From Eledone cirrhosa (lineage: Eukaryota), in contig OZ024745.1 in the NCBI GenBank assembly GCA_964016885.1, positions 117,304,001-117,368,000 on the forward strand: a stretch of DNA of 64,000 bases, in the 5' to 3' direction. Shown one piece after another: positions 1-64,000 of the stretch. Under the pieces are notes generated by a model. That model did no database searches, had not been told where the DNA came from, and worked only from the letters and a program-made list of their open reading frames with translations. A program made the position numbers and the translations under genes. Numbering within the stretch: the stretch's first letter is position 1; each line of letters begins with the position of its first letter.

Positions 1-204
1 ACATTATAAATTGTTTATAGTTCTTACAGAATGAAAATATAAACATATATAATAAATACAATTAATAATTGTTATTTAACAATTGATTATCTAGATAGAT
101 TTCTCTTTAAAATATCCTTAATTTATTGTCAGATTGATTTCTTTTCTGGAATTGAGATTGACGTTCAATTATTTCTCAGTATGGAAGGGATAAGAATATT
201 ATTA

Positions 205-345
205 AAAATCCCGCCGAGGTTAACTTTGCCTTTCATCCCTACGAGGTCGATAAAATAAAGTACCAGTCACGTACTGAGGTCGATTTAATCGATTTTCCCT
301 CTGCCCAACATTGCTGGCCTTGTGCCAAAAGTAGAAGCAATTATT
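205..345 (+). mobile_element. SINE group A (tRNA-derived), 5'-truncated copy
   Basis: Shares aatcccgccgaggttaactttgcctttcatcc..gtcgataaaataagtaccag..gctggccttgtgcc..aagtagaa with the other copies. Confidence 0.8.
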
Positions 346-1659
346 GAATATTTATCACATCACTTTATTTACTGACAAAGTAAATTATTTTAGATTATCA
401 GCTAGCTTCTGACTAACCGAATATCCGAGATGATCGATATTCCTTTAGAAAGGCTTTGATGTTTTTCACTCAGATTTTATCGGTTACGAAATTTGTACAT
501 GTAATATGAACTCTAGTTTAGTGATTCAGGTTTTCTATTAAAATTCCCGACTGATCGACTATTATTTGTGTTTATATTTTCATTCTGTAAGAAGTATTCT
601 CTAAGTATTGTATATATTTATGTATTTATCCAATATACAAAACCTCAATGTCACGAAAAGCCATTGACATTATATATAAATTTGAAAAAATGAGCAGTAG
701 CTAATAAACTTTTAAAATGTATTTGAGATATTTTATTCATCATAGTTGTATAACTAACATTACAAATATGTTTTAAATATATACATAAATAACATTACAA
801 ATGCATAAAATACACTATAAATTGCCCGCAATTCGTTCAGAAGAACAAATGTCGTTGATAAACACAAATATATATCTATCTAGGGCGGGTAAAATTCCCG
901 AGATTTCTTTTCAATGGCTGATAATACCTCACCGGCGCCACTCGAATAAGGTAATTATTTAACCCATAAATGGGGCCAGAGCAGACCTGGGAGTGATAAC
1001 AACTATGGGGTAAATCCCACATTCCTCACAGTTCCCCAAGCTGTGGGGAATCTGGGATTTACCCCCGAACTGGAGCCTTGCCACTGGATGCAGTTTAATG
1101 TCATACCCAGGACACAAACACAAATGTAAATGGATAAAAGAGAGGAAAAAAAAGGAGGTGGGGCAAAAACAAAAACGACCACCAAGTGCTACAATATAAA
1201 GGGTTAACTCAACACTTTGAGGCAAGCCACTACTCTCACAGCATTACCGCAGCTAAACGGCTGAAATAACCAGGCATCACCTCACACCTCGGTAAGGCGA
1301 GCCGCCAGTGATTACAAGATCTTCGCTGTCACCGGTCCAACTCTTCCAAACCTCTCCAACATCATAGGCTGGAAAAATAGTTATTTGATAGTTCCTGGTT
1401 TTTTAATTTGGTTCGAAAAATAAGACATTTTAGCCTTCTCTTTTAATGCGTTAAAATCTTTTTAGCATATTTGGCGGCCCAACTCCACCAAACGTTTCGA
1501 AAATCATAGGCGGAGAAAAATTAATTGCTGGATAAATCTAAGTGTTTATTAAAATAACATTCCAAATATACGTTAATAACATTATAAATTGCTCACAATT
1601 CGTTCAGAAGAACATTACAAATATAATGTTGATAAAAAGAGAGAAAAATAAGGTGGGGG

Positions 1660-1847
1660 AGGCTATATTGGCAGTATCGGTAGAGGGTCGGACGCCATGC
1701 TTTTCAGCATAGTTACGTCCCTTTACGGTCAGAGTTCAAATCCCGCCGAGGTTGACTTTGCCTTTCATCCTTACGGGGTCGATAAAATAAAGTACCAGTA
1801 ATGCACTGGGTAATTGCTGGCCTTGTGCCTAAAGTAGAAACAATTAT
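1660..1847 (+). mobile_element. SINE group A
   Basis: A-box-like tggcagtatcggt, B box gagttcaaatccc, conserved central domain. Confidence 0.85.
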
Positions 1848-2112
1848 TAACAATTTGTCATGTTTATACACTTTGAATAAAATATTTCCTTCAAGTTCTA
1901 TAAAACAAGCTCTACAAACAAAAATACTATTGTCTAAACTCATTGTTTATGATTTTATACTTTTTATTGAAGTATTTTAACTGTACGTAATATTACTTAT
2001 AATTTATGAAAGAAATAATGCTTAGGTAAAATTTTACATGTGATAAATACTTGGCGACAGTTGATATATTATATAATAGGACATGGATGGATGGTATAGG
2101 AAGGAAATTTAA

Positions 2113-2285
2113 CTGGTACAAGGCCAGCAAATACCTAGTGCATTACTGGTACTTTTATTTTATCGACCCCGTAAGGATGAAAGGCAAAGTTAACCTCGGC
2201 GGGATTTGAACTCAGAATGGCAAGGGCCGTAACTCTATGCGTCAAAGCATGGCGTCCGACCCTCTACCGATACTGCCAATCTACC
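2113..2285 (-). mobile_element. SINE group A with 20-bp target site duplication
   Basis: Reverse copy flanked by ggtataggaaggaaatttaa at 2093 and 2286. Confidence 0.9.
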
Positions 2286-3559
2286 GGTATAGGAAGGAAA
2301 TTTAATGAAACCGAATGATCCAAGCATGTAGGTGGATATGATAAAGGAGTAATAGCAAAATATTACACATTAATTAAATTAATTATAAACACCATCTTAA
2401 TGTAGCGGAAACCTTTTAAACATTATGCATATTGATTAGTGTTCATGATCTTATGATAAATTTCCCTTATTAAGTAAGAATATCTTTTTTTTGTCTTCTT
2501 CGCTCACTTATTCCTGAGAGGGTCGTGGAGGCAGTCCTCAAACACTCCTTCCAGTGGGTCCTGTCAGAAGCAACTGATCCGGCTGGAACCCAAAGCTTGA
2601 CCAGCTAAGCTCATGTTATCCAACCATCTTGCTCAAGGTCCATTCCTGGGTCCTCTGTCGGTTCGTTTTACCCGTAAAATCTGTCCAGCGATTTTTTCCT
2701 GAGATATTCTAACTACATGGCCATAGTATCGGAGCTGTGATCTCTCAATGCGGAGAAATAGTGGATCTACCTGGAGTGACTGATCTCCAAGCTACACACT
2801 CTATCTGTTTTTTTTGTAATTTAAAAAATTGCATTCGCTTCCTCTCTTTTTACGAGACTCCAATCTAATGAAATATTCTTCGGTGATGATCGACAAATGT
2901 GTGTATGAATGTATGTTCACAGAGCCTCGTTAATAAAGCATTATATCGAATGTGTTCCCGTAGACCGCATTTAAGGAGATGCTGGCTCGAACCGCATATG
3001 AAATATTACTATATAGTATATATATTTTTCTGTCGTGCACAAGGGTAATTAATTTGATTGAATAATTCAATGAAAACAAATCTATAGACTGCCTTTTGTC
3101 GTTACTAGCTTACCTTTTGTCGTTACTAGCTTACCTTCGGCGGCAATTTTGCTCATTATGTGCACAGTTAAAAATATAATTAACGATAAAGAGGAATGAA
3201 AAACTAAACTTCGTTATCTTGAATTACCGAAACAAATAAGGCTAAATTTATAGAACACCCTCTCGGTTTCAGTGGGAAATACATTTTTTTTCTCATTTTA
3301 TTTTCCCCCGGAAAATGCAGTGAGGGTGGGGTGCCTTCCTCTGGATCACCCTAATACTAACACAATCCTTAACCCTAGCCCTATCCTTCACTGCTATTAA
3401 ACAAAAGCCAATATTTATTTCTGGTGACATCAATTTCAACTTATTTGTGTACGAAACAGATCCAAAAAAAAAATATCGTCAGTTATTTTATGCCTTCCAC
3501 CACTAAAAAAAAAAAAGCCCTTTCATTGACAACAAATCTTTATTCTTTAATTTAAGTTA

Positions 3560-6500
3560 TAATCAGGATGTTTAATCTGGCATCTTACAACAAAAATCAG
3601 TGATCATTACCGATTTTCTTAGTAATAAGGGATATTCAGTGCAGCCATAAAAATCTATTGAAGAAAATAATGGTTAAAAAGAGTATATTTACAAGAAAAT
3701 TTAAATCTTTTCAACAAGATCAAAGAATGTAATTGGACGTCTCTCATCAACACATGTGACCCATAAAAGAAAGAATTGGTGAAAGAAAAGTCTATTTTGA
3801 ATAAATGGACGACTGCAGGAATTTTGCGTAGTTCTTCTAACAGAAAACAAAGGTGAAAATTACTGGAATTTAATTATTTTCTGAAGAGTTGTATAAATAA
3901 CATTGCAAATAATTAAAAAAAGCGAAGGGAAAGGTGAAAAAAAATTAAAAAAACACACAAGTAGGTAATACACACATCTAGGACCATATACAACCAAAGG
4001 CAGGTGAAAGAGATGGACAGATGAATCGTTACCAGAGCAAAAGATAATATTGCAAGGAGCACTGGAAAACCTCTCTAATAATTTTTGAGGCAAGCCAGCA
4101 TGCTCGCAGTGTTACCTCGGGTGATGGCAAGGCTGATGTGCTGGAACAGCCAGGTGCCCTCACAAGCATCACTAGTTACCTCTGTTAGGCGAGCCGCCAG
4201 TGAATATAAGAACCTCGTAGTCAGTGGCCCGACTCCCCCAAACGTCTTGAATGCCACAGGCTGGAAAATGTAGTTAGCTGACAGAACACGGTATTTCAGG
4301 ATTTTGTTCCGTTCGGCTGCGGAACTTGTAGCTCCCGCCATGACTGCTGCATCCAGGTTGTGGGAAGAAGCAAAAGAGTCGCTGATTATAACGTCCCTGA
4401 TAAGGCATGTACCTCTTAACCAGAAGCACAGGGTAAGACCGTCAGGTCTTTTCCCATCAATTCTGGACAATCTAGATGGTTCCAAAATTGAGGGGATGTT
4501 TGCCCAGACATCGGCTCCTACTCTGAGGACAATGGAGACATGAAGCTCAAAGTTGAGTAGGCCACCAGTGTTATCCACGGATAGGACATCAACCTAATCG
4601 CCTGAGTATTTGCCACTAGCAGACAATAAGTGGCACCTTGAGAACTGATCAGACTGGTTGAAGAGAGAGTCAAAGGTGGCCTTCGAATGTATGCTGTCCT
4701 AAGCTCTCTGACTTCGACTGTCCCCCACCTTGTCAAGAACAGACAAGCCTAGCTCACTCCATCATAGAAGAACTTCATCCAACTCCATGCTGGAAAGGAG
4801 AGGATGTTGCTCACCAGGGTGGAGGAAAGGAAGCCAGGGAGAGAGGGATGAACATTTACAAAAACCAAGACCACCAAATCACTTGGGCAACACAGCCTGA
4901 TCATGGGATTCTGGAGAGAGTCTGACATTGACCAAGTACTCAAATCTCTTGAAGATTAGGTGATCAAAGCGTTGGAGACATGATGAAACAAATGTACTTG
5001 AAATACATAAAAAATAAAACTCCTGAGAATGAGGAAAGGTACAAAAAATGTGCTAAAATTTTTGACGCATTAAAAGAGAAAGCTAAAATGTCTTATTTTT
5101 TAAGCAAATAAAAAAATTGGGAACTATCAAATAACTATTTTCCAGCCTGTGGTGTTCAAGACAGCAAAGTTCATGTCATGTCATCGCTGGCGGCTCGCCT
5201 TACTGAAGTATCAGGTGATGCCCATAAGGGTGCCTGGTTGTTTCAGCGTCTTAGCCTCACCATCACCCATGGTAATGCTTGCCTCAAAATTTTCCGTTGA
5301 CCTTTGTGCGGCCGATTGTTGCACTTGGTGGTGAATCGATGGTTCTTTTTGTTTGTTTTTTTCTTTTTCTCTCGTTTTGATCATATATTTTTGTACGTTA
5401 AATTTGTAAGGTTCCTAGCAATAATTAATTGTATTTATTATATATGTATATAATTGTGTTTATATTTTCATTCTGTAAGAATTATTAACAATTTATAATG
5501 TTATTTATACAACTTGAAAATTATTTTAAAAAAAAGTAACTATTACCATACAAAAGGTGGCACTTTAGAAGTAAACAAATTACAAATAAACAAGGTAAAG
5601 AACATAATTAAAAAACAAATTAAATGTTAAAAAAATGTCAATCATGACAACAATAATTTCTAAAAACAAGTCTGGTAGTAATTATCTGAATTGCATATCA
5701 ACAAATGGTGAAAAGGTTTACAAGAAGAAGTTGTTGAGGAATTCAACAAATTTTTTACCATTGTTGGTCTAAATCTTGCGTCAATAAAAACTTCCTTGAA
5801 TTTTTAAAAAGACCAATTTTTTACTCAAAATGAATCCAGTTATGGGATAAAGAATTGAAGAATGCATTCACTCATCTGAAGACAAACTGCCTGGTTATGA
5901 CTCCTTGAGCACAAAGTTTGTTAAAATTGCAAATTAATGAATAAAAGTCCCATTACCACATGTCTTTAATACTTCATTTGCATGTGGAGTATTTCCGGTT
6001 AAAATGAAAATAGCGAAAGCCATGCATGCCGCTTTTAAAATCAGAAGTAAAGATAGAAGCTGGTAATTATCAACCAATATCTTCTCTAAATTGCTGGAGA
6101 GACTCATGCATTCTCATCTTTACAACTTTGAGAATAATAATCTTTTGTATTCTAAACAGTTTGGTTTTCGAAAGAATTCCGGTGTAGACTATGGGCTGAT
6201 AGGACTCATTACTGACACCACAACAGCTATGTCAAATAAATGTGTTACACTTGGAGTTTTCATCAACCTCAGTAAATATTTCGACACTGTTGATCATAGA
6301 ATACTCATAGAAAAAACTTGAAAATTATGGAGTTACTAGGAAAGAACCATCATTGTTCAGTTTGTGCAAATTGTTGACACTGAATCTGAATATAAACTAG
6401 TGTCTTGCAGTGTTCCTTGAGGTTTAATATTAGGTCCCCTCCTTTTTCTTATATATATCAAAGATATGTACCATGCAGTTCCACTTCTAAATGTTATCAT

Positions 6501-7300
6501 GTTTACTGATGATACAAATCTTTTCTTAGCTTGTAAAGACTGCCACATGTTATTCAAAGAGATGAACAACCAATTATCACCAATTATCACTCATAAACTG
6601 GTATTCAACAAATAAGCTTTCTCTGAACATAGATAAAAATAAGTACACTCTATTCTGTCCATCAGCTAATCACAATGATCTGCCTTTACAACCTCCAAAA
6701 CTTCATTTGGGCTCAGAAGAAGGTCCAGTTATATAGTTTCTGAGAATCCTTATTGACGAAAATTTGAATTGGAAATTGTACATTTAAGTTATAGAATCAA
6801 AACTATTGGCACAAATTAGAACAATCTGTAGTTTTGGACAACAAAACGATGAAAATGTTATATTTTTCTTTGTTAATTCATATTTAATATATGGTAACCT
6901 AGCTTGGGGTAGTATCAAGATAAAATTAAGTAAATTTATACTTTACAAAAATATGCAGTCAGGATTATATCAGAAGCCCCCACTCTTGGTCTTTAATGCT
7001 TGATAATAAAATACTAAACATTGATGAGATAAATTTAGCTGCTCACTTAAGACTAATGTTAAAAGTTTATCACAAATTTACACTAAAATGCATTCAAGAA
7101 AAATTTATAAAGAATATTCACAAATATCGGCAACATTCGAAAGTAATTGTCATGCTAGCATGGAAGAATGGACGTAAAACGGTGATGATGATGATGATAC
7201 CATAACAAAATTTTATAAATTCCACTACCCCTATCATGGACCGTTTGCAAAGATGCAATGCTTCCAGACTCAAAAGAATATATTAAAAAGATGCTGTTGA
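3560..7300 (+). mobile_element. Degenerate L2/CR1-group LINE interrupted by CRE-like fragments
   Basis: SDH..F endonuclease end near 3600; RT motifs YQPIS, LERLMHSHLYNF, QFGFRK, GVFINLSKYFDTVDH, VP*GLILGPLLFLIYI, FTDDT; many stops and frameshifts. Confidence 0.8.
3950..4740 (-). mobile_element. Non-LTR retrotransposon 3' fragment with restriction-like endonuclease (CRE-like)
   Basis: ORF 4075-4578 has EP..L.R.DGKRPDGLTL...DV...A..AERNKILKY....YIFQPVAFKTFGG..ISLAITRGNTAS, the PD-(D/E)xK RLE C-terminus. Related scraps at about 905-960, 1220-1530, 5135-5340 and 23870-24010. Confidence 0.8.
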
Positions 7301-7579
7301 GTAATCAACCTGTTTATAGTAAAGACCTATCATTTTTAGTAACATTAAAAATATATTTCAAAATTTGTAAATAAAATAAAAAATGACTGCATAAAGTGCT
7401 CATTTACAGGCCACCATACTCACTAGGCTGATTAACACATTCTCAATAATGAACCACTTCATTCCATTCCTCAGAACATTTTATTCTCTTTGTAAATAGT
7501 GTGTCAAACATTTTTCTTTTATGCACCTTTATTATAGTGAAATAAATGATAAAAAAAAAAGCCTCACTGCCTCTTCATT

Positions 7580-8295
7580 GTCATCATCATCATCATACGT
7601 CTGCTTTTTCCTGCTTGCAAGGGTGGGACAGGTCCTCTGAAGCACAGTATCATCTCTCCATTCGTCACGGTCCCTCGTCATCTCCTCTGTGAGCTTCAGC
7701 GATCTAAGGTCAGTTCTCACCACCTCCGCCCATGTTTTTCATGGTCTTTCTCTACTGTGTTTTCTTTCCACCGGGATTTCTTGGCACTTCTTAACCCAGC
7801 GGTCTTCTTCCATGCGCATCACATGGCCATACTAACGCAGTCTTCTCACCTGCACACTACAGTTTATCCCTCATACACTCTCAACTCATCTTTGCTTGGT
7901 TGTTCTCACACATTGACATTGCACATCCATCGGAGAATGCTTGCTTCATTTCTCTCCAGCCACCACATATCCTCGGCAGTTGCTGCCCATGTCTCACTAC
8001 CATGCAGCATCGTGCATCTCACACAGGGAGAAACCCTTCGTTGTCAACAGAGGAAGCAGCTCCCTAAACCTCTTCCATCCTGTCCTTATTCTAGATACTA
8101 TGGCCTCGGAGCTGATACTTCTATCAAATTTCCCTGAACATCTACCACATATGAAGTTTTCCCTTCCTGTTAATTTGCCTGCTATCCCACTACACCTCTT
8201 GTGTACCCAAGATCTGCATTGTATACATTCTATAGAGTTTATGCCAACGCCTTTTATACATATTGAACATGGCCATTTCCCTGATGGAATTAGAG
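7580..8295 (-). mobile_element. RTE LINE 3' fragment
   Basis: Homologous to 55490-56270; (TCA)n tail. Confidence 0.85.
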
Positions 8296-8409
8296 TTTTC
8301 TGGAAAAAAAATGTCTATTGCGAGATTAGTTGATGGCACATGAAAATAATTATTTCCCAATGAAATCGAGAGAGGTGTTTTTTTTATAATAATACCCAAA
8401 TAATGTTCA

Positions 8410-8720
8410 TGAAGGCGTGTGGCTTGGGGGTTAGGTTGTTCAATTCACGGTTATGAGTTCAATTCCTGGTGGTATGTTGTGTTGTGTCCTTGAACAAGAT
8501 ACTTTATTTCACATTGCTCTAGTTCACTCAGCTGATAAAAATGAGTTGTACCTGTAGTTCAAAGGGCCAACCTTGTCACACACTCTGTCCTGCTGAATCT
8601 CCCTGAGAGCTATATTAAAGGTTCACATGTCTGTGGAATTCTCAGGCACATGTTAATTTCATAAACATGCGGGATATTGTTGTTTGAAAAACTATAACAC
8701 TCATTGTTGGAAGCAACAAA
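8410..8720 (+). mobile_element. Older SINE group B copy (others near 14030-14290 and 51530-51770)
   Basis: tRNA-like head gagttcaattcc and tgtgtccttgaacaagatacttta core. Confidence 0.7.
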
Positions 8721-9006
8721 GGCCCAACTCCTTAGAGACTTTGTTTCACCCTTCTGAGCTCTGCTATTTACACCAGATAATTAACCTCACAAGATAAAGC
8801 AGGCTCCTCGATTGGTAGCGAAATTGATGAACATGGTCAATACCAGAACACTAATATTTTCATAGGAATCTTAAATCTCAGCTTTGAAATAAATATCATT
8901 TTTGTTATTTGAACTATTGTATTTTTGAAATAATTTTAACATTTCTTTCCTTGAAATGATATAATTATGGTTTCTTTGCAGATAATTTGCAGCAGATACT
9001 TTTAGA

Positions 9007-9162
9007 ATGATGTCAATAAGTGTTTCAGATAATCCTTTAGATTACCTGGAAGAAAGGATGATTGACAAACTTTTCACAAATTGTGATGAAGACAATAGTG
9101 GCAAAGTCTCCATTAATAAATTGTTAAGTTATCTTAAACAGTTAACATGTAATAACCCTGTT
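9007..9162 (+). CDS. Coding exon 1: MMSISVSDNPLDYLEERMIDKLFTNCDEDNSGKVSINKLLSYLKQLTCNNPV (EF-hand 1)
   Basis: Acceptor tttctttgcag at 8971-8981 (implies an upstream non-coding exon), ATG at 9007, donor gtgagt at 9163, EF loop DEDNSGKVS. Confidence 0.9.
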
Positions 9163-12100
9163 GTGAGTAAAATGTTCCATCTTTCACTTTTTTTGCGGTC
9201 TTGTCGGCGGGGCACAGCCCCTATACCGACATTCCCTAAGCCTAGAGCCCCCCCCCTCCTATTCTTCTGTGACCCTAGAGCCCTTGCCTTTCCCTTTCTT
9301 TTCCATTTCCATTTTCATAATCACAAAAGATATTTTCATTAATATAAGTTTTCTTTTCATTATGATTATAATTTTAGCTGATTAAAATTATTTTCAATTA
9401 AGATTTAGCAGATGTTAAATTAGTTTGTTGATAGTAAAAAAAATATAGAAAAAAGTGTCTCACTTTGAAACCCTCTGCTACCAAAATAAGGTTTTACTGT
9501 TTACAAAAATTCTTACCACAATGCCATTTCTGCTCTTTACTAATCAAGTATTTGAATAACAAACTTTTCTTCTCTAGTTTCAGTACTTTCACTACTTTCT
9601 ACAGTATTTGCATCTGAATTATATATACTTCATATACTCGAATATAAATTGACACCACTATTTTGTGTCTGAGAAATGGGCAAAAATCCAAACCCTATGT
9701 ATAAACCGACGTACCTAATCAACACATGTTTAGATGTCACAGTTTTGAAATTCTCATGAGTAGAGAATATATTTATGAAGTTTTTATTTTTAATATTGAA
9801 AATGTTTTAAGTGTTGTTTAGAGTATAGTTTTTGATTCTTAACTCCGATATGTAACACAAACTTAAAAAAACCCGACAACCATCTGATCACCTATAGATC
9901 GGGAGCATTCTAGTCAGATAGATTTTATCCTCATCAGAGGACGTGACAGATGGACGGTCGTAAACAGAAAAGCCCTCCCTAGTGAGGAATGTACCTCCCA
10001 ACATAACTTAGTTGTCAGCGACCTCACAGTCAGAACTACACGAACCTGGAGAAGAAAGATCTGGAAGCTGAAAGACTCCTCTGCCAGTAACAGATTTAAA
10101 GATTATTAGAAATGTAAGCTATCGCCGTATTTTACCCCACTATCAGGCTAAATAATTTCTTTAATTTCTTTAGTCAAAATACGGCGATAGCTTACATTTC
10201 TAATAATTTCAAACCAACTCGCTGTTTCAAAAATATCCTTACTTGAGATTTAAAGATATTTTACTCGACGCCTATGACAGTAAAGAAGAACAGATAGAGA
10301 CATTCAATGTAGAAGAGCACTGGGAGTTCCTAAAAAATAACTTACTAAAGGCGACGGATGAGATCTGTGGCTGGAGTAAGACCACAGGCAGGAGGAGAGT
10401 GACTTGGTGGAACAATAAGGTAGATGAAGCAGTTATGGCCAAGGGACAGGCATGGAAAGAATGGAAGAACGGGGGGAGCAGGGTACATTACATAGAGACC
10501 AGGAGGGAAGCAGAGGATAGAAAATTCAAGCATGTTTTGCAACATGAAGACCAGAAACAGGAGGTGTTCAAGATTATGAGGCAGTGTGTCAGAGAGAAGT
10601 GTATCCGGAATGATAAAGGTGAGCTTGCCCTCATAAGTGCTGAGAAGAAAGATGCGTGGAAGAGCCATTATGAAAGATTATTAAATGAGGAGAATGCATG
10701 GGAAGAAAAGACCCTACCCCAAGTAGACCCTATAGAGGGGCCAGCAGTACAAGTCAGCAGCAGCGTAGTAAGTAAGGCAATCAAAGATATGAAGACGGGG
10801 AAGGCAACCGGTCCATCGGGTATAGCTGCCGAGATGCTGAAGGCATCTGGTTCAGTAGGTCACACTATAACCACACGTATTGTTAACCAGGTAATACTAG
10901 GTGTCATACCAAAGGATTGGTGCAGCAGCATCATTGTCAACTGCTACAAGGGTAAAGGTGATGCACTAGATAGAGGTATAAAGCTGATGGACCAGGTCAT
11001 GAAAGTAACAGAAAGAGTTATAGCACAGTTGATTAGGGACTGGGTGAAACTAGATAAGATGCAATTTGGGTTTGTGCCAGGAAGAGGCACCACTGATGCA
11101 CTCTTCCTTGTAAGGCAGTTACAGGAAAAGTACCTAGCTAAAAGTAAGCCGCTCTATCTGGCATTCGTTGATCTCGAGAAAGCCTTTGACAGAGTTCCCA
11201 GTTCTATAATCTGGTGGGCTCTTAGAAAACTAGGAGTAGATGAATGGCTTGTGAAAGCTGTACAAACCATGTATAGGGGATCAGTCAGCAAAGTTAGGAT
11301 TAGCAATCACTATTGTAAGGAATTTAGCATACAGGTCGGTGTCCACCAGGGCTCTGTTCTTAGCCCTCTCCTGTTCATTATAGTATTGCAGGCAATAACG
11401 GAGGAGTTTAAGACCGGATGCCCATGGGAACTCTTGTATGCAGCTGACCTCGCACTTATAGCTGAATCTATGGTAGAACTAGAGAAGAAATTCCAAACTT
11501 GGAAGCAGGGACTAGAAAGAAAGGGTCTCAAAGTCAACCCTACAAAGACTAAGGTCCTTGTAAGTAGACAAGAAAACAGAACCCAGATCCCCTCAGGGAA
11601 ATGGCCTTGCTCAGTATGTAGGAAAGGTAGGTAGGAACTCCTTTCTCTGCCCCAAATGCAAACAATGGGTACACAAGAGATGTAGTGGGATCTCAGGAAG
11701 CTTAACTAAGAATGTAGGCTTCACATGTAGCAGCTGTGTTGGGACAGCAAACAGCCACAGGAAACAAGTACCACCAAACTCCGGGAGGGCTCTGTAGAAA
11801 CAGTAGACAGCTTCTGCTACCTAGGTGACCGAATTAACAGAGGAGGTGGGTGTTTGGAAAGTTCAGGGAGCTACTGCCACTGCTAGCTGCAAAAGGCTTT
11901 TGTCTCAAAATGAAAGGCAGACTGTATGATGCGTGTATACGAACAGCAATGTTACATGTTGAGAGACCTGGGCACTGTGTGTAGAAGACTTGTGTAGATT
12001 AGAAAGAAACAAAGCCTGCATGCTCCGATGGATGTATAATAGTAATATATGCGAACGGCAAAGCATAAACGAATTGAGAGAGACTGAGCATAAGAGGAAT

Positions 12101-15100
12101 CAAATGCTGTGTGCAGGAGAGGCGGCTGCATTGGTATGGACATGTGATGCGTATGAAGGATGACGGCTGCATAAAAAGGTGCAGAGCACTAAAAGTTGAT
12201 GGAAACCGCGGAGTGGGGAGACCCAAGAAGACCTGGGATGAGGTGATAAAGCCGACCTTACCCAATTACACCTCTCAAAGGTGATGACACACGACCGTGA
12301 CCTCTGGCGTCACGCAGTAATATAGAAGACCCGACCCCCTCCCCCCCTCCCCATGGGTACAAGCCAAAGCTGAAGCATATAGACAATATTCCCCCACACC
12401 CTCCCACTGCAAAGTGGTGGTGGAGGTGCCACGGCAAAAAAAGAACCCAGCCCACACTGTAAAGTGGACGTGTAGGCGCCATGGAAAAAAAGCACCCAGC
12501 ACTCACTGTAAATGAGGTTGGTGTTAGGAAGGGCATCCAGCTGTAGAAATCAAGCCAGAATCAGTTCCCGTATGAGCAAGGCATGGTCAGCCGACCGGCT
12601 ACTGCCGACACAGGACAATCCGTCTAACCCATGCTAGCGTGGAAGAACGGATGTAAAACGGTGATGATGATGATTATATAATGATTTTTTTACCATTTCA
12701 TCCATTTTATAAAGTAAAAAACTTAAAGCCTCCATGAAACCATCACATTATTGCCCAACATGTCCATTAAAGTTGCCTGCAATGATTATGAAGTCACCAT
12801 CACTCATTAGGGAAGTAGTTTACATTAGTGAGATTTAAGTCTGTTTAGGACTAGCCTAGGTTTAAAGATACTGTTGTTCACTCTATTTACTGCAATTACC
12901 ATATCTACCCATTTTTCTGCTAAGAAAATACCTACTCTGCTCAGTCTGTTGTCACTGCCTACCCAGAAAAAATTGTAGCATTGTTCTTTGCCCACAAGGT
13001 GTCTAGCTGATGCACCCCTCCACCTAGTCTCTTGTACAAAACACACATCCACTTTCTTTTGCTCCAGCATCTCTACAATTTCCCCTGATATTCCTTTCAT
13101 TGTGCTTACATTGATAGTGGACCTGTGAAGTTTTTGAGTTTACTGAAAGAGAAAGTTGAATTCTTTGGCAGGTGAATTGTTGTTGGCTTTCCATATCTGA
13201 AATGAAGAAGAAAGTTTACATAATCGCCTGGAGCCACATGATGGGTTCATATTAAGAAGAATTTCTCCAACTTTGTAGTTCATATGCCATGTAAATCACA
13301 AAGTCCACAACAACTGTACATGATGATAGTAGTAGTAGTTATGATAGACTATGAGTTAAGACATTTTCATGCTACTGTTTGATTGGTCCAGCAGGATATG
13401 GGGGTGGGGGAATGAAAAATGAGCCACTTGATTCAATCCTATAGAGAGGCCAGAAGATGATGACTGAGTGAATATGAAAATAAGATTGTAAACTGTTTCA
13501 GAAATGCCCAGGTAGAACGACATAACTGTATTATCTGGAAGATAACAATACTAACTCTTCAGGCATGGAAATTAAGTGTTAGACAATGCTTCAGCTAGCT
13601 CTTCAAAGTATTAGAACCTTATGTGCAACCACCAGTAAGACCCCACACACAAATGGATATTCATTCATAAAAAAATATCCACAAAATATGGCTGCTTAAT
13701 TCCAACTTGGTCAGTTTAACTTAGCACATTCCTGATGAAATATAACCCATGTCTAAATATATTTTTATATATATAGACTGCAGTTGTACACATGTGGTTA
13801 GCCAATCTGCTAACAGAATATGAAAGTTCAACATTAAAATCACTATCATATACAGATTCTAATCTGCCTACAATATTCCATAATACTCTTCTACTTGTCT
13901 TAGAAGAAAGCCTTAATATTTACTATTGTGAATGAACATTATTTTATGACACTACTAATTCCACATTCTAGAGGGGGGAAAATGTTATGAAAATTATTCC
14001 ATAGTTTGGTCTCTAATATTGCATGATTCCTAATGGTAGCATGCTTGCCATACAATCATAATGTTGTTGGTTCGATTCCTATATAAGCTGTTGAATTGTG
14101 TTCTTGAGCAAAACACTTTCTTTCATGTTGTTCCAGTACACTCAACTGAGAATGAGTACTAGCAGTAGCTGGGAAGTTAATCCTGTAATAGACAGGCATC
14201 TTATCCAGGGAGAGTCTTGTACTCTCAGTCACTTAATGCCAAGGAAACTGGGGATAAGACTGGCGTGATGAGCCTTCAGCTTAGAACAGACATTACACTG
14301 TTACATTTTTATTAGTCAGATTACCTCCATGTAAATTAAAGCTATGTTCCTTATAGCCCAATTCTGTTCCAGTAACATCATCATCATCGTCATTGTTTAA
14401 TGTCTATTTTCCACGCTAGCATGGGTTAGATGGGTTTGTCCCATTAAATGCAAGCTGGGTCGGGTGACCATGTCTCACTCATATAGGACTGTTGCTGGCT
14501 GGTTTTCTATGGCTGGATGCCCTTCCTAACACCATATTAATGCATGCATATTCCTGTATACATAGAAACATACTACCCGAATCCATACATACACCACAAT
14601 CATGCACACACAAACACATGTGCACACATACACACACTATGTAATCTTACTATGAATATTAACTCTTAACATCCTGTACCGCGTGAAACTGCATTAGCAT
14701 GATATTCTTGAAAAATATAAAATTGCATTATGACTGCATCACATGGAAAATGTAAGTCTTTGCTCTAATACTTCAAGTTTTCACAATGATCTGCCAAACC
14801 ATTATTGGATATTAAGAGTTAATTAACAACCTTCCTTATGTAACATTATTTTCAGAGAAAATAACTGTATCACATCAAAATATACTGTCTTTACTCTAAC
14901 AGTAAATTTCCACAATGATTTGTCTGCTAATAAAGATACTATAAATATTTAAATTTATAAATCTATTTTAAAACATTTTCTTCTAAAGTATTACAGGATT
15001 TTAAAAGTTAAATGATTTTCTATTACTAGGTTTTTACTGAACTGGATGATCTCACATCACTTTTCAATTCTTTTGCCGACCACAATACACTTGATATCCA

Positions 15101-18100
15101 ATCTTATAGGCTAGCTATGACTGAATGGATTGGAGCTATACGTCAACCTAGGTATGTGTTGTTTTCAATTAATTGTTTTCATAATTTTAAGTATGAATTG
15201 GATGTTAAGATTTTTTGAAAAAGAATGAAATAGTAGAGACCACATATTTAAAAAATTAAATCATTTAACCCTTTTGATACCAACCTGTCTGAAACTGCTC
15301 CTCACTCGATGATACTAAACTGTTTATTTTAAAGTATTTATCATCATCATCATTTAATGTCCATTTGCCCTGCTAGCAAGGGTTGGATGGCGCTACATAA
15401 ACCAAGTCAGTACTAAAGTGGGGCCACTGACATCCCAGTCAGGTTAAGGAGGTCTGTATCCTGCTTATGTATAGTCATTATCAAGTGCAGAGGAGATGTT
15501 GTCATGTCTTTTGACACAAACTGAAGGATCCTCCTAATCCCTTGTTTGGAAAGCTTTCTATAAGTGGATGCCCTTCCTAGCACCAACCAATTTACAGCAT
15601 GTACTGGGTGCTTTTATTGTGTACATCACCAGCACTATGTAGGGTGTCTTGTCCTTGATATAACTACAGGATCTTTTATAGTTATTTATTTATTTAAAAA
15701 CCTATTATAATTTTAATTAAAAACCGTTGATAAGCAACAGCTTAATAATCTCTCTAAATTCTTGATTATCTTCAAAATTACTAGAAAATTATAGGTAATG
15801 TATTTCACTAGAAATATGATAATGAAATGGTTAAATATAAATTTCTTGCTTAATTCCAACTTTGCTGGTTTACCTTGTTGTAAGGAAAATAAGTTAAGAA
15901 TCACACGAAATCAAGTGATCATTTACAACTGTTATTTAGTAGTTCAGCCTATTAGTTTTCTATCATAGATGATCTTTCTTTAAGGAAAAGGGCCAAGTCA
16001 TCTGCATAGTCAAGATCTTCTAAATGAGGGAAAGCATTCACTGGTCACTTCTAGGTTTATCTGATGTGGTCTTATGCTCCAGTTAATAATAATTATGAAG
16101 AGGATAGGATAAAGTGTAGTTTTAATGCCCATTGGATTCCACTGAAAACCGTTTAGAGACTGTATTGTTAATTACTACACTGTACTAGATGTTAAGGAAT
16201 GGCTTGTGAGGACAGTGCAAACTATGTACAGAGGTACTGTCAGTAAAGTGAGGAATTCCAGATACAAGTAGAAGTACATCAGGGTTCAGTCCTCAGCCCG
16301 CTCTTGTTCATTATAGTCCTCCAAGCCATATCAGAGGAGTTTAAGACTGGCTGCTCATAGGAACTTCTCTATGCTGACAATCTGGTTCTTATAGCAGAAT
16401 CAGAAGAGGAGCTAGAGAATAAATTCTGGCTATGGATCAGCGATTGGAATTAAGAGGACTGAGAGTGAACCTAGCTAAGACAAAAGTGTTGATAAGTAGA
16501 AAAGAGGACAAAACTCTGATTCCATCAGGACCATGCTCGATATGCAGAAAAGGAGGTGGCATAAATTCTATAAAATGTACACAATGCAGATCTTGGGTAC
16601 ACAAGAGATGTAGTGGGATAGCAGGCAGACTAACAGGTAGGGAAAAATGCGTATGCAGTAGATGTACAGGGAAATTAGACAGTAGAAGTCGCATTGATAG
16701 ACACATTTTTCAAATGCAGGCAGGTTCTATAGAAGTGGTTGATAGCTTTCGGTACCTAGGTGATCAAATTAGCATGGGAGGAGGTGTTCCGCGGCCATAG
16801 TATCTAGTTGGAAGAAGTTTTTAGGGAGCTGCTTCCTCTGCTGACAAAGAAGGGTTTCTCCCTGCGTACGAAAGGCCGGTTATATGATGCCTGTGTGAGG
16901 TGCACGATGCTGCATGGTAGTGAGACATGGGCAGCAATTGCAGAAGATATGCGACGGCTGGTGAGAAATGAAGCAAGCATGTTCCGTTGGATGTGTTGAG
17001 AGAGAAGCTGTGTTTAAGAGGAATAAGTTGTAGTGTGCGGGAGAGATGACTGCGATGGTATGGACATGTGATGTGCATGGAGGATGACCGCTGGGTAAAG
17101 AGGTGCCAAGAAATGCTAGTAGAAGGAAGACGCAATAGAGGAAGACCACGAAAAACATGGGCGGAGGTGGTGAGAGCAGACCTCAGATTGCTGAAGTTCA
17201 CGGAGGAGATGATGAAGGAGATGCTATGCTGAATAGGACCCGTCCCACTCTTGCAAGCAGGGAAAAGCGGACGTAAAATGATGTTGTGCGTGTGGAAAGT
17301 GGATAATATTTCTAAGTTGTCTAATATTTCGAGACCCAAGAGTATTTGGGATTGGGATGAGTAATATTTATAATATTTATTTTGAATTATGTGCTTATCA
17401 ATTTATCAGTTGCTTTTTCTTAATTTATCAATTGCTTTTTCTTAATTTATCAATTAATCTTTTCATTTAGTCTTTCCAGTGAAAACAATTCTGAGGTGTT
17501 AGTTCAACTGAAAAGTTTGTGCACTCAGAATAACCTACTTAATGATGAACTTGATAAGATACGGCAGCAGCTAGAAGCCACTGAAGATTCGTTGGCTGCA
17601 TCAACAAAAGAAAATGTAGAGCTTAGCAAAAATATCAAAAAGTAATTTTTTTATTTATATTTATTTGACCCGCATTCCCTAGTACAAAGTTAATCTACAG
17701 TCATTAGGCACCTTTTAACCAAATATACGCCGCAACTACTACCCCTACTGCATCCTCCCACATCCACCAACACCACCCTTTCTCTGTAAAGTTATGTTGG
17801 TACCACAACATCTAGTCCACACTAAATAGGTCATGTAGGTGTCACGACAAAAAAACACCCAGTCCACACTGTAAATGCGGCTGGTGTTAGGAAGGTCATC
17901 CAGCTGCAGAAACCCTGCCAGATACAGCCCTATATGAGTGAGACATGGTCACCTGATTAATCTTGCCTCAAGTGGGACAATTCCTCATCTAACCCATGCT
18001 AGTGTGGAAGATAGACATTAAATAATGATGATGATGTGCTGCCATTGAGAAGCTATCTATAAAGAATCTAAACTATAAATTTATTTTCTCATTTATATGA

Positions 18101-21100
18101 AGGTTGCAGAATGTTGTTGAACAAAAAGAAGTACTTGAAAGAGAAAATGAAGACCTAAAATCAATTGTACACTATTGGATGGAAAAAATCCAAACAGAAC
18201 GAAGTTCAAATGATAATCAACGGGAAGGCATTTTGTTGGAAAATAGTAAACTGAAAAGAAATGTAGGTAGTTTAAATTATTTCGTAATTTTCCCTATTTT
18301 GTAGAGTATAAATTAGTTTTTGTGTGTGTTTGTGTTCATATATATTGAGAGATAATGAATAAAAGGATCCCAGATTAATTTGGCAGTGAGTCCTTTGGCA
18401 CCTCCCAAAAACTGGCAAATTCTTTAATAAACTGGCTCTTATATAATTTTTCTACTGGTATTAGGCCTGTCGCCAGTCTTTGGTACTCTGGAGAGCTCCA
18501 GAATATTCTGGGTGAACAATCTAATTCACAATAATTCTAAGGGGGAGTTTTGGATTAAGCATATCACTAAATTTTCTAAATCTGAGTATGCACCATTGAA
18601 AAGTAGGTGGGACAGGGCCATCTAGTGCACCCCCCTGACAATGGGTCTGCTTGGGGTATTCCTTTGAACTCAGTCCACTTGAGATAATTTTCAGGTTAAT
18701 GCCTGATTGGTTACATGTCATAACTCTAAGCCTATACAATCCTCTCTTTACCATATAGCGTTGATGGCAGTGAGACATGGGCTTTGTGTGCAGAGGACCT
18801 GCACAGACTGGAAAGGAATGAAGTATGCATACTCCGTTGGATGTGTAATAGTAATATACGCGAACGGCAAAACATAAATGAACTAAGTGAGAAATTAGGA
18901 ATAAGAGGGATCAGATGCTGTTTACTTGAGAGAAGACTATGTTGGTATGGTCACATGATGCGCATGAAAGACGACAGCTGTATAAAAAAGTGCAGGGCAA
19001 TCAGAATTGATGGAAGTTACGGAGTAGGTAGACCTAGAAAAACCTGGGACGAGTTGATAAATTCCGACCTTACACACTTGCACCTCTCTAAGACAATGTC
19101 TCTGAACCGAGATCTTTGGCACCACGCAGTAATGCAGAAGACCCGTCTTGCCTATGTACAAAGCAAAACCTCCAGTCAGTAGGCACCTCTTAACCAAATA
19201 TACACCCCCAACCCATGACCCTACTCCATCCTCCCACTCCCACCAACACCACCCTTTCTCTGTAAAGTTATGTTGGTACCACAACATCTAGTCCAAACTA
19301 ATGAGGTCGTGTAGGTGTCACGACAAAAAAACACACAGTCCACACTGTAATGTGGCCGTGTAGGTAACATGGTAAAAACCTCCCAGTCCACACTGTAAAT
19401 GTGGTTGGTGTTAGGAAGGGCATCCAGCCATAGAAAACCTGCCAGACAGTCCTATACGAGCAAGACACGGTCACCCAACCAATCTTGCCTCAAGTGGGAC
19501 AATTCCCGTCTAACCCATGCTAGCTTGGAAGATAGACATTAAATGATGATGATGATGATAATGATGATGTTCAATGTAGTTCTCAAGTACATTTGCACAA
19601 CCAATCAAAACAATCTAGCATTCTTGTTGGTTAAATTATATTCAGCTGTAGAAACCAAGCCAAAAGTGGGATGTATGAGCTAGATAAAGTCCCCCTGACT
19701 GCTCTAACCTCTGAACAACTCATCTAATACATAGAAGTATGGAAAATAGATCTTAAAATGATGATGATGATGAGTGTAAATTCAGAGAGGTTTGGTTGCT
19801 ATTTTTAGCAGATCAAACAACCACCTTGAAGCTTTCTTGTTTTTATTAAAGGTGCATATTCAGTTAGATATAACAGATTCCATTTGGACTCAGAAATATA
19901 ACACATTTTGTCTGTTTTTCTAGTGTTTGTACTGTTTCTACTGTTTATAGGTATATTTTAGAGTATTAACATATTTGACGTAGTGACCATTAAATACTTA
20001 ATTAACCCTTTAGCATTTAAACCAGCTGTATCCGACCAGAACTTTCTCACCTCTTTTTGTTCAAACCAGCTGTAACCGGCTGCTCATACCTACATTAAGG
20101 TATTCTCAAAATAAATAACATCAAAATCTCATAGCTATGATATTATGTGAGATAAGTATGTGGGGTAAAGTCTTTACTGTGAAAATATAGTAGTAAATAC
20201 AGAGTAATGTAAATGCTAAAGGGTTAAGAATGCTTATACAATGAGGAAAATACAATTTTAACTAAACTAGCAGAAAAACCACCCTTCGGGTGGTTTTCTG
20301 CTAGCATTTGTAGTGTGTATATTGATATTATACGCAGGTATATATATATGTAGATATGATGCATCAAATAAAATCGTAATTGACAATATATAATACATAG
20401 AAATTGAACGAAGACTGCGTTACACTGTCTTATTTAATCAGTAACGTAATCCATGATACATTAAAAAAGACGATATTATATATAAACTGCATTAGAGAAA
20501 ATTAGTGACAGAAAATTAGTATGTTTATTTAAGCGATCGCGAACCGGATGTGTTGACATTTCAGAAATTTTAAAGAAGTGAATCTTTAAATAAACAAAAT
20601 ATATTTAATCAACAGCCACGAAATTTAGTAGATAAATTATGTAATATTCATTCATTATTCAAAGTAATCCAACTTATTTTACTAATGGGATAAAAAATTA
20701 TAAACTGTACACAGTCCCACGCTCCTTACTTTATTATAGTTTAGATGACTCTCATCATTTTAATAATTTTGGTGAATATAGACAACATCTGCAAGTATAT
20801 TTCATTCTTATTAAACCTTCTCAGCTAAGTGTAGACCTCACTGCATACAAACTGAAATAGTAAAGAAGGAATCACTAAGTAGATGTATAATCATCATCAT
20901 CATTGTTTTTATGTCCACATTTCCATGCTTGCATAGGTTGGACAAGTCCTTCTCAGCACGGCATCTCGCCATTTGTTGTGTTCCTTCATCATCTTCTCTG
21001 CCAGTCTTAGCAATTTGAGGTCAGCTCTCACAACCTCTGCCCAGGTTTTTCTTGGTCGTCCTCTACTGCAGCTTCCTTCCACTGGGATTTCCTGGCATTT

Positions 21101-24100
21101 CTTCATCCATCAGTTATTGTTCATGTCCATCGCATGTCCATACCAACGCAGTCTTTTCTCCTGCACACCATCTCAGATTCTCCTTAAATCCAGCTTCTCA
21201 CTCAACTCATCAAAGCTCTGCCTTTCTATCACACATTGCACATCCAACGAAGCATGGTTGCTTCATTTCTCTCCAGTCTATGCATGTCCTTTGCAGTCAC
21301 AACTCTTGTTTCATTACCATGCAGCATAACACACTGCACACAGACATCATACAGCCTTCCTATTGTATCATCATCATTATCGTTTAACGTCTATTTTTGA
21401 CGCAAGCATGGGGTAGATGGGTTTGTCTCATAGGACTGTTTCTGGCTGGATGCTCTTCCTAATGCCAACCACATTTACAGTGTGTAGGGAGAAACCTTTT
21501 GTTGTCAGCAGTTGAAGTACTTCTCTAATCTTCTTCCATCCTATCCTTATTCTAGCTATTATGCTCTCGCTGCACCCTCCTCTGCTGCTAATTAGGTCAC
21601 CTAGATAGTAGAAGCTATCAAGCACATCTATGGATCAGTCCTTTGACTGGAAAATGTTTATATCATTAGTACTCTTCCTCTCAGTTTCTGCTGTGCATCT
21701 TCTACATGCAAAGTTATCCCTTCCTGTTAGTCTACTTGTTATCCCACTACATCTTTTATGTACCCAAGATTTACATTATGTACATTGTATGGAGTTTATG
21801 CCTGCACTTTTCTGCATATTGAACAGGGCCACTTCCCTGAGGGAATCTGGGCCCTGTCTTCTCTTCCTACTTACTAACACTTTAGTTATGGCTAAGTTTA
21901 CTCTGAGACCTTTTGATTCCAAATTCTGTTTCCATAATTGGAATTTACTTTCTAGCTCTTTTTTGGTTTCAGCTATAAGGACCAAATCATCTGCATGTTG
22001 TAGAGGAGTGGCTGTGTGTGTGTCTTTTTTTTTTATCCAGAGGGTTACACTGGTAAGAGTCTATCCCTGCTAAGTTCAACTATAGCAGACAGACTGAAAT
22101 GTAGGAGTTAGACTAAGCCTTGAACTATAGAGGAGTAAACATCAATGACAAAAGTCCTAACATAGGGTGGCAGCATGGTTGATGTGAGACATCAGTGGGG
22201 GAACTAGAGTTAAGTCAATGGTGGATGTGAGACATCAGTGGAGGAACTAGAGTTAAGTCAACGGTGGATGTGTGATATCAGTGGAGGAACTAGAGTTAAG
22301 TCAATGGTGGATGTGAGATATCAGTGGAGGAACTAGAGTTAAGTCAACGGTGGATGTGTGATATCAGTGGAGGAACTAGAGTTAAGTTAACGGTGGATGT
22401 GAGACATCAGTGGAGGAACTAGAGTTAAGTTAACGGTGGATGTGAGACATCAGTGGAGGAACTAGAGTTAAGTTAACGGTGGATGTGAGATATCAGTGGA
22501 GGAACTAGAGTTAAGTTAACGGTGGATGTGAGACATCAGTGGAGGAACTAGAGTTAAGTCAATGGTGGATGTGAGACATCAGTGGAGGAACTAGAGTTAA
22601 GTCAATGGTGGATATGAGATATCAGTGGAGGAACTAGAGTTAAGTTAACGGTGGATGTGAGATATCAGTGGAGGAACTAGAGTTAAGTTAACGGTGGATG
22701 TGAGACATCAGTGGAGGAACTAGAGTTAAGTCAATGGTGGATATGAGACATCAGTGGAGGAACTAGAGTTAAGTTAACGGTGGATGTGAGATATCAGTGG
22801 AGGAACTAGAGTTAAGTCTATGGTGGATATGAGATATCAGTGGAGGAACTAGAGTTAAGTTAACGGTGGATGTGAGACATCAGTGGAGGAACTAGGATTA
22901 AGACAATGGTGGATGTCTGATATTAGTGGAGGAACTAGAGTTAAGTCAATGGTGATTCATACTTGATACTGAATGGAAGAATGTTATGGCAGTGGTCAGG
23001 ATCAAAAGATTTCAGTAAGTGAAATACTGCAACATTCACTGACAAGCAGTACCAGATGCACGTACCAATGCACAATCAAAACACATTATATCAGAAAGAC
23101 ATGAGAAATCTGGCAGTTGGCATAGTTAAGAAAAGATAAAATTGTATATGGGGAAATGTTTGTTTTGCTAAGTAATTTATTTCAGTGATTTATTGTATGA
23201 AATATCTACTTGTACAATATTGTATATCTACTTAGTGATTCTTTCATCAATATTTCAGCAAAAACTATTAGTTTTGTCATTGTTCTAAGTTTCATGTTTT
23301 ATCAATGCAACTCATTAGAATATTATTTTCTTTTACTTAATTTCACAGTTGGAGCAGAAAGTAACAGAGTGTAAAAATTCTTTAAATAAACTACAAGAAC
23401 TCAAAATGCAAAATTCTAAAATTTCAAAGGTTAATTCTTTATATATTCTAAATTTCAATTATTATTGTTGTTATTATTTAGCTTCTGATGATCTGAAATT
23501 GGGCAGAATTATGATCAAAGGTATTTTACCTGTGATCATTGTGTACATAGGGAGTTGAAGTGTCAATGTGACAAGCCCATCGAATATGGGGGTTTTCAAT
23601 AGATATGAAGACGGAATATGAACCGCTTCACTTGACACACCAATTTTAACTTAATTATGTAACAACCACTAGCTAGAATTAATACCCACTCAATTTTGGA
23701 GCTAGTTGCAATGTTTAGGGTCGATGGAAAGATGTCTTATATGGGAAGCCACTGTTAGTAACTCTTTCACTCCATCATACATCCTAAATGCCAAAGGTGT
23801 GAATAACTACATCCATAGCCAAATGCAATTAGATACTGAAATACCATAATTCCTCAGTGAATTACATTTTTCAGTCTGTAGCATTCAAAACGTTTGGGGA
23901 AGCTGGGCTGCCAACAACAAAGTTTTTATCATTGTTGGTGGCTCATAATACTGAAGAATCCAGTGAGGTTCATGAGGATGCTTGGTTGTTCAAGTGTTTT
24001 GGCCACGCTGTCGCCACCACCATTTAATATCCATTTTTCATGCTTGCATGGATTAGACAGGTTGTCATGTTATGAGGCAAGTCAGGTCGAGAGACCTCGT

Positions 24101-27100
24101 CTTTGCTCATATGGGTCAGTATTTTGGCTTGGTTTCTACGGTGGATGCCCTTCCAACCTCATTTATAGTGTAAACTGGGTGCTTTTTATCATGGCACTGA
24201 AACAACCACCTTACAGGGTGAACTGGATGCTTTTCGTTGTGTCACCAACATGACTACCTTACAACGTGGGCTTGGTGCTTTTTTTTCTCATGGCACCATC
24301 ATGATCACTTTACAGGATGGACTGGTTGTTTTTGTTGTAATGTTGGATCAGCCTACACTTGTGCTAATGCCATCTGTGTTTTTGGTTGCCTCAAACAATT
24401 ATAGAGGGAAAAACCAATATTCCCTGTTGTATTTTATAATTGACTCAATTTTTATTGTTGCTTATAAGTTTAGAAATATATTTTGTTTAGATTTCTAATT
24501 ACATTTTCATACTTAAAATAATTATTTCAATGAACACTGATAAATCCTTTTTGTTGTTGTAATCAACAAAGAAAAATGCTAATTTATATTTTAAACAAAG
24601 AAAAACTTGTAAATCTTTTAGTATTTTAAAAGATTGTTAAGATAGGTTCTGTTTAAAGAAATATTATATTGTGAATATTTATTTATATTTAATCTGCATA
24701 GAAAAAGAAAATTGAGATTGAAAAATTGTCAGATTATTTTGAAATTGAAATTATGAAAGTAAGTATAATGTATTTTATTTTACCCTCAGTTTAGATTAAC
24801 CCTTTAGCATTTAAACCGGCCGTATCCAGCCAGAATTCTCTCACCTCATTCTGTTTAAATCGGCTGTAACTGGACAATCATACTTTTGTGATGGTATTGT
24901 ACTCAAAGTAAATAGTATCAAAATCCCATAGATTTGATATTATGTGAGGTAAAGATTTTACCGTGAAAATACAATAGTAAATATAGAGTAATGTAAATGC
25001 TAAAGGGTTAAATCTTTCAAACTGCACCTTAGAGCATATAAATGAATTGTTATTCCTTGTGTAGGTATAAGGAAATGTAGTAGAGTTTGTGTGAGTGTAT
25101 AGATGGGAAAAGGGCTGTGTAAAATGTATATGGGAACATTTTTCAGTGATTGTGAATATTGATATCAAATGAGGAAGATGTATTCAAATGAAGCTTAACT
25201 GTTGTTCCCAACAATACTTGGAAATAGGAGTAGCAAGTACAAGCCTGCAAACAGTTCTTATACAATTAGGGATTCTCTTGACAAGTCTACAACTTCTAAT
25301 ATTTTCTTGTTTACTTTGGAACAAGATTCATATAAATGAATAACTAGTTTAATGCTAATCTGTAACATAAAGTAAAGGTGATACTTTTAGCTAAAACAAT
25401 TGCTTGTTATTGTTATAGGCAATTCTCACTTTAACCCTTTAACATTTAAATCGGCGGCCATATCTGGCCAGAATTCTCTCACCTGTTCCTGTTCAAACCG
25501 GTCATAACTTGCTACTCATACTGATGTTAAGGTATTGTTCTCAAAATAAATAATAACAAAATCTCATAAGTTCGATATGAGATAATTATAAAGCCTTTAA
25601 TGCGAAAATACAAAAGTAAATATAGAGTAATGTAAATGTTAAAGGGTTAAAGAATCAACTGTGTTATGGAATTTTGTAGATTTCTCATTGTTTTGTTATA
25701 GTTGAAAGCTGATTTGAATAAAGCTGAGGAAAAAGTGTCACTGCTGAAGAAAGCTAATAAGGTTTGTGGATATGTTTAACTCTTAACCTGTAATGATTTA
25801 GCAGAAAATATTTTGAAATGGGTTTATTAATTAAAATGTTGATGATAGCTTTACTATTGGGCAGATTGTTGTGAAAATTTGCAGTATTAGAGTTTATTTA
25901 TTAATGTGATGTATTCATAGTGCTGATTTATATTTCTCAAGAATATCTTGCTAATGTAGTTTCGTGTGGTACAGGACATCAACAGTTAATTTATAAAATG
26001 GAATTTATAAAATGATAATTAGGATTAATAAGGATTCTTTTATTGTAATTATTGTTAAAAATAAATAATTTCTTCAGTGATAAACTTAATTGTTAGAATT
26101 AAAATTGCTTAACAGTGAACATTTATGAACATTTAGGTCATACTAAGTTTTCATTAATAACTTTAAAAAAATTCCTTTTCAGGAACTTAAAACTCATAAT
26201 TTTGATCTTGATGCCCAAATAATCCAACTAAAAGAAAATGAAAGGTAAATATTCATTCTAAGAAAAGTTGAAATATTTATGATACTGACAGCATTATTTG
26301 GGAAGGTTGTACAGCTTATGAGAAACACAAGTAGTTGTAAACAAACATATGTAGCTGATCTCTCAGACTTTTCTGAAACACTGAGAGGATAAAGTTGATA
26401 TAAAGTGTACTGTACTCATGTGTGCAGATGCTATAAAATAGCTTATAGTGTGAAGATCCTTATAAGCTATTTTATAGCATCTCTGTGCATGAGAACACCA
26501 CTCTTTATATTAAGAAGCAGTTGTATTTCATTCCAGATTTATTAATCAATTAGATAATTAGTTTATTAACCTATGGTCACGAATCTTGGGTAATGACCAA
26601 AAGAATACGATCCACAAATACAAGTGGCCGAAAGGGGATTCCTCCGAAGGGTCTTTGGAGTAATGTTACTCAGTAAAATGCATAGCTCAGAGGTCAGAGA
26701 GTCACTCCAGGTAGAGCCTCTACTTCTCCGAATTGAGAGAGCACAGCTCCGATACTATGGCCATGTAGCTAGAATATCTCAGGAAAGAATCGCTGGACAG
26801 ATTTTATGGGTAAAACCAACCGGCAGGGGACCAAGTGTTAGCCTCCAAGCAAGATGGTTAGATAACATCCATGAGCTTGGCTGGTCTTGCTTGGGGATCC
26901 AGCTGGATCAGTTGGAGACAGTTGCTTCTGACAGAACCCTCTGGAAGGAGAGTTTGAGGACTCTGCGCCCACGACCCTCAGCAGGGCCATCTTAACGCAT
27001 GGGCATGCTGGGCAGTTGCCCGGGGGCCCATTTGTATTTTTATTCCTGTGAGTGGTTGTGTAGGTAGGGGCCCCAGTGCTCTGCTTTTCCCGGGGGCCTA

Positions 27101-30100
27101 TAATGCTGTGAAGATGGCCCTGCCTCTCAGGAATAAGTGGGCAAAGAGGTTTATTAACCAGTTTAGTTTTGCAGTTTATCTGTGTTTACTTTATAGACTA
27201 TGCAATTGTTAATGGCAAGGGGTTTCTTTGAATAGATAACTCCTACTGATTTTATATTTGTTTAATCTACCCAGTTTTTCTACCAGCTTCATTCTAACTT
27301 TCATTTTGTGTAAAACATTTTAAAATGTATATACTAGTTTGCCTCTGGGAGTAGCTTCAACAGGCATACTCTGTAACTTGTTGCTATCACACCATCAGTT
27401 GACCTTGCCTAGCTTTTTCCTTATTCTCTATAACCTGTTCCAGAACTTGTTCCTATACATAAAGCATACATACTCCATCTGCATCAATGTTGATTATAGC
27501 CTGAAACTTTTTTTTCTGGCTCCTAAGTATACTCTGATTCTGTCCTGTTGGTTTTAACAAGAGAACTATGCTGTGGATGAAATGTCTTGGATATGTTCTT
27601 CATCACTTGTACCAGATCCACTTTGAGGATGTTTTGATGGATTAGGTAGTTGGAATCTATGAAATTTGCCTAATGAACATGTATTTTATTGTTTCTAGTT
27701 TTTAGTTCATTGTCTAGGATCAGGCTAAAATGAAGACACCATTCAGAAATAAACACGCAAACACACACACATACATATGTGGTGAGCTCCCTCACAATTT
27801 CCATCTACCAATTTAACACGCCAATTTAAGTAACTGGTTGGCTTTGAGCCTACAGTAGAAGTCACTTGCTTATGGGGGATGGAACTGGAAACCTGTCATG
27901 CCTGCAATCATAGTCATGCATATATATATGTGGTAGGATCTAGATCATTGACCAGGTTCAGACAGAAGGACCTATAGATAAACAGGAATTACTGGCTAGG
28001 GAGAATTACTGGATAAGGGTCATGTGCAGTGTGAACCCGCTAAGGTTGAATGATATAATGACAGGCTCTGGTATAATATCTAAGAAGGAAGATAGGGTTA
28101 ACAACATTTATTTTTCTCAGCCTGTGCTAAGAAGGAAACTTAGCCATGGTGCAGGAAGTTAAGAAAAATTAGGAGAGATGAATGTGATACAGATAATGGG
28201 TGGAAGAAACTAGTCAAACTCTATAGGTCCGGAAATTTTTATCAATGTTTTGTGTGGCTTAGAGCATGTTCCAAGTGCAAGCTAAAGGATTTGATAAGAA
28301 AGTGTGAAGAAAGGGTCTCCGAGGTTAGTTTCCTAGTATATAGTTTCTGTAATAGATTACTTAAGGATGCAAAGGATAAGGTTAGAAAGGCCAAAGTGGA
28401 ATATTTCAGGATTCAATTTGTTAATAAATCACTGGATAGGTTGGGTTTAAATTTGAGTTTTAAAAATAGGAAGGTATATGGATGCTTGCCTGAGGAGATA
28501 AGGAATAGGAGGATTTGTGTCAGTTATTCATATTGACCTACAATTGGTAGAGAAGGTATACAGCCGCTAAGAGAGAAGCTAGACATCAGGTGTACTTAGC
28601 ACACAGGGAGGCTGAGGGAAGGAGGTTTGCCAATGTTCTGTGACGGGAAGATCAGAGACATGCGGTGTTTCAGATTGCAAGGCAGTGTGTCAATGCAAAT
28701 CAGGATGTTGTTGGAGATAAATGTATCCGGAATGATGCCGGTGTACTTAGTGTCACAAATGATCAGAAAAAGAAGGCCTGGAAATGTCATTATGAGAGAC
28801 TGATTAATGTGGAGAACGAATGGGAGAGAGAGAAATTACCTTCAGTAGATCCGACAGAGGGATCAGCTATTGAGATTGATGAATATAGGGTCCAAGAGGC
28901 GATTAAGGAAATGAAAAATGGTAAGGCTGCTGGACCATCGGGGATAGTTGCTGAGATGCTGAAGGCATCAGGGGACGTAGGCACTAAACTGGTTGCACGC
29001 ATCATCAATCATGCTATATATGGCGGTGTCATACCCAAAGACTGATGCAGCAGTATTCTCATAAATTGCTACAAAGGTAAAGGGGATGGAGAGTAGCAAT
29101 TATAGGGGTATAAAACTGATAGATCAGGTTATGAAAGTAGCAGAAAGGATATTAGCACAAGTAATTAGAGAAAGGGTAAAACTAGATGAGATGCAGTTTG
29201 GTTTTGTGCCTGGGAAAAGTACAACAGATGCCCTCTTCTTCGTGAGACAATTATAAGAGAGGTTCTTCGAGAAGAATAAGCCACTATAGTGGGGATACAA
29301 GGCTGACATCAGTCAAGCAGTTCAAATACCCCTAAAAGGATCCCTACTATAACTTACCTCTCCCCTCATTCATTATTCTATTGTTGATGTGTTTATGTTT
29401 TTCTATTATTTTTCCTTCTCTATTCCAATAGTTTTGTACTCATTGGTTTTGTTTTTCTGATGATCTTTCTACTTCGAGAAATATGTGGTGGCATAACCAA
29501 TATCTATTAGTCAATATATTGATTTATCATCATCAATCAACCCTCTCAAACGGATTGTAAAACAATGAATTAATTTAGAATCTATCTTTGACTTTTGTTT
29601 TATTTTTGTTGTTGAAAACATCACACACACAGATATATCATTATCATTGTTTTTATATCCATTTTTGCCATGCCCTTTTCAGCTTAGCATCTTTCCACTC
29701 ATTCTGTTCCTTTGTCATCTCCTTTCGAGATCAGCTCTCACCACCTCCGCCAAGGTTTTCCTTGGTCTACTGGTCTAATCAAGTGGTCAGAGATGTCATC
29801 TGAGCAAAAAATAGGAGGCTTATAAAACTTGGCTTAGACATAAGCCCTCCTTCTTGTACTTGGGGTACAAAGCAGACAGGAAAAGTCACAGCATAGACAG
29901 TAGATGTGTCAAAAGTTATAAACCGGGAAGACTTTGGGTTTCAGCTGGAATCCAATTTCAGATTAGCAAATAAAGCTTTATGGTAGACATCCTCTGATTT
30001 TGTAATAAGAAGTCTTCCATGCCTGCTGTCTGGAATATGTCTGGGGTTCTCTCTCGAAAGAGATAAATCCTCACGAGATGGAGTGAATATTTTGCTGATC

Positions 30101-33100
30101 TCCAAATCCCGGTCACAACAGCATCTTTTCAAACACATCAGGTGCATCTGGGAATGATGACTAACCTCTCAGAGGCTGTGGTCACTCCAGTTAGAGCCGC
30201 TACTTTTCCAAATGGAGAGATCATAGCTCCGATATTACGGACATGTGGTTAGAATGTCTCAGGAAAGAATTACTGGACAGATTTTATGGGCAAAACCAAC
30301 TGACAGTGACCCAGGGGTAAACTCTGAGCAAGATGGTTGGATAACATCCATGAACTTGGCTAGTTTTGCTAGGATTCAGCTGGATCAATTGGAGATGAAT
30401 GCTTCTGACAGGACCTGCTGGAAGGCGGGCTTGATGACTCTTCTCCCCACACCCCTCCCAGGAATAAGGGGTCGAAGAAGAAGATGGTTAATCCAGGGCT
30501 AGTTGCATTTCTCATGTTAACATTTTACAGCTCTTTTTCATTCAGATATATATATATAAAGCGCCCACTCCACACTGTAAAGTAGTCATATAGGTGTCAT
30601 GACAAAAAACACTCAGTCCAAACTGTAAAGTGGTTGTGTACAGTCATCATCATCACCGTTTAATGTCCATATTCCACGTTACCATGGGTTAGACGAAAAG
30701 TCAGTGTCTCGACAAAAAGCACCAAGTACTCACTGGAAATGTAGTTAGTGTTAGGAAGGGCATCCAGCCCTAGAAACCAAACCAGAAACAGTTCTGTATG
30801 AGCAAGACATGGCTATCTGATCTGGCTGAACAACTCATCTAACCCATGCTAGCATGGAAAAACAAATGTTAAATGGTGATGAAGATGATGATGATGATGA
30901 TGATAGCATCTATCTGTGTTAAGTGTCCACCCCAATTACCTGTCTTTCATATATCTAATACTCATTCTCCACCTCCACTTTTCTCTCAAATTCATTACCT
31001 CAATCAATGAATTAGTCTCAATTTGTTCTTGCCTTGTTGCTTTAAAACCCTTATTGCCCATTAGTGACAACCTTACAACACATACATCTTACACATAATA
31101 TAACTTCTTTTCTGTAAATTTACTGCAAATAGAGACAATATTTTCCTAAGTTTATTTTATTTATCTTATCTACTACATTCATGGTTGTAGATTTAACTAC
31201 CGAATACTGATTAGATAAGTTTATTTACAAAACCAGACTATTACTCCCAACAAACCACCTGAGCTATCCTCAGCCTATCATTTTTCGCATACTTAATGTG
31301 TTAATTGCAGTTGAGACTGAGACGCTATAAAATCTCTTGTGTACCATCTTACTACTCACTATGCATAATATTAACTTCAGACTTACTCCATCTTAGGCTG
31401 CTAATACTAATTTTTGTTTTGATAAGTTACACAGGGATTATAATAATCATATGTAGCTACACTGATCTGTTTAGTAACAAATAAAGATATTGAAACGTTT
31501 GATTTAATTCTATATCTCAGTAAATCTCCTGAAAGTGGAACCTGCGCAATTTTACCTGTTGTCATTGAAGAAGACATGGACAGCTATCAACCAAAAGATA
31601 TCAGTGAAAAAGCACATTCTAATGGTGTTCCATTGAACCAATCTAATAGGACTCTCAGTAGTGAGTTAGAAGGAATGGTGAGTGGCTTGAAATAGTTAAA
31701 TACATATTTGTTTTCTTTTTAGAAAATTTTCCTCAATTATAATTTATGAAACAGAAGTTTTCTACTTCATTAATCATACTTTTAACTGATCTTTAATATA
31801 TATCTAGTTCTATATTCCCTTTTGTTTTAGAAGGTTCTCTGTTCCTGCTGCCTTGACCCTTTAGCATTTACATTACTCTATATTTGCTATTGTATTTTCA
31901 TGGTAAAGGCTTTATCTTACATAATTATCTCGCATACTATCAAATCTACAAGATTTTGACATTATTTATTTTGAGAACAATACCTTAATACAAGAATGAG
32001 CAGCCAGTTACAGCCGGTTTGAACGGAAAGAGGTGAGAGAATTCTGGCCAGATATGGCCGGTTTAAATGCTAAAGGGTTAAGTCAGAACCATTATTTGTC
32101 CTTTAAGGGCGGTGGATTGGCAGTATCGGTAGAGAGTCGGACACCATGCTTTGAAGCATAGAGTTACGTCCCTTTATGATCTGAGTTCAAATCCCGCCGA
32201 GGTTAACTTTGCCTTTCATCCTTACGGGGTCGATAAAATAAAGTACCAGTAATGTACTGGGTAATTGCTGGCCTTGTGCCTAAAATAGAAACAATTATTT
32301 GTCCTTTAATCATAAAACAATGAATATTTATTATTGTTAGGTTGGTGAATGTTTACCGTCCCCTATTTGTGAAAGAGAACATCTTACTGTTTCACCTGAT
32401 AGCCACCCAGCTGAATCTAAGGATTCTATATTGGCTAATCTCTCAAGTTTCAAAGATACATTACAAAGTGCTGTCGAAACTGTAAGTATACAGTTGATAT
32501 ATTGATCATTTTCATTGTGTAATACTATTAAAGATGACATTTTGGTATAGATATATGGTTCTCGAGATTTAGGGATTCAAACTCACACACAGACAGACAT
32601 CCTCAGTTTTATATATATATATATATAAACAAAGTTATCTCGAATATTGGGTTTGAAGTGTGAGTGTATTAGAATTCGTAGAATAACAAGAAGACACAAC
32701 GCAAGGAAGCTGTTAAAACAGCTAAATGCCATCAATGACACCATCAGGTAAAATTTACCTCAAAGAATTGAAATCAGCGGCTAGAAGTGTGTTGGCGCAC
32801 AAAAGTGATAGGAAGAAAGGAGAAAAAGAAGAAAAATAGATGAGAGGAGATTACACAAAGATTTAAATACTCTCATCAGCTTTTAGACTGCCTGTGGTTT
32901 TGATCATTTAAGTAAAAGTACCACATAAAATAGATGGCTCATGCAACAGAGAAATAAATATTTCTGTTGGTATGATGTTTGTGTGACACATGAACAGATT
33001 AGATAGACAGACTGTAGGTCAGAGAGAGAAAAATAAAGTGCCTCCACTTGGCCTCAGGTCACTGTAAGAAAAGGCAACCACAATGGCTCTGTGACGAGTA

Positions 33101-36100
33101 GGAGCAGTAGGTAGGTCAAAGGAGAAGGAAAGAAAAGAAGCAGTAAGAGGAATAAAATAAACTATTGACTGAAGTGTATCTCGGAAAGGTTTTCTAAGCA
33201 CCATCCTGATAGCTGTAGACAGTATGTAGAACAAGGAAACCTGAATAAGCCCCCAATCTGTCTGCAGCCAGGGAAATGTGATTGTGGTGATTAAGAGCAT
33301 AAAGAATTGTATTCACTAGTCTAACACCCAACGTTTGGCTCTGTCCTCTCTGAAGATAGATGATTGGAGTGGATCTAAACAAAGGGCCAGTTATTCCAAG
33401 TTCTAACTAATAGAGAAATAAACATTAACCATTTAGATTTACAATTAGTTGAGTATATAATTCTTCAGCCGTAGAGAGCTTGCCAAACAAAGGGCTGGGA
33501 GGACCCTTCAGTTGTGTCATCACAATCTTTCCTGTTCGATTGATAGAACTTAAGATAGTATGTAAGTGAGATTTTCACCCCCCCCCCCCCCCCCCCCCAT
33601 GCCCTGTCTGGGAGGTCAGTAACCCCGCTTTAGTACTGACTTGGTCTATATTGACCCATCCAACTCTTGCTAATGGTGAAAGCAGATGTTAAACCATGAT
33701 GATGAAGTCCCTATAAACAAAAGTTAAAAGTCTCAAAAGACATCATCTGTGCCTTTCAATTCCTTTGATAACATGGAAATTACTGATGCTATAATTTCAA
33801 GGAATTTGTAGACACCAATCTTCAGAATATTCTGTCATAGTTTTTGAAATGAAAAAGATAGTGGTGGTGAAATTGCTGGTATCCCGTCTGTTGCCATGAA
33901 AAGAGAAAAAGTAGGTTTTAGTTGACTTTCTGTTCATTATTGGTGTGGGATAATTTATGATGTCATATTTCTCTGTCATATATAAAATGCAATGTTTTGA
34001 AATGTTGTGTAGAGTGGCTCTGTCAATGATAAACCAAGCAGGTCATACTCAGATTCTGTCATAGCTACTGAAGCAAGAGAGAAGATGTAATGTTACATGA
34101 TGTGTAACATTACTAGTGCTTTGTCTATCCCCCCCTCCCCAAAAGATAGAGGAATGTTCACACACTTTGCAAGTAGGTTTTTGTGGCCTTTTTTATTATT
34201 ATTGGTACAGTGTAATTTATGATATATAATAAACAACTTGAGAGAGAGACTAAGCATAAGAGGTATCACATGTTGTGTTCTGGAGAGGAGATTGTGTTGG
34301 TATGGCCATGTGATGCATATGAAGGACAACAGCTGTATAAAAAAGTGCATAGCAATGAAAACTGATGGAAGCTACGGAGTGGGTAGACCAAGAAAAACCT
34401 GGGATGAGGTGATAACAACTGGGCTTGCTCACTTACACCTCTCTAAGACAATGTCACTGGATCGAGATCTTTGGCGCTATGCAGTTGTACAGAAGACCTG
34501 CCTTCCCTTGCATACAAACCTACAATCAGTAGGCACCTCTTAACCCAATATACACCCAACCCCACCCCACACACCCTACCCCATCCTCCCATTTCCGTCC
34601 ACAACAAAAAGCACCCAGTCCACACTGTAAGGTGGTCATGTAGGAGACACGGTAAAAAGGCTCCCAGTCCACACTGTAAATGTGGTTGGTGTTAGGAAGG
34701 GCATCTAGCCGTAAAAAACCTGCCAGAGACACTTCTGTATGAGCGAGACACAGTCTCCCCACCATTCCCGCATCAAATGGAACAAAACTGTCTAACCCTT
34801 GCTAGCGTGGAAGATGGACGTTAAACGATGATGATGATAATGAATATATTATTGTAGTGTGTTATGAAAATATCCCTGAAATGCATTCATTGACTATTTT
34901 GTATGTTTATGACTTAATGAGTGAAACATTTTCTTGATTTAGGTCACTGAAATACAGAAACAACTTATTAATTTTACTCACAAGATGGAATTAAATATTA
35001 GTAAGGATATTAAATGTATTTCCTGCTCAGAATTTCGACTCAATGTAATTGGTACTCTCTCCCAATACAAAGACTGGGTGGATTTGTTACTCTACAAAAA
35101 GGCAACTCTAAATAGCTGGTGAGTATGTTTTGATATTATTGAATTTTTAGTTATTCTCTGTTTTTAAACATTTTTTGAAAACTACTTAAAATACAGAAGT
35201 AGGTGTTTAGTGTAAAGAGGTACAGTGATTCTGTAAACTGGACTTTGCAAATGCCATTATTTAAACTACAACAGAAAAACACTTCATATCAGAGACCTTT
35301 CAACGGGGATCTTACTTCACATAATATCAGAGGCATGATACTGAATATATCATTTTTCCTGATACAACCCCAGCTCCGATACTTTGGGTATGTGGTTAGA
35401 ATGTCTCGGGGAAAGAATCGCTGGCCAGATTTTACAGGCGAAACCAACCAACAGCAGACCCAGGTGTAGACCCTGAGCAAGATGGTTGGATAACATCTAT
35501 GAGCTTGGCTGATCATGCTTGAAGATACAGCCGGATCAGTTGGAGAAGGTTGCTTCTAACAGGACCCGCTGGAAGGAGTCATTTGAGGACTCTGCCTCCA
35601 CGACCCTCCCAGGAATAAGTGAGCGAAGAAAAGAAAGAAGAACCCTACCCAACAACTAAATACAACAAAACTAAACTAGCTAAGACATACCACACAAAAA
35701 TACAATTACCGTAAAAAATTAAAGTTAAGACCCAGCTACTATACTTAGTTTTTATTGTACTCATATTAGTGGTTGAGTGTTCTTTTAGTACATTTCTAGT
35801 ATTTTATGTCCAATCTTCTTTCATCATCATCATTATCATCATCACCGTTTTACGTCAATTCTTCCACGCTAGCATGGGTTAGACAGGTTTTCCTGTTGTG
35901 GGCAATGCCAGGCCTGATGACCTTGTCTTGTTCATACGGGAACTGATTTTGGCTTGATTTCTACAGCTGGCTGCCCTTCCTAACACCAACCTCATTTACA
36001 GTGAGTACTGGGTGCTTTTTTTACGGTGGCGCCTACATGACCACTTTACAGTGTGGGCTGGATGCTTCAGCATATTGTCTATATGCTGAAGCATATAGAC

Positions 36101-37463
36101 AATATGCCTCCTCCTCCAATACCACTTTGCAGTGGGAGGGGAGGGGGCATATTGTCTATATGCTTCAGCTTCGGCTTATTCCCGTGGGAAGTCGGGTCTT
36201 CTTGATTACTGCGTGACGCCAGAGGTCACGGCCCTGTGTCATCGCCCTTAGTATAATATATTAACTAAATCAGAACAAGATATTTGAAATAAATCTAAAT
36301 GATCATAATGTTGATTATCATCATCATCACTGTTTAGCACCCATTTTTCCATGCTAGCATGGGTTAGACGAGTTGTGAGACAAGCCAGATCAGATGACCA
36401 TGTCTTGCGCATACAAAGCTATTTCTGGCTTGGTTTCTACAGCTGGATGCCCTTCCTAATGCCAACCACATTTACAGCATGTACTGAGTGCTTTTTGTTG
36501 TGACACACCTACATGACCACTTTACAGTGTGGACTTGGCGCATTTTGCTGTGATGCCTACACAACCACTTTACAGTGTGGACTGGGCATTTTTTGTTGTG
36601 ACACAAGCACTTTACAGTGTGGGCTGGGCATTTTTTGTTGTGACACAAGCACTTTACAGTGTGGGCTGGGCATTTTTTGTTGTGACACAAGCACTTTACA
36701 GTGTGGGCTGGGCATTTTTTGAAGTGACACCAAAATGACCACTTTATTATGTGACACCTACATGACCACTATACAGTGTTGGCTGGGTGCGTTTTGTTGT
36801 GGCACCTACACAATCACTTTATAGTGTGGACTGGGGACTTATCTATTCTTAATGTTCTATTTGAAAATATATTTGTTTATTATGAATGATCTCTTTTTAT
36901 TTTGTGATTTATAATGTCTCATTTTAAGATTGATATTTTATCTGGTTTTAGGGTATCACAAATGATAAAAATAATCACAGGTACGTACATATTTTTATGA
37001 CTCCTTTTATCTGAATAATAGTTTTGAAAATGAAAATACAAAAAAATGTCAGTTTGGTTTCTTTTACTGATTATATCAAGTGATATGACAGTTGAGTACA
37101 AAGTCTTTAACTTTGTAAATGGTCAGCAACTGATCATGGTTGAAGAACTGTTAAGTCATAAATAAACACAGACATGGACGTACACCTACACACACACATA
37201 TATATAACAGAATTGGTTGTTGAAATGGCAAGAGCTCAGCTGTTGTGGCCCCAACTCTTTCTAATATAGTCACACTCTACTATCTTGAATATCAAGTACT
37301 CTGCTGAATATTGGTCATACTAGTTTAATACTGGTTAAATCCTTATATATAGTGTAAGTTATTCAGCGAATCACTGAAGGTGGTCCAATAAGGGCACTTT
37401 ATGCACAGGCAGAGTGTATATAAATAAGGAAAAAAACGATGAAGTTTTGTTTACATGTATTTA

Positions 37464-37506
<43 letters not shown>

Positions 37507-40500
37507 GAGGATGTCTGTCTGTGTGTGTGTGAGTTTGAATCCCTAAAACTCGAGAACCACCCAACCAACTCTTTTCAAACTTTACACATGTAATACTTAT
37601 GTTTCAGGGAGTGTTCTGAGCAAAAAAAATGTTTAATGCCCTAGGGACCGCATTAGGCGATTTAGCGATCTCTCTCTATAATTCTTAGTCTTTCTCTTTT
37701 TAGATAGATCATTTCATTTCATTTCATTCATTTCATTTTACGTCCGCTTTTTCCCTGCTTGCAAGGGTCGGACGGGAACTGATTCTGGCTTGATTTCTAC
37801 AGCTGGATGCCCTTCCTAACGCCAACCTCATTTACAGTGAGTGCTGGGTGCTTTTTTGCCGTGGCACCTCCACGACCACTGTGCAGTGGAATGATATGGA
37901 CCCCAGTCCATCTCATTTCTACAGCTGAGTAAACTGGAACAATGTGAAATAAAGTGTCTTGCTCAAGGAAACAACACATCACCCGGTCTGAGAATTGAAC
38001 TCACAACCTTTCGATTGCAAGACCAATGCTCTAACCACTAAGCCATGTGCCTCCATGATACATACATATAACGTCGCGCCCTTATAATATCTGTCTGTAT
38101 GTCTGTACGTCTGCATTACGTCACTTCCCCGAGGATGTCTGTCTGTGTGCGTGTGTCTGTGAGTTTGAATCCTTAAAACTCGAGAAGTACCCAACCGATT
38201 TTTTTTTCAAACTTTACATGTGTATTACTTATGTTTATGGGAGTGTTATGCACATGAAGAAATTCAACAAGAAAATAAACCGAATACTTTCATGGCTGGA
38301 TAATCTTTAAGATTTTCCTTGATGAAGCAGGAAAAATGCAGGTTTTCACCTAATGTGGGCCCTAGGGGATCAAGAAAATTAATTTTTTTTATGTGCATAA
38401 TATGCCTTGAAATTTCGGGAAAATCGGCTAGACGTAAATGCCTCAAAAAAGCCCTAAAAAGCTGAAAAAGTGAAGTTTTTCACCTAAGCCATAAAAAAGT
38501 TGGATTTTCTTGGCTCACGGTATGAAGAAGAGGCTGACTAATACATAGTTACAATTTCAAGGAAATCAGTCTGGCGTAATGCCTCAAAACACCCCTAAAA
38601 AGCTTAAAAAACGCAGTTTTTCACCTAATGCGGCTCTAGGAGATCAAAAAGTTGTGCATAACACTCCCTGAAACATAAGTAATACACGTGTAAAGTTTAA
38701 AACAAATCGGTTGGGTACTTCTCGAGTTTTAGGGATTCAAACTCACAGACACACACACACAGACAGACATCCTCAGGGAAGTGACATAATGCAGACAGTC
38801 AGACATACAGACAGATATTATAAGGGCGCGACGTTATATGTATGTATCTATCTAAAAAGAGAAAGACTAAGAATTATAGAGACAGATCGCTAAATCGCCT
38901 AAAGCGGTCCCTAGGGTGTTGAAAATTTGAAATTTTTTTTGCCCAGAACACTCTCTGAAACCAAAGTATTACATGAGTAAAGTTTGAAAATAGTTGGATG
39001 GGTGTTTCTCGAGTTTTAGGGATTCAAACTCACACACTCACAGACAGACATCCTCATATAGATATTAGACATAATCTATACATATATATAAAATTGAAAT
39101 TGTCTGTGTGTGTCCCAATTTTTGCAAAGTCTATACAAATCCACATTTCTACTCCGATTGACTTCAAACTTGCATTTATATATTCCTTGTAGTCTAAAGA
39201 TATTAACTGCAGCTTTTATTTTTCAATTTTCTGTTGTTAAAGGGGTGTTAGGCGCCAGTTATCGATCTCTCTCTCTCTTTCTTAGTCTGTCTTTTTAGAT
39301 AGATACATAGCTATAACGTCGCGCCCTTATAATATCTGTATGTATGTCTGGCTGTCTGCACTATGATATTATGACAAATATTGTTCTCATTGCTAAAGTA
39401 TTATCTTTGCGATTTTCCGTTCATTGCCAGGGAACGTCTTCATGAACCAAAGTATCGTCTTCCTGTTTTCCTTTGGTTGCAACATTTTTCGAAATATTTA
39501 CTTCTGCGTTCACAGATTGACTTTTTTAGTTTCAGAAGATCCCGTTAAGAGTGAAAGCAGCGATTCTTTGCTTAAACTTTAATCTGTTATTTTAATATAT
39601 ATATATGGAGGCACATGGCTTAGTGGTTAGAGCATTGGCCTTGCAATCGAAAGATTGTGAGTTCAATTCTCAGACCAGGTGATGTGTTGTTTCCTTGAGC
39701 AAAGCACTTTATTTCACATTGCTCCAGTTTACTCAGCTGTAGAAATGAGATGATAGGGACTGGGGCCCCTATCATTCCACTGCAAAGTGGTCGTGGAGGT
39801 GCCACGGCAAAAAAGCACCCAGAACTCACTGTAAATGAGGTTGGTGTTATGAAGGGCATCCAGCTGTAGAAATCAAGCCAGAATCAGTTCCCGTCCCACC
39901 CTTGCAAGCAGGGAAAAGTGGAAGTAAAATGAAATGATGATGATGAATGATGATAATTATATATTCGTGTACATATATTTTTGCATACACAAAAACAAAA
40001 TATAAACAAACGTATTTATTTCACGAAAGCACAGACGGCTTATCATCATTGTTACTGCTGATATGCCACCAAAAAAGTAGCACTACTTTTGGCACAAGGC
40101 CAGCAATTACATGGTCAACGGTTCGGAAATCACATACATCACTGACGAGTTTACTCCTTACTCTACCAGTTAGTCTTAGTGTACTTCATCCTGCTTTTAG
40201 GTCATGCCTCGAAGGAAGAGATATTCCATTGGCCGAAATACTGCGAAAGCGGCAAGAAAAAGAACAAGGCAGACAAACGAATCATTAGTGGAATCTGCTA
40301 TTCGACGGTCGCAAGATGCTGAACGTACTGCCACCAGAAGAGCACTTGAAACAGACAACCAACGAACCATTCGCCAAACCGTATCAGCTTTGCAATGTCT
40401 ATCCACAAATCCCAGAGTCAAACCTTAGCTGTTGCTGGTCTTCTTTTGGAATAGTCATGTTTTTCACACAGGCAACTATACATTGGCTGCTCAAGAGTGG

Positions 40501-43500
40501 GAAGCAAGACAAATCTCTTTGCATATGCCCGTCATGGAAAAACAAGGAATATTGTGTACAAGGAGGTGCTACAATCATTGTTTAGGTAGACGAGGCAGAA
40601 GGGGATATACACGATTGGCTGAAGAAGGACGAGACTGTGTTAGTAGTACGACCAACGGCTGCTATCACACCAACAGCAGCAAAAACAACAACAAAAAAGA
40701 GAGGAAATGCAGTTACATGATTTTGAAAAATCTTAATGGAAAATTATTTGCCTAAGCACAAAATGTAGACACCATCCCCAGGCCGAGGTATTCCGTACTT
40801 CTCTGTACTGTTTCAGAAAGGAGGGTTAAACAAGCTAATCTATGTTTAGAAGCCTGAGCAATGCCGGGCCATTCTGCTAGTATATATATATATATATACA
40901 CATACACAATAAGCTTATGCATAGTATCCATCTTGCAAATATTACTTACATGGCCTTGGTCAATCTGAGGCCATAAAAGAAGACACTTGCTCAAGGTACC
41001 TGGAATCATGTGGTTACAAAGAGAACTCCTTAACAACACAGACATGCCTGTATCTATGTTGCTTTGTCTCTCACCACCTATATTCTACTTCTCAAACCAA
41101 CATTCAAGTACTACATGCAATCTGCCATTCTATGTGAAACTATTCTCTGAATGCACCCCCATTCACTTTAACTATGCCAATATTACTAAAATTCCATAAT
41201 TCTAATTATGAGGTGGTCTTAAAAACTTTCAGGACTAGTTCTGTAGTGCACCAACAGATGGTAACACATAGTTGTGTATTCAGTGAGAGCTAACAGTGAC
41301 CTTTATGCGCTAGTGTGCCAAGTAACATTGCTGTGTTGACTTCGCAAGTTGCGAGATATGTGTTTTTGTGATCACGTGTATGCTGTAGCCTGAGATTTTG
41401 TCATGAACAGGAATTTGGAACAAAGAACCAATGTGAAATTTTCCGTTCAACATGTGAAGTCTGCTACATTCTTCATATCGAGGATCATCTCCGGTAACAA
41501 AAGTTGGGTCTACAGGTACGACCCTGAGATGAAGCAGCAGTCAACACAGTGGAAAAGCCCTTCATCTCCACAACCAAAGAAGCCACAGCTCAATCAAGAG
41601 CATGCTCATCGTTTTTTTCTGCAGTATCAAGAAATTAGCCCTCAGGGCCAGACTGTCAATTGAGAGTTCTACTGCAACGTTTTGAGGCGTTTGAGGGAAG
41701 ATATTCAGCGAAAGTGACCAGATCTGTGGAGCATGAAGAATTGGATTCTTCACGATGACAATGCACCCTGTCATTGAGCTCTCCTCACTTGTGAGTTTTT
41801 CGCCCAAAACAACATAGTATCACTTCTGCACCTGCCCTATTCGCCAGCTTTAGTACCTACGGACTTCCATCTCTTCTCCAAGCTGAAAATGCAGCTCAAA
41901 GACCACTGTTGTCAAGATCCAGAGTGAATCGCAGAAGGTCCCTGACTTCCTAACGGAAAATGATTCCCAGGTTGGATTCCAAAAGTGGCAAGGACGCTGG
42001 AACTGATGTATTGCTGCGCAAAGCGACTATTTCGGAGGAGATGAAGTTAAAACTTAGGTAAATATATATATTTTTTTAAAAACATAAGTGGTGTGGGAAC
42101 TTTTTAATACCACCTCATATGTATAATTAATTCTCTTCTGATTTGAAGAACTTTCTTTATGGTTGACTTGTAAAAGGGAAGGACATCTAGGTGCTAATGT
42201 TTGTTCCAGTCATCCATATATCTACATTTTCAGAACTGACCATAAACAATTTGTTAAAGAAATATTGATATATTTGATTATACTTTTTAAATACAATTAA
42301 GTATAAATTGCCTGAAACTGCTTACATTTAAAAATTATCTAATTTATTCTAGACTCAAGTATATTTTCTTTTGAAAATATTAATGATGGTAATACCAATT
42401 TACCAGAACATGATGTAGAACTTTCTAAATTGAAAACCATCTTTAAAACAATTGCTGTGCAGGTAGAGTTTTAAAATATATTCAGTTTTTATCAACTCCT
42501 CTCTTTTTCTCTCCTTTCCCTCTTCACCTCTATCTCCCTTCTCTCTTGCTCTTTCTCTTTCTCCCCACACCCTCTCTCTCTCTCATGTAATTGTATGTAC
42601 ACGTGTACTAGAATGTAGCTTTGCATGAATGAATGAGACTAAAACAAAATATCTGGTAGAGAATGTTGAGAAGCCAGAGGGGATCACTAATGTAGGCGGG
42701 AAGCCGCTAGAATTGGTTGAGGACTTCCTGTATTTGGGAGCAAAGATTGGGAATACGGAAGATGATGTGGTTGAGAGGAAGAGCAAAGCCTGGGCGGCGT
42801 GCCACAGCTTGAGATCGGTGTGGAAGTCGGACCTTCATAAAGACCTGAAAATCCGCCTCTTCATTGCTGTAGTGGAGTCTGCGCTGCTGTACGGGTCTGA
42901 GACTTGGACACTTACCAAGAAACTCACTCAGATGGTGGATGTGTGCTACATGAGAATGCTGAGGATGGCTCTGAACATTAATCAGTATACACTGAGGATG
43001 AAAAACTCAGAGCTGTATGGGAGCCTCCCAAAAGTCAGCTCAAAAGTGACACAGAGGAGACTGAGGTTAGCTGGACATGCTCACCAACATCCAGAGTTGA
43101 CATTGCACTCAGTGCTCCTGTGGGAGCCCCTAAATGGACACACTGGAAGAGGAAGACCAAGGATAACGTATGTTGATGCCCTAAGGACAGACACTGGACA
43201 GACACTGGTCTGTTGGAGACGCAGGACATGGCAGCGATAATGAGGGACAGAGACTGCTGGAGAGAACTCGTCCGTGGATATCGGGAATTTTACCCGCCCT
43301 AAAATATATATATAGTATATGTGCATCATCATCATATGTCCGCCTTTCCCTGCTTGCAAGGGTGGGACAAGGGTGCATATGTATATATATTGAATGTTTA
43401 ACTTTGTAGCACAAATCAGATTTTATTTGCTTGTATATATATATATATAACGAAGGAGGTGTGGTAAGGAACCAGATGGACCATAACACACCAGAGTACT

Positions 43501-44617
43501 CAATACTTAAGGTAGTAGAGTGGGTAATAAATACTAATAAAGTCCAGAAATAGCCGTCGAAACGGCTTGAGCTCTGCCGTTGGGGTCAAACACATATATA
43601 TATATATATGCATGAACCTCATTATGTATGTATGCACCAATACCAGAAGCCGGTTGAGTGCTTCGTTTTGGCATGAATTCCTTTGTTTGAACCCAACAAC
43701 CAAACCACGTTTTAGTCTGCGATAGATTCTTCCTCTTTTCATTAGAGTTGGAGTAACGGATTGCCGTGAACTGCTAGATAGCTTATCCAGTAGTTGTGGC
43801 TAGCTCACACTACACGGACCTATCGTATGATGTGGGCAATCCTGCTGAAGACGTCTAATAGCCTGATTACGTAAATATCCACTGATTTTGAGTGATTTTC
43901 TGAACATTGCGGACGTAATATCTACATTTGTAAAGTTATATTACACAGAAACGATGTTGTCCAGGAAATGAGATATTTACATGTCTCTCTAACTAAACAT
44001 AGCCAACTCTACAGTAAACTAAATGTGTGCACTGTGAACAGTTGATTGCAGTTGTATTACTGCAATTCGCCAGATTCATTGAGTGAGCTAGACGCTGGCC
44101 GGGGGACGCTGAATTTACACCAGTGATCTTCGTTACTTTTATTATATACATATATATATATATATATATAATATTTGTGTGTATATATTGTATATCATCA
44201 TCATCATCGTTTAACGTCCATCTTCCACGCTAGCATGGGTTAGATGGTTTTGTTCCATTTGATGCGGGATTGTTCGGGAGACCGTGTCTCGTTCATATGG
44301 AATTGTCTCTGGCAGGTTTTCTACGGCTGGATGCCGTTCCTAACACCAACCACTTTTACAAGTGTATATGTATATATATATATATATATATGATGGTGTG
44401 AAGGTGCATGGCTGAGTGGTAAGAGAATTGAACTCGCAATCGTCAGGTTGTGAGTTTGATTCCCGGACCGGGCGGTGCGTTATGTCCTGGGGCAAGACAC
44501 TTTATTTCACGTTGCGCCTTCTACCTGGAGTTGCGACCGATAGATAGTATTAGCAATTGGAAAGACCAATGGAAACATTGTTTCGTCGGTCCGATTTGAC
44601 GAAAGTCGATTGATTGT

Positions 44618-44676
<59 letters not shown>

Positions 44677-47600
44677 CATTCTATCTATTTTTGTCTATTT
44701 TATACATAACATCTATGTAATGCTAACTGTAAGATAGTGAGTTTGCATTATACTTATATACTCAAATATTTTTGATATAATTTTGTAAAAAGTATAAATC
44801 AGTATTGCTGAGATTTGAATTTTATTCATTTTATTTATTTATTTTTTTTGCAAACATTTTCAAATGATTATTTACTCTATTTTTCTTTAGCTTCAAAAAT
44901 TGAGCAAACCAACTGTTGAAACTGACAAAGATGTTGAAAAGAAAATTTGGTTATTGATAATGCAGCATTTTCTTTCTAAAGAAAATTACAGTGGATATTT
45001 AATTCAGTGGTAAGTATAATTGTTTCTACTTTTGGCACAAGGCCAGCAATTATCCCAGTGCATTACTGGTACTTTATTTTATTGACTCCGTAAGGATGAA
45101 AGGTAAAGTTAACCTCGGTGGGATTTGAACTCAGACCGTAAAGGGACGTAACTCTATGTTGGAAAGCATGGTGTCCAACCCTCTACCGATACTGCCAATC
45201 CACCACCCTAGTGGTAAGTGTAATGTAAATAGATTATAATAAGGAAATATCACAAAGTTCATAACAAGCAAATAACATGTAGAACAGCAATGAATGGTTT
45301 CAATTCAATGTTTATTATGGACTGGCTGTCATACCCAGCTTTATTATTATTACCTAAAAGGGCGGTGGATTGGCAGTATCGGTAGAGGGTCGGACGCCAT
45401 GCTTTGCAGCATAGAGTTATGCCCCTTTATGGTTAACTTTGCCTTTCATCCTTACGGGGTCGATAAAATAAAGCACTAGTAATACACTGGGGTAATTGCT
45501 GACCTTGTGCCAAAAGTAGAAACAATTATTATTACCTAAAATAGATACAACCACATGAATTCATTCTGTTTCAGATAATTTGCCATAAAAAGATGTGAGC
45601 CATCTTTATTTGGTCCAGGAATGTTAACTCAGAATTGTTGCAATTCAGAAAATGGTTTGAGTTGAGTTACATAAAAATGCATTAAAAACAATATAGAACC
45701 TAAAATAGAACCTAAAAAAAGTTTGAGATCCTCTCATCTAAAGCTGTGGTTATAAGTATTGTTACTGATCATGATTTACAGGAATATACATCAATTCCAC
45801 AGTAGTTTTGAATAATCTAACTATTGTTTTTATGGTTATGTTAGATTGTCACACCTGATCTAATGAGTTCACAGCAGACCATGTTTGTACTATTCTGTTG
45901 TTTATATCATTTGACCAGTTGGTATATGCCAAGGTATTTGATATCTACTTGAGAACAGTATTACTTAATGATTTGATATTTGTTGCTTGATCTGAGTTGA
46001 TGGTCATATATTTGGTTTTGTTGACATTTAGAAAGAGTCCCGTAGCTTGAGTAGAACATTTTAAGCTGAGCCTTGGGACAATTTATCAAAATTGTTGCTT
46101 TTATGATGACATCATCATCATCACCGTATAATGACTATTTTCCATGCTTTTCATGGGTTAGATGGGCTGTCATGTACTGAAGCTAGACTGGTTAAGTGTA
46201 CCCCTTTACAGAATGTACTGGGAGAATTTTATTGTCATTCTGATGCTACCACCTTACAGGATGGACTTGGTGTATTTTGTCATGGCCCTACCACTGCTGC
46301 CTTACAGTGCACTACCTGGCAAGTTCTTTTGTAAAGTCAGGGGTCATATAGATTTTTAAGAAGAATGATGGGAATTCATTTCTTCAAGAAAGATTCAGTG
46401 AATTTAAAAACTTTATGGGAGTAATTTATTGATGGGTGATTAGGAGATTTATCACAGAATCCAAAGGTTTATACATAATGGACTCTCCTTGAAGAAGATA
46501 TAAACACTTAAAATTCATCATATTTACTATTTCATTTATTGGAGCTAAGTATAACATTTATGATCATTGAAGTAGAGCTAGATATTTAGGTAGTTCATTA
46601 ACATCTTGAGTTTCATTTTCACACTGAGATGCTATTTCTATTAGTTCATCATTGTTGGCTGGAATTGGACAATTGTGATTTTGAAGCAATAAATTGACAT
46701 ACTTGCTACTTTTTATTTTTTTTATTTTTTAAAGACAGTTCTCATATTTGTTGATCACATGCCCCCAGAGAGATGAAGGTAGAGGTAGGCATTCAGGTTA
46801 TTTTAGGAACCACAGACAGAATTTGGTAGAAATCACCTGCAATCACTAGCCATGATGTCATAGGTTTTTCTTGTCTCTCAATGTCTGCTTCAATGTTTCA
46901 AGAGCAAGTTTTTTGGCTATTGTTCCTTCACCCCACATAATGGACAGCTGACATGGACAGATTTTTTGGCTATTGTTCCTTCATCCCACACCATGGACAG
47001 CTGACATGGGCAAATGTTTTGGCTATTGTTCCTTCATCCCACACAATGGACAGCTGCCATCCTGAGCCTATGTTAATGTTGCTCACAAGTACATTTAAGT
47101 ATGTTAAGTTCTTCAACCTGTGATAGGTATGGCAGCTGTGCTTGATGAGACTACAGCAAGGTCAATCTTCTGTTGACCTTTAACCCTTTAGCATTTACAT
47201 TACTCTATATATATACTATATTCTCTATATATACTATACTCTATACATTCATGGTAAAGGCTTTACTCCACATTATTATCTCACATAATATTGAATCTAT
47301 AAGATTTTGATATTATTTATTTTGAGAACAATATCTTAACATCAATATGAGAGGCTGGTTATGGCCGGTTTGAACAGAAAGGGGTGAGAGAATTCTGGCC
47401 AGATATGGCCAGTTTAAATGCTAAAGGGTTAAGTAAGATCAATTCAACAGAAAATCAATTGATAAAAGCTTTGCCAGTTCCTCTAGGTGCTTCTAAGGAT
47501 AGAATTTGGGTTTCATTGTAGATATTTCTTTGATCTGGCATCATAGAACAATGTTATACGGTTTTTCTCCAATGTCTTTTAGGTAGCTTCATGCAAAAGC

Positions 47601-50600
47601 CACTTAAATTTTCCACACATTCATTGTACCAAATCATCCATTTCACAAAGAGTGAAATTAGATACATCTTCTATGAAGTCCTGTTGAATGTTGGCTGTAT
47701 TGTTTCTTGTTTATTGTAAAGTCTTCTGACATTTTCGTGCATTAGTTGGGATGGATTGTACAAAATAGAAATAGCAAACAAATGGTGAAATTTTGATGGG
47801 AATTTGAAGGCACTATCATCATCTAGTGTTTTATTTCAGGGGTCATCATCTTCCTGGAGCCCAGGTGTTGGCATGGTTCTCTGAAGGTGTTACACTAAGT
47901 TCCAACTTCTGTTTTCAGAGATTCAATTGGATATTTGACTTGATAAAGCAATACACATTTCACTCATTTTGAACATCTGGATATCCAGGGACAGATATGA
48001 TTTGTTTCTTAAGAAGGCTTTTTCTTTTTCTTTTTGCTTTTGCCAATTGCAATATCTTGGGCGATTACAGCATAGAAGTGCTTTTGGAAAGTTATCAGTT
48101 TGATATACTCTCGGGTCCCAAATAATAGTAGGGTGGGAAGGAAAATCAATAATTTTTCTTGGTTGTCTCCCTTGATTTTTTTTTAAAAAGCCAGGAGCTG
48201 GTACAGTAATGCGCCAGCTTCAGCATTCTATAATCAGAAGGGAGATAGGTGTAAAAGCCAAACTTGCTATTTTCAATTCGGTATTCGTGCCAACCCTTAC
48301 CTATGGTCATGAATCTTGTGAAATGATCAAAAGAATATGATTGCAAATACAAGCAGCTGAAGTGGGGTTTCTCTGAAGGGTCTTTGAAGTTATGTTATTC
48401 GATAGAGTGTGTAGCCTGGAGATCAGAGTGTCACTCCAGGTAAAGTTGCTACTTCTCCGAATTGAGAGATCACGGCTCCGATACTATGGGCATGTGGTTA
48501 GAATGTCTCAGGAAAGAATTGCTGGACAGATTTTACAGGCAAAACCATCTGACAGGAGACCCAGAGGTAGACTCCGAACTAGATGGTTATATATCATTCA
48601 TGAGCTTGGCTGGTCTCGCTTGGGTATCCAGCTGGACCAGTTGGACAAGGTTGCTTCTTACAAGACCCGCTGGAAGGAGTGTTTGAGGACTCTGTTCCGA
48701 AGACCCTCTCAGGAATAAGTGGGTGAAGAAGAAGATTTAGTCATCTAGTTTACATATTGAGACCCCAACACATCCTATTTATTATATAACATATGAGAGT
48801 TCTTGTAATGTTCTTTTTTTGTCATGTAAAATGTTTTTTAATGTCTAAAGAAAATTAATTATGACAGGAATGCTACCATTTAAAATAAAATTTCAGCAGG
48901 GGTTTGGAATAAAAGCAGTGGGGTTGGAAAAAACCTGAAAAATTACTAAGCAGGTATTTGGGGTGGGGACACAGGAGGATTATTCAAGATCCAATGGTAG
49001 TTAAAAAACTGTTTTGTGCTTGAACCTAACTCTCTGGTGGATGCAATTGTGGCATATTCTTCAGTGAAATAAACTCTTTCATCAATTTCTAGACCAACGT
49101 TGTACTGCATACCTACTTGGGTAGCATTCTTAGATTGAAGATTTCAGAATTCTCCACAGTTTTACATTAATGCTAACTCACCATCTTTTGATTGATCTTG
49201 ATCAGATTTGAGAACTAAATTAACTTTTACATATTTGTCATTCTTGCCTATCCCTAGATCTCAGGATTAAAGTAACATTTCTCTTGGGATCACAGACGAT
49301 CTCAGGATGTAATTAATTATTTCAATATTCATCATCATCATCATCATCATCACCGTTTTACGTCTGTTCTTCCACGCTAGCATGGGTTAGACGGGTTGTC
49401 CTGTTGTGGGCAGTGTCTGGTCGGCTGACCATGCCTTGCTCATACAGGAACTGATTTTGGCTTGATTTCTACAGCTGGATGCCCTTCCTAACACCAACCT
49501 CATTTACAGTGAGTGCTGGGTGCTTTTTCGTGGCGCCTACACGTCCACTTTACAGTGTGGGCTGGGTGCTTTTTTGCCGTGGCTCCTCCACGACCACCTT
49601 GCGGTGGGGGGTGTGGGGGCATATTGTCTATATGCTTCAGCTTGTACCCATAGGAGGTTGGGTATTCTGTATTACTGCGTGACGCCAGAGGTCACGGTCG
49701 TGTATCATTGCCTTTGAGAGGTGTAATTGGGTAAGGTCGGCTTTTATCACCTCATCCCAAGTCATCTTGGGTCTCCCCACTCCGCGGTTTTCATCGACTT
49801 CTAGTGCTCTGTACCTTTTTATGCAGCTGTCATCCTTCATACGCATCACATGTCCATACCAGCGCAACCGCCTCTCCTGCACGCAGCATTTGATTCCTCT
49901 TATGCTCAGTCTCTCTCTCAATTAATTTATGCTTTGTCGTTCACAAATGTATTTTATAATTTCCTGTTATTTGAACATCTGTTCATTCCTGTAGTGTAAA
50001 CTTTTGTTTTGATACAACAAACTTCAAACTTTTAATTTTATCAGAGTATTTATGTGTGTGTGTTTATGTGTAATAATGTATGATATATATATATGTATGT
50101 GTGTATATTATCATCACCATCATTTTACGTCCGCTTTTCCCTGCTTGCAAGGGTGGGACAGGTCATAGTCAGTACAGCATCTCTCCATTCGTCACAGTCC
50201 TAGGTCAGCTTTCACCACCTCCGCCCATGTTTTTTGTGGTCTTCCTCTTCTGCGTCTTCCTTCCACTGGGATTTCTTGGCACTTCTTTACCCAGCGGTCA
50301 TTCTCCATGCTCATCACATGGCCATACCAACAGTCTTTTCTCCCACACACTACAGCCTATCCCTCTTATACACAGTTTCTCTCTCAACTCATCTATGCTT
50401 GGTCGTTCATGCACATAGACATTGCACATCCAATGGAGTGTGCTTGCTTCATTTCTCTCCAGCCGTCGCATATCCTCTGCAGTTGCTGCCCATGTCTCAC
50501 TATCATGCAGCATCGCGCATTTTACACAGGCATCATATAACTGGCTTTTCATTCATAGGGAGAAACCCTTGTTTGTCAACAGAAGAAGCAGCTCCCTAAA

Positions 50601-51267
50601 CTTCTTCCAACCCGTCCTTCTACTAGATACTATGGCCTCGGAGCACCCTCTCATGCTAATCTGATGACCTAGGTATCAGAAGCTATCAACCACCTCTATA
50701 GATCCTACATGCATTTGAAAAATGTACCTATCACTGACACTTCAACTATCAATTTTCCCTGAACATCTGCTACATATGAAGTTTTCCCTTCCTGTTAGTT
50801 TGCCTGCTATCCCACTACACCTCTTGTGTACCCAAGATCTGCATTGAGTACATTCTATAGAGTTTATGCCAACTCCTTTTCTACATATCGTGCATGGCCA
50901 TTTCCTTGATGGAATCAGAGTCTTGTCCTTTTTCCTACTTATCAACACTTTAGTCTTTGCTAGGTTCACTTTCAGTTACCTTGATTCCAACTGCTGTTTC
51001 CATAGCCAGAATTTATTCTCTAGCTCCTTTACTGATTCTGCTATAAGTACCAGATCGTCAGCATAGAGAAGTTCCCATGGGCAGCCAGTCTTAAACTCTT
51101 CTGTTATGGCTTGGAGAACTATAATGAACAAGAGCAGGCTGAGGACTGAACCCTGAAGCACTCCTACTTGTATCTGGAATTCCTCACTAAACTCCATTCC
51201 TACTCTCACTTTACTGACAGCACCCCTGTACATAGCTTGCACTGTCCTCACACACCTAGTTTCCTTA

Positions 51268-51357
<90 letters not shown>

Positions 51358-53229
51358 TGTTTGCATGTTGTTATGGGTGTGTCAGCAGATGTATGTAATT
51401 ATATATGTGTGTGTTTATGTAAGTATGAATATAACCCATGCTAGCGTGGAAAATGGACGTTAAACGATAATGATGTATCTATTTGTGTAAGTATTTCTGA
51501 GCATATGAATGTGTTTATGTATGCATATATATGGATGCAGCATGGCTGAATGATGAAGAAGTTTGCTTCGCAATCATTAGGTCTTGGGTTCAATCCCACT
51601 ACGTGACATCTTGGGAAAATGTCATTTACCATAGCTTCAGGTTGACTTAAGTTTTGTGAGTGAAAGTGAATAGACAGAAACTGTCTAATATCTGTGCCTG
51701 TAAGTCACACACTGTGTCATACTGAATCTCCCCAAACATTGCATTGAGAGTGCATGCGTTTATGAAATGCTTATATGTTGATTCATGAGTGGGTTGTTCT
51801 ATTGATTGAATTACAGATTACAGAGTAGAGAACTCTGTTAAAGGCCTCCTCTAGATCAATGAATAATAAGTGCAGAGCCTTACTTTTAACTAAGTACTTC
51901 TCCTGTAGTTGTCTCACATGGGAGAGGGCATCTGTGGTACCCCTACCTGACATAAAGCCAAACTGCATAAGCTTGATTCTGTTCCTAATTAGTTATGCTA
52001 TAACCCTTTCAGTAACTTTCATGACCAGGTGACTTTATGCCTCTATAGTTACCTGTTTCTAGTGTATCTCTTTTGCCCTTGTAGCAGTTTACAATGATTT
52101 TGCTTCACCAGTCATTGGGTATGAGACCATCCTGTACTACTTGATTAATTATTTTACAATAGAAATTTCTCAATAATACACAAGTTAATTTATTTAAAAG
52201 GAGAAAATAAAATTTTCATATTAATATTATTTTTACATAGCTATGACTAGAATTGATTTCAAAGAAAAAATATTTTTACATAACTATGATTAGAATTGAT
52301 TTTAAAGAAAAAATATTTTTTCAATGCATTTTCAATAAAGTTGTGGTTGATATATAAATTACATTTTCTCCAAAGAAACAAAAATTTAAATTCCTCTGAC
52401 TATAAAGTAGCTTTCTCTAACAATTGTTTTAGTTATTTGAGTACAATATAATAGTTCTAGTTTTGTTTTCAAATTTCCAAATTTTAGTATTTAAACTGGA
52501 CGTATCTGGTCAAAATTCTCTCACGTCTTTCTATTCAAACTGACCATAACTGGCTGTTCATACTTATGTTAAGGTATTGTTCTCAAAATAAATATCAAAA
52601 TCTTATAGATTCGATATTATGTGAGATAATTATATGAGATAAAGTGTTTACTGTGAAAATACAATAGTAAATATAGAGTAATGTAAATACTAAAGGGTTA
52701 ATAACATATAAATTCTCTTAGTGTATTTATTAAAAGAAAACAATGAAAATTATCAGCTAAATTCATAGAAATCATCCACGCTACATGCTGTAATACTACT
52801 CAGTGTTGTAACATAGCAGTAGTGCTTCTGTATTCAGTTAAGTGAAGCAGCAATGTGTCTGTGTGTTGTAGTTTGTCTTGTAATAGCAGCTATTGATTGA
52901 AATAAGCTTCGGAGAATTGTAAACTTGGTGCTGTCATAGATATAGCTACAGCATCATGTGCAACATGTTTTGTCAATGTTTATACTAGAAAAACACTTTT
53001 GGTATCTTTATTCCAGAAACCTATATAATCCTAAACAATATGGAATAATTATTTCCTTTCTTGTTGTGAGTGGATCATTTTATCATAGGGAATAATTGTT
53101 TATAAAAGGTATATTAAAAATGTAATATATGTATATATTTCTCTTATTTAATAGTATTGTTCAATATTGATTATTTGTATATTAGCTATACTTACACCTA
53201 TGCACCTCTACCCACACAACCATGTTTAA
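9007..53229 (+). CDS. Spliced gene, KASH5/CCDC155-LRMP-like protein (EF-hand pair + coiled coil + C-terminal TM), about 579 aa, 17 coding exons
   Basis: Manual exon chain, all introns GT-AG with matching phases: 9007-9162, 15030-15151, 17471-17641, 18103-18262, 23349-23429, 24702-24758, 25702-25761, 26183-26244, 31521-31677, 32341-32481, 34943-35118, 36952-36980, 42353-42462, 44891-45009, 45919-45933, 53017-53065, 53155-53229 (1740 nt, open frame). The N-terminus EERMIDKLFTNCDEDNSGKVSINKLLSYLKQLT...LDIQSYRLAMTEWI resembles the KASH5/LRMP EF-hand region as I recall it (no search run). Confidence 0.8.
9870..12672 (+). mobile_element. RTE LINE (PHD-finger family), 5'-truncated pseudogene with long 3' UTR and (GAT)n tail
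   Basis: ORF 10243-11634 has QFGFVPGRGTTDA, FVDLEKAFDRVP, GVHQGSVLSPLLF and YAAD (mutated YADD); endonuclease end near 9900-10030. Confidence 0.92.
12760..13110 (-). mobile_element. RTE endonuclease fragment
   Basis: GEIVEML..VDVCFVQETRWRG, GNFNGHVG. Confidence 0.8.
15030..15151 (+). CDS. Coding exon 2: VFTELDDLTSLFNSFADHNTLDIQSYRLAMTEWIGAIRQP (degenerate EF-hand 2)
   Basis: Acceptor ttctattactag, donor AG|gtatgt, phase 0 to 2. Confidence 0.88.
16195..17285 (+). mobile_element. RTE LINE 3' fragment
   Basis: RT C-terminal half, PHD-type finger, LHGSETW, 3' tail. Confidence 0.88.
17471..17641 (+). CDS. Coding exon 3: LSSENNSEVLVQLKSLCTQNNLLNDELDKIRQQLEATEDSLAASTKENVELSKNIK (start of coiled coil)
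   Basis: Acceptor tttcatttag (an alternative in-frame cag lies at 17477-17479), donor gtaatt, phase 2 to 2, heptad pattern. Confidence 0.88.
18103..18262 (+). CDS. Coding exon 4: LQNVVEQKEVLERENEDLKSIVHYWMEKIQTERSSNDNQREGILLENSKLKRN
   Basis: AG at 18101-18102, donor gtaggt at 18263, phase 2 to 0, coiled-coil composition. Confidence 0.85.
18462..18649. mobile_element. Possible old hAT-type MITE
   Basis: Degenerate TIRs taggcctgtcgccag / ctgacaatgggtctg. Confidence 0.35.
18745..19570 (+). mobile_element. RTE 3' fragment with composite 3' UTR (similar copies at 17700-18037, 34235-34840, 35820-36250, 49330-49945)
   Basis: LERRLCWYGHMMRM..GRPRKTW, then ccagtccacactgtaa repeats, ggtgttaggaagggcatccagc and (GAT)n. 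Confidence 0.85.
20006..20223 (+). mobile_element. piggyBac-type MITE (copies at 24800-25007 +, 25435-25646 +, 31857-32077 -, 47184-47428 -, 52482-52697 +)
   Basis: TTAA|CCCTTTAGCATTTA ... TAAATGCTAAAGGG|TTAA: 14-bp TIRs with TTAA target duplication. Confidence 0.92.
20266..20746. mobile_element. Non-autonomous Helitron/Helentron-like element
   Basis: Terminal hairpin ctagcagaaaaaccaccc-ttc-gggtggttttctgctag; the other end is ctttattatagtttagat. Confidence 0.6.
20890..22000 (-). mobile_element. RTE LINE fragment with a short nested non-autonomous insert near 21365-21480
   Basis: ORFs 21776-21985 and 20909-21106 match RTE ORF2. Confidence 0.82.
22177..22953. repeat. Minisatellite, 43-bp unit, about 18 copies
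   Basis: Unit ggtggatgtgagacatcagtggaggaactagagttaagtcaat with a few recurring variants. Confidence 0.97.
23349..23429 (+). CDS. Coding exon 5: LEQKVTECKNSLNKLQELKMQNSKISK
   Basis: Acceptor tttcacag, donor AAG|gttaat, phase 0 to 0. Confidence 0.85.
24702..24758 (+). CDS. Coding exon 6: KKKIEIEKLSDYFEIEIMK
   Basis: Acceptor ctgcatag, donor gtaagt, phase 0 to 0. Confidence 0.75.
25702..25761 (+). CDS. Coding exon 7: LKADLNKAEEKVSLLKKANK
   Basis: Acceptor ttttgttatag, donor AAG|gtttgt, phase 0 to 0. Confidence 0.8.
26183..26244 (+). CDS. Coding exon 8: ELKTHNFDLDAQIIQLKENE
   Basis: Acceptor ttccttttcag, donor AAG|gtaaat, phase 0 to 2. Confidence 0.85.
26982..27122. mobile_element. hAT-type MITE inserted in the Expander-like RTE fragment
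   Basis: TIRs cagggccatctt / aagatggccctg; imperfect 8-bp flanks accctcag / cctctcag. Confidence 0.8.
28550..29290 (+). mobile_element. RTE LINE internal fragment
   Basis: Closely similar to 56700-57440 (ARQCVNANQDVVGDKC, GKAAGPSGIVAEMLK). Confidence 0.9.
31521..31677 (+). CDS. Coding exon 9: KSPESGTCAILPVVIEEDMDSYQPKDISEKAHSNGVPLNQSNRTLSSELEGM
   Basis: Acceptor tatatctcag, donor ATG|gtgagt, phase 2 to 0. Confidence 0.85.
32107..32293 (+). mobile_element. SINE group A with target site duplication
   Basis: Full copy flanked by attatttgtcctttaa on both sides. Confidence 0.9.
32341..32481 (+). CDS. Coding exon 10: VGECLPSPICEREHLTVSPDSHPAESKDSILANLSSFKDTLQSAVET
   Basis: Acceptor ttattgttag, donor gtaagt, phase 0 to 0. 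Confidence 0.85.
33020..33400 (-). mobile_element. Possible old L2/CR1 LINE 3' scrap
   Basis: RHRAIVVAFSY and YFIPLTAS resemble the C-terminus of L2/CR1 ORF2. Confidence 0.35.
34943..35118 (+). CDS. Coding exon 11: VTEIQKQLINFTHKMELNISKDIKCISCSEFRLNVIGTLSQYKDWVDLLLYKKATLNS
   Basis: Acceptor ttcttgatttag, donor CTG|gtgagt, phase 0 to 2. Confidence 0.82.
36480..36835 (-). repeat. Expanded tandem array within an RTE-associated non-autonomous element
   Basis: Repeated cactttacagtgtgggctgggcattttttgttgtgacacaag (42-bp units in the centre, longer units at the edges). Confidence 0.9.
36952..36980 (+). CDS. Coding exon 12, 29-nt micro-exon: (W)VSQMIKIIT
   Basis: Acceptor tctggttttag, donor CAG|gtacgt. 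It bridges phase 2 (exon 11) to phase 1 (exon 13) exactly. Confidence 0.75.
37497..39056. mobile_element. Foldback element built from Helitron-type terminal sequence, with about 400-bp inverted arms
   Basis: 37507-37709 plus 38057-38253 is the reverse complement of 38653-39055; the left arm is split by a SINE. Confidence 0.8.
39085..40880 (+). mobile_element. Internally deleted Helitron containing a nested SINE
   Basis: RepHel-like N-terminus MPRRKRYSIGRNT..NES; PIF1 C-terminus FAMSIHKSQSQTL and VFSHRQLYIGCSRVG..KTRNIVYKEVL; 3' end gcaatgccgggccattctgCTAG. Confidence 0.85.
39608..39950 (+). mobile_element. SINE group B (tRNA head + CORE-like domain) with RTE-derived tail; sister copies at 37710-38055 (-) and 55105-55452 (-)
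   Basis: A box tggcttagtggt, B box gagttcaattctc, ccttgagcaaagcacttta core, 3' end cccacccttgcaagcagggaaaag..(atg)n. Confidence 0.88.
41209..42117 (+). mobile_element. Mariner transposon, internally deleted
   Basis: TIRs tgaggtggtcttaaaaa / tttttaataccacctca, TA on both flanks; EQRTNVKF, WVYRYDPE.KQQS.QW, LHDDNAP, PYSPAL..DFHLF. Confidence 0.9.
42353..42462 (+). CDS. Coding exon 13: (D)SSIFSFENINDGNTNLPEHDVELSKLKTIFKTIAVQ
   Basis: Acceptor tttattctag, donor CAG|gtagag, phase 1 to 0. Confidence 0.8.
42620..43300 (+). mobile_element. RTE LINE of a second family (no PHD finger), 3' fragment
   Basis: KTKYL, VEDFLYLG, LLYGSETWTLT, RRLRLAGH, GRGRPRITY. Confidence 0.88.
44395..44620 (+). mobile_element. 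SINE group B with an alternative tail; sister copies at 54843-55035 (+) and 63555-63773 (-)
   Basis: Same head and core, followed by ggagttgcgacc..tagatagtattagcaat..gaaagacc..gatttgac and (TA)n. Confidence 0.8.
44619..44674. repeat. (TA)n microsatellite (others: 37466-37500, (TA)n(GA)n at 51273-51355, poly-C at 33578-33598)
   Basis: Seen directly. Confidence 0.95.
44891..45009 (+). CDS. Coding exon 14: LQKLSKPTVETDKDVEKKIWLLIMQHFLSKENYSGYLIQ
   Basis: Acceptor ttttctttag, donor TG|gtaagt, phase 0 to 2. Confidence 0.82.
45017..45209 (-). mobile_element. SINE group A inserted at the exon 14 splice donor
   Basis: Flanked by agtggtaagt(a/g)taat at 45006 and 45210. Confidence 0.9.
45359..45530 (+). 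mobile_element. SINE group A with internal deletion (further partial copies near 58822-58932 and 59610-59765)
   Basis: Same consensus; flanked by ttattattacctaaaa. Confidence 0.85.
45919..45933 (+). CDS. Candidate coding exon 15, 15-nt micro-exon: (C)WYMP(R)
   Basis: Pyrimidine-rich acceptor ...tttatatcatttgaccag and donor AAG|gtattt. Needed because joining exon 14 (..TG) directly to exon 16 (A..) gives TGA. Confidence 0.5.
46745..48120 (-). mobile_element. Degenerate Helitron RepHel helicase remnant
   Basis: Minus-strand motifs LEAPRGTGKAF (Walker A), VSSSTAA, IVWDE (Walker B), AGDFYQILSVVP, TNMR. Confidence 0.75.
46909..47057. repeat. 53-bp tandem triplication
   Basis: ggctattgttccttca.ccca..atggacagctg starts at 46915, 46968 and 47021. 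Confidence 0.9.
48215..48735 (+). mobile_element. Rex3/Expander-like RTE 3' fragment (third family; copies at 2490-2800 (-), 26575-27150, 29740-30485, 35365-35642)
   Basis: PTLTYGHES, QAAEVGFL, LLLRIERSRLRYYGHVVRM, RRPRGRLRTRW, LGWSRLGI; (GAA)n tail. Confidence 0.85.
50110..51265 (-). mobile_element. RTE LINE 3' fragment
   Basis: YADD, PHD-type finger, tail. A further RT scrap lies at 51820-52150. Confidence 0.9.
53017..53065 (+). CDS. Coding exon 16: NLYNPKQYGIIISFLV (start of TM)
   Basis: Acceptor tctttattccag, donor gtgagt, phase 2 to 0. Confidence 0.7.
53155..53229 (+). CDS. Terminal coding exon 17: YCSILIICILAILTPMHLYPHNHV*
   Basis: Follows an 89-nt intron ending ttatttaatag. Completes the hydrophobic helix GIIISFLVYCSILIICILAIL, then TAA. 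Confidence 0.68.
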   Translation, partial: YCSILIICILAILTPMHLYPHNHV

Positions 53230-54240
53230 AGATTAGATGTATACTTCTGTCTCATCCTACAGTTTATGCAACCTACGATGTATTGCTTAACCTACTTTGA
53301 ATTATCTTCTGTGATATACTTCTGTAATGATTGAACAAGTAATATTACTATGATAAATTTGGTTGCTTCCAGTTAATAGATGATTACGTTTAGGATGTAC
53401 AAAACAGTATTCGTGGAAATTAATCTGGAACCTGAGGAGTAATTGAATCACTCCTGTAGAAACTGTCACCACATATAATGTGAATGTTTTATTGAATTAT
53501 GTGATTTACATTAGAACGGTCTATAAAATACAAAAAGAAGAACCATAAGAGAACAAATGTAGGAATGTTTCCTTTTAAAATGGAGGTATATCTCTTCATT
53601 TTACAAATGAAATGGATGGAGAGTTAATCCCTGAAGATGCTATCAAGCTTATTTGGAAAAAAATCAAAGTATAGGTTAGTGTTTTGAATTTAAATCATCA
53701 TGGTTTTATCTTGTAATTTTTTCATCTTTTTACATTTTTAAACACAAAATGTATTTGCTTTCTTCATTAGACCTCAGTTGTTTTACTTCTATGTAAATAT
53801 GTATAAACTGATGACTGTATTGTTATCTATACAACATTGTATCTAAATTATTTCGAGATAGTATATTAATAAGAATAATATTTGAAAATGAAAAAAGAAC
53901 TATTTCTATTATCTGCTGCCAATATGCAACAATAATTTCTTAAAATTTTGTTATACAATTCCTGATTAAAAGAATTACCTTGTTTAATATATTAAATGTT
54001 TCATAATTCATAGTAATTTGTTAGAAAAAATGTATTTTTAACTATATAGTAAAAATATTAAAGAATATCAATTAATTTGAATTTAAAATTTATTTCTTAT
54101 CATTAAGCTAATGAAAAAACGTAAGATTAAAAAATAGCTGTTAATAATGGACTTGTTTAGGTATACTTTGACAAAAGCACAAGATAATAAATTGATGTAC
54201 TTTAAATACATCATATAAAATCTGTGAAACAATTAATAAA
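53230..54240 (+). other. Putative 3' UTR with polyadenylation signals
   Basis: About 1 kb AT-rich stretch with no recognisable transposon after the stop codon; AATAAA at 54186-54191 and 54235-54240. Confidence 0.45.
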
Positions 54241-55489
54241 ATCCAGTACTACATTAGATCATTCTAAAAAAAGTATTTTCATATTCTTTGATATCCATGT
54301 ATAATATTCTGCTTAAATCCTTATAATACTGCTATATAATGTGAGTTAGAGTTATATCATTAGTTACATTATGATATTTTTAGATTTTTAGAATTAATTC
54401 TATAAAGGTGAAATTAATTATGTTTATGATTTTCTGGTTCATATTTTTTATTTAGCCCTGTAACATAGTTTTATATGCTTCAGATTTATTGCCATGTGTC
54501 ATTTAAAAATCACATTTTAGCCATTTTCATTTCTCTCATTTCTATAGATTTATGTAAGTCTATACTATACATGTGGGTGTGTGTATGCACACACATTCAC
54601 ACACACATCACCATCATCATCATCATCATCTTCATTTTGTGTTTGTTTTTCATACTTGCATAGGCTGGATATCTCGTCACTTGTTGATGTCCTTTTGTCA
54701 TATTTGTATATGTGAGTGTGTATGTATTTATATAAATACATGCATACACATACACACACAAACATATATGAATATGTATTTGTATATACATATATACATT
54801 CATATGTCCACACACACAAATATATGTATATATATATAAAAATGTGGCTACATGGTTAGGGAATTGGATTTGCAATCATGAGATTGCAAGTTCGATTCCC
54901 AGAGCAGGCGAACGTTATTTCCTTGAGCAAGACACTTTATTTCATGTTGGTCCTTCTGCTAGGAGTTGCAACTGGTAGATAGTATTAGCAATGGAAAGAC
55001 CAATGAAAACATTGTTTCCTTGGTTCGATTTGACAAGTTCCACTCTGTTCAGTAAGCAAATGAGGTCTAGGATCAATCTAAACAAAATTTATATATATAT
55101 ATATATTCATTCATTCATTCATTTCATTTCGTTTTACGTCCGCTTTTCCCTGCTTGCAAGGGTGGGACGGGAACTGATTCTGGCTTGATTTCTACAGCTG
55201 GATGCCCTTCCTAACACCAACCTCATTTACAGTGAGTGCTGGGTGCTTTTTTGCCGTGGCACCTACACGTCCACTTTGCAGTGGAATGATAGGGACCCAA
55301 GTCCCTATCATCTCATTTCTACAGCTGAGTAAACTGGAGCAATGTGAAATAAAGTGTCTTGCTCAAGGAAACAACACATCACCCGGTCTGAGAATTGAAC
55401 TCAACCTTTCGATTGCAGGACCAATGCTCTAACCACTAAGCCATATGTCTCCATTGACCAATGCTCTAACCTCTAATATATATATATAT

Positions 55490-58400
55490 CATCATCATCA
55501 TCATCATCATTTTACATTCGCTTTTCCCTGCTTGCAAGGGTGGGACGGGTCTTATTCAGCACAGCATCTCTCCACTTGTCATGGTCCTTCGTCATCTCCC
55601 CTGTGAGCTTGAGCGATCTGAGGTCTGTTCTCACCACCTCCGCCCATGTTTTTCGTGGTCTACCTCTACCACGTCTTCCTTCAACTGACATTTCCTGGCA
55701 CTTCTTCACCCATCAGTCATCCTCCATGCGCATCACATGTCCATACCTCCTCAGTCTCCTCTCTCTCACACTACATTCTATCCCTCTCAGACACAGTTTC
55801 TCTCTCAACACATTCATGCTGGGTCGTTCACACACATTGACATTGCACATCCAACAGAGCATGCTTGCCTCATTTCTCTCCAGTCATCGCATATCCTCTG
55901 CAGTTGCTGCCCATGTCTCACTACCATGCAGCATCGCGCTCCTCACACAGGCATCATATAACCTGCCTTTCGTACGCAGGGAGAAACCCTTCTTTGTCAG
56001 CAGAGGAAACAGCTCCCTAAACTTCTTCCAACCCGTCCTTATTCTAGATACTATGGCCTTGGAACACCCCCTCCCATGCTAATCGGATCTCCTAGGTACC
56101 GGAAGCTATCCACCACATCTACTGCATACATATTTCTCCCTACCTGTTAGTTTGCCTGCTATCCCACTACATCTCTTGTGTACCCAGGATCTGCATTGTG
56201 TGCATTTTATAGAATTTATGCCAGTTCCTTTTCTGCATATTGAACATGGCCATTTCCCTGACGGAATCAGAGTTTTGTCCTCTTTTCTATTCATTAATAC
56301 TTTTGTCTTAGCTAGGTTCACTCTCAGTCCTCTTGCTTCCAACTGCTGTTTCCATAGCCAGAATTTATTCTCTAGCTCCTCTACTGATTCTGCTATAAGA
56401 ACCACATCGTCAGCATAGAGAAGTTCCCATGGACAGCCAGTCTTAAACTCCTCTCTTATGGCTTGGAGGACTATAATGAACAAGAGTGGGCTGAGGACCG
56501 AACCTTGATGTACTCCTACTTGTATCTGGAATTCCTCACTAAACTCCATTCCTACCCTGACTTTACTGACAGTACCTCTGTACAAAGTTTCCACTGTCCT
56601 CACAAGCCATTCCTCAAAACCTAGTTTCCTTAGGGACCACCAGATGACAGATCGGGGTACCCTATCAAAGGCTTTCTCTTGGTCAACAAAAGCTAAGTAT
56701 AGTGGCTTATTCTTCTCAAAGAACCTCTCTTGTAATTGTCTCACCAAGAAGAGGGCATCTGTTGTACTTCTCCCAGGCACAAAACCAAACTGCATCTCAT
56801 CTAGTTTGACCCTTCTCTAATTAGTTGTGCTAATATCCTTTCTGCCACTTTCATAACCTGATCCATCAGTTTTATACCCCTATAATTGCTCCTCTCCAGC
56901 TCTCCAGAGCATCCCCTTTACCTTTGTAGCAATTTATGAGAATACTGCTGCACCAGTCTTTGGGTATGACACCACCATATATAGCCTGATTGATGATGGG
57001 GCAACCAGTTTAGTACCTACGTCCCCTGATGCCTTCAGCATCTCAGCAACTATCCCCGATGGGCCAGCAGCCTTACCATTTTTCATTTCCTTAATCGCCT
57101 CTTGGACCCTATATTCGTCAATCTCAATAGCTGGTCCCTCTGTCGGATCTACTGAAGGTAATTTCTCTCTCTCCCATTCGTTCTCCACATTCATCAGTCT
57201 CTCATAATGACATTTCCAGGCCTACTTTTTCTGATCATTCATGACACTAAGTACACCGGGATCATTCCGGACACATTTATCTCCAACAACATCCTGATTT
57301 GCATTGACACACTGCCTTGCAATGTGGAACATCACACGCCTCTGATCTTCCCGTCGCAGAACATTGGCAAACCTCCTACTCTCAGCTTCCCTGCGTGCTA
57401 AGTACACCTGACGTCTAGCTTCTCTCTTAGCGGCTGTATATCCTTCCCTACTCCCACCCTTTTTCCAAGCCTTCCATGCTAGTCTTTTGTCTCTAATGGC
57501 CTTATCTACTGTGATGTTCCACCACCAGGTCACTCTCTGCCTGGTTGGAGCTCTGCTCCAGCCACAAGTTTCATCAGTAGCCTGCAGTAAGTTGTCACGT
57601 AAGAAATTCCAGTTATTATCTGTCATACGTCTCTAAATTGTCTTCTTTTTCGTCATACACATCTTGAAGGGCTTTCCTAAATTTGTATTTTAGTGAAAGG
57701 TCTTTTAGCTTCCAGACCTTTCTTCTCCACACCTTCCTGTATGTCTCATTCCATCTCTTGCTTACTGAGATATCACTAACGACTAACCTATGCTGTGGGG
57801 TACATTCTTCCCCAGAGTATGCCTTGGTATTAGACACTATCTGCCTGTCCCGCTGCCTAACTAGTAAGAAGTCAATCTGGCTTATATGCTCGCCAGATTT
57901 GTAGGTTACTAGGTGGTTGGCAGGTTTCTGGAAGTTAGTGTTGCAAATAGTAAGTGTACTTGCATCACAAAATTCAAGAAGTCTCACTCCTTTATTTCTT
58001 GAGCCGTAACCATGCCCACCATGTACCCCAGTGTAACCATCCTGGAGCTGTCCAACATGACCATTGAAGTCCCCTGCTAGCATAACGATGTCTCCGTCCT
58101 CTGTCATTGCTCATAAAAGCAATCTTTCTCTTCTTTGCCTAGGCCTGCTTGGGGAGCATAGGCAGAGATGATTGTCAGTAGTCTCCTGCCTACAACTAAT
58201 CTAAGCTTAATTATTCTATTACCAACTAGAACTACCTCTATTGTCTTATTGATCCATCTTTCAGCCAGGAAAATGCTTACTCCCCCTAACCATCATCCTT
58301 ACCTACCCAGAAAAGCTTATAGCTAAGATGTTTGCCTACGACTAGTCTTCCAGAGGCACCTCTCCATTTCACCTCTTGCACGCAACACACATCCACATGC

Positions 58401-58566
58401 CTTCTCTCCAGCATCTCCACTATTTCAGGAGATCTACTTCTGAGAGTGCCAACATTAAGTGTTGCAACTCTGAGATGCGACGTCTTCATATTTTGTTGTT
58501 CCTATCTACTTGTTGCTGTGCTGATAATCGTTTTAGCATTGATACACTGGTTGGATGCTCTTCCGA
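55490..58566 (-). mobile_element. Near full-length RTE LINE (APE endonuclease + RT + PHD-type finger), several frameshifts
   Basis: LRVATLNVGTL..VQEVKW, GDFNGHVG, QIDFLLV, QHRLVV, QFGFVPGRSTTDA, YADD, CSIC..C..C..WVHKRC..C..C; (ATG)n tail; (TA)n on both flanks. Confidence 0.95.
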
Positions 58567-58989
58567 ATATATATATATATATATAGTTTAATGGTTTGTA
58601 ACTTTATGCTGTTATTGGTTCACTTGAGCACTCGATACATAGGTGGGTCTGTTTTAGTATAGTGTGTGTACATTTAGTGTTGGTTGGTCTCCTTTATAAG
58701 CATAACAGTAATGAGTAAGAATGAGGTGTCAAAGTATCATCATTAAATTTATTCAACGAATAAACTTAATAATGATAATTTGACACCTCATTCTTCCTTT
58801 TTATTATTATTATATATATAAGCGCGGTGGATTGGCAATAACGGTAAAAGGTTGGACGCCATGCTTTGCTGCATAGAGTTATGGCCCTTTATGATCTGAG
58901 TTCAAATTCCGCCGCGGTTAACTTTGCCTTTCAATACCTCTCTATGTATGCTTTCTGGGTCATCAAAACTGGGTAGAACAGTTAAAAAT

Positions 58990-59335
58990 AATAATGAAAA
59001 AATAATAATAATGAAATTATTGTGTAAAGTGCTCAGGTGCACTACAACTCGTCAATATAGTACATAGAATAATACACAAATGTCAGGGAAGTACATGTGT
59101 GTATGTGTTAGCTGTTCTGTTGGCGGATCTCGGGAAGCATGGAGGCCTTAAAGGATGCAGTGTCTCGACAGCTAACAACTGATGCAGGTAGTTTGTTCCA
59201 TGCTTCAGCAACTCTGAGCGTGAAAAAATGTTTCCGAAAGTCATGGGAACTGTGCTGTTTTCTTACTTTGTGGGCATGTCCACGTGTGTTAGACACATGG
59301 AAATCGAAAAGGTACTCAGGGTTGATATTGTATTG
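58990..59335 (-). mobile_element. CR1-type LINE 3' end
   Basis: TRGHAHKVRKQ..FRKHFFTLRVAEAWNKLPASVV..FK; (TAT)n-like tail. Confidence 0.85.
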
Positions 59336-59520
59336 AGGTTCTTCGCTGTTCCATAGGTCTCAAACTTCTTCACCCAGTTTTTTAATATTGGGTTTGAAGG
59401 GAGATTTCTCCGTTCCAAAAAATGCATGAACTTACCTCTAGACAAAAATTGCATGAACTTGTATGAGCTATACAACAGTAGTGTCTCACACAAAAAATTC
59501 TGGTGCTGGAGCTCTCATTG
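59335..59520 (-). mobile_element. Tc1/mariner-superfamily transposase N-terminal scrap
   Basis: PSNPILKNWVKKFETYGT resembles the helix-turn-helix region. Confidence 0.5.
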
Positions 59521-60729
59521 TCTTCTCAGATGTTGTCTGCCTTGTCCTGAAATTTAAGGTTGATCAGTTTAGAAAATGTATGTACAGTGACACAAAGCAT
59601 GCACAGCCCTTTATGTTCTGAGATCAAATCTTGCTGAGGTTAGCTTTGCTTTTCATCCCTACGGGGTTGATAAAATAAAGTACCAGTAACTTACTGGGAT
59701 CGATTTAATCAACTTTTCTCACCCCCAAAATTGTTGGCCTTGTGTCTAAATCAGAAATCATTCTTATTATTATCACTATATTCTACATACAGCTTGCACA
59801 TACAAAACATTCTTTTCATCAGCTGTTGACCAAAGTTCTCATCAATTTCAACACCCCCCAACAATGTCACTCCCTTTAGCAATTCAAAACAACATTGATG
59901 CTACCATTCTGTAGCACATTTTTTCTTTTCATTAATCATGAAACCATTGCAATATGCTGGACGCTGCTGTAATCACTTCGCTTCTTTAAACCTCTGCTTA
60001 GTAATCCAGCCAAAATTGTTCTATGAATTACAACTTTCCATTTTAAAGAATTCCTATTTAAATTAAACCTTTTCAACATAATTTTATATCAGAACATGTT
60101 ACATTACTATGGAAATAATTAACAATTTTAGTAAATCCATAAAAATTCATCAATAATTAATTGAAACAGAGTATATTTCATTAGAAATATGGTGACAAGA
60201 GTTAGGAATTACTATATGTATTCTACTCTATGCTTTGAGTATTGATCTTTTTCTCAAATGCTTCTGCCATATTCATAATAAATCATTTTTCTGCTTCCCT
60301 TTGCAGTTGATGAAGCATCATTCTACTACCTTTTCTAAGTAGAACATAGTGAACCTCGCTAAAAGTCCCACTTATACTAGAAGCAGTATACACTACCATT
60401 TTCCTATCTCATACAAGTCTTTCATATTTTAGGCACTTTCTTTCATGTGCCCACTTTATATTGTCTTCTCATTGCATTGTTAACTTAGAAATAAAAAACT
60501 TTTGAATTAAATTGAACCATGTTATAAGGCCAAGCATTGCATCGTTTTAGCAATATGACTTGGGAATATAAACACTTTCCACTTTCTTCATGTACCTTCC
60601 AGTCATTAGCACCTTTGTTTACCCTCCTTCGTTATCTTTTCTTTCACTCAGTGGAGGACCACAGGATGCAACCTTGCATTTAATTTTCTTGCATTAATAC
60701 TGCTGCATTGTTTTTTTTTTTGTAATGTA

Positions 60730-61240
60730 TTAATGAGGACACTCAAGACACTTTGTTATGCTGCCAAGTGTACTCTTCAAGGATTGACTTACATGCTGCC
60801 AGAACATTTCAAATATAAATAACATCTGTATTGATGACAATCAGTTTTGCCACACTTGACTCTGTGACTAATAATGGTTGGAGTTTCAAGAGGAATTGCA
60901 ACCTGGTTGGTTACATTTTTCATAACCTGTTTTACAACAGCTTCCTTTACAATAACTTCCTTTCTTCCACTGTATCCCATGCTGTTTATGTGCATTCACT
61001 TAGTTGCTCGCTGCTTCTTTTTAATACGCTAAATTTCTTTGGTTATCGTTTTGTGTCTTCCTTTGTTATTCTGGTGAGATATCCATTTGTTCTGGGTTTA
61101 CCCCAGCCCTGCTCATGAGCTCTGCACTGTACTTATCACCTCTTTCTTTTCTAGGGTGGTCTCTGGTTTCTTAACAGCTTTTTTCACAGTTCTCTTTCTG
61201 CTATTCAACATTCTTGGTTGGGCTGTGTAAACAGTAAGAT
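60730..61240 (-). mobile_element. Degenerate Penelope-like element remnant
   Basis: RTNGYL (compare L..NGYP) followed by a Cys-containing segment resembling the GIY-YIG start; heavily decayed. Confidence 0.45.
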
Positions 61241-61479
61241 TCTATGAATCTCATACTAATTCAAACTTCTCCACCAGTGACGTTAAAGGCAGCTGGAGTT
61301 TTGTAGTAGTGCTATGCAGTGTAACATTTGTAAACTTTGGTAAGAGACCAAACCATGCTCATATGAACCTACACCTATACATTATCACCGTCTTTTCATA
61401 CTGGAATGGTCTGGATGGGTTGGAGAGACCTAGTACAAGCCACTTACAAGACCTGTGGCTGGAGCAAAGTACCAGCCAG

Positions 61480-62330
61480 ACAAAGAGGGACCTAGTGATG
61501 AAACAGTATTGTAAACAGAGCCGCTAAAGATGAGAGATAGGCATGGAAGGACTGGAAAAATAGGAACAGCAAAGAACAATATCAAGTAGTTAAAAGTAGA
61601 TCAACGATAAGTTTAATATAACACATAAAGAGACTGAAATCAAGAGGTTTGCCAGTTTTTTCCAACATGAGGACCAGAGGCATTAGGTGTTCTGCATTGC
61701 AATGCAGTGTATCAGTGTAAATTAGAATGTTGTTGAGGAAAAGTGTGCTTGGAATGATACTGATGCACTTAGACTCACTGATGCTCAGAAAGGCTTGAAA
61801 ACAACATTATAAGAGGTTGATGAATTTGGATAATGAGTGGAAGGAAGAGAGAGAGAGACTATCCTCATCTGACCCAGCTATATAAGTTAATAGTTATAGG
61901 GTCAAAGAAGCAATCAAATAGATGAAAAATTTTAAAGTTGCTGGACCATCAAATATAGTCACTGAGATAGTAAGTAAGAAAGAAGACAGGATACTCATTC
62001 CGTCAGGAAAATGGCTGTGCTCCATATGTAGAAAAGGAATAGAGAAGAACTCCATACATGTACACAATGTAAAGCATGGGTACACAAAAGGTGTAATGAG
62101 ATTATAGGAAGACTAACAGAAAAAGTAGACTTTATATGTAAGAGATGCATAGGGGTGGTTAGTTGTAAGAATTCCAGTGAACTAAACTTGTTCCAATCCC
62201 AGGAAGGCTCTATAAAGATAGTTGATAGTTTCTGTTACCTAGGTGATTTCATCAGCAATAGAGGAGGTTGTTCTAAATACATAGTAGCTAGTATAAGCAT
62301 GGAAAAGGGGACGTAAAAAGGATCATGATG
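61480..62330 (+). mobile_element. Degenerate, internally deleted RTE LINE
   Basis: AGPSNIVTE fused directly to KKEDRILIPSGKWLCSICRKG; FCYLGD. Confidence 0.75.
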
Positions 62331-62355
62331 GATAGTAGAAATAAATTTTTACATC

Positions 62356-63480
62356 TTAAAATAATAATAATAATAATAATGCTTTCTTTATTAACCACAA
62401 GGGTTTACATAAAGTAGACATTAAGGACAGTACAGGACAATACAGGACGGTACAAATGGGCATATCTGCGTGTAAAAAAACAAAAAAAAACAGACAATGT
62501 AATAAAAGAACAATGAAAAATTCCCCAATAGGGGGGAGACTTCCGAGGGCCATTGTGGAGAAAGCCCATTAAAAGAAACCATGGTGACCCTGACCACCAG
62601 GGCAATTGTCCTCTCCCAGTTTTCCACCTTCAATTTACAGGCATATACTCAGAGTAGGTCCATTCACTCGGGCCATTCTTGCCTCTCTCACCCATCTTTC
62701 AACAAAAAGCTTGGAAGAGAGCATCTCCCTCTCTACCCTCGTCTTCAGCCCTTTCAGACGCGTCCATCATACTATCTCTTTCGCCATGGCCACCAGACAG
62801 ATAAAAACTGCCTGACCTTCCTGGCTAAAGGAAGAGGGCGGGGCAATCCTCACGATGGACTCAGCTGATAGTCGGATCCGTTCTACATGCGACAGCAGGT
62901 GTTCGACATAAACCTACAAGTCAGCAATGCTCGGACACTGGACGAGTGCATGCAGGATGGTTTCGTTGCCCTGCGTGCATCTCGGACATGCCCGGCTGAC
63001 GGCACCTCCATGTCTGTAGAGTTTATCCCGAACTGGCAAAGCTCCTCGGTAGCACTGCCAGGCCAGGGATTTCTGGAAGTTGTCCATAGGCCCCGGCCCG
63101 AAAGTTCTTCCAAAGAGATTGGCTAGTTGATTTTCGTCGATGCCTAGAGTTTCCCCAAGTACGTTGTCGCTCTTCCCCTCCACTAATCCTCTATAGAACG
63201 CCAAGGTGGAGTTTCCACCGATCACATTGCCCGATTGGTCGAGGGCTGTGAGCACCTGAAGACATTCCAGTTTTCAAGCGCTCCCTCTCGGTCTTCGCTT
63301 GACCCAGGACTGCAGCTCCGTCAAGGAGATGAGCTGGGGAAAGACGCGTCTAGCAAACGGCGACCACACCTGATCACCGTCGAGGAAGAGGTGGAGATAT
63401 CGTAGCCTGAGCGCGTGTCTGTGCATCATTAGCCACGGCATGCCCAGCCCTCCATGTAGCGGGTGTTGACAGCATATGAT
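62356..63480 (-). mobile_element. L1/Tx1-clade LINE 3' fragment
   Basis: GGLGMP, LAWQCYRGALPVRDKL..CPRC...ETILHALVQC (CCHC zf-RVT); (TAT)n tail. Confidence 0.88.
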
Positions 63481-64000
63481 TGCTTGTGCTTGTTCTGGAT
63501 GTGTCTGCATTCAGATTTATGTATTTAATGGTCCTACTTGCTTATATATATATATCGACAGTCGATCGACTTTTGTCAAATCAGACCGAGGAAACAATGT
63601 TTCCGTTAGTCTTTCCAATTGCTAATACTATCTATTGGTCGCAACTCCAGGTAGAAGGAACAACGTGAAATAAAGTGTCTTGCTCAAAGACATAATGCAT
63701 CGCCCGGTCCAGGAATCAAACTCACAACCTCATGATTGCAAATCCAATTCTCTAACCACTCAGCCACATACCTTAATATATATGTAGTGTATATATGTGT
63801 AGTGTGTGTGTGTATGTATATTTAGGGTAGTTATCGATGGTGAATAGACTGGTGGGATCATTAACAGTCTTTTTTACGTGTATATATGTGTAGTGTATGT
63901 GTAGACAAGTTTAAAAATAACACTACAACATCAGAAAATGCTGTAAATCAAATTGGAGAAGGAATGAATTGATAGGAAGTGGAACAAACAAACAATATTT

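Follow-up and report, generated by a model that had tools for sequence, protein, structure and literature searches.

A 64-kb stretch of an octopod genome very probably holds the first 14 exons of a long LRMP (futile-cycle-type) gene

The DNA analysed here (64,000 nucleotides of Eledone cirrhosa, G000:C5:117,304,001-117,368,000 in a 3.0-Gb genome; hereafter, the window) is AT-rich, with about 40% of it self-repeated, and raises the question of whether an EF-hand pair and a coiled coil scattered over its + strand belong to a compact KASH5-type protein, as an earlier note on this DNA had it, or to a larger gene. We conclude that the window very probably contains the first 14 exons of a single LRMP gene of the long, futile-cycle type, about 310 kb in length and on the + strand. 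With equal confidence, its product is predicted to be 1,644 residues long, with an MRVI1 domain between a KASH5-type EF-hand pair plus coiled coil on the N-terminal side and a single membrane anchor at the C-terminus. The reading as a whole, in which this long LRMP gene encodes a likely nuclear dynein adaptor, is given a probability of about 0.8.

The exon chain was built by splice-site scans. All 14 exons in the window are GT-AG and lie on the + strand; they are given below with their matches to P0026, a cephalopod protein of 1,587 aa encoded on one 5,767-nt Logan contig (38-65% identical):

8993..9162, + strand: exon 1, with the ATG at 9,007 and the first EF-hand; EF-hand_9 match
15030..15151, + strand: exon 2, second EF-hand; E 1e-07 to P0026
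17480..17641, + strand: exon 3, start of the coiled coil, KASH_CCD positions 3-53; found by tblastn
18103..18262, + strand: exon 4, coiled coil; found by tblastn of P0026
23349..23429, + strand: exon 5, coiled coil; pairwise alignment only
24702..24758, + strand: exon 6, coiled coil; found by tblastn of P0026
25702..25761, + strand: exon 7, coiled coil; pairwise alignment only
26183..26244, + strand: exon 8, end of the coiled coil; pairwise alignment only
31521..31677, + strand: exon 9, Spindly-like motif LSSEL (aa 332-336); found by tblastn
32341..32481, + strand: exon 10, LPSP motif; found by tblastn
34943..35118, + strand: exon 11; E 7e-06 to P0026
36952..36980, + strand: exon 12 (29 nt), splice sites 14.5/10.5; alignment
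42353..42462, + strand: exon 13; splice scan and alignment
44891..45009, + strand: exon 14, last long-form exon in the window, ending in phase 2 (TG)

From the ATG at 9,007 to position 45,009 the chain reads as one frame of about 530 aa. This much of the 17-exon, 579-aa chain described in the earlier note stood, whereas the exons proposed as its transmembrane (TM) end are out of frame with exon 14. A tblastn search with P0026 (E under 5) matched nine of the 14 exons in order, exon 14 at only E 3.4, and in a pairwise alignment with P0026 all 14 exons aligned, with identities of 49/88 in the EF part, 79/195 in the coiled coil and 90/238 in residues 288-531. Exon 1, which has a single DNA match in the genome, is 78% identical to Octopus vulgaris P0009 and 55% to P0026, and the LPSP motif of exon 10 is common to lizard KASH5 and the invertebrate long forms. 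Since the frame of exon 1 is open upstream to the acceptor at 8,993, a short coding exon may precede it; a search for one encoding the N-terminus of P0009 had no success. A candidate exon at 34013..34072 (+) was rejected, its donor being a GC of score 1.4 and P0026 having nothing that corresponds to it.

The best Pfam match of exon 1 was EF-hand_9 (E 3.1e-05; 24.8 bits, below the cut-off of 37), and exon 3 matched KASH_CCD in register as its third-ranked match (E 0.032, below cut-off); three of the six window exons scanned against Pfam were without a match. The spliced 5' part reached 71.6 bits with a profile of six vertebrate KASH5-like proteins (best of three controls, 20.2) and 108 bits with one of 19 non-cephalopod rows (best control, 28.5). 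The Pfam matches and profile scores thus bear out the proposal of a KASH5/LRMP-type protein with an EF-hand pair and a coiled coil in a mollusc. A homology search with exon 1 alone yielded none of five candidates. Among the matches to the P0026 N-terminus, 17 of 21 carry EF-hand_9, and the named ones include frog, lizard and bat KASH5; membership in another EF-hand coiled-coil family was also checked, and none of the ten matches looked up was named as ninein or CRACR2A.

The introns are full of short LINE copies, with larger LINE fragments at 10,207-11,634 (+), 56,106-58,110 (-), 6,067-6,321 (+) and 62,914-63,273 (-); five of ten stretches scanned had RVT_1, endonuclease, PHD-like or zf-RVT matches, and the largest lies in intron 1. 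Two tandem arrays, at 22,177-22,954 (43 bp x 18.1, 93% matches) and 36,518-36,730 (42 bp x 4.9), are also intronic. Broken frames at 41,310-41,819 are, judging by their motifs, presumably a mariner transposase; the one stretch of them that was scanned had no Pfam match.

Where the chain goes after exon 14 was followed by splice scans and tblastn of octopod proteins, the window being extended by 300 kb downstream and 100 kb upstream (positions beyond the window are given as extended coordinates, that is, the C5 position minus 117,304,000). This retrieved 23 further exons, up to 256 kb past the window end, of which the following matter most here:

C5:117,374,533 (extended 70,533), + strand: next in-frame exon after exon 14, 6.5 kb past the window
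C5:117,505,006-117,518,266, + strand: MRVI1 exons, with Pfam matches at extended 201,003-214,273
C5:117,623,509-117,623,701, + strand: TM and tail exon, with the stop at 117,623,701

Exon 14 has a strong phase-2 donor (score 11.5) in frame with the downstream acceptor, and joining it to extended 70,533 gives the junction codon TGG. The full model has 37 exons and 1,644 aa, is GT-AG throughout and has one stop, at its end. Three of the four MRVI1 matches are over the Pfam cut-off and lie on the same strand as the window exons; the fourth is weak and contains a stop. TM windows occur only at about 1,602-1,632, followed by a P-rich tail ending YYSMPPF. Identity of the downstream exons to Octopus bimaculoides XP_014777495.1 is 67-100%, and when 20,612 ORFs were scored with a profile built on family tails from outside the cephalopods, the last exon came second. 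A candidate exon at extended 118,017-118,100 was rejected as lacking a counterpart in homologues. From end to end, P0026 lines up with the model in the same order, and the passage from exon 14 into extended 70,533 is part of that colinearity. The splice between these two exons is thus predicted from the gene model and this relative; reads of runs X4 and X1 on 44,700-54,600 are repeat-dominated, and exon 14 is without cover among the contigs listed, a further 1,026 joints, 2,045 loose ends and 133,964 pieces lying outside that listing. The earlier note had seen no MRVI1 block and had named further exons supplying one as evidence against its compact KASH5-type architecture; such exons lie 137-150 kb beyond the window end on the same strand, and a compact KASH5-like gene is therefore not supported.

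The long form turns out to be present already in database annotations of many invertebrates, among them snails, bivalves, a chiton and a coral. Matches to the MRVI1 core carried all three domains in 9 of 22 cases, two in 4 and MRVI1 only in 9; those with three or two come from gastropods, bivalves and a chiton, and several are named LRMP-like or IRAG2-like. A rescan of six relatives found MRVI1 and EF-hand_9 in all six and KASH_CCD in five, and in the coral Porites (P0078) all three domains are over cut-off. The earlier note was aware of no such adaptor in molluscs; many molluscs have such proteins annotated. No paper on an invertebrate long LRMP/KASH5 was found by title or abstract; the original fue paper or supplementary material may give the invertebrate range. 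Two Patella caerulea proteins (P0065 and P0080; 509-522 aa, one named KASH5-like) have EF-hand_9 and KASH_CCD and no MRVI1, and may be split models or true compact forms.

In a tree of the N-terminal region (22 rows, with P0055 and P0063 left out as too short), P0026 is the partner of the model (100/100), both standing among molluscan long forms, and six vertebrate KASH5-like rows form their own group (100/100); the tree is midpoint-rooted, its deep forks are open and it holds no fish Fue row. The grouping with vertebrate KASH5 expected from the earlier proposal was not seen in it. The cephalopod branch is long (1.57), and the N-terminal domains are under the Pfam cut-offs in cephalopods, P0026 included (both EF-hand_9 and KASH_CCD, next to its MRVI1). 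The linker between the EF pair and the coiled coil is nearly absent in cephalopods (86 to 98 in P0026; junction 15,151-17,480 in the window); it is likewise nearly absent in bat, lizard and shark KASH5-like proteins and runs to about 50-75 residues in other molluscs and frog.

Octopod annotations render this locus in pieces. In the O. vulgaris protein CAI9717445.1 ("lymphoid-restricted membrane protein"), exon 1 is linked to the MRVI1 part with exons between them skipped, so that most 5' exons are missing from the model; in O. bimaculoides the EF exon is a separate record of 83 aa, and four octopod records (P0001, P0007, P0008 and P0010) are MRVI1-only. The Octopus annotations P0009, P0010 and P0074 look faulty, and the O. 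sinensis model begins with a transposase scrap.

Searches of the genome, of low sensitivity, found no second locus of the family. KASH_CCD gave 25 matches, none in the window, and the one examined is a heptad repeat; heptad repeats elsewhere score higher, so that this domain alone is unspecific and useless for finding paralogues. EF-hand_9 gave eight matches, none over cut-off and with the window exon ranking last; the four best we take to be calmodulin-like. A search with P0063 gave two matches, the better one being the window exon (E 0.23). At G000:C6:95,864,242-95,867,655 (L004) the genome search also reported an open frame of 42,948 codons; the 3.4 kb read there is stop-free and Ser/Thr-rich, contains 69 copies of a 21-nt unit plus a 45-nt unit and, by eye, resembles a mucin; at about 129 kb, such an open frame would be exceptional.

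A second start lies inside the gene:

53545..53674, + strand: alternative first exon, with the ATG at 53,637, 12 codons plus 2 nt, and a phase-2 donor at 53,674

Its 5' edge at 53,545 comes from one contig and is uncertain. Its donor phase equals that of exon 14. When the N-terminus of Argonauta P0007 was compared with 13,731 windows, this exon came first (score 42, the next being 23), and P0007 continues with the extended 70,533 exon. In run X4, contig 16 matches 53,545-53,675 and then departs from the stretch for 285 letters, as spliced RNA would. The exon would start an MRVI1-only form and is apparently used. Three Logan proteins of Jaw1 size (P0003, P0028 and P0031; 379-463 aa) have another first exon, joined to extended 158,137; for that of P0003 and P0031 no counterpart was found in this genome's intron.

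What the long protein might do can be read from its better-studied relatives. According to the available parts of two studies, the EF pair of KASH5 binds helix 1 of the dynein light intermediate chain (LIC) and activates dynein, with L77, F97 and M101 mattering most (PMC9242646, PMC10071310); the fue site corresponds to V54 (PMC10071310), and a KASH5 mutant that includes the first Asp of the second EF loop weakens dynein binding. Zebrafish Fue, as far as the accessible text goes, unites a KASH5 part with an LRMP part; pronuclear migration requires it, and its known role extends to centrosome-nucleus attachment (PMC3787381, PMC3777164), and the portion available of a further paper has IRAG1/2 binding IP3 receptors via the coiled coil and IRAG2 binding SUN proteins (PMC10298018). 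When nine LIC-contact residues taken from the accessible part of PMC9242646 were mapped via bat KASH5 onto the octopod protein, three were identical (Y60, L77 and M101), four were hydrophobic substitutions and two were lost. F97, one of these four, is replaced by Tyr, and exon 2 holds the positions matching L77, F97 and M101. The fue-site V54 is Ile, and the Asp starting the second EF loop is Asn. The Spindly-like LSSEL follows the coiled coil, and both frame and motif are kept in two cephalopods.

Possible partners are encoded elsewhere in the genome:

G000:C4:245,255,873-245,297,451: dynein light intermediate chain gene, with the FF helix-1 exon at L064:8,362-8,451
G000:C302:143,188-143,352: SUN-domain exon

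Folding the EF pair of P0026 (a stand-in, 56% identical) with LIC helix 1 of this genome gave a score of 0.46, the best of three controls reaching 0.15. In a calibration without peptides, 5 of 78 solved complexes made the mark at scores of 0.60 or below, and all 4 mismatches (of 180) that passed did so in this range. The runs, in which no alignment was used, agreed in at least 72% of contacts, with a partner pLDDT of at least 60, and a complex like this one has already been solved (PDB 6PSD). The modelled contact between the EF pair and LIC helix 1 is thus weakly supported.

By homology with these relatives, the EF-hand pair would grip helix 1 of the dynein light intermediate chain, and the dimeric coiled coil, with the Spindly-like motif, would bring in dynactin. 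Through its short luminal tail the protein would attach to a SUN protein at the outer nuclear membrane, such that nuclei or telomere-attachment sites would be pulled along microtubules. This could serve pronuclear congression, as in zebrafish Fue, and probably also meiotic chromosome movement, because no separate KASH5 was found in the genome by the low-sensitivity search. As in IRAG1/IRAG2, the IP3 receptor would be the partner of the MRVI1 coiled coil, and a form begun from the internal first exon would lack the dynein-binding part. An outer-nuclear-membrane dynein adaptor with an IRAG-like second role is therefore the likely identity by homology, and the role of dynein adaptor in a meiotic or pronuclear LINC complex, which the earlier note had suggested for a compact protein, is plausible for the long one; we hold the dynein-LINC job to be somewhat more probable than its absence. 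If so, cephalopods, for which TERB1-type telomere adaptors have been reported (PMC7227075, as far as its available text goes), would have in this locus a likely dynein adaptor for their meiotic and pronuclear movements; the importance of this is modest.

The alternative that survives best shares this architecture and differs in function: the gene would be as modelled, with a fast-evolving cephalopod N-terminus that no longer activates dynein, and would act mainly as an IRAG-type regulator of the ER and the IP3 receptor. The long cephalopod branch and sub-threshold domain scores, the lost second-loop Asp and non-canonical tail, the apparently expressed MRVI1-only form (X4 contig 16) and the IP3-receptor binding described for IRAG1/2 (PMC10298018, available part) all agree with it. 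We nevertheless regard it as rather unlikely, given that the three positions on which dynein binding depends most are retained or conservatively replaced, that the frame and the Spindly-like motif persist in two cephalopods, and that the modelled EF pair weakly passes with LIC helix 1.

Considerably less probable is a fission in octopods, by which a gene for a soluble EF-hand/coiled-coil protein of about 530 aa would stand next to a separate MRVI1/KASH gene starting from 53,637, the 5' protein ending at a junction TGA or by read-through into intron 14. It is kept as a rival on account of the four MRVI1-only octopod records, which start downstream of the EF part, and it would suit the conserved and apparently used first exon at 53,637-53,674. 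However, the strong phase-2 donor of exon 14 (11.5) fits the downstream acceptor in frame, the two halves are fused in the cephalopod P0026, joined in the O. vulgaris model and fused in proteins across molluscs, all of which speak for the single long gene.

The end that the earlier note had assigned to a compact protein is the following:

53,017-53,065 plus 53,155-53,229, + strand: hydrophobic pair, earlier proposed as the TM end; out of frame with exon 14

A compact KASH5-type protein with its own TM segment here, whether as main product or alternative end, appears very improbable. The pair, once spliced, is strongly hydrophobic, with a best 19-residue mean of 3.07, and lies exactly between the 5' exon block and the internal first exon; look-alikes are rare, since 302,556 intronic bases searched on either strand yielded one on the + strand (presumably this pair) and one on the - strand, under a post-hoc threshold. 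By their junction letters the exon 8 donor would join 53,017 in frame and the exon 13 donor 53,155, and contig 15 of run X4 starts at 53,159, 4 nt inside the second acceptor. Against this, exon 14 leaves TG and the 53,017 exon starts with A, giving a junction codon TGA. No single frame-rescuing linker exon with both sites at 3 or above was found between exon 14 and 53,017; 27 have both sites at 0 or above, the best of them with a weakest site of 2.2 and in a masked repeat. For the 24-nt linker that the 579-aa, 17-exon chain requires, 14 candidates were found, none of them good; the best uses a GC donor and scores 1.3/2.6. With a TGA at the junction and no well-scoring linker, the proposed end at 53,017 is not supported, and an error of assembly is improbable, since a DNA contig (possibly from the assembly's own sample) agrees with 52,678-54,600 throughout and has no gap there.

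The pair also compares poorly with the exons of the model and the tails of the family. Its splice scores (6.2/6.8/6.9) are below the model medians of 12.5 and 9.7, though 3 of 36 model acceptors also score below 1. With the family-tail profile it ranked 1,678 (spliced) and 157 of 20,612, and with a three-sequence KASH5 tail profile 20 and 16, at E above 2. It has no Pfam match, no P-rich end and no counterpart in P0026; no AATAAA/ATTAAA was found in 53,230-53,640, and the 53,065-53,155 joint is absent among the joints listed for the X4/X1 reads. The pair, being unlike family tails, is probably noncoding. A frame at 53,118-53,297 that resembled a KASH5 tail by eye was rejected, with profile ranks of 1,106 and 2,572.

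The still broader idea that one locus makes long Fue-type, Jaw1/IRAG2-type and KASH5-size forms by alternative starts and ends, which would mean that the vertebrate split by gene duplication was reached convergently inside one octopod gene, has the same very slight chance; the KASH5-size form would use this hydrophobic pair from an upstream donor such as that of exon 8.

The long LRMP gene that we favour thus has its closest parallel in zebrafish futile cycle, which in the accessible part of PMC3787381 likewise joins a KASH5-like N-terminus, an LRMP part and a KASH-type tail; this comparison is by domain layout, no Fue sequence being among the matches. The octopod gene differs in its tail ending MPPF and in the internal first exon that gives an MRVI1-only form. 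The tail had no match to Pfam KASH (PF10541) and ends in MPPF instead of PPPX; a frog protein named KASH5 ends in MPPF too, which weakens the label of a canonical KASH and not the possibility that it works like a KASH tail. The layout of the molluscan and coral LRMP-like proteins is that of the octopod one (EF-hand_9, KASH_CCD, MRVI1, TM and a short P-rich tail), with Mizuhopecten P0040, Haliotis P0038, Mytilus P0043, Porites P0078 and O. vulgaris CAI9717445.1 listed as having it, whereas the cephalopod N-terminus is more diverged than in other molluscs and octopod annotations miss most 5' exons. Vertebrate KASH5/CCDC155 has the EF-hand pair, the coiled coil, the Spindly-like motif and most LIC-contact positions in common with the octopod protein, but at about 560-610 aa it is without MRVI1, and the octopod protein has about 1,050 further residues, including MRVI1, before the TM segment. 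Mammalian LRMP/Jaw1/IRAG2 and IRAG1/MRVI1, finally, have the MRVI1 coiled coil and tail anchor found here and, in the sources as far as available, are without the EF-hand and KASH_CCD part of the octopod long form; the form starting from the 53,637 first exon has this mammalian LRMP/IRAG layout.
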